Shown here: positions 1 to 64,000 of the stretch, piece by piece | How positions within the stretch are numbered: position 1 is the stretch's first letter | Layout: the number at the start of each line of letters is the position of its first letter | Origin: Psammoneis japonica | Taxonomy: Eukaryota | Direction of reading: 5' to 3' | NCBI GenBank assembly: GCA_008632985.1 | Contig: QPGO01000201.1 | Location: 62,001-126,000 of the forward strand | Length of the DNA stretch: 64,000 bases | The notes under the pieces: generated by a model | What the model was told of the DNA's origin: nothing | Seen by the model: the letters and a program-made list of their open reading frames with translations, nothing else | Database searches by the model: none | Translations under genes and position numbers: made by a program

Positions 1-228
1 ATTTCCCAGCGTCGCCTCTCGTTTGCGATTGATTATTGGTCCAAAGGAATCATGGAGGCCCTCTTTCTAGAACATGAAGGATATTTTGGGGCTTTGGGCG
101 CCTTTTTACTCAGTCAGGATATTTCTCACGAAGAACAAGATGTTTCACAGTGGGATGGACCGGTGAATGTCCCTACCCCTCCCCAACACCGACGTGCAAC
201 CTCTGCCGATGTACGTTGGAGACGTTGA
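1..228 (+). CDS. 3' end of a type II (eukaryotic, Fumble-family) pantothenate kinase, truncated by the window start
   Basis: Frame 1 translated by hand: [37 protein letters not shown]..., matching the PanK C-terminal motif. Stop TGA at 226-228. Confidence 0.8.
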
Positions 229-618
229 GATCGACGAACATAGACACCGTCGACTGGCATTGATTGCATTTACAAATGCTGGTTGAGTATGCCATAATTC
301 AATACAGGTACTGTAGTCAATTGTAATCTCGAGTCGTTTTTAAGTTGTGGCAGCTCTTATGCGACCACCAGTAGGTAGCAGAAGAGAGCGCCTCTGGAAT
401 AGTTTCGTCAAAGCAGTGTTAAGGTCAAATCAAAAACGAGTCGAAGCAACGACACGCCTACTAGCTAGAGTCAGTTGTAAGGAACGAAGCTACAGCTACA
501 GTTCCCTCTATGTAGATCTACTTTTCATGGCTAGCGTAAATGGAAATACCGGTAGAGAAATGCGAGGTTCTTACTCGTATTATAGATCAACATAACTTAC
601 AACTGGAGGCTGCCTATA

Positions 619-1734
619 TTACTTTAACTTTGTCAACGTGTCTTCGTGACATTTCAGAATTTCATTCGGGTCAATTGTGGCAGTTTGGCACAACGACTTT
701 CGGGAAAGCCAAACCACGAGTCCCTCATAAGTGGCATCACTATCGCTGGGGCTGGACGATGTTCCACGAGATTCAAGATGCTGCTTGATAAGGGCAGTCA
801 TACAAACGTTTAGAGCCTCCCTTGGCGAAAGGCTGTTTTTTGTTTGGGTTTCTTGCCACAGTATTTCTTGAATGGCGTGTGCATCACGTCCCACCGAAAA
901 AGTCGAAACTGTCGATGAGGCTGGTGCCCTTTTCCACACTCCAGTTGGATCGATCGTATACAGGGCAAGTGTTTGCTGTTGTCCAGTTCGTAAGGTCGCG
1001 GCATCATTGGGTTGTGCTGTGACCAAGAGCAGTTGAATTCCATAGGGTCTCATACCTTGCATCCTGGTAGGACGATCGATATATGAGGATATGAACTGTA
1101 ACAACTTCCATGATGGTATCGCATCGGCAGAATAAAGCGTACAATAGTTTTCCACGTGTTTTAACAGGACGAGACGCAAATGCAGAATATCGGGAACAAA
1201 ACCCGTCATGCAAACAACGGCGCTCGCGCCTTTTGCGTCACCCAGAACCGTGAATTTGTCATTGTCTGCACTTTCGCTGGATGGATGGGAGTCCAACAGG
1301 CGCAGTCCATCCATGACTTCTATTGTATTTTCACCGTCGTCGTTGTTATTGTGAATTACGCTGATTGATGATTTTGTTTCGCCACGTGGTGTTCTGCTAA
1401 GTAGCACAATGCAGTCTTCTTCTTCGCCATCATTTTGCCATGTAGACGAAACAGCAACAATCGACGCTTGGGCAGAAGACGCTGCAAAGGACGAGCTCAG
1501 ATGCGGTATAAAAGACGACAACGAGGCCGCGTCTGCGGATGAACCTGCCGTTGATGCGGCATGCACGAGCCCATCACCGCCACCTAACAACACTTGAGAG
1601 ACTGAAATGCATCCCATCAACGCAGGCATCCATCGTAATTTTCTAATGCGGGTCGAATAAGGATATTGGGAGCGGCATGTTACAGGTGCTTTCTTGCCAG
1701 TTGCGCCCATGGCTGCCGCTGATTTTACGCTCAT
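619..1734 (-). CDS. Divergent proteasome alpha-subunit-like (Ntn-hydrolase fold) protein with an N-terminal extension
   Basis: 371-aa ORF with MRPYGIQLLLV, LYTIDPTG and SVGRDA, resembling the alpha-subunit RP(F/Y)G, DPSG and AIG motifs. Hydrophobic segment near the N terminus. Confidence 0.6.
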   Translation of the reverse strand: MSVKSAAAMGATGKKAPVTCRSQYPYSTRIRKLRWMPALMGCISVSQVLLGGGDGLVHAASTAGSSADAASLSSFIPHLSSSFAASSAQASIVAVSSTWQNDGEEEDCIVLLSRTPRGETKSSISVIHNNNDDGENTIEVMDGLRLLDSHPSSESADNDKFTVLGDAKGASAVVCMTGFVPDILHLRLVLLKHVENYCTLYSADAIPSWKLLQFISSYIDRPTRMQGMRPYGIQLLLVTAQPNDAATLRTGQQQTLALYTIDPTGVWKRAPASSTVSTFSVGRDAHAIQEILWQETQTKNSLSPREALNVCMTALIKQHLESRGTSSSPSDSDATYEGLVVWLSRKSLCQTATIDPNEILKCHEDTLTKLK

Positions 1735-1981
1735 TGTCGGAGAGAAAGATGAAAAACAAAATCAAAATCTGCCTGAAAATCTATCAGAGATGAGACACTG
1801 TACTTTTCCAAAGTTGAAGTTGCTTTTGTACCAGGATTCTCTGTAAAGTTGCTGTATGTACTTTTCTACTGAAAATCTCTACAAAGACGTCACTTCGATG
1901 ACGTCAGTTGATGACTCGTTCGATTGCCTTTTTGACACGCGCAAAAACGGAACAAAAAATCTGAACAGAATTCGTCCCACC

Positions 1982-3660
1982 ATGATGATTGCGAGACATT
2001 GTTTACTAACGAGACGACCGAAATGGGTTGCTCTTTCAATTCATAGAGGACTCTCTTCCCACTCAAAAGTTGTGGCGTCAGCAAAAGAAGCGTTTCGTGG
2101 TGTTGATCTAAAAGGCGCTCTGGTGTGTGTCGGTGGCTTTGGCCTTGGTGGTAACCCAGAGACTCTGCTGAGTGAGCTTTCCAAGTCAGACGAGGCAGAA
2201 AACTTAACTGTTGCGTCGTTGACGGGTGGAACCGATGGGCGTGGGGTTGGTAAGCTCCTTGAAGCAGGCAAAGTGAAGCGTTTAATGAGCAGCTATGTGG
2301 GAGAGAATAACTACCTGAAGGAACAGTTTTTTGGAGGAAAGTTGGAAATTGAATTGACTCCTCAAGGAACTCTTGCGGCAAGGATGCAAGCTGCCGGTGC
2401 CGGAATTCCCGCATTCTTTACTCCTACTGGCGCGGGAACTATTTACGCAAACGGTGGTATTCCTATAAAATTCAAACAGGATGGCACCGGGGAGGCTGAA
2501 ATTGAATCTCCGCCAAAACGTGTAGAGACGTTTAATGGACAGGAGTATGTTATGGAACATGCTTTGAACGCTGATGTAAGTCTCGTCAAAGCCTGGAAGG
2601 CGGATACCCGCGGAAACTTGGTCTTTCGAGGGACAGCCAGAAACGCAAACCCCGATGCCGGAATGGCTGGCCTTGTTTGCATCGCAGAGGCCGAACACAT
2701 TGTTGAAGCCGGTGAGCTGGATCCAAACGAGGTACATTTGCCTGGCGTATACGTGAACAAGGTTATAGAAGCAACCGAGAATGAAAAACCGATTGAGCGC
2801 CTTCGACTTCAAGAGGGAGGAAGTAATGGGCAGGTAATTCGCGGTGGACGCGGCCGAATCATGAGACGTGCAGCCAAAGAATTCAAGGACGGCATGTACG
2901 TCAACCTGGGTATCGGTATGCCCACCATGGCATCCAACTTTATACCAGATGGAGTCAAGATTGAATTGCAAGCAGAGAACGGATTAATGGGAATCGGGCC
3001 TTACCCTGATAGCGAGGAAACCGCCGACGCCGACTATATCAATGCCGGCAAGGAGACAATTACTGCCCTCCCGGGGCATCCACATTCTCGAGCAGTGATT
3101 CGTTCAGTATGATTCGGGGAGGCCACATTGATCTGACTATTTTGGGTGGTCTGCAATGCAGCGCATCCGGCGACTTGGCCAACGTACGTACACAGTGTTA
3201 TCTCTTCTGGCGACACTTTCACGCCTCGCGTACTCGTGGCACGAACTCTATGTTAGATGTCATCTCACCCTTGTCACCGCGTTACATTGCATTCGATTTT
3301 TAATAGTGGATTGTCCCGAATAAACTTCTTGTTGGAATGGGTGGAGCAATGGATTTGGTAGGAGCTCCAGGATCGAGGGTTGTAGTAACCATGGATCACC
3401 AGGCAAAAAACGGAAGCCCGAAAATTTTGCAGGAATGCACACTGCCGCTGACGGGCCACAATGTCGTTGATCGCATCATTACAGAAAAGTGCGTCTTTGA
3501 CGTGGACAAAAAGGGTGGAACTGGATTGACACTGGTAGAGATCGCCCCGAATACAACTGTCGAAGAAGTGCGTGCTGCAACTGCTTGCGATTTCAAAATA
3601 GTGCCAGAACCGATTCCTCTCATGGATGATGTTGTTGACGAGGAAGAGCTTTCCGCCTGA
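1982..3660 (+). CDS. OXCT1: Succinyl-CoA:3-ketoacid CoA transferase (SCOT), mitochondrial-type; one intron 3184-3306 and an apparent 1-nt frameshift near 3070
   Basis: Motifs [56 protein letters not shown]. Removing GT..AG 3184-3306 gives GDLAN|WIVPNK. The frame shifts in ctcccggggca ([13 protein letters not shown]). Start at 1982 is chosen from the transit-peptide-like MMIARHCLL. Confidence 0.9.
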
Positions 3661-3908
3661 ACTCTACCTCATACTCCTTTACGACAAAGATAGCTGCCTT
3701 TGATAGCTGAAATTGAGTATGAACTATACTCACCAACTATCTTGAATCTATTGGAATTCGCTCATCAGTAATAAGCTCATCATGACACGCCCTATTCTCA
3801 TTAATTCATCTAACGCAAACTTAACAACAAACTGCAAGCAGCGTAAACGGCGTTCAATCCAGAATATTCTAGTTCAATCATTTTACAGTCCGACGCACCC
3901 CTAGATTT

Positions 3909-4535
3909 TCAGCCTTCGTCCGATACAAGCCTTGAACACCAGCGCTTGATAAAGTCGCGTGCAAACGGTATGTAGCTTAGACAATACCATGTAATCGCAA
4001 TGTATTGCATTATAATGAGAATCAACAAGAAGAAAGCTTCTCCCGGAACTCTGGCGATGGCCACTGCCAACGTTAAAACTAGAGAGCTCAAATACATGAT
4101 AGACGCCACCCGTCGACTTTCGTGAAACATCTTTTTCGCTTGAGTTGCTGGGCCTGACATGAAAAAGGAGCCACAAAGTGCAATTATATTTCCGACCGTG
4201 GCATTTAATACAAAGGGAACTAGACGAGGCGGGCAGAAGAAGAAATCCATGAGTAATGCGAGAATTCCATAGAATACGGCACCAACAACCGTCTGATTCA
4301 GGCAAATCAAATCGACAAAACACAAATACGTACGGGGATTTCCCACCAGCACCTGACTGAACCTAAAGAATGCCCCAAACGATAAGATATAGCCTGCGAC
4401 CATGCAGGTTGCGCACCCAATCACTCTTTCTCTCCACGTCAAACTAGGAAGGAGGCCGCACCCGTCGTCCTCTTGTTCTTCCTGCTGATCCGACCTCGTC
4501 GGAAGCAACGCATTCAAGTCCATACTGTCAAACAT
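3909..4535 (-). CDS. SFT2: SFT2/Got1-family vesicle transport protein; probable in-frame 114-nt intron 4220-4333
   Basis: SLTWRERVIG, TVGNII, SFFMSGPATQAKKMF, WYCLSYIPFAR are typical of SFT2. gtacgt...ctag intron removal gives VGNPLPFVL. Confidence 0.85.
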   Translation of the reverse strand: MFDSMDLNALLPTRSDQQEEQEDDGCGLLPSLTWRERVIGCATCMVAGYILSFGAFFRFSQVLVGNPRTYLCFVDLICLNQTVVGAVFYGILALLMDFFFCPPRLVPFVLNATVGNIIALCGSFFMSGPATQAKKMFHESRRVASIMYLSSLVLTLAVAIARVPGEAFFLLILIIMQYIAITWYCLSYIPFARDFIKRWCSRLVSDEG

Positions 4536-4716
4536 GACGAAGCTATTGATGGCTCTCTACAGTAGGTAGAAGTAGAGAGGTCCAACCAACCAGCACGACT
4601 TGTTCCAGACGTTGACAGCAACGACGCGATGACACAAGCGCAGTCAGAGTAGTGCCCTCCCAAGCCGGGAGTGAGTAGTGCCGAACAAAAGAGGTTGCCG
4701 CAGAATTCGAGCGCGA

Positions 4717-6334
4717 ATACTACGAATTCGGAAACAATTGCGCGTTTTCCAGCGCGAAGGTCGAATATGGCGCCTGAACCGACGATCGGCGCTTCGCGCA
4801 AAACTCATGTAGAAATACGTAGAAAACATACTAGAGCTAGAACTCCAGAACGGAGAAAATCATCTGAATGGTGCGCGCATCATCACAATGATGTTGTTGC
4901 GTCCCTTCGTGAGCGTTTCTTACTACCATGCCACCCACAAAGAGACGAAAGCATTGTGTTCCTGCTCAAGCACCTGGAGATACAGTGACTCATCCGTCTG
5001 GTGGTGGCACCAGAGGCTATTCCCAGGCTCAACTTTTTTCCGGAGAGGTTTCTGGAGATGACGCCCGCGCCGACCCACACTCGGCCTTGTTTGAGCTATT
5101 CTTGATCGTTTTTGTTCACTGAAGACATGTCTTTTACTTTTAGGAGGTATAATTGATAGGTGAGACCCTTGGTTTGGTGAGAAACGGAGCAGTCGTTGTG
5201 CAGAAATCAAAAAATGGGTCTTTTCCATTTTTGGGCGGCAAAACCCACACTTTGATGTTATTTCGTTCAATGCACCTCCTCTGTTGCCTCCCATTGCTGT
5301 TATCTCTTTATTATAGATACGAAAAGTATCCCCTGTCTTGAGTATGCTGTGTGTATGATCTGTGGCGAGAAACATTGCTCACATTCGTGTGGTCTCGCAT
5401 CGGCATTTTGAGACTACCACCGACCCATGCTTTGATGTTTATTCGTTCATTTGGTCTTTTTACTCTCACTTCTTTGATCGAATCTTTACTTTATAGTTGT
5501 GGTAGCATCCTTCTGTCTTGAATTTGCTGTGGGCGCGAGCTGTGGCAAGAAGCATTTTTTTTATAAAGTAAAGATTCGATCAAAGAAGTGAGAGTAAAAA
5601 GACCAAATGAACGAATGAACATCAAAGCATGGGTCGGTGGTAGTCTCAAAATGCCGATGCGAGACCACACGAATGTGAGCAATATTTCTCGCCACAGATC
5701 ATACACACAGCATGCCCAAGACAGGGGATACTTTTCGTATCTATAATAAAGAGATAACAGCAATGGGAGGCAACAGAGGAGGTGCATTGAACGAAATAAC
5801 ATCAAAGCATGGGTCATGACCATTCCTGATTATCCGGTCAATCCAGTCAATGTGACAGTGCAATGTTTCTCACCATAGATCGAATGCACAGCATGCCCAA
5901 GACAGTGAGCACCTTTCATATCTATGATAGAGAGACGCCAGCAATGGCAGGCAACAGAGGAGGTGTCTTTAACGAATGAAGATCAAAGCATGGGTTTTGC
6001 CGCTCAAAATTGGAAAACACCCATTTTTTGATTTCAACACAACGACAACTCCATTTTTCGCCAAACCAAGGGGCTTACCTAACAATCAGACCTCCTAAAA
6101 GTAATATCCATGTCTACAATGAACGAAAACGATCAAGAACAGCTCAAACAAGGCCGAGTCTGGATCGGCGCTGCGCTATGTCAAAAAAAATCCACGCTCC
6201 AGGAAAAAGTCTCTCTCTAGTATGTTTTCTACGCATTTCTACACAAATCTTGCGCGAAGCTCCGATCGTTGCTTCGGGATGAAAATTTGAGCTTCGCGCA
6301 CGAAAACGCGCAATTGTTTCCGAATTCGTAGTAT
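4717..6334. mobile_element. Non-coding foldback / long-inverted-repeat element (MITE- or FB-like), about 1.6 kb
   Basis: atactacgaattcggaaacaattgcgcgtttt at 4717 is the reverse complement of the sequence ending at 6334. Inner arms ~5250-5495 and ~5562-5812 are near-perfect reverse complements around a ~66-nt spacer. Outer arms are more diverged, and ~5880-5995 is a diverged duplicate of ~5700-5812. Confidence 0.8.
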
Positions 6335-7340
6335 ACATTTCCTAATCAACAAATATATTTTTATTTCCAGCACCAAAATTTCAATTTCACGTAGAACTAG
6401 CATGTAGATGTTGTAGGGGATTGGCAGCAGTCTCGAAATTGCCTTGCGCTTTCGAGCACTGGTTCGCTCGATGGACCGGCTGCGCTCTCATGGCACGGCC
6501 GGTTAAGTGTTTTGCCTCACGGGGAGGGACCCGGAGAGGCGTCTTGCAGTCAGGTGGATGTCAACTAAGTCTCATGTGCCCATCAGGGCCTGGAATTTCA
6601 ACTCGTTTTTCGGAATTTTGAAAAAATGGGACCTCGTTGGTCGGCGAAAGGAGGGGCAAACGGAGCGAGATTTTTCAAATCGGATGGATGGGTCTGACTT
6701 TTATGGACCAAGTGCAACACATGAAGGTGGGCGAGGAAACGATGGTTTCAGGATTCTGTCTGCGTTGCCATGCATGGAACACCGATCATGAAGTTGAGAC
6801 CAAAATTCGGAAAAAGAGCTCGTGACACACTGCACGATTGCACAAAAGCAAAAATGTCTCCAAAACGGTTCTGCAGATTTTTTATGATTCGTTCATGTTG
6901 TGCAGCTGAGTGAAAGAGATGTTTTGGAAACGAGAAAAGTGGGGGGATTCTGACTCGTTTTCGAGACAGAAGGCATTGAAGTTGTTAAAAAAATGGCACA
7001 AATGATGTCACTGTCACAAACAGCATGGTTCAATGGGGACGCCCAAGAAATGTAAAAGCAACATTGATGGATGAACAAATTACAGAAACATTTGCATTGT
7101 GTGTTGAGCAGCTGTGCTGTGAAACAATGGATCAATGAGGACAGGAGAGTGGGATCGTGCAAAGGAAAAAGAACGATGTTCAACAATTTGGAAATGTTGC
7201 AGTTGTGAAATTATAAAGAATTGACGTGCATTGGAAATTGGACAATCTTTGGTGTTTTGAAATCATGCAAATTGTGAAATGCAAAAGGTGTGACATGAAA
7301 TTGAACAGCTTTGCAATCTTTGTGCTCGTTTGGGAGAATT

Positions 7341-7781
7341 TTAAGCTCGTTCACCATGGATGCGTCGAGCCAGTTGAATGTCTTTAGGCACAAGAGTGGC
7401 TCGTTTTGCATGGATTGCACAAAGGTTTGTGTCCTCAAACAATCCAACAAGACATGCTTCGGAAGCTTCTTGAAGGGCGAGAACCGCGGCAGACTGGTGT
7501 CTTGGTTCTGCACTGTGGAAGAATTCAAATTGTCGCTCTCTGACAATGTTTTGTGCAAGTTCTCTGACAAGATGATGGAATGGAATCTTGCGGATCAACA
7601 AATCAGTTGATTTTTGATGTCGTCTGATTTCTCGTAAAGCAACAGCCCCAGGACGACAACGATGTCATTTTTTGACTTGGTTTCCAGAGGGCATGGCATT
7701 CCCAGCTGCTTCAGTTGTTGGCAATTTGGGTGGTCTTTTGTGCGGAACAGATCTGCGAGGAGGTTCTTTGACACGGGCCAT
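7341..7781 (-). pseudogene. Histone H3-like variant pseudogene (147 codons, internal TGA at 7665-7667)
   Basis: MARVKEPPRRS...[32 protein letters not shown]...[45 protein letters not shown]. Clear H3 histone fold with a divergent tail and an extended loop 1. Confidence 0.92.
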
Positions 7782-8219
7782 GGTGATTGAGAAACATGTC
7801 GAAAAAGAAACAGTTCGTGCAAATGAGAAGCGATGTCAATGTTTTTGGTGATGGAAGAAAAAATGCACCAGAGTCGATTCGTAGAAACATGGCAAAGCAC
7901 AAAAGTGCCACGCACCAGCCAATCAAAAACCGTGACCCATGGAATGAGACATTTGTTTGTTTGTGAAAAAGAGCTGTGTGTTTTGTCTCATCTGTGCAAA
8001 AGTCATTCACGATGTCATGAAAAAGAAAATGTGTCATTTTGTGTTGTGACTGATGAAATGCATCATTGGACAACCTCGTTTTGAAACGGCAAACGTTTCA
8101 ATTGCGAATTGAAAACATGCGTCAAGTGAAGGGTGTCACAGTTGAGTGATCGTGTTGCGACAGAGAGCAAGAACAAGAAGAAAACGATGGAATGTGCTGG
8201 AATTGCCAACGGAACGAAA

Positions 8220-11200
8220 AATGGACAATGTCAGAAATTGTCGACAAAGAAAGCGAAAGGCATTTGCAGGAAAGGTGCAGGAAATGAACCTTGGCAGAAA
8301 GCGACGCCATGAAGAAGAAACAAGAAATGGCTCTGGTTTTGCAAATGACAACGAAGTGTTGCAAGAACAAGAATCAAGCGAAAGTCCAAACGTGAGTGAT
8401 GCAAGTGTGAATCTGAACAATCTTCAACAACACACAGACGAAGAGGCAATTGATGAGACAATGTCGCACTCGGAGCATTCTGTTGCAATGGAAGAAGCCA
8501 CGGAGTTTGGGGTGTGTCGCAACTGTCACAGGACTCAAAATGGGGTGTGAAATGAAGGACCCATGCATGTGAGGGACACAGGATTACGTGTGGTGCCTTC
8601 AACCATTGTAAAAACTCGTTGGAAGTTCAGCAATTTGAAACCACGAGACATTCGAAATGAAAGGAACATTGTTGTTTGTCGTGAGTGTCGAGTGGCCATT
8701 TGCATTGCAGAAGATCTAAGCAACCATTTGTTGAGTCAGCATTGTTGGCCAGCACATGTTTGGAGGACTTTGGCTGATGAAGAAAACAGATGCAGATGCA
8801 GGTGCAAACTTTGGCGTTTGTCACCACGAGAATGGAGAGCCTGGTGGACAGATGAAATTTCGCAATTCAGAGAGTTTCAAAGAGTCACTTTGAGAAGGCC
8901 CAAACCTCATTTTGCGGAAGTGTCATTGGAACGGAACAATTTGATGAATGCAACAAACAAAATGCAGTGGTTGCCGTTGATGCGAGCTGTGGACAAAAGC
9001 AGCATGCCAACAGTCAAATGTCCTTGGGGATGTTCGGAATTCCTCAATGAAGTGCAAGACGCTCCATTTGACATCACATTTGGATGGTTTCTCAATGTCG
9101 TCTGGAAAAGAATGCTCGTTTTATGAGTGATCAAAAGCAGCCTGGGTTTCTCATTGGCATTCGCAGGAATTTTTTGGACTCGGATCATGACACTTTGTTG
9201 AATGAGTGCTGGCATTGTCTTCCGTCTGTTGCGTGCAAAGATGGCGAAGGACCAGTGGTGTTGACTTGCCGGTCCCACGACCAAGGAACGACAGACATGT
9301 GTGTTCACGTGCCAACAAATCCGACAGGACCATTTGTGTGCTCTTCATCAGATCAATTTGCCCCTGCGGTTTTGCGTCCAAAGAGCACGCGCATGGTTCA
9401 GTCTCATCAATGCAGCAACTCATTTCAATTGAACCGAATGACAGGCCATTGCAAAGGAGTTGATTCTGTCACAACATGCAATGAAGGCACTTGCAACATT
9501 GACAATGTCATTTCAAGGAATCGTGGCGCACTGTGCATCGCAGGACGAGATGACATGAAGAATCACGTGCGGTCACTTGGACAAGAAAAAAGGATTCCTG
9601 CATGGTCAGCTAAAGAAAAAGTGCGACAAGGAAATGCAAAATGTGACAAGGAAATGCTCAAGAAATTGTGGAAAAAACATGGAAAGGGTGCAACGTTTGT
9701 CCCACCAGAAGATGCGATCGAAGCAGAAACTCTGTTGAAGAACGATCGACCAATGCTTTTGTCTTTTCGAACTGAGGAAGGACAATTGAGAACTGTTCAA
9801 TGCAAGTGTCCGTGGACAAGAGTGTTGCTCCATGGTCATCCTGTCGACAAATGTGGAGCTGCTTTTCCCATCATTCGAGAACCACTTGCACATTCAGCAG
9901 ACACACGTGCACTGTGGATGACTCTTGCATTGCTTTCTTTGGTGAAAGAGAGTTGGAAAGCAGCAGCAGCATCGGCAAATGCCACAGAAACATGGCAAGG
10001 TTGGCTGTTGGTTGAAGCTGTGAAAAAGTGTTTTCCGCCAAAGAAGGTTGCAGGAACAAACCGCACTCCGTTCAAGAAAGGGATGAAAACAGAAAAGATT
10101 GTGGAAAACTTTTTCTGGACTTTGGGAAATGGATTGCATTGTGATCCGTCATTTGCATCTGAGTCATTTGCAAATGTTGAAGGCATTGTTGCTGTTCCTG
10201 CGTCATCAGACATTCTGGAGCATTTGCTGAGATTGAGCAGACAAACGCCATTGCGAAATGTCATTTTGCACACAGACTTGACTGACGGTAATGACTCCAT
10301 TTTCAATTTGACGGACAAGGTGCAGCTGGACAGTGGAGCTCTGGAGCTTCGGTTTGTGGCTGAGACGTTTCCTGCATTGAAAAATTGGAAAGGAAATCTG
10401 TGCAGTCGTCATGGAAAAGTGAGTCATCCCAAATGGTGGATGCAGGGCAAGGGAGATTTTGGTTGCACAAGACTGGAAGGATCCTTGCCGAACAATGTCC
10501 GAAATGGACATGACGTCGCAGTTTGTGCAGTTGAAGAAATTGGCAAGGACATGGAAAAGGCAAAAGAGGATCATTTGATTGACTGCGGAGGACAGGTCCT
10601 TGCCAAATGCGCTTTTCACAGGTGTCCGTCAGTGGTGGCTGTGGCAGACAATGGGGTTGTGTGTTCCCATTGTGACAAAGAAGCAAAGCATGTGTGTCTG
10701 ATTTGCGGTTGCAGAAATGGAATTTGCAACGACGAAATGAAAAGAACAATGGAACAGGGAAGAACTGCATGGGTTTCAGTCCAGCAAAATGGAAGAACTG
10801 TTGCAAATGCACCAGAAGAAGAAAATGAAAATGACAGCGGTTTTGACATGGAGCCGGAACCCAATGACGAAGACACCAATTTGGTCAACGACGATTGCCT
10901 TGCGATTGGCAATGAGTCGTCGTCGAGTGGTGCAACAACAAAACAATTTGACAAGTGCATTTGAAGAAGACAATGTGAATGTTGAGGATGCAACCCTTTT
11001 GCACGATGCAGCAGACGAGCAATTGGAAGAATCGATGTCAGTTGCAACAGACGCTTCTGAAGAAGGAATGCCTCCATTTCGAACAGGGAATGACAACAGC
11101 TGCGCTGTTGAAGAAGACACGGATTCAGACTCAATGGACGAAGATGCTTTTTATTTCCCGACAACAGATGCAGCTTGTGATCCTTTAAATTGCAGAGCTT

Positions 11201-14200
11201 CGAACATTTCTGCAGTGGGGCCACATGCAACATTTGACAAACATGGACAAGTGCTGGTGCGAGAATTGTCTCGGATGGAAGGGTCTCGGAATCAGAAACA
11301 TTTGTTGCAGTCCATTGTTGCAAAAGAAGGGCCAGGGAAAATTGTTCCCCTTGTTTGTCCCAAAGCCATGATCTTTCCGTCCTTTTTTTGGCACAGCACT
11401 CCAGACGGCTCTGTGCCTGGAGCCATGCCATGCAATTTGTCAACTGATGACAGGACTTTGCGTCATTGTGGATTTGCTGCCAACAGTGAAATGACCAGGA
11501 CAAGGTCATGCGACAACTCATTGCTGACTTCCACAGATCATCGATGCCATTTCTGTGCTTTTGACGGCAACTTAAATTTGGGTTTGAGAGGACAGGACAC
11601 AAGACTTGTCATTTCTAGAGGATTCAGAGAAATGCAAGGCAGTGGCGGTGCAAGAATTGCAACGGAAGAAGAAAAACGATTGCCATTGTTTGACATGGAT
11701 TCGAATGATTCTCGTGCCACAGTGAACAAGTTGGCGGTGGCGTTGGGTGAAAAAATGGGATCTGTCTTTTTGACCATCACTTGCAATGTGAATGAGCAAT
11801 TTGGAGTTCGTCAAATCAAACGTTGGCTGGACGATGATGCAGCCATGGACAAAGTGATCGAACGTGTGGTTGGGCACAACAGCGGGATTGGGCATTTGGA
11901 ACAGGAGCAGATTAAAAAGGACATTGTTTCAAGCACATGCAATCTGGCTTTGCGTTGTTGGACAAACGCAGTTAATTTGCACCTTGCCTGCATTGTGACA
12001 AGTCCAGAACGTCCGGCGGGAAAAGTGGATTTGAGTTGGTTTGCTCATGAGTTGCAACAAGACAAAGCAAACATGTCTCATTTGCATGGAATGTTGTGGT
12101 TGGCCGAAGATGATGGAGCCATTGAAGGAACACGACGAGTCATTGAACGCACTCAAGGATCCATTTCTTCAACAGTGCACTGTGAAGAGATTCGGCAGTG
12201 CAAGAATGAAGGCATTGTGTCACTGTGTGCTGAACTTGCAAACATCCTAGAGGCGTTGTCTGGGATTTTGCTGCACAAGCACAGTCGTCATTGTTTGGTG
12301 CCAATGAAGAAAACTGTTTTAGAAGGATGCATTCCTGGAGCGACTGCATGTGCAAACAACATTGTCAGCGGACGGAGTCGTTGCAAATCAACAGACAATC
12401 GAATGGTGAGCATAAATCCGTCACGACACACCTTTGCTGAAGTGACAGCAAAACACACAAAAGACGCTTTGACGATTCTGGAAGAAATTGGATTGGTTGA
12501 AATGACAGACTGTGAGAGATTCGCTGAACAAGGGCAAGGGCCTCGAGTTCATTTTGTGGAACAAGGTTTGATGGCAAGACGTCACATTCCTCCCACAGCT
12601 GCAGAAGATGGAACAGTGTCTCCTGTGATGGGCGCGCTGGCTGTGCGAAATCCGAGTTCTGCCAACGCACAACTCTTGGACAGCTTTGGAGTTTCGAGAC
12701 ATGTTGCAGGACATGTGACAGAGGCAGACCAGCGATGCCAAGTGAATTTGCGTCCTGCAAAAGCAACCGAAAAGGAATCTGCAACTGTCTCGTTTGTGGA
12801 AACAGGGAGCACCAAAATTGGCTCGGTTGCTGCAGAAGAAAGAAAACACAGCAAGAGCAAACGCAATCGAGCCGACAGAGATTGTAGACTTTTGATGCAA
12901 CCTGAAGTTTCAACACACAGTTTGGGAATTGCAAGCGTTCAGACCAACATGAAATGGGTTCACATTCCGTCTGTTCCATTGGAAGAGAGACCTGCACTCG
13001 ATCGTTCAAAGCCAATGACAGCTTTTAAAGATTTTGGACTGGCCACGAATGATGTTTCAGGCACATCCGACTCAGACACTGACAAGGTGTTGGCGAATCA
13101 AATGGCTCGAGAAACCGCATTTGTGAATTGTCCCGAATGGCGATTGTTTGCTGAATCTGCAATTGCCATCGTCAAGGATCAAATGTTTTCTCCATTGTCT
13201 GCTGACGGGATCAGCATCTTTGGGTTGCGACCTCCGGAACTGCATTTCGCACAGCACGTTGGAGCGCATTTGCGCTGTTTTGTTCGCGAGACAAAAGCCC
13301 TGGCTAAACCCACAGACATTGACTTGTTAGAAGAGAAATGCAAGGAGGCTTTGTCTCTTGAATGTTCTCTTTGTTCCTGGATTGACGGAACGCATCATGA
13401 GGCAAAGATGCGACTGTGTGCATTGCCATTGATTCTTGACTGTGCAAGAGCAGCTCCCGTTGAAGATTTTGGAAATGACGAAGCAGAAAAGGAATCAGTT
13501 GTTGCTTTTTTCAGTGCTGTTGTGAGCTGCATCTTGTTGACAAGTCTGATGCTGGCATTTGCAACTTTGACGATCTGTCAGACTGGATTTGCTGTCGATC
13601 GTTGTTCTTTGCCGAATTGAACGAATCGCATTGCCATTTCCGTGGTGCAGCAACACAAAGCCAAGTCACGCGCCTCGTTTCTTGTTGCATGCATTGTTGT
13701 CCATGGGATCACACTTGAATGAAGCAGAGCTGATGTCAACAGGATCTTTGCGAAATGCCTTCATCAAGGCACGTTTGTTGGATCTGAGCAATCCCGAAGA
13801 GAGTGCGCGAAAGACAATGAGGCGACATGCAATGGAACAGCTGAGGAAAACGCCAGGAGGGTGTGCTCAATTTGACCGATGTGTTTCTTTGGCATGCAAA
13901 GCTTTGTGTCAAGGGTTGGTTTTGAATCAGATGGCGCAAGACAGTCTTCCTGCATGCTTGCACACACACTTGCGACAGGAAACGAATGACAAAACAGAGA
14001 AACACATGGCAACAATTCAGAAACCTTTGCCATGGCCTTGGTTGAGGAAGGCCGCAAGATCAAGATTGGGAACTTGCCAAACGCCGATGCTCTTGCCAAT
14101 GCTTGATCAACGCCATTGTCACATCCAATGAACTGGATGATGTCAGAAAGAATGACGATCAAAGCGATGCTTCTCATGCTGAACAAAGAAAGGCATTGCG

Positions 14201-16041
14201 TCTCATGAAAGAGGCTGTTGATGATCACATGAATCCATTGTTGGATCATTGTCCAAAATCAACATGCGCCGTTGGTGACCCAGGTTCCGGGAAAACAACT
14301 GTGATGATGATCGGAGCTTTGCATGCCATGTCAAGAGGTTTGTCAGGACTGGCAACCGCATTGCTGCACAAGCGGTCCATCCAGTTGGGAGGCGACAATT
14401 TGCATCATTTCTTGGTGCTTCCTCCCAGGGAAGGAGACACTCCCAACAGAACAGCCAAACTGGCTCTTGCAAAACTGCGTCGTGATCCGTCCAGGATGGA
14501 ATTTGCTCATTGACTGGATTGCATGTGTCTTGATGAACAGGGACAATGGGCTTCTTTTTGCATTTCCGCATTTGACATTGTCCTTTGCCATGTTCGGAAC
14601 TGCAACCGGTTTCTTGGCGGGACACTGTTGATGTTGACAATGGACACATTGCAATTGACACCCATGCACGGATTGCCAATGCTCATGTCACCGCATGTGA
14701 TGACTTCTTTTAACTTTGCAAGGTTGCGAGAGTCTGTGCGAGCACTTGACGATCCGATTTTTGACGGATTCAACAAATGACTCGTCTTCTCCCAAGCAAA
14801 TCAAACAATGACATCAAGAAAGAGTTTTTCGATCTTGGCAAAAAAACATTCACGTTCGCAGACAGTTTTGATGATCGGCAATTCCATCAAATGCAACACA
14901 TGTTTTTGGAAAAAACGAACCAGGAAAAGTGGTGTTGCGGAATGAGGTTCAGAAACTACGACGAGAGAATGAACCAATGACAATTGCAATGGCTGTGGAC
15001 TGCGAAACAACCCTGAACAGAACATGGGCTAAAGCTTCGAAATCAACAACAATGAGATTGGACAACAAAGTCAAACAACCTCATTCGATGCACTTTTTTG
15101 AACAAGCTGCATGTGAAGTTGCCTGCTTCAAGGCAAAGGCTTTCAGCAATTGCCAAAGTGCCGCTCTTTTTGACATTCCCAGTCAGGAAGCTCTTGACGA
15201 ACAACGTCCTGTTGAGGTGCTTGTTGCTCCGCATGATCAACCTGACAGTGATCCAGGGATGGATTCTAGAGAAGACTTGTTGGCTGCAGGGTGGACGGTG
15301 CAGATGATGGGATTGGCGCCGGAACATCAGATTAGACTCGGACAAGGTTGTTTCGGAAAACGAAGACAGTGTGGTTTGAAACCTGGAATTGCAGGATCTT
15401 GCCATGCGGTGATGGGACAGACCTTGTTGGATCTTGTGTCAAAAGCAAATGAAGGAAAAGACAGTCTTTGCAGCACTTGGGAACGCAGACAAGTTGCAGC
15501 CCAATGGACCTGCTTTGCAGGGGATCCGGACAAAACAATGGAAGCATTGTGGAGCACTTTAACAAAAACCGATCAATGCATGCTGTGCACTTGTCGCTTG
15601 CCAGAGGCCATGTTGGCGGTTCAAGACAACGCGCCAATGCAAACAAACTCCGATGATCAACCTGCTCCGACACCGTTCGAGATGCCGAAGTGCCACCCTT
15701 GTCGACCAAAAGACATCGCGCTTCCCCAAGCAGAAAGTCCTTGTGCCTGTCTCCTTGTGTCTGTTCAAAGCCCTGAAATGACCTGCGTTGGACAAACCAA
15801 GGATCTTGGCAAAAGGATCATGCAACACAACAGTGGGTGCGGATCTTCCTCTGCTTGCTCTCACCTGCTTCGGCCATGGGGCATGTTGGCGCACGCAGTG
15901 GGATTTCACGATGACCCGCGAAGCAGACGTTTGTTCGAAAGACAATGGAAGTTGCTCCGAGCTCAAGAAAAACAGAGACTGCGAAGACCCTTGGAACCTC
16001 AAGAAACAGCTGATTTGGCACATCGCATCATCGCCTCTTGA
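8220..16041 (+). pseudogene. Disrupted ~2500-aa Rep/helicase/nuclease polyprotein of the Helitron-like element
   Basis: Successive + strand ORF pieces. Rep motif 1 VFLTITCN (11764), motif 2 HELQQDKANMSHLHGMLW (~12046), motif 3 RHVAGHV from YxxxY (~12700). Walker A GDPGSGKTT (14274), LDEQG, FLGGTLLMLTMDTLQLTP, CHAVMGQTL. GIY-YIG-like ACLLVS..TCVGQTKDLGKRIMQHNSG..RPW (~15745-15880). Confidence 0.8.
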
Positions 16042-19000
16042 AAACAAAACAATCCCAAAGAAACACTGTTGCATGTCCAGGCCGGACGCATTCAACGTCG
16101 TTGCAACAAAGCCACAACAATGAACTGAAACCCAATTTTGTCACTTGACTCATTGAATTGCATGTCATTGCAACGTGTGCAATGTGCAACAAAAACATTT
16201 GTGTTTCGTGCACTGGAGCAGGGCCATCAGGCATCTTCACAATGAATCTTGTGGACCAATTTACTTGATCATTGTCATGGTCTTCCACTTTGGCACAACG
16301 GAAGCTGGCGCAATGCCCTTCGTCAGCAAAATCCAGCATTTCATCAAATGCATCGGCGGTGCCTTGCACACATTCCACGAACTTGATGACGCAGGCACGA
16401 CGAGTCCGTTCCACTGAGGTCTTCGAATGAGGACCAACCAAACGGTCCACAATCCAACCGCTCACAATCACGTAAAAAACCCCATTCTGACAAGTCCACT
16501 TTCCATGAGACTTCACTTCAACAATCTCGGTCAAAGAATGTTGCTGACCACGAGTCGAGAATGTTTCCATGCTTGTCTCGAAGCAATCCGAAGCGCACCT
16601 CACTGCACTCATCATGGTGGACTGAGCATTCCAAGTGGGCCACATGTCCTGCTTGTCCATGCCATGTGGGACAATCGACTCGGGATTTTTCATTCAGCAA
16701 CAATCTGTCTGTGAACATCAGTTGGAGATTTCCGTTTCGAGTGCCGGCCATGTGCTCTTTTGGACACGGCTTTCACACCTGTCTAAGTCGTGACATTGTC
16801 GGTTGCACATCATGCCCTGCAGCTTTGCATCAAAGGCAAACATTTCCCAGCATTTTGCAGTCTTGCACGCATTCATTGCACGCACCTTTACATTTTCCAT
16901 GACATTTTCATCATCATGTGTGGAAAACATCGGCGCAGCAGCGGTCATGTGCCTCATCAGACTGCGTGGCCACAACTGAACAGCGTTCTCATGCAACTCC
17001 TTTCCAGCAAAGTGAGATCATCTCCACAATTCCACCCACACAGGCAGCAGAGTTTGGATTTCTTCAAATGGCATCATTCCAGAATCTGCCCTGTTTCCAT
17101 CACCTGCGTCGATCACAAGTTGATGCAAATCCGCTGCATCCCGTCTGTCACACTCATCCGCTGTTAGACTGGTTTTGCCACTCATCAACCAGAGCATGAG
17201 TTCATCTCTGGCACACATGAAACTTGTCGCTGCAGGTTGGAGATTGTCCGGGTGATCATTTGGATCACTTGGAATGTCGGTCAATGCTGACGAAGGTGCT
17301 CTGTCAAGCTGAGGAAACACGGCCAACAATCACAAGGCCGTTCATCTTCAACAGGAACAAACCATGCGTGGCTTGGATGATCTTCATGGTTCATTGTTGC
17401 CGACATTTCTTGCTGGTTTTCAGTCACTGTCTTCGTGTTGCCATCAAAGTCACTTTCAAACAGATTCCATGTGCCTGCAGTGCATTTCTTGCGCACAAAG
17501 AGGCACGTGCGTCACTGTCATGTTCTTGTTGGTGCAGCAACACAGTCTGTCTCGCATCTCGTCGACCAATCAGAAAACGTGGCCTGTGATTTCAGACATT
17601 TCCGTCCCCATTTTAATCCAGTTGTTCATGGATGATGCACGTGTCCAATTGTGAGCCAATCACATGTTCAAACAAATGAAAGAGCAGTCAACAAATTCCC
17701 TGTTGACAGAAAACACAATCATTTGTGCATTTAATGCAGTCTTGTCAATCTGCAAAATGCATGATTGCAATTCTCACAACCTGTTGTTCAAGCAGCGTTC
17801 CGTGCTGTGCTTGCAAGTTTGAGCAAGTTTGAGCAGTCCCTGTCCTCACAGCATCCAATTCTGTTTCCGTTCCATCATAAAAAACTTTGTTGCTTGGCAT
17901 CAAAAACGAAATGTGCAAAGTCAACAATTGACTCTCAACCTTCTCCGACACATTGGACGCATCAGCCATTTCACCACGTTTGTGCCAGCCTGTTGCAGTC
18001 CAACCGTCCTTGTCATTTGCATGATTTGCCATGCTTTTGCACGCAGCACGCATGTCATGAAATTTGGCATTGATTTTGTCCTGTGGCATTTCTGCAAAGA
18101 GGTTGATGTTTTTAAAAAAAGCTGTGCAGTGCGCAATGACCTTGCTCTCAAAACGTCGCTCTTTTTGGCATTGCTGAAAGCAATCGGAACCTCAACAGTC
18201 AAATCATGCTGTGCAACAACTGGGTTGACGTCTCCTGTGTGAACGCAGCCGCATGACACATTCTTCTCCAACACTTGCGTCCTGTCACAAAAATGTCTGG
18301 AACAAGAAACGTTTCCAAACACAAGCTCAAAGCGAGACATCGAAATTTTTTGATTGTGCACAACAAAGAAATGCTGATCACCTCCTCTTTTGGGATTTGT
18401 CAACTGCACAGTCGGACTGTGTCTGATGGGTTCAGTTCCGCAGTGCACAATTTCAACGGAACCAAAGGCTTCTGGTGCTGATGACAGGAATGGCATTTTC
18501 GTGCAATCGTTTGAAGGACTTTTCCGGCTCTGCCACAAGGAAAGTTGCCCCAATCCCAATGATTTCTTTGCAATGTTCCAACAACAGATGAGTTTCCGTT
18601 GACGTTTGTGTCATGATGCAAAAAACGTGAGGCGCATCTGTCAAATCCCCAAACATGAACAAGCAATTGCAGCTTGCATTCACACCAATGCGACGCCATT
18701 TGTTTCCATGTTGTTTCCCGCACCACCTGCAACATTGCGCACACTGTTGTGCCATGCTTTGCGTGATGCATTTGAAGAGGTCCCATGCTTTGTGGACAAC
18801 AACACGCATTTGACAACCTTCCCTTCTAAAAAATCGTTTGTGACACCGGAACTGTCTTTGCATTTCGAAGCTGAAATGATTTTTGTCGCGTTTTCTTTAA
18901 ACCAATGGTTTGGTGTTCCATCCTGCATTGTCGACAAATTCACGACATTGGAGCTGGGATTGCGATTTACATTTTCGGCAACGTTGTTTCCACTTGCCAT
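16028..19000 (-). pseudogene. Broken cargo ORF(s) of unknown function within the Helitron-like element
   Basis: Consecutive protein-like minus-strand fragments (e.g. HFCDRTQVLEKNVSCGC, GWTATGWHKRG) interrupted by frameshifts and stops. No family recognised. Confidence 0.4.
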
Positions 19001-20879
19001 GGTTTTGGTTGTTTTCTTGTGCTTTTTGAGAACACTTTCCTTCCACAGACTTGTCACAAAATCAGACAGGATTCTCACATTGCAGCGAACATGTCAGAAA
19101 TGAGAACAGCGTCAGTTGACACAGCTCAGCTTTGCATGTGACAATGTGACACCTTGTGTCATCGACATTGTGTTGATGTTTGAACAATTGTTTTGGTGCG
19201 ACCGTTAAAATCTCGTTGGTGGCATTGCATTTGTGAGAAGCCTCTGATCATGTTTTTGTGACAAAGAACACATCATTTTGTGCAACTTCCCATTCCCTGC
19301 TCGTCCTGTCTTTGTTTCTCTCTCTCTCTTTCAATCTCTCTTTTTTGGCTTCTCTCGCCCTCACTTTTTGCCTGTGTCCTTTGTGTTTTCACTTTCTCAT
19401 CCAACGTGACAACACAAACATGGCCACTCCTCCAAAACGATCTGCAACAGTTGTGACAAATGACCCACCCAATCCCGTGACTCCGACTGAAACTCGACGC
19501 ACAGGTCCCAAATCAGCGCGCAAGACCAACGTCACTCCCTTTGCTTGTTCAGGACACAAACAACTGCACATTGAACAAGTTCAAGGAAACATCGAACTTG
19601 CAACATGTGAACTTGACCCTGCCAGAGATGGATTCCATCCACCGATTTGACAAGGCATTGACAATGGAGATGCAAACTTAAAGAAATGGGGCATCGTTGC
19701 GTTGGCCACTCGATGAACATCACCAATGGATTCTTCGATTCTGCACAATGCACCTTCACTTTCTGCTTCCACATCATGGTCTTCTCTTCAAAACAGAACC
19801 AGCGAAAACTGCCCACGACAACACATTGTAAGATCTGTTGAAGAATCCAACAAAGCAAGCCAAAAACAAGTTCTTTCACATTTGCAAACTCATCTTGACA
19901 ATCACACCACCACCACCAGCAACAACAAAAACAACAGATCTTCCACAGCAAATCGCTGCATGGCACCACCCATTGTGGTCAAACTCCTCACAATGCAGAA
20001 CTTGCAAAATTGGACGAACGAGTGGCACCAGGTCACGTCATCACCATGATCTGCCACTTGTGTGCTCACGCAAACACGAATTGGGCAAAAGAAAATCCCA
20101 AAGAAGCAACTCCATTCTTCACCAAACCGTGTCCTGAAGCCGCGCGCCAAACACTGGGGACAAAAATTGATCTTGTCATGCAACAAACAGTGAATCCGTC
20201 CCGGCGAGAGAAGCGAGCCGGGACCTTTTCCCAGCGGTGGTGTCCAGTTTCACACTCTCCTTGCACAAGCATCCGCACTCATCCCATCAATTCACAAACT
20301 TGGCAATGCATTCATTCATTCCATTAAAATGACTGCATTTGAGCTTCCTGATTGGCATTTGGTTGACGTTGACTCCTTCATGATTGGTTTAAAATCATGT
20401 CCCGTCATTGCAAAACAACACCCGCACTGTTTCAAACACATGGCACAAGCTCATTGCCCCCACCACGGATTAAAGCTGCCACGCATTTTAGTCAGATGTC
20501 AAAACAACCACTCCATTCAGTCAAAGCAACCCAGGCACAGAATCAACTTGGCTTCTTCATTGGACTCAACACAGTGAAAGACGGAGCTGTGTCTAAAGTG
20601 GTTTGCTGCCGATGCCTGTTGCACTCATCTGTGTTGAACTGCATGTGGTGCTGGCGATGGTTGACAGCAACACCATGACCAATGAACCAATGCATTGTGC
20701 ACAAATGCACCACATTGCGCTTCGGCATCGGGAATGGCACACCCATGCGGAAAATGAACATTTCCATCTGCATCTGTCCAAAGAAATTCCACCTTGAAAG
20801 AAGGGTCATGTTTTTGGTTCTGGGACAAACAGCCCGCATCACCTTGCCAAAAAGAACCCATTTCCCTTCTGCACAAAGC

Positions 20880-23746
20880 ATGTGACGACACTTGTGCTTC
20901 TGCGGAGTGCAAAACACATGAGTGAACATCTGCAAATGGTTTTTGATGAAGGTGAGAAACTCTGCCTTCCGGAGAGACCGACCTTTGGCGCATGCAAACT
21001 GCTCCATGGACGTGGTGTCAACATGCTCCTTTCTGCAATTCTTGGCTTCTTGCACGAGATTGTCGAACTGTCTTTCCATTGAAAGCACGCTGCCGTCATC
21101 GTCGCAACAAGAATCACCGCCGCATGCATGAAACCAAGAATGTGGACCAAACCCAGGGCTTTCCGAAACAAACGCCTCGAGAGCACATGGACATGGAACC
21201 AACCCAGTCAACGCACTCATCCGCATGAAATCCATGGTTGACAAGTGACCAAATCCGTGCATCGTCTTGCTCTTGCTCACATTTGTGCACACCGTCTTGG
21301 CACCAGGCCGAATCAACTTTGTGTTTGCCCAAAGATGCTCCAACTGAGTCTTTGCATGTTCACCCATTTGCAACACTTTCACTTTGTCATCAATGGATTG
21401 CACCAGCGGAGCCACGCCGGCTCTGCATCGAGCACCCACAAGACACTTCGGTCTCACATCCTTGCCCTTCCTTGGGACTGGCCTGTCCAAAGGCATTTCC
21501 TCTCCGAACGTGATGCAACACAACTCCGCACCACACAACATGTGCAGGTTCCTCTCTGTCGCAATTGCCTCCAAAAAAGTCATCCCACCACTTTGAAGCC
21601 CGTTGTTCATGAACTTCCACAATGTGCGAACTGGTGTCCACTGTCCGTGACAATCACGGCACACAAACAACTCCAAATGAACGACATCTTTGCTTGTGAC
21701 AATGACACTCAATGGACACACTCCCAACCAATGCAAAAACCCAAATGGCATGTCTGGCATGCACCCACACCAAAACATTCTTGTGGTTCGCTCCAGCAAT
21801 TCCGAACCACACATTTTTGTGCCACCGATCCCTGGATCAGCAAAAGGCTTTCGTGTCTTGTGCCAGTCATGGAATCTTTGCTCCATTTCTGCATTCGGAC
21901 AATTCTTCACTGGGTCCACATCTTGCCAATCCGGATCATCAAAAGCATCCAACACTTGCTTCAACAACAAACTGGCGCTCTTCTCTTTTGCCAATGACTT
22001 GAGACGTGCAGTGAGACACTGCAAACCACAGATGTGATGCCAATGTTGACGAACCTTCCCTTCAAGCCCTTGCTTTCAAAAAGCTGCCTCTTTTCCTTGG
22101 CCATTGATGCATGTCCAACAACGTGTTCAACCCTGTCAACATGCTCTCCGATTCTTCAGATGAGTTTCCATTGTTGAGATGAAGATTCGTGCACCACGAA
22201 GCGCGAACCTGCACTGCCGAATGGACCATGTTTCTTGCATGCCTTGGATTTGGCGCAGCCCTGAATTTCTCCAAAAGCATGTCTCTTTCTTCTGAGATGG
22301 GAAAGCAGTTCGCATCATTGCCAAGGTGCACAACATCCACCACAAAATCCCGGATCGAGACAGCCATTTCTCCGACAAGCTGCAAAAACTCGGTCTTGTG
22401 CTTTTTCACAGATGCCCCCAAACCCGCAAGCATCAACCCTCGAAGCTCACACATCACCTGAGCTTGTTGACGACTCAATCCAAAATTTTCTCGAAGCAAG
22501 TTCCTTTCTTTGCAATGCGCAAAATTGGCCATCACTGCTTCGGTGTGCATCCAAAACAATTCAAACACTTTCTTGCGTGTCTCTTCCAACCTCGGATGGT
22601 CATTCATTGCAATCAGTGCCATCGGATCTGCATCATTCGCCATGTGGTTCGAATCATTTTTCATTGCCGTGACCTTCACATTGAACGATTCTCTCATTGT
22701 CTCCGCCATTTCCATCGGACACGCTCCGTGACACCAACGTCCAATCTTGGTGATGACGCCATTTGGCATTTGGCTCGTTGAATGAAGACCACCATGGCCA
22801 TGTGCTTTTCCCTGACTTCCTTTCTCTCCAGGCAACACTTGTCATGATGCACAAAGTGGGTTGACGTGCGAATCTCAGGAACAAAGACAACCAATGCCCA
22901 CTCACATGCTTCTTCCAAGCCACCGATTCTTTCCTTGGCAAGTGCCTCTTCTACATTTGCAATCTTTTCCCACCAAATCTTGTTGGCAACCGTTGCATTG
23001 ACCCGTTTCTTTTTCTTTTCTTTCTCTTTGCGACGGCTTTCTCTTTTGATCCTTTTTTGTTCGAGAACTTTCTTCCTTTCGATTTCCTTTTCCTCATTCT
23101 CCGCAATCCACGTTTCATCGTCATCTCCTTCATTGTCGTCCACAAAATCAAACGTGCCGACTTCTGTCCTTGCTTCTGTCTTGCGTTGCACCTTTGCACC
23201 ACAGCACATGCAACATGTCTTTGCTCCGTCCACACCGTGCGGCTGCTTCACAAAACACTTCCCACACTTCCAGGTTTTTCCTTCGCCTTTTTCAGCACTG
23301 CTCCCTGTCACATTCTTCACGTCAATTCCTTTTTTGAACGCACTTTCCATTCTCTTAATTTGCATTTTGGTCCTTAACTTCTTCCTCTTCGAGGCAATGT
23401 CTTGCCAATGTTCACGCATCTTGAACTTTGCTCTGGCATGTTTCGACATTTGTCTCGGATCAAATGCAGGCAAAGCCGACTGCACTCCAAACACAACAGG
23501 TTTGTTCCATCCTTCTGCAAACATTTGAACTCCCTCATGCAATGATGCCCCATCATTCTGAACAGGACACGGCAAAATGGGCATCACTGGAATCGGAGCT
23601 GATGGCAATGCCTTCCTTTCTTCCCGCTCGCTGTCTCTCTTTTGCCTCTTTTTCGTTCTCCCAATCTCTTCCTCATTTTTCCTTCTCTCCCTTCCTCTCT
23701 TCTTGTCCTTCTCTCCCTCGTTTCGTCCATCCCTGTTGTTCTCCAT
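20880..23746 (-). pseudogene. Broken large cargo ORF (charged N terminus, CxxC-CxxC finger, possible base-modification domains)
   Basis: Tiled minus-strand ORFs 22694-23746, 22062-22838 and 20543-22024, with WKCGKC...CCMCCG, TNLHL(N)NGN and MHGFGHLS. Confidence 0.45.
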
Positions 23747-25166
23747 CGCGTCATCGTCAGGAACACTGCCACAAATTTGTTTTGAGGAACACTCCAGTGC
23801 TTTGCTTTTTCACATGTTCAAAACACACCAAAACTTCCCTCCATTATTTTCACGATTACTTGCACGTGCACATTGTTCATTGTGACACCCCACACTTAAA
23901 TGCTTTTGTCATGACACTCTACCACTATGAAAAAAAACATATCTGCTATATTCTTAATGTCTTTTCTACACGGGTCCTATTTGAAAGTCCCCTTTCCCAA
24001 CATTTTTCTCCCCTTGCTAATTTTTTTTCGGCCAACTGCACCGCTTTACGTACACCGCCCTTCCTTTTTTCCCCCCTTTCGTCACTTTCACTGACACATC
24101 GACATCACCTTATAACCGTCTCCTGCACCACCACCAATCAAAAATCATCACCTGTGATTCCGGACATTTCTTTCTTCTCCGTCATCTCCCCCCCGTCCAT
24201 CCGCCAACCCCGTCTTGCCTCTTGCCCTCCATACGATACGGCCGAATAAGTCTGCGCGCAACTTGGCACTCCGGCGATAGGACTAGACGCATCCCCCTGT
24301 GCCCTCTATTAGCTACTAGAGAGGATTATGACGGCTACATCTAATGTCATTCATGCCGGAGAAAAAGGATGATCACTCTAAACTTGTTGGCATGAAAACA
24401 TTGCAACGACGAATCCACAGCTTCAAATTGCCTGGAAACAAGTCGCTGAATCGGATGTTGCGTGCTCATTGCTCTACAACTGCTGTTGAACACCTGAGGA
24501 CAGCATCATAGCTCCATCACGGGTTCGTCTCATCCGCACTTTCGATGAAGCTGCAACTACAACGCGAGACAAGATGCAGTTGGGAAGTATACTGGGCGAA
24601 ATGAGAATTCTTTCTCTGATTGAAGCACCATTTGTCGAACACAGGAGAGTAAGCTGTAACAACGTATCCCATCGTCCCGCCATCTTTTCATTTCGTATGA
24701 CTCTACATTCCTCTGTAGTCTACCCGACATGGTCACGGCGAGAACAAATCATCCACACGCAAACATGACTTAAACAAGCGTGAAAACCTGGCATTGCCAT
24801 CCCTCTGTATCCCGCGAAAAGAAGAGTCCTTATAAGGACCCTATCTTCAAGACATCGAACGATGCAAGTGCCAATTCCAAGACCAGACGGATTGACCGGC
24901 GTAACCCAGCATACTGTACCTGGTAGCGGTTTCGGCAGTGTAGTATTGTTTGGACTAGTAGACACATTGCTACACCTGCAATGGCACGGAGAGCAAATAG
25001 GTTGTACATGAGCAAGAAGTCCATACTTCTTGACGCCATTTTCTGATGACTCGTCTTCAAGCAGCATTTCATATACACGCAAGTACGTCGTAGAACCAAA
25101 GCTTCCGCTACTGCGGGGCACCTTGTGCCTCTATTTGTTCTTTCGTGTGTTTCTCTGTCAGCCGAC

Positions 25167-28100
25167 TCAGCACTCCAGGTTTTGGTTCTCGGTCGTAGGT
25201 CCAGACAGGGAAAGCTCAATTCCCTGGTCATTGCATCTGGTATCTTTTGAGGGGATGACAAGTGACGAGGCGCACTGCTCTGCTGCCTGGCAGGTGGACT
25301 GTTTTTCCTTATCATTGCATCTTGTAGAGTCCGTGGGCCCAACAAGGGCCAGCAACACGGGTAACAAAACAAGTCCGTGGCTTAAACCCAAAACAACAGT
25401 GGCAGCAAAGGCGACGAACAAAATATGAAAAACCTCGCTGGAAGTAAAAGCCAGGGGTAACGAGCCACAAAATGTACTGAGACCTCCGAGAAGAACCGAG
25501 GCACCAACAGTGTTGAGCATTTTCGCCACTTTTTTCCCACTCGTAGGAGCGTCGGATTCATAATAACAAAGCAACACATGTCTGGAGGCAATAGCAATAA
25601 ACGATGATGTCAAAAACGAGTCCACAGGTATAGGCATGCAACTTATGCGCTGAGAACTTACAAAATGTAATCGACGTACAGCCCCAAAGACATCACCACC
25701 GACACGAAGCTCACTGCGAAAGTTAATGTAATGACCACAAATATAAGCGATTCAGAGGATGACCCCAGGCTGAGCGAACCACAAAATAATGTACTTACCA
25801 CCATTGATATCTATGCCTGCGAGCTGTAGCACCCCCAGCATATCAACGTACAATGAGATTATCATTGGAAGACTAAACAAGATTCCTGACCAGTGGGGAA
25901 GGAAAAACAGTGACATAGCAGCCATAGATGTAACGCCAATAATCGTCGTAACTTTGAGTTCTTTCTCGGTTTCGAGGAGGAACTCCCATAAATAATACAG
26001 CGCGTTGAACGAAAAGAAAGCTCTTCTTTTGCTACCAACATTGATTGGCTGTTCGCTGGATACTTTTGTCTGTGCCTTCATTGTAGCCGTTACCTGCTCA
26101 TTGACTGCTATGTCGAGACCTCCAAAGGCTATTTGTGAGCGAGATGCCACAATAGCACCTGACTCGTCGAGAATGAATGACCCTTCATGCTGAGTCCTCG
26201 GATCACGAATGAAGCGCTGGAGTGTGACGTTAAATGGTTCCCCTTCTTCGTGCGTGCCCTCTTTTTCTTCTTCTCCGTACCACTCCCGAAAATCAGTGAC
26301 CCAGAAATGGATGGGTGGATCACGGATTGCATCTACTCCGTCCACAAGCTCATACACATACTTAATCATTTGGTCTTGCACCGCGATATTGCTTTGATCG
26401 ACATCTCGGAAAAAAAGGTCGGCGTTTATGCGGCGCTGTGTGTATTCGTCCAAGGCGTCAGAGAAAGCTGTTACATAGGAGTTGGCAGGAAGAACACTGG
26501 AAAAATTAAAGCCGAGCTGTAATCTTGTTGTTGCTATGGCACACACACTGAAAAGAACCGAAAAGGAGAGGATGACACTTGTCTTCGTCACTGGGTGTAG
26601 TAGGAAGCCGGAATACCAAATCATTATTCTCGCACCAAGGCTTCTCTTCGGCTCAGTGTCTGTGGTCGTGTCGTGGCTTTCGGTGGTAAAGCAGCAAAAG
26701 ACGTCTCGTCTTGACGAAGCGATGCGTTTCTCATCAAGAACAATCATAGCTACAAAGACTGTTATCTGATAGAGAAAATCAACCAAAATAGTCGTGACGC
26801 CGTAGAGACATAGCCAGCGCACCTGTGGTTACGATCGTGTCCCAGGAAAAAGAAATTAGGTTCACGAGACCGACAACCGCCAATCAGACTACTGCGAGTT
26901 TCCCACGGCAATAAATTAGTACAATACACTAGAAACTTACCGCAGGAATAGTCGATGTACACCCGAGAGCGAATGCAAGAGACGAAGTTAGTGAAGTCAT
27001 TGCGATACTAACCCCAACTTCATCAACGGCATCGAGGACTCGATCTACGACGGGTTTGCTACCATCCGAACGTTCGTATGCATTTTTCAGTAGAAATGAG
27101 TCATCTAGTCCAATTCCAACGATGATAAAGGGAAATACCTGCGTCCAATAGATGCAAAGATCCTAGTCAGTTTCAACATCAATTCATGAAGCAAATATAG
27201 AATCTAGACCTGCACCAACCTGAGTAAGTGAAGTCAGCGGCACTCCGAAGGTAAAAAGGATACCGTATCCTGTCAGGATGCTCAGAAAGGTCGTAAGAAC
27301 AGCACCAAGCCCTAGCATGCTGCGTGATTGGACTGCGTCCTTCTTGGCAAAAGCAATACAAGTGAAGATAGACATGCAAAGAAAAACCCATGGAAAAAGA
27401 ATTATGTCATCCTCGATTCCACGCATAAACTCGTCCGAAAAGCTGCCCGTAGTTAGAAACTGCAACTTGAACTGCTCGTCCTTCCAATCTTCCCGGAGAT
27501 CGAGCAAGGCTTGGACTATCTTCAGTCTCAGATCTTCCAGTCCTTCGGCTGGTGTTGGAAACGACATAAGTGTGAGGAAAGCCGTGCTAGAAACGAGGAT
27601 GCCATCTTCGTAAGACGGGTGTCCGAACACGTCTTTCAGGTTGATGTCAAGTGACAAGGACAAGGAACTCTGTGTGTCGCCATCACTCGCAACTTGCTGC
27701 TCGAAAAGAGTGTGATTGTGGAACCAGAAACTAGATGGACCGACCATTCGGCAATCCTTCTCTTCGCTACCATTCGTGGGAATTGAGTACAACTTGCAAA
27801 TGTATTCATATCCGGGAGGGCAAGGCGATTCCTCCCCATGCACTGCACAGAACTCACTGTATCCGGGAGTATTGCGCACCACATCAAGCACCTCGAATAC
27901 TTTCTCGGCGCCAGCTTTTGACACCATGTTCTCGCCATCCTTGTGCACAACGATGGTCAAAAGTACCTCGTCGTCTCTACCACCGCCGAAACTTGTGCTT
28001 TCATTTGGCCAGCGCATCATCATTGAATCCACCCAAGCACCCTCGGTGTCAGATTTGCTGCCTATAGGCATCCAAAGATCGTCTTGACTCGAAACAATGT

Positions 28101-30325
28101 TGAAATTGGTGGCAAGGCCGATTGCCATTATAACAAAAGACACAATGACGGCCACAGTAATGCAGAATATTGGGTGCAAGGACGCCCTTTGAGCCGCGGC
28201 GAGCATTGATCTTCTGATAGGCCGATGCAACGCATGGATCGTATCAGTCCACTTTCGCGAGCAACGCCCTTTATCTCTGGTACAAGCATGAACAGACCGA
28301 AGGTATTTCGCCACCAGCAAAAGAAGCAGCGAGGCTGCTAAAATTGAAAACATAGCAGCTAGCAGGGCCGGTTTTGACACACCATCCGTTGCCTCCTCTA
28401 CAGGCTGGCTAGAACCGTAGTCGGAGTCTGCGCAAAGGTAATTGCCAAGTTCAGCGTGCCCCTTAGCGTTAAAATGAAAGTTCTCCTCGTCAAACCCAAG
28501 GGTTTCCCACGTTTCCAGACCCCACATCCAAGCCTCATCGCCCGTCGCGTCGTGACGAGGGTCGTATTCTCTACCCCTAAACAAGTCTTTGGTGCTTTTG
28601 AAGACGGAGAAGTTCTGTCCAAGTCGCTTGTTGGCCTCTTCTACTGCGAACCTCTGCGCCGTTTCAAGCATATCACGAGTTGCATAAAGTTCTTTCCCGA
28701 CTGGATACGTAGTATTCGGAGTATTCGGGTTGTCATCTTTTAACTCATAAGTTGCATCGTTGCCCGGATTTGGAGGTCCAACTAATACAACCTTGGTTCC
28801 TTCATGTCCAGACGCCCTGATGTCTAACAGTAGCTGCTCAATCTTGCTCTGAATGCCGCCAGTTTTGAGGATTTCTTTGCCTGAATCTACAATCTCCTTG
28901 CAGCTAGTTGGGTCTTGTGAAAAATAGCATTCCGTGATAGCCTCAGGAACATTGCAGTCGTTGCCACCAATCGACAAGAACACCAGATCCGTTTTTCTGG
29001 TGATTCCCGCCAGTTGTTTGTAGTAAACGTCTGCTACTCTGGCTCCAGAACATGCACGGTTGACAAAACGGACGACAGTACTGGAACTCTCCGCCTCGAT
29101 GCATTTTGAATACAAACCTGCCCAGCTAGAATCCGACCTATAGCAGACTGCATCAACATAGTCCCTTTTGCCGTCTTTGCCGCGAGCTCCATTTCCTGCA
29201 ATATTTGAGTCCCCAAGAGCAACAATATTGAGTCGCTTCTCCGCTTCAAGGAAGCTCAAGTCTGTCCTACTAGTGCTACTCGTGGTACCACTGGAGACTG
29301 TACGGGGTTGTATTTCAAAGTTAGGGGGGAGGATAACCCTATCAATGACTGGGAAATCCGAGAATGGTATGGTGAGATTGCAAAGCAAAAAGGTACAGTT
29401 TTGTGCAATTATCGTGCAATGAATGTAACGAACCTTGAATTACTCCGTTCGTTGCTAATACGTCGGGGGTTGTAACAATGGCAGTGCCGTTCAGCTGTAG
29501 CAAAGGGCTGACTGCCGTGACTGTGATTATTTCGCCATCCATCACGACCTCAAAAGTATCACCTACATTCCAATCCTTGCTCACTACATTTTTCTCCCAG
29601 ACAGAATGGGTGGCCAAAATCTGCAGCAAGTCTTCTCTGTAGGTGGGGTTTTGAAGACTGCTCAACAACGCCGGATCGAGGGCATCCCATGCTTTATTTG
29701 TTGGGGCAAATACTGTAACCGGTCCTACTTCATCCAGAGGCTTTTCTAGATTTGCCAACTGGAGGAGTTCAAACAAGGTGGAGAATCTGGAGTCTTTTTG
29801 TAGCAGCGATCCAAGAGAATTTGCCATGGAGGGCGGAAGAAAGACCTTGTTGACAAAGTATACCACGCTACCATTTTGCGTACGTACTTCGCCTGGATTT
29901 GACATAAAGTCCTCACTGTGAATAGTCACGTTAATTCCTTGTACCGTTGGGAATGTGAGAGTACCGCCATTGCTGTTCGTCTTGTCGATGAGATCATAGA
30001 ATATTTCGTCCACAAAGTGATACTTCAAAAGATCCTGCAAATGTGCAGTCCAGTCTGGATGCAACAACCGCGCCACTTCCTCTTCTCCAAGCCTGGCCAC
30101 GGCAAGATCGTTCGGCACCAGCACTGTAAAGCGTGAGATATTTTCTTGCGCTAAGATATTCCACATGTTGCCTTGCTCCATCGCAGTAGCGAATGCACTG
30201 CCCTGGATAACCTGCTCCACGGTCGTTTTGTTGTCTTGTGCCGCATGTGTTTGTCTCACCCGCCCAGAGAGAGCCGTGAGCAAGATCAGTAAAGCAACAC
30301 AATGATAGAGTAGTGGGCCCATCAT
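25167..30325 (-). CDS. Multi-exon membrane protein: signal peptide, 2x fasciclin (FAS1), SGNH/GDSL hydrolase, Patched/NPC1-like sterol-sensing RND module
   Basis: FTVLVPND, VTVFAPTNKAW, ATNGVIQ|VIDRVI (FAS1); VALGDSN, NRACSGA, SIGGND, FHFNAKGH (SGNH); PFIIVGIGLDD, GLYVDY, HGLVLLPVLL (SSD). Frame-restoring GT-AG introns at 29349-29433, 27139-27219, 26823-26940, 25714-25798 and 25582-25661. Confidence 0.85.
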
Positions 30326-30754
30326 GTTCTATCTAGCGGGTTTACTATCTTGCGTGCCAACTTCTTGGGTAAACATCAGTGCTCTCTCATCCGTTGTTGC
30401 GAGCTCGAGCGTTGCGTTTTGCGTTTATTTTGGCGGGCGGGAGTATTTTTCCCCCTCGCCGCGTAAAGGTTTACCGTAGTAATTTATCTACCATCTATAC
30501 TAGAGTGACAGATCATGAACACGGTCGCCTTCGCGTTCGATAAAATTAGCCGAACCCTGACGTCATGAGGAAAAAGGAATCACGATTCCCGAAATCTTGT
30601 CATTCCAAAATGACTTCCCAATCGACGTAAGAACAAGTCGATCGAATCCAAAATTGAAAACAAGATTCCTTCATGGAACACGAGAACAAAAATCGTTTGG
30701 CGGGAGAATTGAACAGTCTCCAGAGTCTTTCTTCATCAAAAGACGTAACCCTGC

Positions 30755-32329
30755 AATGCCAAACATCACCAATCCTCTCACCGGCAAAAGGAGGCAAATG
30801 CCCAGACGATGGACCACGCAGAACCGTCGTAAATCACGGGGAATGTCCGTCGATGATGGGATGCTTTGCAGGGAAGCGCAACAAAGCACCGCCTTGGCGT
30901 TGATGGGGGCGAGCGTTTTCTTGTGGATGCTCATGTTGGGCACATTGGAATGAGGCAATGTCATTTCCCAAGTGGAAGATGCACCCGAGCTGCATTTGGT
31001 TGATGCGATGACGCAAGCGTCGTTGCAAGGATTTGGAAACTGTGTTTCGCACTCTGCTCTTTGGCTTCGAGTCGATTCCGAAGTTGGTGACATTCCTGAT
31101 GCAGCAATGGCCAAAAAGCCGCACCAAAATGCCTCGCGGTTTGCCCGAATCGATGATTTCCAAGATGATGATGAGGCGGATGAGTTTGCATCATTTTCCA
31201 AGGACAAGCTGCGAAGAATGTTGACACTGTTTGAGTTGCCCGAGTGGGTCCGAGTGCCTCGTCCCAACGACCAACGAGATCTTGCATTTCACCAAGAGAA
31301 CTTGTTGGTGCGCACGCTCATAAAGCACAGACGAGGGAAAACACACAAAGAAATGGCAAGTGATGGAATCTCAGGGGAGGCAACGAAGTGGTCGCACGGA
31401 TGCAAATGGTTTGTTCGTCATCTTGATTTCAGGTGTGCAAATGTCACAGGACCAGCCGGCCTTCAACGTTGGGTGCGACACTTCCCAGAACTTGCCGAGG
31501 CGATTCAAGTTGACCTCGGAAGAGACGCAACTCTGATGAATCCTGAGACAAGAGAACGCACTCATTGTGATGGAGTTCATTTCGAACCTGGAACATTCTC
31601 AGCATGTGGATCGACCAATTGCAAAGACTGCGCAGCATCTGCTCCTCGCACCGGTCCAGATGGAAACTGTGAAGGCAGCATGCGTCATCCTCAAAGCGAT
31701 GAAGCACAGCAAGCTGCACACACTGGGAAATCAAAAAAGCATGCTTTGAAAATGTTCACCTTCAATCTTCCAAATGGAATGCACGCATGTGTGTGGGGAC
31801 CAATGTCATCACGGCCGCAAGTGCCACAAAAATCCTTTTGCAATTCGTTCAACATTCCTCATGACTCAACTGGTTTGATTGCATCTGCACAGGCACGACA
31901 GCCAAGCCCTGCACAGAAGCGACATTGACGACTGGCTTCTGCAAATCCAGCAAGCTTGCCCTGAACTTCAAGGAAAAGTGTGTTCATTTTGTGGAGACCA
32001 AGCTTTCAAAGGTGTGTGGAACTGCATTTCGGACCAAGCATGAGACTGCACAATTGGTTCCAGTTCTCACAAACAGATGGAGAATTGAGAGCGCAGTTGT
32101 GAAACGGTGCCATGAAGCTGTTGAATGGGGATGTGCAGGTGAAGTGAATCTCTGCGAGTTGATGAATCAGAAGAATCAATTCAAGCTCGAGTTGGACGCG
32201 ACGATTGTGCACGAGCAGCTGTGTGTGGGTTTTCTGTTTCACAACATCCACATGTGCTTGAACGGGTCCAACACTGGCAACTCTCTTGGGCTGCGTTCTC
32301 CAGAGTTGGAGGACTGCCTGCAACTGTAG
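30755..32329 (+). pseudogene. Harbinger-type DDE transposase pseudogene with intron 31817-31892 (donor now GC)
   Basis: HTGKSKKHALK..LPNGM..WGPMSSR, then after splicing PHDSQAL..FCGDQAF, then EAVEWG and HNIHMCLNG..PELEDCL. These match the DDE_Tnp_4 pattern with Y>H/C changes. Start approximate. Confidence 0.8.
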
Positions 32330-32489
32330 ATGTTGACAAAGACAGAGTGGCCATTTTTGATTGAAAAATGTCAACGGCCCGTGCCACCCTCCCTGTCAGT
32401 CGTCGTTTCTCCAGATGCATCTGTTTCCAGCTAAATGCTGCTCCTGCAGCAAAGGAAAGCCACCTGACATGCAGCGTTGCAGAACAGAA

Positions 32490-33718
32490 CTTTGCTCCAA
32501 TTATAGACCATGCCATCTGTCGTAAATGGTGTTGCACCTGCTCCCTCCCAAAAAGCTTGCATTCCTCCTCTTTGATCTTTGCATTGTGCCACTGGCAGTC
32601 ATTCTTGTCTCCGCGTTCTTTCGCATCCATGCGACCCCTGCGAAGGCTCTCAAGCCTGCGTTTGTCAGCAAGATTCTGAGTTTGCTGTTGGAGAACCGAG
32701 AGAGTGCTGCCGCAGCTTGAGTTGAGGTCAGCCAAAGCACTTTTGGCCGCAGTCAAGAAGTTGTGGTTGCCGCTGTACCTCATGACTTTTCCATTGCCTT
32801 CTAGAAGGGAGGCAGAAGGAGTGCCATCGACTTCCACCGGAGAGTCAGCTGTGCCAGAACCAGTGGCATTGGTCGCCGAAGCAGAACAAGCGGTTTTGGT
32901 TGGATGGGATGATTTTGCTCCATTCGTTGTAGCACTGCGCTTGGAGGTGGCATCTAGAGCTCCTGCAGTCCCTGTAGAATTCATTTGCGAGGGAGGGAAA
33001 GTGAGGCTCATCAAGTTAAGAGCAGAGGGAGGATTTAGACCGAAGCGGGCCTCGCAGCAGTTGTTGTTCTCCTGAGTCTGCAACCCAGCTGCCATTGAAG
33101 CATCGCTCTTTTCCTGTGCAGCAGCTTGAGTGCGAAGATGCTGTTGCCACAACTTGTGACCTCGGGCCATGGCACCCGTTTCTTCAGGATCATGTGGATC
33201 AGGGTCCTCAAGGTGTTGCTCTGAAAGGCGCGGTGGGAGGCCGACCCTCTTCTTTTCGGGAGCGTTCTGTGCAAATTTCCTTTTGGCAGCCGACACACGA
33301 TCGCTGCTTCACGCAATGCTGATGCCATGCATGAGACACACACCGTTTTCTCCATTGAGCTTTCCGTCCAGCTCACACCATGGATTCGTTTTGTCAGAAG
33401 CGCTGGATGTGTCGGTGCTGCAAGCATTGCTGTCTTCGCACGCAGCAAGCATGTCAGAAAGAAGCTGAAGAAAGAAAAGAAAGTGAGCCACAAGTGATGC
33501 ATCTCATGCCATGTTTCGTAAGAGAGAAATGAAAGGCTTGCCTCGCAGTTGTGGTCTTCCCCAACGAGCCTGTCCAACATCGGCATCCTCTTCGCAGGAT
33601 GCTGTTGCTGCTGATGCTGCGCACCAGCAGCAACTGGAAGTGTCCCGGTGGCATTTTGATGAGGAGCAGCTGCCGCCGCTCCTCCGACCGCCACCGCCGC
33701 TGTTGAACGAGCATTCAT
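32490..33718 (-). pseudogene. Harbinger accessory ORF (ORF2) remnant, probable intron 33465-33541
   Basis: Convergent with the transposase inside the TIRs. Low-complexity protein fragments and a gcaagc...ttcag intron-like segment. Confidence 0.5.
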
Positions 33719-34135
33719 GCCGCCTGGGAAGCTCAAGGCAGGTGGGCCAACACGGTGTTGGGAAGAAGTGGAGCGTTGTTGTTTGCACTCATCGTTGAGT
33801 TTGATGTTTTTTTTTTGTTGTGGCGCGCCCGAATTTTTTTTAGAGATCTGCGAAGATGGAATCTTTTGACTGCAGATCGAAGCCGAAGCACCATGGTGCA
33901 TTGTTTGCGCACACTTCTGCACCGCGTTCACTGAGGAAAAAGCGGAGTGAAGCCAAAACAGCACCCGGATGTGGATTGCCCGCCTGTGTTCGCAGACGTC
34001 ATCGCGGAAAGCGCGCACGCCAGCATGACGTGGCGAACGCGAAGGCGGTCGTCTTTACTTTTGATCTGTCACTCTACTTACTTTACACGACTCACTCAAC
34101 GTGCGCGTTAGTTAATCACGCGCGACCATTTTTAT

Positions 34136-37100
34136 ATGCTGTACTGTAATTCGTTTCTGACAAGACTGACGCAAGCATTTCAACGCATGCGACGATTTTT
34201 TCGCAGGCTCAGAATATCCGAGCCTGTGATTTTTCATCGACCACAAAATGGAAACCGATGCCAACAAAAAAACCGCACGATAATTCCTGTATTGAAATGG
34301 ACGATGGACTCTGCAACACACGACTCTAGCCAGCTATCATGCATCGGAAAAGCCGCCTTCGACGTACTTGCCGAGAATCACTCGGAGCAGCGAGGTGCCC
34401 TTTGGAACCTCTCGAGAGGATCGGTCGTGGGGTCTCTTCAGCAGACGCCGCGACATGCCTTTTGTCCCACGTCATTGACCAAGGAAAGGCCGTCGTCCAA
34501 CGAAGACTGGTTCGTCGAAAGCCTTACAGACGTGATCAAGCGCACCGAATTCTTTTGTGACATTCTCAACATGTCAGTGCCCGACGGGGATTTTCTGCAT
34601 GGATTCAGGGAGGCCATGGAGTATCTGGACAGCAAGAAGAAGCCTATCGTTGTCCGAATGATGTTTGCCAACTTCGTTTGTTGGCCCATTAACGCTAAAT
34701 CCTTGGTACGGAAGCTTTCACGCAATCTAAGCCCAGATACTCAACTTTCTCTTTGGGTAGGTGCGTGGCGGTCGACTTTTTCCTGGAACCACGCCAAGAT
34801 AATTGCTGTTGATGGACAATACCTTCATACAGGCGGCCACAATTTGTGGCACAGACATTACCTCAACCACTCTCCTGTGTTTGACTTGTCAGTGGAGTTG
34901 AAGGGAAGTATAGCTCTAGATGGACATGCTTTTGCGAATGAACAATGGGCCTTGCACCAGAAGTACCATGAGGAAGGCTTTCAACCCATCAATATTGACT
35001 GGGGTACTAATATTGGCTGAACTACACCACTCTGGCCTGTTTCCCTCCTTCTCGAAATGACTCTTTTCCTCCATTTTGGCAAAACGACGTCACTGCTACC
35101 GCTGTTTCTGCTAGCCCGTGCGAGAGTTATGAAGAAGCAGAGGCTCCCATGATAAGCATGGGCTGCTATGTGGGATGGAACGGCCGCGCCTGCTCTGATG
35201 ACGCATTCATTGCCATGTTTTCTGCCGCTAGACAAAGCGTCAAAATGGTCATTCAAGACTTTGGGCCGATGCGAAATCCTGGGATGAATGTTTATATGCC
35301 AGGCTGTGATTGGCCTGTGGATTACTTTAGAGCTTTGGGAGAGGCTATCTGGAAAAGAGGTGTAACCTTGGAAGTTGTCTTTAGCAATTTGAATTCAGTA
35401 CCCGGAGGATTAACTTCTCTGGAAGCAGATTACAGCAACCGATGGACTTGCGAAGATAGTGCCGCAAGACTCCTACTGGAGATTCGAAATCACTGCCTCA
35501 TGGACGATAGTCTCACAGATGAGGAGTTGTGCAGTATGTTGCTTGGAGAAAGAATCAAATTCTGTTATCTTCGCACAAAGAACGGAAACCGGTGGGAAGA
35601 CGGAAGCTACTTAGCATTGCACTCCAAGTTTTTTGTTGTTGATGATCAAACAGCGTATATTGGAAGCCAGAACCTCTACAAGTCAAAGTTAGCCGAGTGG
35701 GGAGTTGTGATTGATGACGGAGAACAAACTCGAACGTTCATGGAGGAGTACTGGGACCCCATGTTTGCCTTTTCCTATCAGCGCGATGATTGTAATCTCG
35801 AACTTGTCTTGCCCCTGATGGTCGACCCGGATCGCAACAATCGGTCCTTCGTTGCGAAGGAACGGAAACACTTCTTATTCGAATACATTAATGTCATTCA
35901 TTGGCGAGCCAACTGGTTCCTGCGATTTCGATTACTTGGTGCTTTTCTGTTGCTCATGGTCCTATTCGCGAAGGGAGGGATTTGCATGTGGCTACAGGAC
36001 CCAGTGCATTTCGTGTTTTTTCGAGAACATTTCCAGTGTTTGCTTTTGTTTCTTCTGCTCGTACTCGTTGTACTAGCAAAGGAGCTGTTGCTGCAAAAAC
36101 GATTGACTTCCCCTCCTTTAGTTCTGCATGGTCAAGTCAAACAAACCCGCGTAAAAAAGCTGGGGAAGATATACCAGCGGTTGGTCAGCCAAGGTTTGTT
36201 CGAGGATATTGTACCAAGCCTTTTCTTTGGAACGAATAGTCTGATTGCGACGTTGGCGGGCTTTGTCATCAAGGGACCAAAGCCTTGCAGTAAGTTCGTC
36301 TACTTTCGGGAGCTTCTTACCATGCATGATAAGGCAACAATCGCGCTTGATTGGGAGCTTCCGGCCATGATTGATAATGATAATGCCATTATTGTGGAAC
36401 AGCGGAAGAACCAAGTCCTTGAAATACCAATATCACATCCAGTGGTTCTCATCCTTCACGGAATTGGCAACAACACAAAGAGCGGATACATGAGATCGCT
36501 TATGCGTAGCTGTGTTGAGCAAGGATGGATGGCTGTCGGTATGAATTATAGAGGCTGTGCCGGTTTGTCGACGGTAACAAGTCCGTCGGGATATACCGGT
36601 GCCTACACGGGAGACTTACGGAGTGTTGTTGAGACTATTTCATCACGGATGAACCCGGGAGTGCCTCTGTTGCTGGTCGGACATTCGATTGGAGCCAATC
36701 TAGTAGTGAAATATCTCGGGGAGGAAGGCTTTGCGGGAACTCTACCGGCTGCGGTGGTGGGAGGAGTCAGTCTTGCGAATCCCTGCGACATCCGGTCGGA
36801 CCAATGGAGATTCCCTATGACGCAAGCTTTGAATGTTGTGGCCAAGAAAACGCTATTGCAAACTACCATAAAATTCCTCCCGACAATGATGAGAAACTCA
36901 TCGTATCGAACAGCACTACGAAAAGCTCTCTTCTCCACCACGCTGCAACAGTTCGACTCGGCCATGGCCTCTATTCTGCTTCGTAATCACGCACTGCCTC
37001 CCTTTTCACCACGTGTCGGCTATAGATGTGCGGAAGACTACTGGGATGATGCAGGGTCTTACAAATATGCACGCAATGTCACAATCCCAGTCCTTCACGT

Positions 37101-37323
37101 TACTTCTCAGGACGATTTTCTCGTGTACCAAACATCTAAGGAGAGGACATCATTTTTCCAGGAAAACCCAAATATACTCGCTGTGGAGACCAAGACGGGT
37201 GGACACCTTGGATGGTATGAAAGTAGATCGGGTTCACACTCTCTTGCTCCGACATCGTGGGCGGGACGTGCCACAATCACATTCATTGACGCAGTTTTGA
37301 AATCGAGCCGTGAAACGGTGTAA
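34136..37323 (+). CDS. Phospholipase D (two HKD motifs) fused through TM helices to an ABHD1-3/YheT-type alpha/beta hydrolase; apparent 1-nt frameshift near 35008
   Basis: WNHAKIIAVDG..TGGHN and LHSKFFVVDD..IGSQN; then IALDW, LILHG, NYRGC, GHSIG, GGHLGW. The second frame is open from 35011, overlapping the end of the first ORF (35020). Confidence 0.8.
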
Positions 37324-37421
37324 GGTGTACATGAGTCAATTTAATGTTGCTAAACTTGCGCCTTTCAGGTATTGTAAATGTTTCGTGTCTACTTGAATCA
37401 ATGCGTTCTTGCCGAAACTGA

Positions 37422-38585
37422 TTAAGCAAAGCTACAGAAATAATTGCCAGGCCCAGGAAGCTTCTCGCAAGTGTAACCAAGTTGTTCAAGGTAATAACCA
37501 GTACTTTCAGTGTGACGCTTCCTTCCGTATAGCAGGTCTTCCACTGCAATACCCTTTGGACGGCAACTGCCATCATGATCAATACCTAGACTCTTCAAGG
37601 CACTTAACTCGAAGCCTTCTACATCAACCTTGACAATGTCTGGGCATCGTGACACAAGAGAATCCACCCGCACCATGGGGACACAATTATTTCCATTGTC
37701 TGGGGCATCTTCTCGGACCTGGGCATTTCCAATGTTGGGACGTTCTTCCGTACTGGATTGTGGAGTCAAGCAGACCTTCGGCTGTGGAGTTTCGCCCACT
37801 GCGACATGAAATAGCTTGATTTTGTCTAGGAAATCATTTTCATGGATGGAGCGTGAAAAGAGTTCGACGTTGTACTCCATTGGCTCAAAAGCTTCTACTT
37901 GGTATCCAGCTGCCGCCATGATAATAGAGAAGGTTCCAATGTTCCCTCCAATGTCAACAAAGTGTGCTGGGGGTTCCATGACCTCCATGAGTCTTTCTTG
38001 CAGTTCGGGCTCCCATTTTCCACGCCTAATAAGAGATCTTGAAATATACACACATTCGTGGGGATCATGGACCCAAATCTTAGTGCCTGCAACCTCCTTC
38101 GGAAATTTAATAACGACTAACTGCTTGTTGGGATTCAATGGAGTTGCTTGTTCACTGGAGCGCCTCACCAGGTATTCTGTTTTCAGCGAGTTGGCCACTG
38201 CATTCGTCGTCGACACAGGTGTAGTCGTAGTTGCTTTCGGTTTAGTACTCGTAGTTGCTTCGGGATCGGAGAGGCTTTTGCGTAGCTTCGCTAGGTCTGC
38301 CCTTAGCGCACCCCATTCAACCATGGCCTTGTCAACCTGCTCGATGACATCTTGTAGGTTTTCAGAAGAAGGTTCTTGGATCGACTTCGCGGAAACAGGA
38401 GGCGACTGGCCAGCATAGAAGTAGAAGACATAAGTCACAGAGAGAAGCACCAGAGAAAGTACAGTCCAAGCAGAGAAGCTCGACGGGACAGTTCCTCGGA
38501 GCTTTCGTGTCTTGGACATGTCGCTTACAAACAAACCATACGGCTCGTCCTGACACGATGCTGCATCATTCTTTCGGGACATCAT
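37422..38585 (-). CDS. FkbM-family (Methyltransf_21) SAM methyltransferase, type II membrane protein
   Basis: N-terminal TM helix; FVDIGGNIGTFS, AFEP and VKVDVEGFE motifs. Confidence 0.88.
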   Translation of the reverse strand: MMSRKNDAASCQDEPYGLFVSDMSKTRKLRGTVPSSFSAWTVLSLVLLSVTYVFYFYAGQSPPVSAKSIQEPSSENLQDVIEQVDKAMVEWGALRADLAKLRKSLSDPEATTSTKPKATTTTPVSTTNAVANSLKTEYLVRRSSEQATPLNPNKQLVVIKFPKEVAGTKIWVHDPHECVYISRSLIRRGKWEPELQERLMEVMEPPAHFVDIGGNIGTFSIIMAAAGYQVEAFEPMEYNVELFSRSIHENDFLDKIKLFHVAVGETPQPKVCLTPQSSTEERPNIGNAQVREDAPDNGNNCVPMVRVDSLVSRCPDIVKVDVEGFELSALKSLGIDHDGSCRPKGIAVEDLLYGRKRHTESTGYYLEQLGYTCEKLPGPGNYFCSFA

Positions 38586-38879
38586 TATAAGGAGCTCTCG
38601 ACTAGCTTACTATCGTAATAGGCTTCGCCAAACGCGGCGTTTGTGAGAAGTGATGAGGTACTGTATGGGTGTGCGTCCAAAGGAAAGCAAAGGCATGCCC
38701 GCGAGATTTTTTCGGAATTTGAAACCACATGCAGCTCTACCTCACTGTATGTGGATTCAGAGGTTTTTGAAATATGCAAACATAAGGAACTAGACATGAA
38801 CATAATCACAATGTTTGATAGTGGCAATCATCCGTCCCTTTTCAAATTCGGGGGAGCGATTTATGACACTTTTATTTTT

Positions 38880-41800
38880 CGGGCGACACAAAATTGCAAA
38901 AACCCCTGGAGCCGACGATGACATTGACACGGCAGGTGAGGTGTCAAAACATTCGTCGTTTCTTGCACTGTTGCAAGGGTGGCTCTGTTAGATCCTCACA
39001 GACATTGGGTTGTGATCGTCCATTCGGAGACACACACTTGGGCGAGAAAAAATTGAGACATGCATGCCACACGCCTCTCGCGCTTCTTCCTCGACTCGTC
39101 TCGAGCAATGTTCCCTGCCAATTTCTACCTCCACCAACCATGCTCTGGACTTTTGGCACCCATTGACAGTGGGAACAAAAAGATCAGAACATGCAAGTGA
39201 AAAATGGTGTTGGCACTCAAGCAAAAGACTGAGACATGCCACCGGCACTCTGGCCCATCCATTGCAAGCAAGCAGCATTTTCAATTTTGTTAAAAAAAAC
39301 TCATGAGTCTTCAGGAAAGTGGCAGCCATGGCCCCACCTCCCACCCAGACATGTTTTCAATTTGGGGAGGGGACCTGTGCTCTGTGGAGGGGACAAGCAA
39401 AGCAAAGTTTGATGAGAGTTTTTTGGCAAGGGTGCCCCCGCCCTCTGGCGAAAAAATGATTTGTCTTTGGGGTCATTGCAGCTTGCCACCATGGACAAAA
39501 GCAAGCTGCACTTTGACGTCAATGATGGACAATGATGCAAGGCATTTTGTCTTGGAGCTCATTTTGCAGAATGAGGGGCTGCCCATCAGCATGGCTGGCA
39601 TGTGGAAGAGGGGCATCGCCGCAACCCAAAGCTCCACAATGCCTTTCCATGAAACACAGAATGTGTCATTGCACAGACACAGAAGAGCTCAGCAGTCATC
39701 TGTCATCTTGCAAATCTCAATGCGTGTGCCTTTGAGATTGCTCAGAGACAGCAAGTTTGCAGGTGCTTCAGCCAGCAATGGGCTGGGAGCGCACCTTGCC
39801 AAACCTGCTGTCTTCACCCAGCAATGCAGCATTCCCATGCAAGAAAGCAGAGGAACAGTCTTCCAGTTCATCTGCTGCTGAGTTCATTGTGACGTCAGAC
39901 AAGGCTTCAAATGAGTTTGCTTCAGACTGGTTCTCAGAAGACAAGTCTTCACATGACATGGGCAGGTGCTCTCCTCTCTTTCACAAAGAGAAGCCAGGGG
40001 AGACTTGTCATCATCAAACAGGAAGGGTGCATTCCAAATGTGTTCTTTGGAAGCTGAGGAGACAAGTTGGAGGCTTGCAACTGCCGTGATTGTCTCAATC
40101 AGGGATGAGATGAATTGTTGGAAGAGGGGGGGCGATCCTGGGGTTTAAACTCACTGTGCCGTGTGCAGCGTGCATCAGCTCTTCTTGTTGAGGAAATTTG
40201 ACCCACCACAATTGAACCATCATGCAGCAAAGATGGCACAACCAGCTCTCAATGTGGGTTGACATGAAAGCAACATGGAATGTGCAAAAGAAAGCTCATT
40301 TGTGCAATGTGGGCAGGCGGCGTTCCTTTGGCGAGCCAGTGGATTGACCATGTTGCTGTCAGAGAAGGTTGAGTGGGAAACAAATTGTGGCAATGACAAT
40401 GACATGGTCATGGTTTGGTTTGGTTTGGTTGTTCAAAGTCAGTGAAAACAGAGCAGAACATGGGACACATGACACAAAAAGGGCTCAAAACCTTTTTGTG
40501 CATTGTTTTCATTGCACGATTTGGCGTTTGAGTGCAACATTGAAAATTTGTTCATCTGCAAAAAGAGAAATGTGAGTTTGAAAGCCATCCATGCCAACTT
40601 GGGAAAACAAGACTGCACGCCATCCTCGTGAGAATGAGAAATGAGCCAACAAGGAAGGGCACACGTGGCTCTGTGACAACACACAAAAATTTGCCAAGAG
40701 CACTGCAGTGTGGAAAAGAATGACAGAGTCAGGAAAGAGCAAGGACACAAAGCTGACTGTGGCGCCAAGCAACAAAGCTCTGCTGCTGGGGCTTTTGACA
40801 TTGGGAAACTGCTGGAAAATTTGGGAGTGCAAGGCAAATTGTGGGAAAAGATGACTTGACAGGGAAAAACCACCAATGCTTGAGTGTGCCAACCCCAACA
40901 AACAGCATGACTCATGGGGAGATGAAGCAGGAGTGCAGCAACTCAACAAGCTGCATGAAGAGGTTGAAAAAGACAGAGCAAGAAACCAAGGTGTGCTGAT
41001 TGACACAGGCTGCATCAACAACCAAAAGGAGAAAAACAACAAGAGAAGGGCAAAAGTGCAACAACCAAGAAAAAGCTGGTGCAGAAAAAGGCAGCAAGAA
41101 TGCAGAAGAGGACAAAGGAGAAGACAATGAGGAACAAAAAAATGTTTCCATCAAAGAGGAGCTGGCAGCACAAAACAGCACGGGAGTCCAGCAAGGAGGC
41201 TGCATCCGGTTGCAACAATCCCATCAAGTTGACAGCAAAGCAAACAGCAAATTGGCAACCATTGAAAAAAAATGTTGACAACTCACAGCATTGTTGAATT
41301 TGGGTGGCAAAATCAGAACAAAATGTCAAAAAAAACAAATGACTGCAATTTGCAGGTTTTGCAGGGATTGGGAGCAGGTGGTCTCGTGGCAAAAGGGGTG
41401 GCTTTTCACAGTTGCTTGTTGTTCTCATGGGAAGGGGGTGGTCTTCACAGCAAAAAACATTTGACCGTCATTGGCAACAATTTGTTGCCATGAGCAACAT
41501 CCAGTGTCCTGTCACAGCACAAAAAATTCACTGTGTGAGAAAGGCGCCCTCGATCGCTGAAGTGCACACTCCAATGAGAGCATCATCCACAACAGCTGAA
41601 AGTGCATGTGATGCATCCACATGAAAATCACACAAGCACGCCACAAAGATGTGCATTGTTGCTTGCATCTGGCGCCAAGTTGATGGAGCCATGTGTTAAA
41701 AAAACCCCTGTTCACCATCTGAGGAAGAGAAAAAAAGAGGCACAAAAAATGCAATGAGTCAAAAGGCTGTCCCCACAAGATGACACATCATCAAACAGAA

Positions 41801-44800
41801 AGCATCAAAATTTCAACCACATCATCACATGAAGCACAGTCTCTTTTTCACAGAGCGCAGTGTGCATGACAGGCCCATGGAGAGAAAGAATCGCGAGGTC
41901 CACAAAGTTTGCTTGTGGGCCACCAGGCAGGTGATGCGCGGTCCTCTTTAGTTGAAGAAAAATCTGGTCAAATTGCCATCAAATTCTGGTCGATTCTGCT
42001 CATTTTGTTTCTTTGGTTGTTCTGGTGAAACCAGAGGTGGTTGGCAACGCACAGCAGAAACTCTGCAGCAACACAAACTCTGCGTGCCAGCAATGCCCCG
42101 CAACTTCTTCCAGCAGCAGATTTGTGCTCTCTTCTTTTGCATGCTAAAACAATCGAACTCCAGAGTTCTTGTGCAGTGTCTTCGCGATGCGAGTGCAGCG
42201 CAAGTTGCCGCACAGAAACTCTGAAACAACTTTCAGCATGGCATCAACATGCACACCCCGTGTGCTGCCACTGTTGTTGATTGGCATGCATGAACAATGC
42301 TTGCACGACAGTGTCATGAGATGTCTTCCACCACTGCTCCTGCATCTGTTGACACTGACAATGATGCCACAAGAAAGTCACTTGCTCTTGATGCAAAGAG
42401 CAAGCTCGTTCTAAATGCACCGGAGGCAGCAAGCATGAATGGCAACTCTAAAGACGTGAAGCCATTCCGAGATGACAAATTCAAGCAGCCATGTGAGTGT
42501 TTTGAACATGGAAAGAAGAAGACTGGATGCAAGGATTGGAAGTGTCCCTCTGAGATGACAGATGAGGAGCACCTTTCCTGTCCACCAAGGAGGTGGAGTG
42601 CTGCTTCAAAAAACTCCAGGGAAGCCATCAACCGAGACACGGCTCGACCTGTGTTGTTCAAGCACGCAATCATCCATTGTGCCAATGAATTCAAGGTGTG
42701 TTCTTGTGGTGGCAAGGTCAATGAAAGTCACACAAATGTTGCCAGCTGCATGAACCAGATTTTGCAGAATCAGCATCATTTTGGCTGGTTTCCTGCTGGC
42801 GGTGGTGTCGCTTGCCAGGAATTGCGAGACGCTCATTGGTGCAAAAAATTGGTGGAAGAAACTGTCAACAGTGCCGCCAATGTTGAGGTGGAGAGTGATG
42901 GAGCACATGTGGGAGAGGGGCAGGTGGGTGTGAACACCCCAGTTGGTCATGTGGCATGCCTCCTGAAACACTTCAAGATGGGTTGGCGCTGACTGCTGAC
43001 AACCTGCACAAGCGGGATCTGCATGATCTCAAGGGGGCGCATGAGGCTGAGTTGTGGAAGGAGAAGTCATCCAGCCAAGCCAATGCCAACAAGGAGAAAG
43101 AAATGCTCAACAACACAAATGCTGTGATGGACTCAGTTGCCAGTGGCGATGCTGTTGACCGTGGGGTGGATTCTCCAGATGGTGTTGTGACCTGCAGTGC
43201 AGTGGCTTGTGAAGGATCAATGGTGCACGACATTGTTCTTCATCCTTCTGAAGGAACGCATGGCTGTGAGAAGTGTGGTGCAATGGTGCAAGACCTCACT
43301 GATTTCACAGATGAGCAGACAGCAGCGACGCACTCGGCAAAGACTGGCCCGAAGAGTGCAGCCAGCAAGGGCAGCAGGGGCAGATCACCCACAACCACAA
43401 TGGCTGATGCAGTTCTAAAGTCGCAAGAGCAAGGCATGTTGGCAGAAGAAAACAACAAAACAGCCCTTTTGAATGAGAAGACAAGGTTGGAGTTGGAGGC
43501 CAAGAAGGAGGAAGCGCAGCTCTTGAATGAGCAGAAAAGGCCAGAGTTGGATGAGAAGAGGGAGGAAGTGTGCAGGGCAGAAAGCAAGCAGATGGCAGAT
43601 GCTTTGGAAAAGGCAACCAAGAAGGACAGTGTGGATGAGCATGTGGAGAAGAAGCGCAAGATTGAGAGCCTGCACGATGTGCTGGGTGAGGAAATTACCC
43701 AAAAGAAGTTGAAGCAGCTGGATGAAGAATTTCTCAGCACTCCAGTGATGGACAGGGGTGGTGACTAAATGGCCAAGCAGTTGTGACAAAATGTTGACAA
43801 CTTGCATTGTCAGTTTCAATTTAGTTGCCTGCAAAAGCAGGGGATCGTGGACGTGTGAGAACACAGCACACAATTTGAATTGCAGCCAGAGCCGTGTTTT
43901 GACATTCTTTTGCGCATCTGGCTGGTGTGTGATGGGTGTTGTCTTGAGCCCATTCTACAGCATTGAGTCCAAGCTCGTGCCATTGAATGATTGGCCTCAA
44001 TTTTGTGTCGATGCAGGGACAGACCAGGGCCAAGTGATGGGTCATCACAGCCAGCTGACCCCACATCCATGATCGCATGTGCACTCTGTTCCTGCAAGCC
44101 TCTGGTTGAATGATCTCTGGGCCTCATTTTGCGAGACTGGCTGCCCCCCATCAGATCTTCATCAGACACGCTCATCTCCATTTGGCAAAAATCAATGCCC
44201 TGTCTGCTCTCCAACAGACACACTCGGCAAGGATGGCTGCCCTGTCTGCTCTTGAACATGCCCGACGTTCAGCAAGGTTGCCCTGTCTGCTCTTGAACAT
44301 GCCCGATGTTCAGCAAGGCTAAATCCTGTGAGCTGACAGAAATCATGAGTCGAGAACTCATTCACTGGATCGGTCACTGGCAGCATGGAGCATGACACAG
44401 AAGGTCTGCCAACCTTGTCATGTGACACGCAGTGGCAAAGTGTCAAATCAAACAAAACAGAACCCATTTTTTGATTGCTGGATTTTGACACATGCCCGAT
44501 GACATGGCACACCGCAGGAGTCGCCGGCAGTTGACTGCCTTGGCACCCTTTTGCTCCAACACCACCATCAGCAAATTGAAGAAAAATGTGTCACATCATG
44601 AGGAGGGATGCGCCCACGAGATGCAGCACTCTCATTCTCATTGACGGGCATGATGGTCGCTGTAGACAGCAGCAGCAACAACAAATGACACCAACACAAC
44701 AATGCTCTCATCGTCTCATCGACCTGTGCAGCTGAAGGCAAACAAGGCCACTGCAGAGTGAGTCACAGAATGCCAACAAAGCCACAATGCAATCATGCAT

Positions 44801-45200
44801 CACAAGCACAGTTGTCACCTTGTGCTTTGAATTGGCAGAATGGCAGCACTGTCTTGTGGAACGTAATGCGCTGCTGGTGTGTTGGTGTGTTTGTTTTCTG
44901 CAAGAAGAACCAAAGAGAAACACCCCGTTGGCAAGACACATGTGTCAATGTGCAGCAAAGACTTTGTCACTTTCAAATGCACCAAACAACAACACATCAT
45001 GCTCACCTTGGGTCATCCAGTCATTGCAAACAGCCGTCTTGTCCGTCCACCACAAAAGGCACAACAGCAACATCGTGTTTTTCTCTCTTTGCTTCTGAAC
45101 TTCTGGCGGCGGCCCTCCATCCATCAGCTTTTCTACGTGATTTTTTATGTTTGATCTGGTGCCAAAGATTTGTCTTTGGCAAGGAAAGTTGTGGCAGGAT
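38880..45200. mobile_element. Heavily degenerate repeat-like block(s) depleted in both TpA and CpG; family not identified
   Basis: Same TG/CA-rich signature as the neighbouring transposons. Protein-like remnant on + at ~42360-43768 (coiled-coil C terminus). No diagnostic catalytic motif recognised. Confidence 0.45.
44197..44320 (+). repeat. Three tandem ~41-42 bp units
   Basis: gccctgtctgctct... at 44197, 44239 and 44280. The last two units are nearly identical. Confidence 0.8.
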
Positions 45201-46445
45201 TTAACGTGAGCATCGCAAACCACCTCAGTGCGAAAGTCGTGGCAACTGTCCTTGAGCAATCCGGAAAGCAAGATTCCTCATTCCGTTGAAAGTTCCGGAA
45301 GAGGCTCAGGTTGCTGACTGCCCACCATCGGCAGTCATTCTCATTCTTTCAAGAACAACAACAGCAACAGTCGTCAGACAGTTTTTAATGCTGTCGTTTG
45401 ATGCAGGACACCTCTGCCGCTGTTGTCCTTCATCATTCATTCACAACAGCAACACTGGATCAGCCATGTTGAACCAGGAAGCACCGCCGGGACCGAACGC
45501 CGGTGGCGCACCTCAAAATGCTGCGTCACAACCACCGCCTGTACATCCGGCACCACCTCCTGTGCAGCCTCAACCACAGCCACCACCTCCACCCATTGGG
45601 CCCCCACAGGGGCAGCCGCTGGGAGAACCACCTCCTGCGGTTCCAGGGCAAGCAGGTGGCCCAGGCGGGGTGCCACAACAGCCGCCGCAACCTGCACCTG
45701 GTGCTAACATGCCTGATCAACCCAGGGCATTGACCACGCATGCTGACTTGTGCGCTGCTGCAAGCCTCGACCCGCATGGCGGAAATCACACAGAGGCCAT
45801 GTTAGACTTTGCAGCTGACGCGCAGGCACCGTCGCAGCACAACCCGCAAGTGCCATTCGGCAGACTTGCCGCCGCATCCGAACATGACGTGCCTGTGGCA
45901 ATCATTGTGCACTGCCACACACCGGGGCAGGGGAACCACCCCGGGTGCATCCAGGTTTCCCACCGCGTGTCAACTTGCCCCATGACGGCAGTTGGCACCG
46001 CACAACTGCGGGACGGGCGCACCTTTGGCATGGTTGGCGATTTGGTGCATGACCAGTGCCATTTAGCCAAGTTTCCCATGGCCATCACCAACTTGGCACC
46101 CCAAGGCACCCATGCATTGATGGATGCCCAGGCCCTGACTGCGATCGCAGCAGCGCCCGAAGGTCCATTGCCTCATGTGGGAGCCCAGGATGCCCACACA
46201 GTGGAGGTTAGAACCTGGGACATCATGCATGTCCCCTTTGGCTGTGTTGACCTCCTCCTGGTGATGCTGCTGACCCCCAAGCAGGCCTTCGTGTGCATTC
46301 ATGGTGCAGCCACTGCGGCTGATCAGGTCAATGCTTGCAGGCCATTGCTGGACTTTTTGAAGGTGGCGGCCACGGCAACTCAGCAAGATCCTGTGGCATC
46401 AGCCACAGTCTGAGATTGGCCGTCTGTGCCCCAGCCACCCAACGA

Positions 46446-46872
46446 TGTGCAGCATGCCTCGCTGCTGGACAACACGGCGAGACCGTGCACAAGCCTCTTG
46501 TGCGTGGCAACGCAGTGTTGTTGACACGCACCTGGGAAGCACGACCACAGGAGGGCATGGCTCCAGGTCTTGGGCAATTCCAGAAGGATGCTGAGAGAGC
46601 GTCCGTGTGAAGCACACTGGCCCGTCGTCTGGCCCACGATGGCAGCGTGATTCCACACGATGACATCACTCGTGCATGGCGCGTGATGGCTTGATTCGCA
46701 CGATCCACAATGCAAGCACACGATCGATTTGGTGTGATCCAAATGCAAACGAACAGGGATTTGGCAAGATTCCCCATTCGCACGATCCCATTTTCTCTGC
46801 TCTAAACTGGCTCACAATTTTCACAACGACGAAGTCGCAACACATCTTCTTTTTCAGCGCCTGGCACATGCA
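46446..46872 (+). repeat. Gypsy 5' LTR
   Basis: Direct repeat of 51259-51685; starts tgtg, ends tgca. Confidence 0.85.
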
Positions 46873-46940
46873 TGGGGCACAGCAATGTCACTCCCGCATG
46901 TTGTGCGAGGTGACGAAATCCACAGAAACGAAACTGCGAA

Positions 46941-47989
46941 ATGTTGGCAGGACCGACAAATCTTAAAACGACCATGAAGAAGCGGGTTGAGCCGCCGATT
47001 CCGTTCGCACGGCCGGAGAAGAAAGAGCTGCAGCAGGGCGAGTGCCAGACGTTCAAGCTGCGTGACAACCCCACTGATCCGGACAGTCCAATGCACAAGA
47101 TGGGCATTCCGCACCTTTCTGCGGCTACATGCGAGACACTCCCAATCTTTCTGCGCAACGTGGATCGCGTGCACGAAGGACAAAACATCACGACCGGGCC
47201 AGCGAAATTTGCCCTCATGCGTGACCTGCTGCAGGGCGATGCTCTGACGTCATTTGACAATGCCGCTGACAAGCAGGCATCCCAAACCAACGCTGCGTGC
47301 GCAGCATGCATCGCGAAGCTAAAGGAAAGCATCTTCCCACATGGGGCGGCACTGTTGCAGAAGCGTTGTCTGCGGCGCTTCACGCGCAAGCCCGCAGAGG
47401 TTTCTGCTCGTGACTGCGTCGCGAGGGCTGTTGAAATTAACGGCTGTGTCTCTCAGTTTACACCCGTGACGGAGGATGGAGAAACACCGGCACCATCACC
47501 TAATGACGAACTATGCGACATGTTCGAGTACGGTGTGCCGAACGCATGGCAGAAGTTCATGACGATACAGAATTTTGACCCGTTGGCGCATGCTGTCGGG
47601 AGCAGGTCGAGCTTACCGAAGGTAACCAGGACCAACATGCTAAGGTTCCACGTAAGCGGGGACGTAGAACGGACAATCCTGAGTCGTCGATCACGACCCA
47701 ACGGAACACCCAGAAGTCGTGCATGCTACACGGGACTAACTGTGGACATCATACGGAGGATTGCCGTCAGCTCAAACACCACGTGAAACGTGTCAAGACT
47801 GGACATTCCAATAACGGAGGCGGCAAGCCTAACACAAAACCTCGGAATGAGGAAGATATTAATACTCTCATCGGATCGAAGGTCGAGGAGTTCTTTGCCA
47901 ACGCTCAGAAAAAGCGCAAGGCCCGCGAGGAGGAGCTTAATCACTTCCGCGACCTCAACTTAAGTGATTCCGAAGATTCGGACGCCTGA
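46941..47989 (+). pseudogene. Gypsy gag, frameshifted
   Basis: QKRCLRRFTRKP, EYGVPNAWQ and the zinc-knuckle-like CMLHGTNCGHHTEDC in successive frames. Confidence 0.7.
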
Positions 47990-48121
47990 GAAGGGGGCCG
48001 ACACGATACAGGTAGTTTTAATACATTAGATGAATGTACAAATGAACAACTGAATTACCATCGTACACGTGTTGTAGGCCAATCCCGTAAACGAGTTAAA
48101 AAGACTCATCTTACTCCAATC

Positions 48122-51100
48122 TTGTTTATAGCTATGAATACTAAACATGGCAAGGGCAAGACTCAAACTATTAAGGCACTACTAGATAGTGGCGCCAGCA
48201 GTACTCTACTCGATAGTCGATACTGTAAACGTCTGCGAAGCCATTCAACGGCTGAGACAAACTGGACTACGGTAGCAGGCTCGTTTAGTACGTCTAACGA
48301 CTGTACCGTTAAATCTCGGTTACTAGAATTATGCGAAACTGCAGAACTTAAGCATACCGTCCACGTACACAACGGAAAGTTGGGCAAGTACGATATGATT
48401 ATTGGACGTGACATTCTGGAGACGCAAGGCATTGATATTGTCTTCTCTAAACAGATGATAGAGTGGCCAGTAGTCAATGGAGAAGTACCAATGAGGCACG
48501 TAGATGCTACGGTGGAAACCTCCTTCTATCTTCAAGATCCAGAACCCTTATCTTCGGAAACCGACCGGATTTCGCGTATTTTAGACGCTAAGTACGCGGC
48601 GGCCTGCCTCGAGGACATAACGCGAGAAGCAATAGGACTTTCTAAAGTTAAACAAAACGACCTTTTGGCACTATTGAAACGCCATGAGTCCTTATTTGAT
48701 GGGACATTAGGAGAATGGAAGGGAGAACCCTACCATATCCAACTCAAGGAGGGTGTAGAACCATACCACGCTCGTCCGTATAAAGTACCTCGTGCGTACG
48801 AAGCTACGCTACGTAAAGAAGTAGAACGCCTAGCACGTATCGGTGTTCTCAAACGCGTTAACCGATCCCAATGGGCAGCTCCATCATTTATCATACCGAA
48901 GAAAGATTTAACGGTGCGCTTTATTAATGATTTGAGAGAGCTGAATAAACGGATCAAGCGATTGCCTTATCCGATTCCTCATGTCCAAGACATGCCACTT
49001 GAGCTCGAAGGCTTTGTGTGGGCTGCATCGCTGGATTTAAACATGGGCTGTCATCATGTCCGATTGGACACTGATGGCAAGAAGCTCTGCACGCTCATCT
49101 TCCCGTGGGGCAAGCATGAGATGCAGGCATTGCCCATGGGATTGTGCAACTCGCCAGACATTTTCCAAGAGTGCATGTCAGGCTCATTTGAAGATCTGTC
49201 GTTCGTTCGAACGCACTCAGATGACCTTCTCGTCCTGACGAAGGCACCTGTGAAGATCACCTCAACAAACTTGAAGAAGTTTTGTTGAGGGTCCAGAAAG
49301 CAGGACTGAAAGTCAACGCAACCAAATCTCACTTCTGTCAAACCCAATCAGAGCACTTGGGTCATCTGGTCAACAGAGACGGAATGCGACCAATGCCCAA
49401 TGAAGTCGACGCCATTGAGCGAATCGCGACCCCAACCAATGAACGCGACCTGCGTTCATTTGTTGGCATGGTGAGCTGCTGCCGCGACACGTGGATTGGA
49501 CGTTCTGAAGTCTTGGCTCCGCTGACACGACTCGCAAGTGAGGCTGTTGAGTGGGAGTGGACGTCCGTTGAAGATGAGGCATTCGAAACCGTCAAACGGG
49601 CAATGTCGGATGATGTTTTGTTGTCACATCCTGATTTTAACAAACCCTTTGAGACACACACTGATGCCTCTAAACATCAATTGGGAGCAGCCACATCCCA
49701 AGACAATGAACCCATCGCCTTTTACAGCAGAAAGCTTGACAGTGCGCAATTAAATTGTGCAACAACGGAGAGAGAATTGCTCGCCATTGTGGAGACGTTG
49801 AAAGAATTTCGAACGATTCTCCTTGGTCATCGTACAATCACATGTGCTGATCACAAAAATCTTGCGCACAAAGCATTCAACACCGAGCGCGTTATGCGCT
49901 GGCGGTCAACATGCGAAGAATGTGGTCCCGAATTATGCTGTGTCAAGGGTGCCCACAACCTGGTCGCTGACGCTCTTGGTCACCTTCGACTGGCACCCAG
50001 CTTGACTTCCGAGGCTAATCCGGATGCAAAAGACACTCCATCGAGTCGTCCTTTGCATGAAGCCTTTAATGCAGACGCACAAGATGAGCCATCTCTGCCT
50101 GTTAGCTTCAAGCGCATTCAAAAAGCACAACAAAAGGACAAGCGCCTGCTCTCAAGAGCCAAGGACTCGTCCAACTGCTCCATTCACGACAGTTGGTCTG
50201 TCACAAGGACAAAATCGCAGCACCACAGTCATTGCAGGTTCCGCCAACTGAATGGCACCACGAGACACTGTGTCATCCAGGTGAGACACGCACGGAAATG
50301 TTCATTGCCCAGCACTTCTGTTGGCCCAGTGTGAGGTCTACGGTGCATTCTACGTGCGTTGAGTGCGATCGATGCCAGAAGACAAAACGCCGAATGCAGC
50401 ATCATGGGAAGCTGCCAGAAAAGGTCGCAGAGATAATTCCATGGGAGACTCCATGCATGGATGTGATGGGGCCACATGAAATTCAAAGACGCGGAAAGGA
50501 CACCTTGCAATCATGGGCAGTCACAATGATTGACCCAGCAACCGGGTGGTTCGAGATTAAAGAAGTGTCTACGAAACGTGCAGACGTCGTGGCAAACATC
50601 GTGGAACAAACGTGGCTGTGCAGACATCCGTGGCCAACCCAGGTGGTTCATGACCGTGGGACAGAATTCATGGCAGAATTTAGCCAGATGATTAAAAATG
50701 ACTGTGGGATTTTGAAGAAACCCATGAGTGAACGGAATCCACAGGCAAATGCCACAGTGGAACGTGTGCACCAGACACTTGGCAACATGGTGCGTTCCTT
50801 TTCAGCACAGGATGTGGAACTGGACGAAGATGACCCATGGAGTGGCATCCTCTCCGCAGCAGCCTTCGCTGTTAGAGCCACGGCACACATGACCACGCGT
50901 GCAAGTCCCGTGCAATTGGTCTTCGGACGTGATGCGGTTTTGTCTGTTGCCCATCGTGCCAAGTGGAAGCACATAGAAACCAGAAAGCAGAAGCTCACCC
51001 ACTTAAACAACAAGCATGAAAATCAGAAACGCAAGGAGTGTCAACACACCGCAGGGCAATTGGCACTTGTCAAACAGGAACAATCCTCTAAGTGCGGTTC

Positions 51101-51230
51101 TGACAGCCATGCAGGACCCGCCAGAGTTGTCCGTGCACATGACAACGGCACGTTGCGTGTCCAGAACGGAGCACTGACAGATGCGCACAATCTATGGCAG
51201 ATTTCACCCTGTCACCAGCAAGACATCCTG
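48122..51230 (+). pseudogene. Gypsy pol (PR-RT-RNase H-integrase), frameshifted and mutated
   Basis: ORFs 48122-49288, 49282-50334 and 50193-51305 carry the domains in Gypsy order. Confidence 0.92.
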
Positions 51231-51258
51231 TCACTTAACGGCCCTGATCATGGGGGAG

Positions 51259-51685
51259 TGTGCAGTGTGCCTCGCTGCTGGACAACACGGCGAGACCGTG
51301 CATGAGCCTCTTGTGCATGGCAACGCAGTGTTGTTGACACGTGCCTGGGAAGCACGACCACAGGAGGGCGTGGCTCCAGGTCTTGGGCAATTCCAGAAGG
51401 ATGCTAAGAGAGCGTCCGTGTGAAGCACACTGGCCCGTCATCTGGCCCACGATGGCAGCGTGATTCCACACGATGACATCACTCGTGCATGGCGCGTGAT
51501 GGCTTGATTCGCACGATCCACAATGCGAACGCACGATCGATTTAATGCGATCCAAATGCGAACGAATGGGGATTTGGCAAGATTCCCTGTTCACACGATC
51601 CCATTTTCTCTACTCTAAACTAGCTCATAATTTTCACAACGACGAAGTCGTAACACATCTTCTTTTTCAGCGCCCAGTGCATGCA
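51259..51685 (+). repeat. Gypsy 3' LTR
   Basis: Follows the polypurine tract; direct repeat of 46446-46872. Confidence 0.85.
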
Positions 51686-53099
51686 CAGGGCAGATGCCCT
51701 GATCCAACATTTTGAGAGAAAGGTGCAATGAGACTTGCCCAACCATGGAGGGCAGCCTGCACCCACTTTTGCACAGTTGCAGCCGTTGGTCCAGTTGGTG
51801 GATGATTTGACCACGGAACAGCACCAGACATGTCTGGACAGTGCCGCCCATCAGCAGGCGGCTGACAGAGGCAAGACACCACACCAGTTCTTTGGAGAGC
51901 ACGGCGTGCTCAAGCTTGCGCGCCTTTGCCAAGTGTGGCAAGCCAACCAACTGCCTCCTGTGTGGGAAGGTTTAGCCGCAGTGCCAAAAGCAGGATGCCT
52001 CGCGGCGATCCAGAACATGTTCGATGAGCAGCGGCAGGCACAAGGCATTTGTTTCCCACTTGCGGTGTCCCCAGCACTTGCCACCAAGTTTGTGCAGCTC
52101 ACCTTCTCCGGCAGCAACCGAGACGATGTCATCCAGGGCATTGGCCCTTTCTTGTTCGGCCCATCTGTGCCCCAACAGGAAGAGCAGATTGCCCACCGCG
52201 TTGCACTCTGCAGACAGATTTGCAGTGGAGAAGGGGTCCCATCATTGGCCGACACGCTGGTCCTTGAAGCACCCGACGATGCAAAAGTTGCCACCACGGT
52301 CCAGGTGACCCAGCAATCTTTCGATGGTTTGAGGGTGGTCTCATCTGCGGCATTGGGAGCCGCGCACCCTGTCGCACGGCACCTCATGGAGGCACGCAGG
52401 GCGACAGACATGTGCACCAGCGACTCAGCAGTCCAAGCCCACCGGCACCCCACACTGCCCGCAGACCTCCAGCGACACATTCAAGTGGAACTGCTACACT
52501 GGTTCTGGCACCAGGAGGGGTTTGATCAACCTGTCCCATTTGCGGCCCGTCAGGTTGTAGCGGAAGCCACCAAGGGGTCCATGGCCTGGTGTCACGATTT
52601 GCCAGTGACCATCACAACACAGCCGGCTTCTGCTGGCACTGCCGTTGGCGCAGCACGCCCACTGACTACACCGGCACCAGCACCAGCATCCGCCATGCCG
52701 CTGGGGGACAACACGTCAGTGCGCAACGAGCACTGCGACAGCCGTTTCAATGAGATGCACACGTGTCCCAACATTCAATCCCATGATGTTAAGCAGCAAT
52801 GTGCGCGAGCTAATGTAGACCTCCCAACGGACTCCCGGGGAAACCCGCACTGCCTCCCCTTTCACATCAAAGGACAATGCAACACCAACTGTGGTTCCCG
52901 CTCAGATCACCGCGGGGGGCACACCCAGGAGGAGCAGGATGCACTGTGTGCCTGGGCGGACATGCATTAGAAGACTGAACAGGTCTTCGGCAATGGTCTG
53001 AGCACAGGGACTCCAGACTGACGGCCTCCTTGCGCCACTTGCAAGTGGCCACTTCGTGGACAGGCGATTGCCGCATCAGCTGCAGCTGACAATCAGGCA

Positions 53100-55080
53100 A
53101 GCTCATCGCACGTGACACCAAATTGCTTCGTCACAGAGGACTCAGCCAATTGTTGCGTCTTTGACACGGTCGAGGTGACCTGGGGCCCATGTGCATGCTC
53201 CACGGCCATCCCGCATGACGGATGCTCCAGGGATGCAAACGCCGCGGGGTGCCCATCACTGCAGCCGACGCTCCTTGGAGCACCGACAAGTTCCAGTGTC
53301 GAGAGGGGCCCACACAAGTCCGCTCACGAGCATTTCGAGTTCCTGCGCGAGGACATGGCTGATTGTGTGGAGCAAGGTCACTGGGTGGTCGCACCACACG
53401 ACGAGGTGAAAGATTTGCTGGGCTTGCGCATCAGTCCCATCGGTGTGTCCCACAACATGGGCGTCGCCCCCGACCCATTGTCAACTGCACCTTTTTTGGC
53501 ACAAACAATGCCACGCAACCCAACGCGCCCATCGAAGCAATGCAGTTCGGAAGAGCCTTTGACCGACTCTTGAGACGCATCTTGCTTGCCAATCCATGAC
53601 AAGGCCGGGTCCATCTGATGAAGATTGACCTGTCTGATGGCTTCTGCCACGTGACACTTGCACCAGAGCGCGCTCACGTCCCAGCCATGTCATTCCCCAG
53701 TTTGCCCGAGGAACCACCATTGGCAGCCATTCCCGCCAAGCTCCCTGTGGGGTGGAAAAATTCACCACCTGCCTTCTGTGCCGCTGCGGAAATGGGTGCT
53801 GACCTTGCCAACACTCTGCTCCTACAAAATTTTCAGGCTGTGCCACACTGCCTGGAGCACTTGGCGTGCAGCCGCCGTCCACCGCTGCGCCCGGCACCAC
53901 CGGCCACACCACCCCACATTGCGGTCCCAACACCAACCAACCCAGATCCGCACACACAACATCAGCGTCGCCGTCGCTTGCGCTGCGTGGAGATCTATGT
54001 CGATGACTGCATTGGAGCAGCTCAAGGCAACAAAGCCTGCCTCGCAACATTCATCACATGATCATGACCGCCATCGATGACGTCTTCCGCCCACTGGCCA
54101 AGGATGACCCACACCATCGCACCGAACCCATCTCCACAAAAAAGTTGAGAAAGGGCAATGCAGCATGGTCAACCCAAAAGGAAGTCTTGGGTTGGCTCAT
54201 CGATGCCCAGGCTGTGACCCTCCAACTCATGTGCCATCGACACACACACCTGCAACAGACTCTGCACCAGGACTTTCCCCGCCACAGAAAACGAGCCACC
54301 ACCACCGACCACCACAAGCTCCTTGGAGAACTCCGGTCCCTTTCCTTGGCCTTGACCGGCTCCCGTGGACTGTTCTCGGAACTCCAAGAAGCACTCTGCC
54401 ACACAACCCCAGATTCCCGGGTGCGCTTGACGGCCAACATCCATGCCATCCTGGATGATTTTGGGGACCTGCATTCCGACTTAGAGCTTTGCCCAGCTCG
54501 CATGCAGGAACTTGTCCCACTCCAGCCCACAGTGCACGGCTGTCATGATGCCGCGGACATGGTGCAGGTGGTGTTGTGCTGCCCACGCCAGCCACTGCAC
54601 CACACACCCAACGTCTGCGCTTCAGCCCACATGCCTTTCCCTTCCGATGTCACAGTGGATTTAGCCACCTGCGAGAACCCGCATGGCACCATCACCAACA
54701 CCGATCTGGAGCCAGCAGGGAGTTTTGTGCAAACTTGTGCCACCACGGAGTGTTTCGATGTCGTGAACACACACACCTCCAGCACACCGACAGTCTCGGC
54801 ACCATGTGCTGGCAATGCAAAGGCCCTTCCACGACCGTCAAGCCATGCTCCAAACTCCTCCGCGGCCAAGCATGCCACCAGCGTTTCCATCGTCACATTG
54901 CCTGCACGACCACCTGCCTGGCGACCTGAACGGCCCTGCTGATGACACGTCTTGTCTTCAATCATTGTCCAACATTGCCTTTTTGCACCATTTTAGCACC
55001 TGTTGTCCGCAGACCAAACCTTGGCGCTTGTGGACCCCGCCACGCGCACTGCATTCCTACGTGACCTCAGTGCTGCGCAG
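53100..55080 (+). pseudogene. Ngaro/DIRS reverse transcriptase-RNase H remnant
   Basis: RISPIG, MQFGRAF, MKIDLSDGFCHV, LPVGWKNSPPAFC, EIYVDDCIG, VLGWLID, GCHDAA, ITNTDLE across frameshifts. Confidence 0.8.
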
Positions 55081-56100
55081 CATGCCGTGTCCCACACCGT
55101 TGCCTCTTCAAGAGCCATGGCCGCCGACACCCACTGGAATCTGTGGGCTGCCTTTTGTCGAGAGTTGGCCCTCAACCCACTGCTCCAAAGCATCCCAGAC
55201 CCCGCACTCTACCTCCAAGTTTTCCTCCACCGTTTCCAGGTTGGCCGCATTGCACCCAGGGGAAATCCCGTCCATGGCCACACCGCTGAGGATGCCCTGC
55301 GGTCGGTTGGACAAAGGTTCACTGCAATGGGGGCCTTGGATCCATGGCTCACCCCACAAGGCGGCTTGAATTTCTGCCTTGCCCGCCAAATCCGATGTCA
55401 CAAGAAGGAGGATCCGCCCCCGGACCGCGTAAAAACCCACACCCGTCACAGTCCTCCTGTGGATTTTATCCGCTGCTGCGCCAGCCAGCACCCGGGCACT
55501 GGAGCCATTGCTGACATGACAGCTTTAGTTTGTTTCTTCCTCATGCACCCCGGTGAATGCACCACCCCTTTCCGACTCGCAGATTTGCATCTGTCGGCTG
55601 GTGGGGTGCACTTGGACCTTTTCAATTCACCCCTGGCCCAACTCACTGCTTCCACTTTTGCAACACTCACGTTCACCACCCAGAAAAATGGAGTTCATGG
55701 GGAAGTCATTGGATTGGGCCTTTCCGGCCATCCACAGCTTTGCCCAGTCAAAGCTGCCATCTGCCGGGTGACGCACCTGCGCGCCTCTGGTGCACACCCC
55801 AACACTCCCCTGTCGGTTTGCTCTTTAAATGGGCAGTGGTGTCGGGTTGCCCCCACCAACATCATGTCCATCCTCTGAGTTGCTGTCATGTCAATCGGCC
55901 ATCAATGCCTTGGCTTCACCCCCGATGATGTCTCCGCCCAATGCTTGCGTGCTGCCGGAGCCATGGGGCTGTTGTGTGCCCGAGTTGACACTGACATATG
56001 CGGCTCTTGGGCCGCTGGCACTCCGACGAAATGCTCCGATACCTCCACCTTCAAGTGGAGCCTGTCATGCAAGATTTCACCCGCCGCATGTTGGCCAGGG
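55003..56100 (+). pseudogene. Tyrosine recombinase remnant of the Ngaro/DIRS element
   Basis: FFLMHPGEC (from FF.LR.GEY), FTTQKN, LCPVKA, SAQCLRAAGA, LGRWHSDEMLRYLH. Confidence 0.82.
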
Positions 56101-57376
56101 GTGACTTCGCCCTCCATCCAAATGCTGAAGCACCTTTGGCTCCCGACCAACCTGTGTGAGCGCCACCAGCCCTCCAGCCAGACCCACCCACCCTCCCAAG
56201 TCCATGCCACCTCCGCTGCACTCTGCGCAGCTCCCTCTGGCATTGCGGTGCTGGAGGCCCTTGCCAACGCATTCCAGCCCTAGGTGGGAGCTCGCAGCAC
56301 TGACGTGTGACAACAACAATTTTTGTCATCCGTCGCATGTTTCGTGCACAGATTTCTGCGTGTGACATTTAAAAAACATTGTCCAGACTCGCTGTTTTGC
56401 AAAGCCCCAGACGTTTTATGTGACAAATTTATAGAAACAACAATGCGCCAGTTACATTCTTCAATGTCTGAAGAATGTAACTGGCCAAGTAAAAAATGAT
56501 GTGCTTCAATCATGTGCGAGTTTGTGCGTTCGCAAAATTGCCTCATTTTCTGTTGGCGATCATTGACATTTTAATTGCCGTGCAATTTCACTGTGGAGCT
56601 CGCACGTAGAAGTCCACGGGCCCAATGTCACACGGATTCCCACCCAAGTCTGGAACGCATCTGCCGTCCAGCTTTGGGTTTGGGAGATGCCTTTCCCAGG
56701 GCCAGCAAAGCCGTCTCCACTCCTGCTTCCATTCGTGGTCCTGCATTTGCAAGTTTGCCAGTTTGCTGTTTTTCTAAAATCTCGATGCATCGGACAAACG
56801 AGAAAAGCGGCGACAGCAGCTGTCCTCGAGCAATCCGGAAAGCGAGATTCCTCATTCCGTTGAAAGTTCTGGAAGAGGCTCGGGTTGCTGACTGCCCGCC
56901 ATCGGCAGTCATTCTCATTCTTTCAAGAACGACAACAGCAACAGTCGTTGGATGGTTTTTAACGCTCCCACCTCTCCCACCCTCTGGAGGCCCTTGCCGT
57001 CCAGCTTTGGGTTTGGGAGACGCCTTTCCCAGGGCCAGTAAAGCCATCTCCACTCCTGCTTCCATTCGTGGTCCTACATTTGCAAGTTTGCTAGTTTACT
57101 GTTTCTAAAATCTCGATGCATCGGATAAACCAAAACGAGAAAAGCGGCGTAACGCGCGCCGGCCGGCTGCAGAAAAACTTGTCCGAAGAAATTGCTGCAG
57201 GTTTGCTAACCACCTCTACTGTTGGGGGAAATGATGATGCTCACATCTCACATCTCACATCATATTAATATATACCGGTACAATAAAACCACACATCCCA
57301 TCGAAACCACAGAGCATTCAGTGGAAGTGCTGATGCCAGTGGTAGTGCTGATAGGCTTGTCTTTCTGTGTAATGTC

Positions 57377-58399
57377 ATGACAGACTTGCGGTGTCTTTCC
57401 AAGAAGTGTCTCGGTTGGAGAAGGAGGATTCTTCTTGCTTTCATCAGCCTTGTTGTGAGTTCCGCCTTTGAACGAAGACTTGCATTGCGGCCCATGAAAC
57501 CCATTCTTCATAACAAGAATATCAACAACAAAAAGCACTGCCAAGAAATCATGGCAGTGTGTACCGATGATCCACGAGCAGTCGAACGATGGCTGAATCG
57601 AAATCTCCGGGAAAATTATGTTGGATTTGATCTCGAGGTGAGTCCAGTTAGTCTTTTTAATAGCTTGTTTACAGAAAATCTAAAGTATGCATGCATTGTC
57701 TACTAGTCCGTCCCCGATCTCCCTTGGAAGTCATACAAGTACACTGGTCCCGCAACGATGCAGCTTGCTACGGTAGATTCTGCCATTGTCATTGTGATTG
57801 CCGATTCCTTCACTGGTCCGAATCGCAAGGTCTTGCCACTCTTGGGAGACTTGCTAGCGGATGAATCACTCTTGAAAACAGGTGTCGGAATTCATGGAGA
57901 CATGGTGGAACTCCATCAATGGCAGCCAGCCTATTTTGACTCGATTCATGGCAGATTTGATATGGGTGGTATCGGAGGTATCAATCCAGGACATCAACAA
58001 TCTTTGAAACGGCTTAGTGAAGATGTTTTGCATGTGGAATTGTTCAAATCCAGAAAGATTGCCCTAAGCAATTGGGCACGGAGTCGCTTGACGGATCAGC
58101 AATTGAATTATGCGGCGCGAGATGCCTGGGCAGCGGCGGCCATTGTTCATGAAATATTATCCAAGGGAATACGCTCCAGTGACGAAATAGCAGATTGGAT
58201 CCAAGAACATGAGATCCCCATTGATGAATTTATGAGAAGATCCATGGAACGCAAGGAATGCCGACTCCGTTACAAGCAAATCAAGCGTTTGGAAGAGTTT
58301 CAGCAAGAGGCTGAGGAATTGTTCCAAAAAATGAGTCAGCTTGCTCCACCACGGCCAATGGTGATTGAATATAAGAAAGACAAAGACGACAAGCAGTGA
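57377..58399 (+). CDS. WRN/EXD2-like DEDDy 3'-5' exonuclease; intron 57638-57706
   Basis: YVGFDLE|SVPD..PATMQLAT, LKTGVGIHGD, SLKRL, LSNW, QLNYAARDAW. gtgagt...ctag intron keeps the frame. Confidence 0.88.
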
Positions 58400-59062
58400 C
58401 GATATTCTGTGTCCGACAATAACTACTGTCTATTCCGCGAAATCATGGCTGAAGGAATGCCAATTCTTGGCTCGAGAAACGTCGAGCATGTACTTTGTGG
58501 GAAAGATTGCGTACTTCTGCTGAATTTCCCAGCTGCAATGATCACCTTCCGTTGACTCGTATAGTTCAGTTGGTTATTCCTAAGCCCCGATGGTCTACTA
58601 TTGGGAGGTGGATGTGACTGAAAAGTGAATGCGGACAACAATTGAGAATTGAGAGACATGAAGAAGCTGCAGTGAGACCGTGGGAGGACCAAACGAAGTT
58701 GTCTGGTCACAGACAAGGCGAAGCACTCCACGCATGTTGCAAATCTTCATTGAGGCGGACCCAAAGAGGCGGTTCGTGGCCAGGAGCTCTAAACAGTGAA
58801 AGTGAGCGTCAATGTGTATGTATATATTGAAGCCAGCTTTCCTTCATTTTTTGGACCTCGCTTATCATTATTTGTTGTTTTTATTACATGGTGGTCTGAA
58901 TATTTGAACCCTTCCTCTCTAGAAGTAGACAATAGACGAATCTGTGACGTCGGGGGATAAAGAAAAGTTAGACCCTAGATGTACAGTAAGCGGCAGAGCA
59001 CGCACTTTTCAACTACAACTGTTGTATTGTTCGCATAAAGAAGAAGTATGCATCAGTCGAAA

Positions 59063-59869
59063 CTAGTACTGCCCGGTCGGTTTCCTCATGGCCAATCTTC
59101 TCAATTCATCCACGCTGGGTATATTTCCGTCATCATCGGTTAGTCTTCCCGTCTGACGATAATCCGTGACGGCAATACCCATTTCCGAAACAGCCAGCAT
59201 GGCCCGGTCTCTATCTTGCCGCTCAATGGCTTTTCCAAAGACACCGCATTGTGTTTCATAAGCTTTGCAGTCGGCCATCATTTGCTTGGCGTACGAATTG
59301 CTCATGCCAAGGCCTTGTCCGTCCAAACTCGATACGTATAGTTTCATTGGCAAAATGGCATTGTCTGCCGTCTTGTAAAATTCCGATACCCCTTCCCAAT
59401 TGCCATCGTCAATCATGGGTGGAACAACTGTGATGGTGTTGCTCACTTTTTGAATCCGAGGGAGATAACGCTTTTTGGCTGTGGGATAGTAATACGCTGT
59501 TGATTGATTGGAAAAAAGATGGATACGGCATGAGTGACTCGAAACAAATCAAGACCTTTAGATTTTTTGAATGAGAAAAGAAATGGAAAACGTACATGCT
59601 CGCAGAGTCGGGTCGATTCCTTTATCTCCTTTTTGTCCCTTGGCAATCACAACGGTGGAGGACTGGTCCTTTTGTACAATTTTGTTGGGATCCGCACCAA
59701 ATTCATCCAACAAACCCGCCTGTGCTGCACTCGGAGCCGCCGCAGTAGCTGCCGCAGCAGTCGCCACGGATTGAAGGAGGCTTCGTCGGTCCATGGAGCC
59801 TGGGACCAACGCCACAGACGAGGCCACAAACATGGATGCCACAATCGTAGAAGTCAAAACAAGTTTCAT
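59063..59869 (-). CDS. Probable plastid thylakoid-lumen protein of unknown function; intron 59497-59595
   Basis: Signal peptide MKLVLTSTIVASMFVASSVA, twin-Arg DRRSLL, Ala-rich segment ending AQA. gtacgt...acag intron joins to SYYYPTAKKRYLPRIQK in frame with ORF 59063-59446. Confidence 0.75.
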
Positions 59870-60199
59870 GGCTTTGCGCTCTTCTTCTTTTAAGTTGAAA
59901 TGGAGATGAACAAAAGGATTTGTGACATCCAATGCTCGCAGATGTTCTGTCGACAACGCACCACGTCGATTGCATTGGCCGCTTGCGTTTTCTTCTGCTG
60001 TTATTGTTTTGTGAGAAAGGTGAGGGGTGACGTGGCTCCATCCGACCGCGCGAGATCGCGCATGCCACAGACGACGGCTCTGAATGGAGGAGTGGATGCA
60101 TGGACAGACCGTGTTGGAGGGAGTTTCTGAATTTTCGAAAATTGTTCGGAAGCCACCAGCCACTCAACATGACGTTGAAGGCTCACAAATAATATAATG

Positions 60200-63100
60200 G
60201 CTGACATGGATACAGTCACGACTCAACGTCATTCTGGTCGCATCTCACGACTGCAACCCAGACTCAGATTTTCTCTTCGAAACAATTGGCTCATCACAAA
60301 ATCGATTCAAACAGAAGCAACGACATTCGTCATAATTTCTAGACAACGACTTTCAACAAGCGTCTGTTTACCTCTGTCGCTGTTCACATTGCTGCCAACC
60401 TCCGAGGTCTTGCCCATCCCACTCAGCTGCAGGGCTGCATCTCGACTGGTTGCAGAGCCCAATTTGTGCGTTGACGAGAGCTCCTGACCGAGTCATCGTC
60501 ACGGACGCTTTCGGTTTTTGATTTTGAAGCAAACCCGGGAAATAGCTGAGTCTCTCTCGCTTCTCTCGTCTTCACTCTAACAAGAACCTCCCATGCTGCA
60601 CTCTCTGTCATGGCTGCCATCGATCCAGATGTTCTGGCGAAGGCGTTTGCCGATGCAATGGCCGCCAACGCCGCGGCGACCGCTCCTCCGGCTCCAACCA
60701 AGCCGTTACGTGGTGGAATTCACCCAACCCACGGGGTTTACATTGGTGGTTCCAAACTCAACAACAACTGCGAACAATCCAATGATAGAACCTGCCGGCT
60801 CGCCTCTCAGCGCCGTCATCCCAAGGCTCTCGACTCGATAGAACGATCTCTCCGCGATCAACAAGCTTCCGCAATGACTTCCAAGTTCAACGGTCGACTT
60901 GAGATTTCAGATGGTCCCATCAACGAGCTTGACAAGGACCATTTCGTCAAGACTGTTCGAGATCTGGTGGAAGCCCACGGTCAGCAGACGTTCTGCCATG
61001 TCAAGGACAGCGACGACAAGGTTCAATGTGTCTTCGACCATCTTCACGAGTTTACTGTGACCGATCTCGTGAACGAGTGCACGGTTGGGAAAGCAGCTGC
61101 CGATGATGCCAAGTACGACGAGATCAAGCTCGACGACATCGGGCTCTCTCAACTTCTCGTTCACTCAAGAATCACCAATGCCTTTCGCGAGAAAATCGAG
61201 ACCAAGTTCAACCATCTTTCGGACTGCCAAGACTGCCCTGGATCTGTTCCATTCATGATGGCTCTCGATGCTTGCAATGCTGGTGCTCTGACGGATGTTG
61301 AGACGGCTGAGAAGCAGCTAGAAGACCTCAGTTTGGTTGACTGTCCCAGCGAGGATTGCACGGACTTTGCTGCCGAAGCTCTTCGCATCGTGAAAATCAT
61401 GCAGACCGACTGCGCGCTTCCGGCGAACACAAGCTCCAAGCTGCTCCACAAGATCTCCTCTGCGTCCTCTGAGTGCTTCAATCGCCGAGTCTACAACAAG
61501 CTCAACGACGTCAAGGCCATGGAACGCAAGCACCGCCTCAAGAATCCTGCTGACATCGTGTCCGACAGCGATCACAGAACGCTCGGACCGGTCGGCATCA
61601 TTGCGTGGATTCAAGAGCAACACAACGAACTCGTGAAGGACAGGGAATGGCCTGCATTGGCAGCCAAGCTACCCGAGAGTAATCTTTCGACTACGGATGA
61701 CCCTGTGAAGACGAAGCACTGTCATGGTTGCGGTCTCGAGGGGCACACCAAGAAGACGTGTCCGAAGTGCAACGCCAAACCGCCGCGCGACGATCCTCCT
61801 CCCAATCCGCCGCCTGCAGACGACCCTTCCAGGAAGAAGAGGCGACCCATCGCTGCCTGGCGCACTAAATTTGACGGAGAAACGAAGAAGGATAAGAATG
61901 GCAAGGAATGGAAGTGGTGTGCCACGTGCAAGGCGAAGGGTGCCGACAAACCTGGAATCTGCCAGAAGCACTCTACCGCGGAACATGCCGACGACCGCAG
62001 GCAACCTCCCAAGGAGACCCCAGCAGGGAATTTGTCTTCCGTTGCTGATCCGGACAGTGGCGTGCCCATGGGTCCGCCCGCTCAGACTACCAAGGAACCA
62101 GAGGGAGACGAATCCGACCCCAACGAGTTGGTTTTCACGGGAATGTGGTGCGCGGCTACGGATCCCGTTGCCGACCCGGATTTCTGTTCCGCCCCTGTCA
62201 CTGCTGCAATTATTGTCACTCCGGCTTCCGAGAGGGAGAGCGACACAGTCGTTAGCACTGAGGTGGTTTGCATCGAAACGAGCCCACCTGTGCTCACCTC
62301 AGTCGTGGATCCAGTCGTGTCTCCCATCGTGGTTGAGACTGTCACTCCCGAAGACGCCGATGACTTCTGCGAATGCTCCGACGCTTTCTCTACCTTTGAA
62401 AACGAACCACCGGCTATTGAGTTGTTTCCGGCCTCGAAGCTGTGCTCTGTCGAGCATCCGGATGAGTTCTTTGACGCTCCCGCACATTTGACGGATGTGC
62501 TGTCAGACGACACCAAGTTAGATCTCATCCTTGAACACGACGTACACTTTGAAGACGCATGCTACGACTTGCCTCCGTGTGTTACGTATCGTGGCTTCGA
62601 TTTCTACGATCCAGAGGTCCTGGATGCGGATGATTGTCACGAGGACGTCGAAGACGAGCCCACTTCGCGTCGCTCACTCTTGGGTCGAGTCAAGCCATTC
62701 ATACTCTGGCTCGCCGCCATGTTTTGGGAAACGGCACTGCATCTTTGCTTTGCTCCGATCCCATGTATCCCTCGAGCTCTACGCCGCCAGCGCAAACTCC
62801 CAACTTTGCACGGGTTTCCAGCCTCCTGGATGGTCCTGTCCGTTGCAGTGATGGCATGGTCAGCAGTTTACGCCGGTCAACAGCCCGAGTGTCCATTCTC
62901 GAACGTGCCAAGTCGTTTTTCGACCGCCAGCTCTCAAGTCTACCACATTGTGGAAGAGCTAGATGACCGGATAGTGTCAGATACGGGGTCACTGTTCGAA
63001 TGTCACAGGATCAAAGGCACGCAAGTGCTCACCGAGTTTGTCGCGCGCCATCCGTCACACGCACTGAGCACTCGTCTCAAGGCCTGCTGGGAGAGCCAGA

Positions 63101-64000
63101 AGTAGCTGAACGGTCTGATGCGATAGACGAATCAGCCTTCTTTGACACCCATGAGGAACTGGAACCTCTCGACGACCAGAAGCATTTCTTTGACGCTCTT
63201 GAGGACTTCAGCCCGGATTTCTTCCGGTTTGACGAGCTCTGTCTGCCGCATCACATCGTGGACACTGCCCATTTTCAAGATCCTGTGGAACTGTTGGAGG
63301 AAGCAAGTGTTAGACCAGTCGTCTATGACACCTCCACCATCCAACTGCTCACCGGACAATCACAAGCCGACCTCCTTGCATCCGATCCGCAGGCACTCAT
63401 CGGTCTGTCGGACGAGGCTCTCACGGTCGTCATGGACACTGGTGCCACGTTAGCCATCACCCCCGATGAAGATGATTTTACGGGGCCTGTGACTGTTCCC
63501 AAGAAACCCTTGCAGATCAATGGGATTGCCAACGGTCTTGCCATCCAGGGTGCCGGTCCGGTTGCGTGGGTGTTCACAACGCCGAGTGGGGCTGCCATCC
63601 AACTGAACACCATGGCATGCTACGTCCCTGGAGCCCGTCAGCGCCTGCCATCGCCTCAACGCCTCTTCAACGAAGAGAAGGGGGTACGTGGGAAGTGTGA
63701 GGGCGATGAAACCACTTTCCGTTTACAAATTGACGGGATGGGCAAGTTGGTCGTGCCATGTCATCCATCAAGCCACTCACCCATTGCGTCGATGACCAAG
63801 GGCGCATCTGCCGCTCCTCAAGTGAACCTTCAGATCCTTATCGAGGAGAATCAAAACCTCACGGCAGGCCAAAAGCTTCTTCTCGAAATGCACGCCCGTT
63901 TTGGCCATTTGAACTTTGGTCGCGTCCAAGCACTTCTCCGCGCAGTTCCGTTCCTTTCGAACCGTTTCAAGTCCGCAGCGAAGTGTGACCACCCAAGATG
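60200..64000 (+). mobile_element. Ty1/Copia-like LTR retrotransposon, 5' part (gag, protease, start of integrase region); runs off the window
   Basis: 831-aa gag-like ORF 60610-63105 with CHGCGLEGHTKKTC and WKWCATC..H knuckles. Protease VVMDTGAT (~63430) is followed by HARFGHLNF (GAG-pre-integrase, ~63890), the Copia order. LTR limits not resolved. Confidence 0.82.

Follow-up and report, generated by a model that had tools for sequence, protein, structure and literature searches.

What has removed the dinucleotide TA from the transposon-derived DNA of this diatom locus, and why has the interleaved host DNA been spared? The window, the whole 64,000-nt stretch of Psammoneis japonica DNA analyzed here, had been described in an earlier note as alternating between blocks nearly devoid of TA but rich in TG and CA and host genes of normal composition, and both a per-kb scan and pooled counts confirm this for four blocks. 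Pooling the erased DNA (6.9-23.8, 30.8-34.1, 39.1-47.3 and 49.0-57.0 kb; 36,304 nt), we counted 161 TA steps, an observed/expected ratio (o/e) of 0.07, with TG at 1.66, CA at 1.58 and CG at 0.64, as against 902 TA steps (o/e 0.61; TG 1.19, CA 1.15, CG 0.93) in 20,903 nt of host segments taken as control (1-6400, 23900-30600, 34100-38900 and 57000-60000); at the host frequency, so few TA (161 or fewer) have a binomial probability that underflows to 0. In the dinucleotide scan all 16 one-kb intervals starting at 7001-22001 have a TA o/e of 0.00-0.10, and the values are 0.02-0.17 at 31001-33001, 0.01-0.15 at 39001-46001 and 0.05-0.23 at 49001-56001, with TG and CA at 1.3-2.0 in the depleted intervals; those in host DNA (1-6000, 24001-30001, 34001-38001 and 57001-59001) lie at 0.36-0.74. 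The window holds 1244 TA in all, and its longest stretch without one spans 2358 nt (20594-22952).

Relative to host DNA, the dinucleotide frequencies of the erased blocks differ by -0.0387 for TA, -0.0117 for CG and +0.0566 for TG+CA, and relative to an unmutated island inside one element (below) by -0.0573, -0.0299 and +0.0837, respectively; the TA loss plus the smaller CpG loss equals the TG+CA gain. Two stop triplets are correspondingly scarce, TAA occurring 2.2 times per kb in erased versus 8.8 in host DNA and TAG 1.2 versus 9.8 times. We propose, with considerable confidence, that a host process mutates integrated copies of transposable elements at 5'-TA-3', changing A:T to G:C, and that it approaches saturation inside the elements. 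The blocks to the left of the LTR elements, their contents, a host control and the partly converted right end are as follows:

6884-23845, no strand assigned: TA-erased block 1, 57 TA in 16,962 nt (o/e 0.05; CpG 0.67), containing an H3-like copy and Helitron-like ORFs, its right half unclassified
7344-7664, minus strand: H3-like pseudogene (Pfam Histone, E 2.3e-31)
9072-16038, plus strand: remains of a giant Helitron-like ORF, recognized by homologs, a weak helicase match and GIY-YIG
23900-30600, no strand assigned: host control with Patched/sterol-sensing, GDSL lipase and fasciclin genes; TA normal
30831-34056, no strand assigned: TA-erased block 2, unclassified, 15 TA (o/e 0.08)
39127-45241, no strand assigned: TA-erased block 3a, unclassified, 18 TA (o/e 0.05), with the lowest CpG o/e of the blocks (0.32 at 39.1-45.2 kb; 0.64 overall)
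60190-64000, plus strand: start of a Copia-like gag/pol, partly converted, 53 TA (o/e 0.27; CpG 1.00)

The earlier note had counted five classes of transposon among the affected DNA. We recovered a gypsy element, a second reverse transcriptase (RT)-bearing LTR-like element, the Copia-like element (affected in part), a Helitron-like element of the PIF1/GIY-YIG kind and the H3-like copy; a Harbinger-type transposase domain, likewise claimed, was found neither in 164 ORFs of at least 100 aa nor in 129 shorter ones (62-99 aa). The same ORFs yielded no recognizable protein domain at 16-23.8, 30.8-34.1 and 39.1-45.2 kb, and confinement of the TA change to transposon-derived DNA is supported with the proviso that for these three unclassified blocks the label ‘transposon’ rests on composition and extra contig depth. 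The H3-like copy, which has 10 inserted residues and lies directly downstream of a stop, carries the motifs HRCRPG, RRHQ and EACL as reported, and all three of its core tyrosines are replaced (tgt, cat and tgt, that is Cys, His and Cys). In the Helitron-like remains, the ORF at 10741-13617 matches proteins of 1800-2900 aa, three of five with GIY-YIG and two of five with a PIF1 helicase (one also with Ulp1), and is followed by the weak helicase match (14046-14510) and GIY-YIG (14875-16038); against 30 homologs it retains none of 11 conserved tyrosines, seven of which are now Cys or His. At 60.2-64 kb, listed in the earlier note as affected in part, depletion is only partial: at 13 columns that are Tyr in all aligned homologs, the Copia-like element has three Tyr, six Cys/His and four other residues.

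The direction of the change is clearest in the nested LTR elements and at their right border:

45242-56966, plus strand: outer LTR-like element bounded by repeats at 45242-45392 and 56816-56966 (92% identical), containing an RT fragment (53600-54058) and split by the inner gypsy
46446-51692, plus strand: inner gypsy with protease, RT, RNase H and integrase; LTRs 46446-46879 and 51259-51692 (92.6% identical)
47321-49038, plus strand: unmutated island in the inner gypsy, 106 TA (o/e 0.94; CpG 1.19)
56638-57149, plus strand: direct duplicate straddling the border, inside copy 56638-56812, outside copy 56975-57149

The gypsy motifs MGCHH and HSDD and the two cysteines at the NYYRD site are present as claimed. 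Comparing the gypsy pol with 40 homologs, we found that 22 of 25 conserved Tyr codons in its depleted part are now TGY or CAY. Among 116 changed conserved columns, 57 require a single TA>TG/CA step, six CpG decay and seven another transition; the other 46 need a transversion (14) or several steps (32), which we regard as alignment noise and count against our reading. The two LTRs differ at 34 of 434 columns, comprising eight TG/CA doublets, six TA-versus-TG/CA and eight CG-versus-TG/CA sites, two other transitions, two indel columns and no transversions; one LTR retains a single TA and the other seven, and by our estimate about 83% of the inferred TA sites have changed compared to about 0.3% of other sites. 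Since the LTRs were identical at insertion and now differ at TA- and CG-derived sites, the change occurred in the chromosome, on both strands. Likewise, the border-straddling duplicate has one TA in its inside copy versus six outside, four sites being TA outside and TG or CA inside. A foldback repeat outside the blocks, serving as control, displays an ordinary spectrum, its inner arms differing by seven transversions, eight other transitions and four TA-type changes. Codons, LTRs and duplicate hence support the direction first suggested, TA to TG or CA by one A>G or T>C event on either strand. CpG decay of 5mC-methylated transposons has also acted in the blocks, yields TG/CA too and contributes the eight CG-type LTR differences, but it cannot remove TA and is minor here, as the pol columns and the retention of 29 of 35 conserved Arg attest.

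These data bear on whether transposon transcripts that underwent ADAR-like A-to-I editing, and were then reverse-transcribed and reinserted, could have generated the pattern. Several affected elements are retrotransposons, and ADAR prefers a U before the edited A (cited in 10.64898/2026.01.13.699255). Nevertheless, sense and antisense events are equally frequent (27 versus 30 in the gypsy; 7 versus 8 in the Helitron-like ORF), mutation also extends to a Helitron-like DNA element and the H3-like copy, the two LTRs came to differ at TA sites once integrated, and the duplicate just outside the block retains its TA. Strand symmetry and post-integration divergence already contradict this explanation, which we consider extremely improbable.

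The targeted mutation that we favor ends abruptly at one end of each block (23845/23857, 34056/34075 and 56960/57039), the last marking the right end of the outer LTR-like element, and is graded across 300-500 nt at the opposite ends (6414-6883, 30547-30830 and 38873-39126). The sparing of host genes that had been reported is borne out by scan and pooled counts and extends to host intergenic DNA; the control at 23900-30600 is covered by spliced RNA-type contigs. One could posit that no dedicated system exists, and that silent chromatin accumulated an unrepaired spontaneous or light-induced TpA lesion, or that the TA-poor state was inherited or selected. The CpG decay in the blocks would be expected of silent, methylated DNA; however, TA is normal in untranscribed host intergenic DNA adjoining the blocks, the step at some borders taking less than 100 nt, and the concentration of LTR change at TA sites speaks against a passive process. 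Furthermore, TA-poverty was neither inherited nor selected, because conserved Tyr codons were destroyed, and 80 environmental gypsy relatives have a TA o/e of at least 0.51 (0.51-1.18); none of these 80 is an erased copy, in a sample made up of best matches and obtained with two search patterns, one of which contains two Tyr. We regard such an undirected origin as scarcely credible. We consider the polarity, dinucleotide specificity, action on both strands and after integration, and sparing of host DNA to be shown.

The 161 residual TA are distributed as 91 YTAR, 65 with one favorable half and five RTAY, compared to 143, 492 and 267, respectively, among the 902 of host DNA. Tetramer survival is also consistent with a one-sided rule, TAY > TAG >> TAA, with TG gains peaking before C, although this +1 preference is weak in the 57 polarized events. 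Strand choice in the polarized gypsy events is clustered (19 runs versus 29.4 expected, P 0.003), which we list against our reading; neither the Helitron-like set (P 0.15) nor unpolarized TG/CA strings (z -1.6 to +2.4) showed clustering. As TpA is palindromic, A>G and T>C chemistry are inseparable from sequence alone. The same targeted hypermutation could hence begin at thymine and involve no adenine deamination, for instance if a TET/JBP-type enzyme oxidized or otherwise modified the T of RTA, which misrepair or mispairing then turned into C: every event reads equally as T>C on the opposite strand, and the context rule as RTA > CTA >> TTA. No sequence evidence opposes this version; as far as the available text of their preprint goes, the authors of the Bigelowiella natans study favor adenine deamination by an ADAT2 homolog, by inference (10.64898/2026.01.13.699255). 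We consider a thymine origin unlikely and retain adenine as the probable target.

A further look at the bases came from contigs of a public run. At a k-mer depth of about 56 these reproduce the TA-free sequence: one contig of 8058 nt (depth 56.1), differing from the window 12 times, joins host DNA to 3.2 kb free of TA and carries the stretch at 39.1-42.08 kb on into host DNA at full depth. This addresses the concern that a modified base in transposon DNA was misread while the true genome still holds TA, in which case the codons and LTR differences in the window would look identical; the run has no recorded platform or library type and may be the sample behind the assembly. Yet if a base gave TG in reads of one strand but CA in those of the other, contigs that rest on exact 31-mers would be broken, whereas this one continues without a gap at the depth of flanking host DNA, and any base with the pairing behavior of G is turned into a genuine G by a single round of replication. 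An artefact of base calling or assembly is accordingly very unlikely.

Genuine mutation leaves one feature that our proposal as stated does not explain: the 1.7-kb island in the inner gypsy is untouched, with all five conserved Tyr kept and its right border (between 48968 and 49049) within a continuous pol frame, though both LTRs mutated after insertion. Repetition as the trigger gains no support from other observations: a 3-kb block with a single copy in the read contigs has been completely erased, and two repeats immediately beyond the blocks, the foldback and a 175-nt duplicate, are spared. Block 2 occurs in the read contigs in two versions that diverge by about 8%, both with roughly half the depth of host DNA.

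The earlier note knew of no described system of this kind, but a 2026 preprint reports one, TpA-specific A/T>G/C hypermutation acting on integrated viral sequences of the chlorarachniophyte B. natans (Mettrop et al., bioRxiv 10.64898/2026.01.13.699255), with de novo TpA-only A/T>G/C mutations measured in mutation-accumulation lines. As presented in its available text, that system resembles ours in mutating solely TpA to TpG and CpA with a bias towards G:C, in leaving, over the long term, TpA-poor, CpA- and TpG-rich clusters where reverse-transcriptase and DDE domains are enriched, and in the adenine deamination proposed by inference. It differs in that the host here is a diatom (a stramenopile; the available text mentions neither diatoms nor stramenopiles), the targets are transposons of LTR and Helitron-like types, not inserts of giant viruses and virophages, TA o/e falls to 0.07 (saturation) versus 0.45 in the B. 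natans NCLDV region, and our rate derives from LTR divergence rather than from mutation-accumulation lines. The RTAY/YTAR rule, sharp borders and untouched island are absent from the available main text of the preprint.

RIP in ascomycete fungi is similarly a point-mutation defense against integrated mobile DNA, being dinucleotide-specific, active on both strands, element-limited with fairly sharp borders, and saturating, but it changes C:G to T:A, mainly CpA to TpA (see also PMC2621366). It thereby creates TA and stop codons, whereas the process here destroys TA and removes stops; as had been argued, neither RIP nor 5mC decay can produce the pattern. Enzymatic deamination of DNA bases as defense, in a short sequence context and possibly in strand-coordinated runs, is typical of AID/APOBEC enzymes; here deamination is inferred and such runs are weak. 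APOBECs effect C>T/G>A changes, mostly on cDNA during reverse transcription, unlike the A>G/T>C changes described here, which arose after integration and affect a DNA transposon too. TadA and ADAT2/ADAT3 deaminate an A preceded by U/T (position 34, next to U33), the U-A-C-G loop that TadA naturally recognizes agrees with the TAY preference, and activity on DNA has been reported for evolved TadA. The natural substrate of these deaminases, from which adenine base editors were derived in the case of TadA, is RNA, unlike the DNA substrate here; DNA activity of amphioxus and trypanosome ADAT2 is cited in 10.64898/2026.01.13.699255.

In light of these parallels, we posit that a TadA/ADAT2-like deaminase converts adenine to hypoxanthine in DNA, perhaps directed to transposons by whatever marks them, be it chromatin or 5mC, small RNA, or homology; a methylated, silenced state of the blocks would be in keeping with their moderate CpG decay. 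At each TA step, mutation of the top-strand A would give TG and of the bottom-strand A, CA, with RTAY lost fastest and YTAR, above all TTAA, slowest, until the element is near saturation up to or close to its ends. Genes would be killed by missense (Tyr>Cys/His, Ile>Thr/Met, Val>Ala and Leu>Ser), the process removing TAA and TAG stops and creating no new in-frame stops. The footprint of a targeted A:T-to-G:C mutator has, going by the available preprint text, been reported once before, in an unrelated alga; what would be new here is the presence of this barely known kind of process in a diatom, and at saturation.

A per-kilobase scan of the window delineated four blocks, at 6.9-23.8, 30.8-34.1, 39.1-47.3 and 49.0-57.0 kb, in which the dinucleotide TA is almost erased, with observed/expected ratios (o/e) of 0.00-0.23 as against 0.36-0.74 in the intervening host DNA, and in which the o/e of TG and CA reaches 1.3-2.0. 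When pooled, the blocks hold 161 TA in 36,304 nt (o/e 0.07; TG 1.66, CA 1.58) and the host segments 902 TA in 20,903 nt (o/e 0.61), which bears out the claim of the earlier note that strong TA depletion is accompanied by an excess of TG and CA. The longest gap without TA anywhere in the window measures 2358 nt. Relative to host DNA the frequency of TA in the blocks is lower by 0.0387 and that of CG by 0.0117, TG and CA together are higher by 0.0566, and the remaining dinucleotides shift little; relative to the unmutated part of a gypsy element the corresponding changes are -0.0573, -0.0299 and +0.0837. Some block borders are steps of less than 100 nt, and sparing of host DNA is seen within this window. 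Counted on both strands, TAA drops from 8.8 per kb in host DNA to 2.2 in the blocks and TAG from 9.8 to 1.2, and it is because these two stop codons have been erased that the blocks contain many long overlapping ORFs. Between 6884 and 56960, false long ORFs occupy all six frames of the blocks, and their translations are nearly devoid of tyrosine; gene callers and domain searches are liable to be misled by them.

Domains and termini assign one of the affected elements to a class and suggest a candidate class for another:

46446-51692, plus strand: gypsy (Ty3) LTR retrotransposon, with an LTR pair enclosing, from left to right, protease, reverse transcriptase, RNase H and integrase
9072-16038, within the first block: candidate Helitron-like element, with a GIY-YIG domain (E 9.8e-05) and a weak helicase match (E 0.03)

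The gypsy element, in which Pfam recovers RVP/gag-asp_proteas, RVT_1, RT_RNaseH_2, Integrase_H2C2 and rve, is nested in an outer LTR-like element (45242-56966), and tblastn searches with 20 gypsy homologs produced no match in the 51693-56966 part of the latter, beyond 60 kb or before 46 kb. The hallmarks of a Helitron are a PIF1-family helicase and a nuclease of the Rep type bearing the motif YxxxY; the Pfam Helitron Rep domain had no match in 9072-16038, and among the five best homologs of its ORF that were scanned three contain GIY-YIG and two also PIF1. No domain was recovered in the unclassified blocks by Pfam (164 + 129 ORFs), PHROGs (16 ORFs) or PDB (3 ORFs) searches. The host segments code for a 3-oxoacid CoA-transferase (1847-3112), whose best named relatives are from the pennate diatoms Nitzschia, Cylindrotheca and Seminavis (68-79% identity for the top ten matches, 68-75% for the named diatom proteins), and further for proteins of ordinary eukaryotic kinds, namely a proteasome subunit and Patched/sterol-sensing, GDSL lipase, fasciclin and FkbM-type methyltransferase proteins. 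We base the term diatom-like on the CoA-transferase, a single gene. In an additional host ORF of 770 aa (35011-37323), PLD-type phospholipase motifs occur together with a domain of the alpha/beta-hydrolase type.

Protein homologs reveal the direction in which TA was lost. We aligned the gypsy pol to the first 40 of the 120 homologs listed, and considered columns with at least 70% agreement among at least 30 sequences. In the TA-poor part of the element 480 columns are conserved by this measure, of which 364 are identical and 116 changed. Conserved tyrosines occupy 25 of these columns, and the element has cysteine or histidine at 22 of them, tyrosine at one and another residue at two; the Cys/His codons are TGT (7), TGC (3), CAT (7) and CAC (5), each a single step from a tyrosine codon by a TA-type change, i.e. 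TA to TG or CA. Conserved arginines, in comparison, are kept at 29 of 35 columns, with the CpG-decay products His/Trp at three. A single TA-type step accounts for 57 of the 116 changed columns, CpG decay for 6 and other transitions for 7, the remainder being transversions (14) or requiring several steps (32). Similarly, in the Helitron-like ORF (10741-13617), aligned to the 30 of 150 listed matches with the widest query coverage, none of the 11 conserved tyrosines is kept and seven have become Cys/His. A histone H3-like copy on the minus strand (7344-7664; Pfam Histone, E 2.3e-31), aligned to solved H3 chains, has lost all three tyrosines of the aligned core, the codons now being tgt, cat and tgt; it may be a gene that was captured or, alternatively, one of the host's own that spreading has reached. 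Its wider region (7344-7790) displays an N-terminal tail unlike that of canonical H3 and a stop ahead of HRCRPG, and the histone fold is interrupted by an insertion of 10 residues. The gypsy family was not TA-poor to begin with, since 80 environmental loci related to it have TA o/e values of 0.51-1.18 (median 0.775). None of these 80, a best-match sample for which one of the two search patterns includes two tyrosines, is an erased relative; likewise, no tyrosine-free protein occurs among the 120 gypsy matches listed (minimum 2.9% Tyr) or the 150 Helitron-like matches listed (minimum 1.1%).

Towards the right end of the window a Copia-like element (60190-64000) is partly converted: comparison of its ORF (60550-63102) to its only three homologs yields 13 all-tyrosine columns, at which it has 3 Tyr, 6 Cys/His and 4 other residues. 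Twenty of its 53 remaining TA lie in CTAC or TTAC, mostly as tyrosine codons, a set of contexts unlike that of the TA surviving in the saturated blocks, and this pattern may reflect selection while the element was still active.

DNA copies within the window corroborate the direction and also speak to the timing. The two LTRs of an LTR retrotransposon are identical when it inserts. Those of the inner gypsy (46446-46879 and 51259-51692) are now 92.6% identical, with 34 of 434 columns differing: eight TG/CA doublets, six sites with TA in the 3' LTR and TG/CA in the 5' LTR, eight sites with CG against TG/CA, two other transitions and two indel columns, without a single transversion. Thus, 14 of 24 substitution sites (8 doublets and 6 singles) are of the TA type. 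A TG/CA doublet between copies is by itself insufficient proof of an ancestral TA, as an ancestral CG yields the identical doublet, and we therefore settled polarity by means of protein homologs and copies that still have TA. However, the LTRs are still rich in CpG (29 and 31) and have hardly any TA left (1 and 7), so that most doublets must derive from TA sites hit independently on different strands. Assuming that invisible same-strand double hits equal the doublets in number, we roughly estimate some 23 ancestral TA sites, converted in 22 and 16 cases, i.e. change at about 83% of the inferred TA sites, 12% of CpG sites and 0.3% of other sites. Where the last block ends on the right, a 175-nt duplicate spans the border, and at four of its sites the outside copy has TA against TG/CA in the inside copy. 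The earlier note is supported both on the direction of change and on transposons as the target. As a control, the inner arms of a foldback present an ordinary mix of 7 transversions, 8 other transitions and 4 TA-type changes. This foldback (4717-6334), whose arms are some 800 nt long and 90% alike over their inner 285 nt, adjoins the first block on its left, and its TA content is normal, with 35 and 33 per arm.

These observations allow several known processes to be assessed. Fungal RIP converts C:G to T:A, mainly CpA to TpA, such that TpA rises and CpA/TpG fall; the blocks (TA o/e 0.07, TG 1.66, CA 1.58) have moved in the opposite direction, and the process recorded in them is like RIP in its logic and opposite to it in its chemistry. 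Decay of 5-methylcytosine turns CpG into TpG/CpA and does not remove TpA; hence it cannot produce the loss of TA, which at -0.0387 also exceeds the loss of CpG at -0.0117. ADAR-type hyperediting fixed by retrotransposition would leave A>G changes confined to the transcribed strand, and would affect no elements other than those that pass through an RNA intermediate. In the window both strands are affected equally (27 sense and 30 antisense TA events in gypsy, 7 and 8 in the Helitron-like ORF), the Helitron-like element and the H3-like copy are also affected, and the LTRs diverged after integration. Editing of transposon RNA is therefore ruled out as the source by the involvement of both strands, the post-integration LTR divergence and the presence of a DNA transposon among the targets.

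Along the gypsy element the strand assignments are clustered, forming 19 runs where 29.4 are expected (P 0.003). The Helitron-like set, which is smaller, showed no clustering (P 0.15), nor did unpolarised TG/CA strings, and tract-wise action is only suggested. The flanking bases have an influence as well. Among the 161 surviving TA, 91 are YTAR (R purine, Y pyrimidine; TTAA 39, CTAA 23, TTAG 22), a further 65 are favourable in one half and 5 are RTAY; the 902 TA of host DNA divide into 143 YTAR, 492 with one favourable half and 267 RTAY. Survival of the individual tetramers fits a one-sided rule, whereby TA is most affected ahead of a pyrimidine, less so ahead of G and least ahead of A, or, as seen from the opposite strand, RTA > CTA >> TTA. 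The gain in TG is greatest ahead of C, and among the 57 polarised events the preference for C is weak (10 against 3 discordant pairs). RIP is triggered by duplicated sequence. In the window, repetition as such appears to be insufficient as a trigger, given that two repeats lying outside the blocks, the foldback and the 175-nt duplicate, were spared; it may also be unneeded, because the stretch at 39.1-42.08 kb is fully erased and yet single-copy in the read contigs, though it may have lost its partners. The blocks are moderately depleted in CpG (o/e 0.64 overall, 0.32 at 39.1-45.2 kb), which fits methylated, silenced DNA, and diatom transposons are reported to carry 5mC methylation (PMC9998398). 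Across 37 one-kb windows the losses of TA and CpG are not significantly correlated (Spearman rho 0.21, P 0.21).

We then considered whether the pattern might be an artefact, using contigs from two public sequencing runs, X1 and X2. Of the words sampled from 28000-36000, 88% occur in X1, and one of its contigs (8058 nt, k-mer depth 56.1) runs from host DNA at 34026 to 42081 through 3.2 kb of TA-free sequence with 12 differences from the window and two gaps, its depth matching that of a 6313-nt host contig (57). Exact 31-mers at full depth over the border argue against a base that is read differently on each strand, this support being from X1 contigs rather than reads, in a run of unrecorded library type that is possibly the assembly's own sample. 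The block at 30.8-34.1 kb is represented by short X1 contigs in two versions. At 33408-33785 one version is identical to the window (depth 27) and the other has 32 differences (depth 30.1), and the two depths sum to the host value of 57. All the X1 differences listed for 24001-44000 amount to 280 transitions against 46 transversions, many being TG/CA doublets or CG against TG/CA. The two versions may be alleles that have diverged by 8% in place, and paralogous copies are a possible alternative; if they are alleles, 8% apart between flanks differing by less than 0.1%, hypermutation would be continuing in place. In another X1 contig (depth 57.7), 30574 is connected directly to 33899 and the 3324 nt between them are absent; its shorter side is only 35 letters long, and the intervening letters are marked 'not known'. 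It could represent an allele lacking the insertion that forms the second block. The X2 contig over 24301-30407, from a run listed as 'DNA?', skips 25582-25661, 25714-25798, 26821-26938, 27137-27217 and 29349-29433. As the skipped segments end in CT..AC, X2 behaves as RNA spliced from host genes of the minus strand, and the five gaps are their introns, which are short and, read on that strand, have GT..AG ends. No X2 contig was placed on the transposon blocks within 24001-44000, a statement on contig placement and not on expression.

The gypsy element itself is composite: erasure covers the 5' LTR and the beginning of gag, leaves 47321-49038 untouched and takes in all the remainder. This island has 106 TA (o/e 0.94) and keeps all five of its conserved tyrosines, and its right border lies between 48968 and 49049, a step of 80 nt or less within the continuous pol frame. 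It matches the family consensus at 122 of 136 columns (90%), and the erased part, once TA and CpG steps are discounted, at (364+57+6)/480 (89%); hypermutation aside, the two parts are equally distant from the consensus. Such an island could be a segment restored by later gene conversion from an intact copy, or a chimera of assembly or polishing; alternatively, it may be a segment that a guide left uncovered.

The earlier note knew of no described system of this kind, a statement that had been outdated for some months by a 2026 preprint on the chlorarachniophyte Bigelowiella natans. In mutation-accumulation lines of this alga the mutation rate of two integrated viral regions is about 1000 times that of the rest of the genome, the high rate being active in some lines only; the changes are nearly all A>G or T>C, every one at TpA, and the genome has TpA-poor, CpA- and TpG-rich clusters enriched in reverse-transcriptase and DDE domains (bioRxiv 10.64898/2026.01.13.699255). 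Adenine deamination is the mechanism its authors propose, with an ADAT2 homolog named, and its Results and Discussion mention neither diatoms nor flanking-base context (bioRxiv 10.64898/2026.01.13.699255). The window resembles B. natans in that the mutated sites are TpA, the products are TpG and CpA on either strand and host segments are spared within it, and differs from it in the host lineage, in the target, namely transposons of several classes, and in its saturation. At the sequence level it has the features of the B. natans process. In the literature outside subscription journals, TpA-directed A/T>G/C hypermutation was found only in this preprint, and nothing for diatoms.

Among defences that act on transposons by point mutation, fungal RIP (C>T) is, to our knowledge, the only one understood in any depth. 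As for an A:T>G:C counterpart, the chlorarachniophyte preprint of 2026 is the one report we found, and the kind is barely established; its footprint, at saturation in a diatom-like genome, indicates that the process is not peculiar to one alga. Tentatively, and as a possibility that we rate somewhat short of probable, we posit that diatoms, and perhaps SAR lineages at large, might possess a RIP-like defence of opposite chemistry, in which a natural DNA adenine deaminase reading the palindrome RTAY is guided to integrated mobile DNA and rewrites strand-wise tracts to near-zero TA. Under this proposal the gypsy island would mark the limit of the guide, for want of a homologous partner or small RNA, rather than later repair, and lineages such as the Copia-like element, which retains TA almost only in YTAC tyrosine codons, may be evolving TA avoidance. 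The preferred RTAY, the refractory TTAA, the action after integration and on both strands and the sharp borders provide leads in the hunt for the enzyme, and a natural sequence-guided DNA adenine deaminase, if found, would be of interest to base editing. More generally, in a major group of marine primary producers the process may influence how transposons decay as well as GC content and the annotation of genes.

Follow-up and report, generated by a model that had tools for sequence, protein, structure and literature searches.

A hypermutated Helitron-type element of Psammoneis japonica carries a remodelled histone H3 variant with a possible role in evading silencing

Here we describe a full-length histone H3 variant gene carried by a TpA-hypermutated, now dead Helitron-type element of Psammoneis japonica, found in a stretch of 64,000 nucleotides of the genome assembly (hereafter the window). 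We put at about one half the probability that this H3.3-derived variant was, as its substitution pattern suggests, kept for a long time by a Helitron lineage as a working anti-silencing accessory gene, and that it died with its element under host TpA and CpG mutators. Chromatin writers and readers and TET enzymes are known as transposon cargo, and histone genes have been seen in transposons in the form of captured copies or fragments; if our reading is true, a selected transposon histone without the silencing lysines would make the nucleosome itself one more tool of counter-silencing, much as has been proposed for certain giant viruses.

The H3 gene and the element around it

The features discussed below, in window coordinates, are:

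6470..24265, unstranded: one Helitron-type element, TpA-hypermutated and dead, 17.8 kb; both ends match those of a multi-copy 2.7-kb non-autonomous family
6467..7012, unstranded: left terminal segment, whose extreme end folds into a hairpin (-9.2 kcal/mol); 84-93% identity to the start of 10/10 fetched copies
7341..7781, minus strand: histone H3 variant, putatively H3.3-derived; a 146-codon pseudogene that lacks tyrosines and has a TGA at residue 38
7503..7550, minus strand: loop 1 of the variant; 16 residues versus 6 in H3 (+10)
7665..7778, minus strand: N-terminal tail, collinear with H3; K4, K14, K18, K36 and K37 kept; stop at 7665-7667
8140..16041, plus strand: Rep-helicase, frameshifted, with a C-terminal GIY-YIG domain; start approximate
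16028..17500, minus strand: decayed coding region, right end approximate; 65% DNA identity to G000:C14:426816-428053, its one relative in the genome
20543..23809, minus strand: broken cargo gene with a zinc finger, a putative TET/JBP-like dioxygenase fold and a C-terminal amino-acid:DNA transferase-like domain; 26-27% identity to the intact protein P0136
24248..24265, unstranded: right terminal 18-mer; 22 genome matches at <=1 mismatch, with flanks diverging directly after

The H3-like gene is real and is now dead. It runs intronless on the minus strand from an ATG at 7781 to a TAA at 7343-7341, matches the Pfam Histone family (E=2.3e-31), and has H3 throughout the best 60 of its 176 PDB matches, with CENP-A accounting for 0 of them. 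The gene is broken, since an in-frame TGA at 7665-7667, absent from the first-pass annotation, interrupts it at H3 residue 38; this stop fits a CpG change, because the codon at that residue is CGT or CAT in a second H3-bearing family described below. The tyrosines have all gone via TpA hypermutation, and each of the three core tyrosines fits the mutator. The first-pass annotation, which placed an intronless H3-like gene divergent from a plus-strand Rep-helicase inside a mutated block, agrees with the coordinates, the Pfam and PDB matches and a TpA observed/expected ratio of 0.063 within the block versus 0.62 and 0.66 in its flanks; the tail and loop sequences that it gave are likewise correct. 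Among the best 120 of 2,586 protein matches listed there is no intact close relative of the window H3, and the top two (P0002 and P0003) were rejected as relatives, being canonical H3s with internal duplications. The core sequence of the host H3.1 is that of named diatom H3s.

That the block is one 17.8-kb element with the H3 gene inside it follows from the termini shared at both of its ends. Copies of the 2.7-kb family finish in the same 18-mer as the window (24248-24265), and a reversed-control 18-mer has 0 genome matches, versus 22 for the true one; in three further copies the right-hand part ends at 24172-24225, and two of these have the 18-mer as well. The element has the defined ends and terminal hairpin, without target-site duplication, by which a Helitron is recognised; no such duplication was seen in its flanks. 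Furthermore, the Rep domain falls in Atlas clusters named Helitron_like_N at 0.95-0.96, and 28 of its top 30 matches lie in that family set; the scan of the mutated ORF gave no Pfam domain for Rep, nor was there a PDB match. Downstream of Rep, the helicase matches PIF1 below the cut-off (E=6.2e-4), and the GIY-YIG domain lies at the end of the Rep-helicase (Pfam, E=9.8e-5). The decayed region at 16028..17500 gave no Pfam match in any of six frames.

Canonical Helitron1 elements are defined by 5'-TC and CTRR-3' ends and an A/T target. On the minus strand the ends of the window element resemble TC and CNAG, in an orientation opposite to that of Rep, and no constant target T follows. The ends are thus far atypical of a Helitron: most copies have CTNG on the host side of the left junction, and the element finishes in CTTG, usually with an A after it and without duplication (6470-6475 and 24248-24266; L096-L111). 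This junction pattern is reminiscent of the IS91-type rolling-circle elements, in which a tetranucleotide is targeted.

The 2.7-kb non-autonomous family, which has both termini in common with the window element, is found at C383:29906-32572 and in about 20 other places. Its C383 copy retains TpA in the first kilobase and is depleted beyond it, possibly a snapshot of an ongoing mutator. Many TpA are also kept in the last 400 bases of the window element (23850-24250), though lost in the sister copies C59, C46 and C143, so the right end of the element escaped hypermutation here. Other TpA-depleted blocks of the window lie at 30600-33900, 39000-47400, 49000-57000 and 59500-64000, and the one at 39-45 kb is strongly depleted in CpG too. 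The TpA loss in the window block matches the TpA to TpG/CpA process described by Mettrop et al. 2026 (bioRxiv 10.64898/2026.01.13.699255) in Bigelowiella natans, where it is likewise confined to foreign or mobile DNA; that case, in the passages of the preprint concerned, involves viral insertions in a chlorarachniophyte and has no mention of diatoms, whereas in the window the process is near-complete across a transposon.

Tail, loop and core of the variant

The N-terminal tail, whose residue states are read from a single sequence, has exactly the length of the H3 tail and aligns to it without gaps, with 15 of 38 residues identical, a score reached by 0 of 100,000 shuffles. The first-pass annotation had seen in its divergence a possible sign of the centromeric (CenH3) type, and this gapless alignment speaks against that view. 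Its other observation, that equivalents of K9 and K27 are missing, is confirmed: K9 is replaced by Arg (AGA, 7752-7754) and K27 by Asn (AAT, 7698-7700), with the R8-S10 context around K9R preserved and the lysines K4, K14, K18, K36 and K37 in place. Neither K9R nor K27N is within reach of the TpA or CpG mutators. Elsewhere in the tail K23E, R26G, L20P and A29M fit single or double mutator events (TpA for K23E and R26G), and for these four changes the earlier suggestion that part of the tail divergence is younger than inactivation holds. The tail differs from H3 at 23 of its 38 residues, so the loss of K9 and K27 may be drift; in a post hoc test, the probability that both fall among the lost lysines is 0.048 (2/7, K23 excluded) or 0.11 (3/8).

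Loop 1 is indeed extended, as the first-pass annotation proposed, but by 10 residues in our alignment instead of the approximately 9 first given. The insert contains a GT...AG stretch of 32 nt, and its interpretation as a mini-intron was rejected, since a 32-nt excision would break the frame. An extended loop 1 is not specific to CenH3: database matches include H3s with ordinary tails whose loops are 5-9 residues longer, and one viral H3 has a loop 1 longer still than that of the window gene.

The core is identical to host H3.1 at 74 of 97 residues and to host H3.3 at 76 of 97 (76-78%, mutator damage not discounted), and outside loop 1 it is 84% identical to host H3.3. It differs from both host H3s at 14 residues, 7 of which fit single TpA or CpG mutator events. 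At the eight sites where host H3.1 and H3.3 differ from one another, the window H3 is H3.3-like at three (S86, S96, A135), H3.1-like at one (53) and matches neither at four; among these four, A87 fits a TpA event on T87, and residue 31 is Ser. The diagnostic sites lean to H3.3. In a tree of 38 H3s the window gene is an unplaced long branch with no supported neighbour. Viral origin is likewise unsupported in that tree, which held 15 viral H3s (19 viral H3 loci were fetched, and 4 were omitted as partial or near-duplicate).

The histone fold of the variant was under purifying selection, in the pattern expected of a long-resident, selected gene. Core comparison with host H3.3 gives a pS of 0.93 and a pN of 0.11. 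Counting transversions only, which avoids the products of the two transition mutators (TpA, CpG), the core differs from host H3.3 at 19/40 fourfold sites versus 1/91 second positions (p=6e-11), and from the three host H3.1 genes at 13-14 of 34-35 fourfold sites versus 3/91 second positions (each p<=3e-6). Non-mutator divergence is 1.5-5.3% among element copies, versus 22-24% between the H3 and its host counterparts in the core and 34% in the tail, and the changes are concentrated in tail and loop. Base composition also follows the element: fourfold-site GC is 0.30 in the window H3, near the 0.35-0.40 of its Rep gene, and GC3 is 0.32, versus 0.58-0.62 in host H3 genes; in the H3 of the second family, fourfold-site GC is 0.60, near the 0.62 of its neighbouring gene. 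The selection signal covers host and element branches together, and it is therefore possible that an already divergent variant was captured from another organism.

Further copies, a second H3-bearing family and the companion gene

DNA searches of the assembly found no close copy of the window H3, reaching other H3 genes at 68-73% only. Protein searches (12 matches among 14 candidates and 14 of 14, 15 loci combined) recovered four H3.1 genes, one intron-bearing H3.3 gene and 10 relics in TpA-poor DNA, and found no parent gene of the window type in the assembly. Relatives of the window Rep on C168 and C78 (70-73%) have no upstream H3. Contigs from DNA run X1, which is possibly the source of the assembly and hence not independent, include exact pieces at depth 64-74 and diverged pieces at depth 35-50 that span 6870-7126, 7129-7309, 7196-7440, 7419-7611 and 7845-8047. 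The one that covers loop 1 (7419-7611) has 13 differences and a net indel of 0, and it retains the loop; in these figures, which draw on 8 of the 237 pieces and on 40 of the 166 differences, none of the differences listed falls at K9 or K27. With diverged pieces over the terminus, the H3 gene and the region upstream of it, a second copy therefore exists, either a paralogue or the other allele.

A second Helitron family carries an H3 relic in each of three copies (C92:1-22800, C177:126800-147687 and C203:9000-25150; hereafter the C92 family). The first two of these share 96% identity across 21 kb, while C203 is 79-92% identical to both in segments. This family has a PIF1 helicase above the cut-off (E=3.9e-10) and a RING finger, and tblastn gave no match at E<=1e-6 between its Rep-helicase and that of the window. 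Its H3 keeps K9, Q68 and F84, lacks S10, K14 and K27, and has a loop 1 longer by 5 residues. K27 is thus absent in both H3-bearing families. Placing the two H3s in one clade gives a p-AU of 0.289, by which the grouping is neither rejected nor supported.

The proposal that an H3 gene is transposon cargo is therefore upheld: the gene lies between both element termini, the reads hold a diverged second copy, and a second family has its own H3. According to the first-pass annotation, a single-copy gene unlinked to other element copies, or a consensus equal to canonical H3, would have counted against the idea; on examination, neither describes the gene. As for the C92 family itself, the N-terminus of its Rep carries a long tandem repeat, and a SET-like ORF within the family was set aside for want of Pfam support. 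Short or decayed derivatives at C9:449800-452900, C13:4840 and C268:59641 keep a C92-type H3 relic, and the one on C9 has in addition retained sequence of one C92-family end.

Five loci (6 matches among 8 candidates, one locus being split) hold a gene of the type found at 20543-23809: four lie in elements with an H3 variant, and a 3.7-kb fragment makes up the fifth. The window variant is thereby shown to travel with a gene that would, by its predicted fold, be TET/JBP-like. At E<=0.001, a profile search for homologs of this companion gene returned P0136-P0149. These 14 proteins form a metagenomic family without annotation that would combine a zinc finger, a TET-like fold and an ADDT-like domain; 10 of the 14 were looked up and are unnamed or 'hypothetical'. 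Their catalytic parts have neither a Pfam match nor a PDB sequence match, and their finger is RanBP2-like, below the cut-off. The HxD iron motif is conserved in the homologs and in the C59 and C92 copies, and reads HxN in the window copy. Best VIA matches to a model of the homolog P0136 (mean pLDDT 53.8) are NgTET1, TET2 and CcTet, at Z 8.1, 8.0 and 7.8 (rmsd 4.7-5.3, 183-203 aligned), a Z of about 8 being possibly non-specific on the tool's own scale; the top Foldseek match is CMD1 (E=0.029). The C-terminal part falls in the Atlas cluster ADDT/aGPT-Pplase at 0.84-0.86 and matches a glycosylase at Z 5.4, both as leads only. Metagenome and viral scans gave nothing usable on the genomic context of the intact TET-like homologs.

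Silencing evasion and its alternatives

Silencing evasion by the window H3 is plausible from its residues. The variant would be transcribed from a promoter shared with Rep, would pair with host H4 and, like H3.3, would be deposited independently of replication. Its nucleosomes would be open to active marks (K4, K14, K18, K36) and closed to H3K9 and H3K27 methylation, and silencing on the element would be diluted while the dioxygenase acts on modified DNA bases; more speculatively, the longer loop 1 might alter contacts with DNA or chaperones. Both halves of such a mechanism have support in the relevant parts of earlier work: H3K9me2/3 and H3K27me3 mark transposons in the model diatom Phaeodactylum (PMC4504042), and H3.10 of Arabidopsis, which has changes near K27, evades methylation at that residue (PMC8015243). 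H3.10 can be considered a functional analogue, with an H3.3-type core and changes at or near K27; it is host-encoded and has been tested (PMC8015243), whereas the window H3 is transposon-encoded, also without K9, dead and known from sequence. More tentatively, and with the odds somewhat against it, Helitrons of diatom-like algae may encode an anti-silencing module, in which an H3.3-derived variant unmethylatable at K27 (here also at K9) is paired with a fusion of a TET/JBP-like dioxygenase and an amino-acid:DNA-transferase-like domain. If so, it would occur in two distant Helitron lineages of one genome, with the transposon supplying its own nucleosome subunit and perhaps modifying its own DNA bases. 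Against anti-silencing stands the second family, whose relics (C92, C177, C203) keep K9.

The same evidence of purifying selection would be expected if the cargo was functional in another chromatin role, such as packaging or protecting extrachromosomal circles, steering insertion or acting as a decoy for readers or chaperones, with lysine loss incidental to a fast-drifting tail. Both families share V3 and a longer loop 1 (+10 and +5) and differ in their K9 state, which suggests the loop rather than K9 as their common trait. We nonetheless regard such a role as unlikely, if worth keeping in view, given that the R8-S10 context is kept, the K-to-R change is conservative and all active-mark lysines survive; co-carriage of a TET-like gene also fits anti-silencing, as proposed for fungal elements in the part of that study that concerns them (PMC12730594). 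Passive capture, in which the Helitron took an H3 copy or an already divergent host variant that never worked for the element, has precedents in the hAT-borne H3 of fungi (PMC6710886) and the H4 fragments of Culex Helentrons (PMC4067079), as these are presented in the sections concerned, and would agree with a gene that is broken today and with the C168 and C78 Rep relatives that lack it. It is a distinctly less probable account in view of saturated synonymous sites beside almost unchanged second positions, changes clustered in tail and loop, codon bias that tracks each element's neighbouring genes in both families, and the want of a window-type parent gene in the assembly.

The first-pass annotation had also raised a centromere mimic, a CenH3-like histone that would target the element to centromeres or seed centromeric chromatin, and this we consider very improbable. 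In the account given in PMC4359364, CenH3 is recognised by an elongated loop 1, by strong divergence of the tail, by the disappearance of diagnostic Gln, Phe and Thr residues and by phylogenetic grouping, and the passages on CenH3 in PMC8015243 describe a fold conserved at about 50% and tails that are longer and unalignable. Part of these diagnostics is present, in the extended loop 1 and the replacement of Q68 and F84 by His. However, the tail is collinear with that of H3 and neither long nor unalignable, 74-76 of 97 core residues are those of host H3 instead of about 50%, T107 and T118 are both kept, H3s with ordinary tails can have long loops, and the C92 family retains Q68 and F84. The tree of 38 H3s contained no CenH3 sequence, and no host CenH3 was available for comparison: a Pfam histone search (28 matches among 34 candidates) and a host H3 fold search (14 of 14), both of which ignored introns and took best candidates only, recovered none. 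The host CenH3 gene is perhaps intron-split or missing from the assembly.

The capture of H3 by transposons is already known in fungi; what would be new here is a selected, remodelled H3 variant on a Helitron. An intronless H3 within a hAT transposon is described from Pseudocercospora fijiensis, related Mycosphaerellaceae and Pyrenophora tritici-repentis (Dhillon et al. 2019, PMC6710886), and it resembles the window gene in being an intronless H3 inside a DNA transposon that was inactivated by a repeat-directed mutator. The fungal case, as set out in the corresponding sections, involves a hAT element, RIP and a transduplicated host coding sequence in hundreds of inactivated or recent near-identical copies; the window gene, by contrast, sits on a Helitron that was hit by TpA hypermutation, exists in few copies, and combines a selected core with a tail and loop that have been remodelled. 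Rolling-circle transposons with histone or chromatin-enzyme sequence are likewise known from the passages of Thomas et al. 2014 (PMC4067079) on H4 and H1/H5 fragments in Helentron-Cq-32A of Culex and a SET-domain proto-Helentron of Phytophthora. The Culex pieces are fragments with 83-84% DNA identity to the host gene and with stops and frameshifts (PMC4067079), unlike the window H3, which is full-length with saturated synonymous sites.

TET/JBP cargo, for its part, is found in Helitron1, Helitron2 and other fungal DNA transposons and has been proposed to counter silencing (Kojima 2025, PMC12730594), which makes the window element a further Helitron with a putative TET/JBP-like dioxygenase. The elements of that study are fungal only, with no mention of diatoms or stramenopiles and no histone cargo in the passages compared (PMC12730594), and the window element differs from them in having one gene that joins the dioxygenase-like domain to a zinc finger and an ADDT-like domain, alongside an H3 variant. 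Fusions of chromatin domains with transposons have been described more generally, with no mention of Helitrons in the relevant part of the source (bioRxiv 10.1101/2021.11.30.470311). Among the matches listed in our literature search, titles and abstracts contained no Helitron-encoded H3 variant under selection, the scope of the search leaving aside most subscription papers and Repbase reports. The window copy is dead, and its value is therefore as a pointer to intact relatives; whether an unmethylatable H3 releases transposons from H3K27me3 or H3K9me would be open to direct test in a tractable diatom.

The histone searches additionally returned loci apart from H3. One of them (L068, G000:C4:685180-688389) is an ORF with a signal-peptide-like start, an H2A-like fold and an H2B-like segment, with a second histone match 130 bases on; it is possible that this is a fused H2A-H2B gene. 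Two others (L073, G000:C71:131648-134779, and L074, C527:3530-6661) are near-identical ORFs with a weak histone-fold match, and both start in TpA-depleted DNA and finish in normal DNA.

Follow-up and report, generated by a model that had tools for sequence, protein, structure and literature searches.

Transposon DNA in the 64-kb stretch of Psammoneis japonica DNA analyzed here (the window) has been stripped of TA throughout by TpA>CpA/TpG hypermutation (A>G at 5'-TA-3'), the same signature filling ~36 kb. Among the affected elements is a Ty3/Gypsy LTR retrotransposon at 46448-51692, which integrated while TA-rich and was then hypermutated in place on both DNA strands. Outside one internal block, this element has lost ~95–99% of its TAs in its 5' part and ~65–85% in its 3' part. 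Within the block, an island at 47499-48981, no TA loss is detectable. It is quite possible, although we hold this reading tentatively, that the island was never targeted in place. Its sharp edges provide a handle on how the hypermutation is aimed.

Architecture of the Gypsy element and limits of the island

The element is bordered on both sides by a 4-bp target duplication, GATG, and lies within an older transposon. The features of both are as follows:

45242..57149, + strand: older host element around the Gypsy insertion, also TA-depleted, with terminal direct repeats
46444..46447, + strand: left copy of the target-site duplication GATG, directly preceding the 5' LTR
46448..46879, + strand: 5' LTR with TG...CA ends, 432 bp, 1 TA left
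46974..47989, + strand: gag, N-terminal part hypermutated, 1094 gag relatives
47499..48981, + strand: unmutated island covering late gag, the protease, and the first ~27 residues of the reverse transcriptase (RT) domain, from TA positions, segmentation, and likelihood
~47720-47764, + strand: Cys/His knuckle in gag
48143..48433, + strand: aspartyl protease domain, inside the island (Pfam RVP / gag-asp_proteas, residues 52-148 of ORF 47990-49288)
48893..49252, + strand: RT domain (Pfam RVT_1, residues 302-421), crossing the right edge of the island in frame
49558..49911, + strand: RNase H domain, hypermutated (Pfam RT_RNaseH_2 / RT_RNaseH, ORF 49225-50334)
50247..50714, + strand: integrase zinc-binding and core domains, hypermutated (Pfam Integrase_H2C2 and rve, ORF 50106-51305)
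51252..51258, + strand: purine run GGGGGAG, polypurine-tract-like, just upstream of the 3' LTR
51261..51692, + strand: 3' LTR, 432 bp, 7 TA left
51693..51696, + strand: right copy of GATG, directly following the 3' LTR

The two LTRs are in direct orientation, start with TGCAG, end with GGGCA, and are 92.6% identical. Pfam matches recover the Ty3/Gypsy order gag, protease, RT, RNase H, and integrase. The pol region has 923 longer relatives at E <= 1e-20, and those listed carry RT, RNase H, and mostly integrase. No second copy of the family was found in the 64-kb window, and the protein collections yielded no relative above 58% identity, the best being 56–58% identical. No primer-binding site was identified, the window containing no tRNA gene for comparison. 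The gag gene ends at an in-frame TGA (47987-47989) directly followed by pol. It is broken inside the island by a ~28-nt deletion at ~47598 that shifts the frame: its best relative aligns over residues 13-228 up to 47597 and over residues 239-371 from 47600 in another frame. In the RT box, alignment to the homologue consensus reads His-Ser-Asp-Asp at 49214-49225 in place of Tyr-Ile-Asp-Asp. The three-frame view places further frameshifts at ~49240 in RT, at a short G run, and at ~50190, upstream of the integrase domains. The repeats of the host element pair 45242-45392 with 56816-56966 (92%) and 56638-56812 with 56975-57149, and a weak RT match lies at 53600-54061 (RVT_1, E = 1.9e-4, below the Pfam cut-off).

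The original prediction, made from the letters and their translations, had placed a sharp-edged, TA- and CG-rich island at 47440..48975, from late gag through protease to early RT. Composition, change-point tests, and segmentation all confirm it. Between 47751 and 49000, TA obs/exp is 0.99–1.17 and CG obs/exp 1.12–1.33 in 500-bp windows; on the same scale, TA obs/exp is 0.0–0.19 in the left flank (46251-47500) and 0.03–0.10 in the right flank (49001-49750). TAs are dense from 47501 to 48968, and the next ones occur only at 49038 and 49638. A two-change-point likelihood scan of the element returned the island as 47501-48968, with a log-likelihood gain of 84.7 and a TA/(TA+CA+TG) ratio of 104/267 inside versus 37/763 elsewhere in the element. 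When all 12,620 TA/CA/TG sites of the window were segmented without supervision, 47438-48968 came out as a separate segment at two penalties. The Pfam matches agree with the proposed span, the protease lying at 48143-48433 and the RT domain starting at 48893. The quoted peptides are present in the translation as well: GKYD, AKYA, PYHARPYKVPRAYE, and LPYP, then QDMPLELEG, MGCHH, and GKHEMQ.

In a context-aware model, the left edge falls within 47497-47501, with a 2-lnL support interval of 47415-47512, and the right edge within 48968-48980, with support for 48968-48993, in agreement with the predicted switch near 48970. Both edges are steps from 0% to ~98% over at most 15 bp. Coming from the left flank, 47497 (TTA>TCA, Leu>Ser) is the last site inferred to be mutated; past the right edge, inferred mutations resume at 48983 (T|ATC>T|GTC, Ile>Val). 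Close to the left edge but within the island, 47520 (Met versus Ile) and 47592 (Ala versus Thr) are candidate hits, which may represent a weak tail or plain family variation. Even where susceptibility is highest, the mutation dose within the island is approximately zero: the contexts ATAC, ATAT, ATAG, and GTAC account for 39 of the 104 island TAs versus 10 of the 171 TAs in the saturated tracts. No RNA family, tRNA, or flanking repeat was found to mark the edges. A nested insertion does not explain the island, since the RT alignment stays in frame through the right edge and gag homology continues through the left one. An intron-like reading also seems unlikely: candidate GT...AG sites, picked out by eye, do fall within the support intervals, but chance alone would place some there.

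Ancestral state and timing of the mutations

The island had been predicted to retain the ancestral composition and the flanks to be mutated. Homologue consensus, the LTR pair, and mutation in silico support this polarity. In a comparison with 113 pol and 100 gag homologues, TA>CA/TG changes account for 65 of the 563 conserved positions in the flanks versus 3 of 207 in the island. Consensus tyrosines are kept at four of five island positions versus one of 15 in the right flank, where the others now read 7 H, 5 C, 1 W, and 1 M. When every island TA was mutated in silico, new mismatches appeared at 12.1 +/- 1.6% of conserved positions, reproducing the 12.0% (57/475) observed in the right flank.

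The reverse polarity would take the flanks as original and the island as TA-rich either through RIP-like C>T changes (CpA>TpA) or through selection on a domesticated protease. The island TA obs/exp (~1.0–1.17) does exceed that of the host genes (0.5–0.9). However, the island agrees with the family consensus at 129 of 161 conserved pol positions in addition to its tyrosines, the 65 flank changes fitting TA>CA/TG include the loss of the RT catalytic-box tyrosine, and the LTR doublets described below require an ancestral TA. Homologue consensus and doublets rule out a RIP-like gain of TA. Selection would not have preserved silent TAs, and their retention, together with the broken gag, rules out a domesticated protease. 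We regard the reverse polarity as having a negligible probability.

The LTR pair dates the mutations. Its 24 difference events comprise 14 CA/TG doublets or TA-versus-CA/TG sites, eight CG-versus-CA/TG sites, and two others. The first class consists of eight CA-versus-TG doublets and six sites with TA on one side only, and one further TA is shared; from these we estimate that each LTR contained ~20 TAs at integration. At the one-sided sites, TA is retained in the 3' LTR in six of six cases and never in the 5' LTR (0/6), whose TA fraction of TA/CA/TG sites has fallen to 0.011. Mutations on the two strands are interleaved along the element. Doublets and one-sided sites therefore indicate that mutation acted on DNA after integration. 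Editing of the cDNA before integration is rejected for the flanks, as the LTRs decayed independently and both strands are affected.

The same data bear on a mosaic formed before integration, in which RT would have switched between co-packaged RNAs of mutated and intact copies and the element would have arrived already patchy. Template switching does yield sharp, in-frame junctions. However, the LTRs were identical at integration, with ~20 TAs each, and then lost them independently. Heavy hypermutation thus followed integration, the island would have been exposed to it too, and an exemption in place would still be needed. This scenario is very improbable.

The island looks as old as its flanks, judging from its own deletion and its rate of mismatches unrelated to TA (31/161 versus 77/475 in the flank, Fisher p = 0.40). 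Frame-breaking lesions number one in the 1.48 kb of the island versus two in ~2.9 kb of internal flank.

Hypermutation along the window and related systems

Four tracts of the window show a TA fraction of 0.016–0.039 and a CA+TG obs/exp of ~1.5–1.9. The sum of TA, CA, and TG is 164–221 per kb over the tabulated regions, with 177–221 in the saturated tracts and flank blocks and 181 in the island. The depleted tracts contain the Gypsy element and the host element with its RT match, together with a TIR transposon and ORFs that lack Pfam matches; the non-depleted segments contain the host genes (including proteasome, CoA transferase, Got1, Patched/SSD, fasciclin, and PLD/hydrolase). The window contains no N, and its host genes have long intact ORFs. 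The mutated elements were killed by missense changes (Tyr>His/Cys and others) and not by stop codons. As TA-free DNA contains no TAA or TAG stops, it shows many false long ORFs.

The dose is uneven within the tracts. Their 1-kb bins are over-dispersed (chi-square 95.2, 36 bins, p = 2e-7). From 49638 to 51260 the element has kept 23 TAs where the context-adjusted tract average predicts 7.3 (P = 2.6e-6), and from 48980 to 49637 one where 3.4 are predicted. A further step at 49638 is significant by this count but was not called by blind segmentation. Of the six other tract edges, four have 2-lnL support intervals of 67–134 bp in the context-aware model, and the remaining two are less tightly bounded or displaced (30541-30844; 6405-6472, which lies ~150 bp away from the edge given by segmentation). 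In a DNA transposon, one tract ends ~20–55 bp into the terminal inverted repeats. Strand-coordinated, kb-scale runs of TG versus CA were uninformative: the asymmetries are weak (|z| up to ~3.3) and occur in unmutated DNA too.

These observations constrain the process. It affects both LTR retrotransposons and a DNA transposon once they are integrated, reaches near-saturation with limits sharp at 15 bp to ~130 bp, can leave a 1.5-kb target block completely untouched, and doses identical LTRs 4.8 kb apart differently.

Known hypermutation systems resemble it in part. Repeat-induced point mutation (RIP) of fungi is likewise a permanent, dense, dinucleotide-specific transition mutation of genomic transposon DNA. 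Its borders are those of the targeted segment, and it largely spares unique sequence inserted into repeats. However, RIP turns CpA into TpA, increasing both TA and AT content and introducing stop codons, whereas the direction here is the reverse: TA disappears, GC content goes up, and no stop codon can arise. The C>T change at CpA and the TpA excess in repeats that define RIP were not observed; the repeats lose TA. APOBEC3 (on cDNA) and ADAR (on double-stranded RNA) also cause transition hypermutation of retroelements with a 5'-neighbour preference, and ADAR favours U before the edited A (bioRxiv 10.64898/2026.01.13.699255, main text). Both act before integration, APOBEC3 on one strand, unlike the present process, which follows integration, affects both strands in interleaved fashion, and reaches DNA transposons too.

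A literature search on the TpA>CpA/TpG signature returned only a preprint on the alga Bigelowiella natans, in which integrated viral DNA is shown to be hypermutated in this way (Mettrop et al., bioRxiv 10.64898/2026.01.13.699255). According to its main text, the change is the same as here (A>G or T>C only at TpA), as is the long-term footprint of TpA depletion and CpA+TpG enrichment in window clusters. Foreign or mobile DNA is likewise targeted, RT and DDE domains being enriched among TpA-depleted coding sequences, and activity is likewise uneven between regions and lines. The process itself is therefore not new. By analogy, a DNA adenine deaminase is the probable mutator, in line with the proposal made there. 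The B. natans process is described as ongoing in giant-virus and virophage inserts that are far from saturated (giant-virus TpA Rho 0.45), unlike the tracts here, saturated at the TA fractions given above (0.016–0.039). The main text of the preprint describes no LTR retrotransposons, bp-sharp tract limits, interior exempt block, LTR-pair evidence, or wider sequence context. It reports a single-copy target and leaves open how the cell picks its targets (bioRxiv 10.64898/2026.01.13.699255).

Origin of the island

Three causes had been put forward in the original prediction: mutation in kb-scale tracts, gene conversion from an intact copy, and an assembly or polishing mosaic. In the reading we favor, delivery of the process would depend on position and come in blocks whose limits are fixed and very sharp, with 47499-48981 lying outside them. 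The island would be of the same age as its flanks and would simply have received no dose. Such an exemption could stem from a gap in the guide of the mutator, for instance, matching small RNAs or homologous partner copies. Several observations argue for it. The LTRs were unmutated at integration and mutated in place, the dose depends on position even for identical sequence (LTR pair, bins), and the process itself makes sharp limits at other tract edges. The apparent age of the island, combined with an internal dose near zero, points the same way. On the other side, the island is the sole interior exception in ~36 kb of saturated transposon DNA, its unmarked edges count against an exemption, and protease and RT, the most conserved parts of such elements, are the least likely to lack partners or guides. 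The unequal dose on identical LTRs argues against purely sequence-defined guidance. The step within 15 bp on both sides is equally expected from a replaced patch or a chimeric assembly.

A more specific version, which we consider rather unlikely, is that a sequence-matching guide, either small RNA or pairing with homologous DNA, directs the hypermutation with a resolution of ~15 bp or better, the island being guide-free. If true, a eukaryote would possess a natural and programmable defence in which guides direct adenine editing of DNA, and such islands would map the contents and gaps of the guide pool. The island, if real on single molecules, offers a direct experiment on targeting.

Alternatively, ~1.48 kb could have been copied from an unmutated family copy after saturation, by ectopic gene conversion or retrotransposon cDNA recombination, local hypermutation being over by then. 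We judge this replacement somewhat unlikely. The length is typical of conversion tracts, and cDNA recombination with resident copies is known for yeast Ty1; conversion or recombination of the Ty1 type would likewise give a kb-scale, in-frame, sharp-edged patch. Both edges are steps of 15 bp or less with a continuous RT frame over the right one, and only one such patch occurs in ~36 kb. This copy was itself TA-rich at integration, so that an unmutated source was available at least at one time. In the lines of the preprint, only two regions are described as actively hypermutating, and a dead copy may thus no longer be targeted (bioRxiv 10.64898/2026.01.13.699255). However, the island is itself defective: it carries the gag-breaking ~28-nt deletion and no fewer non-TA mismatches than the flanks, which would require either a defective donor or an old patch. 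A divergence of roughly 7% of positions between donor and recipient would also disfavour homologous exchange. Were the locus still targeted at roughly 1e-5 per TA per generation, a rate we derived from figures given in the preprint, a first hit among the 104 TAs would be expected within ~1e3 generations, yet hits affect at most 3 of the 207 conserved island positions.

An assembly or polishing mosaic is distinctly unlikely. The consensus would have switched from the mutated copy to an unmutated family copy and back, no real molecule carrying both. Clean block borders inside a repeated element are a classic form of chimeric consensus, and a length error is conceivable at the G run of the ~49240 frameshift. 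Against this, the two versions would differ about every 15 bp around each join, with no long identical overlap, and the switch is complete on both sides without allele flip-flop. The island has its own ~28-nt deletion, unlike an intact master copy. The absence of N and the integrity of the long host-gene ORFs also speak against a faulty consensus.

The Gypsy element and its TA-rich island

The island sits in a Ty3/Gypsy LTR retrotransposon (46448–51692), whose Pfam domains follow the order protease, RT, RNase H, and integrase.

Features of the Gypsy element
46448–46879: 5′ LTR, 432 bp, TG...CA ends, 92.6% identical to the 3′ LTR
46974–47989: gag, 1094 relatives; an in-frame TGA closes it immediately ahead of pol
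48143–48433: protease (Pfam)
from 48893: RT (Pfam)
49558–49911: RNase H (Pfam)
50247–50714: integrase (Pfam)
51261–51692: 3′ LTR, 432 bp, TG...CA ends, purine run just upstream
both sides of the LTR pair: target duplication GATG

The element is dead: the loss of about 28 nt at about 47598 has thrown gag out of frame, with additional frameshifts at about 49240 and about 50190. The best gag relative aligns through residues 13–228 up to 47597 and through residues 239–371 from 47600 in a different frame. The Gypsy is nested in an older, likewise TA-depleted element with terminal repeats at 45242–45392 and 56816–56966 and a weak RT match.

The original prediction described an unmutated, sharp-edged patch at 47440–48975. 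The peptides it quoted are present in the translation, and the island is real. Blind segmentation of the 12,620 TA, CA, and TG sites of the window delimits it at 47438–48968. A two-change-point scan within the Gypsy element alone gives 47501–48968, with TA at 104 of 267 sites inside versus 37 of 763 outside (log-likelihood gain 84.7). A model with context-specific TA retention sets the left edge at 47497–47501 (support 47415–47512) and the right edge at 48968–48980 (support 48968–48993). Homologue inference agrees: on the left, mutated sites end at 47497 (Leu TTA to Ser TCA) and retained TAs begin at 47501; on the right, retained TAs end at 48968 and mutated sites resume at 48983 (Ile to Val). 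The exempt block therefore lies within 47499–48981 and measures 1469–1483 bp. Two weak candidate hits from the gag comparison, at 47520 and 47592, lie close to the left edge on its island side.

Direction and timing of the TA loss

Four lines of evidence agree that TA changed to CA or TG in the flanks, the TA-depleted parts of the element on either side of the island. We scored conserved positions against 113 full-length pol relatives (1000–1200 aa, from 120 listed), calling a mismatch explained when TA>CA/TG accounts for it. In the island, 129 of 161 positions match, with 1 explained and 31 unexplained mismatches, versus 341 of 475, 57, and 77 in the right flank. Explained mismatches differ between the two (Fisher P = 7e-7), unexplained ones do not (P = 0.40), which bears out the claim that the island keeps the ancestral composition. 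Separate scoring against the 120 listed near-length relatives agrees, with 121/148 matches, 1 explained, and 26 unexplained for the island and 173/246, 39, and 34 for the flank. There, consensus tyrosines are retained at four of five positions in the island and 1 of 15 in the flank, the losses being to His (seven), Cys (five), Trp (one), and Met (one). In gag, compared with 100 relatives of 330–450 aa from 150 listed and tallied by hand, explained mismatches occupy 8 of 88 conserved positions in the left flank and 2 of 46 in the island. Finally, randomly converting each island TA to CA or TG in silico introduces new mismatches at a rate of 12.1 ± 1.6% per conserved position; the observed counterpart in the right flank is 12.0%.

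The LTRs differ by 24 events. Eight are CA-versus-TG doublets, the same ancestral TA having mutated on one strand in one LTR and on the other strand in its partner, and six are TA-versus-CA/TG, all with the TA retained in the 3′ LTR. Eight oppose CG to CA or TG, in both directions, and may reflect either transitions at CpG or two hits on the same TA; two are of other types. These events imply about 20 TA per LTR at integration, and therefore that the element arrived unmutated. The TA loss thus took place in the chromosome, which disfavors a mosaic formed before integration as the origin of the island. Reversed polarity, with original flanks and a derived island, is refuted by the homologue consensus together with the LTR pair.

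The hypermutation itself is not new, since a preprint gives a matching account (bioRxiv 10.64898/2026.01.13.699255). According to its main text, mutation-accumulation lines of Bigelowiella natans show a mutation rate about 1000-fold that of the remaining genome in an integrated giant-virus region and in a virophage region, with changes almost exclusively of the type TpA>CpA/TpG. It reports 124 genome-wide clusters of TpA-depleted windows and an enrichment of RT and DDE domains among TpA-depleted coding sequences, and proposes an ADAT2-like adenosine deaminase as the mutator. A term search of that main text returned no mention of LTR retrotransposons, boundaries, or exempt blocks, and a full-text literature search found no other matching description.

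Tract limits, dose, and origin of the island

The whole window is strongly TA-poor (obs/exp: TA 0.30, CA 1.39, TG 1.45), but the depletion varies along it. Blind segmentation recovered four saturated tracts (TA fraction, TA/(TA+CA+TG), 0.016–0.039), separated by host-like segments (0.21–0.24).

Segments from blind segmentation
6573–23842: saturated tract
30558–34031: saturated tract
38887–47432: saturated tract
47438–48968: the only interior exception, TA fraction 0.38
48980–57036: saturated tract

The sum of TA, CA, and TG is steady over the regions tabulated, at 164–221 per kb (island 181; saturated tracts and flank blocks 177–221). In the context-aware model, support intervals span 67–134 bp for four of the other six tract edges. 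The edge near 30552 is looser (30541–30844), and that near 6570 is placed at 6405–6472, about 150 bp away from where segmentation sets it.

The dose is uneven within the Gypsy. One TA is retained in 48980–49637 versus 3.4 expected, 23 versus 7.3 in 49638–51260 (P = 2.6e-6), and 7 versus 1.5 in the 3′ LTR; the 3′ 2 kb (49638–51692; 30 versus 8.8) is less saturated than the 5′ part. The two LTRs, once identical, took different doses. Among the 171 residual TAs of the four saturated tracts (the third taken to 47497), TTAA is 6-fold and CTAA/TTAG 4-fold enriched over host DNA. ATAC, ATAT, and ATAG are nearly absent, their shares in the island being normal. The pattern points to a mutator whose preference extends to a wider context, with T before or A after TA being protective.

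We tentatively favor exemption in place, the island not having been targeted, because dose depends on position, the process itself draws sharp limits, and the island looks as old and damaged as its flanks: it carries its own deletion (the gag lesion of about 28 nt), and its non-TA mismatch rate equals theirs. Replacement of the patch by gene conversion or cDNA recombination would fit the step-like edges and the uniqueness of the island, and gains from the oddity of guidance being absent precisely where the element is most conserved. Such replacement requires a defective or old donor and hypermutation already stopped at the locus, and we consider it rather doubtful. The rate-based argument on island age uses a rough conversion of figures from the preprint and presupposes that the organism is the same and the locus active. 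An assembly mosaic is less likely still, given how densely the two versions would differ on either side of each join and given the island's own lesion.

Other TA-depleted DNA in the window

Since the mutation consists solely of T>C and A>G, TAA and TAG are removed and no stop codon can arise, leaving TGA as the only stop in TA-free DNA. For this reason, 44500–57500 contains 77 ORFs of at least 80 aa in 13 kb, in all six frames. Such long spurious ORFs are a trap for gene prediction.

A DNA transposon (30501–34076) has inverted terminal repeat arms at 30501–30539 and 34034–34076. Its TA-depleted interior, tract 30558–34031, stops about 20–55 bp inside these repeats, TAs being retained in the terminal ~20–55 bp; a Pfam search of its ORFs found no domains. 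The 17-kb TA-free tract 6573–23842 is a candidate large transposon or integrated virus. It contains a GIY-YIG nuclease-like ORF (14875–16038) and a 959-aa ORF without Pfam match (10741–13617), and no internal repeats of at least 30 nt were found. Adjoining its start, in DNA without TA depletion, lies an inverted repeat (4717–6334) with arms of ~500 bp (5067–5551 versus 6171–5686, 76% identical) and a second pairing (4717–4836 versus 6334–6215, 85% identical). The partly depleted window end (59634–63999, TA fraction 0.08), with an 851-aa ORF without Pfam match (60550–63102), could be an element on which the same process has not advanced as far. The TA-free stretch 39000–45240 also has very low CpG (obs/exp 0.1–0.5, 19.9 per kb; other tracts 0.6–0.9), a second mutational signature that methyl-CpG decay may have left and that is either confined to one element or a sign of greater age.
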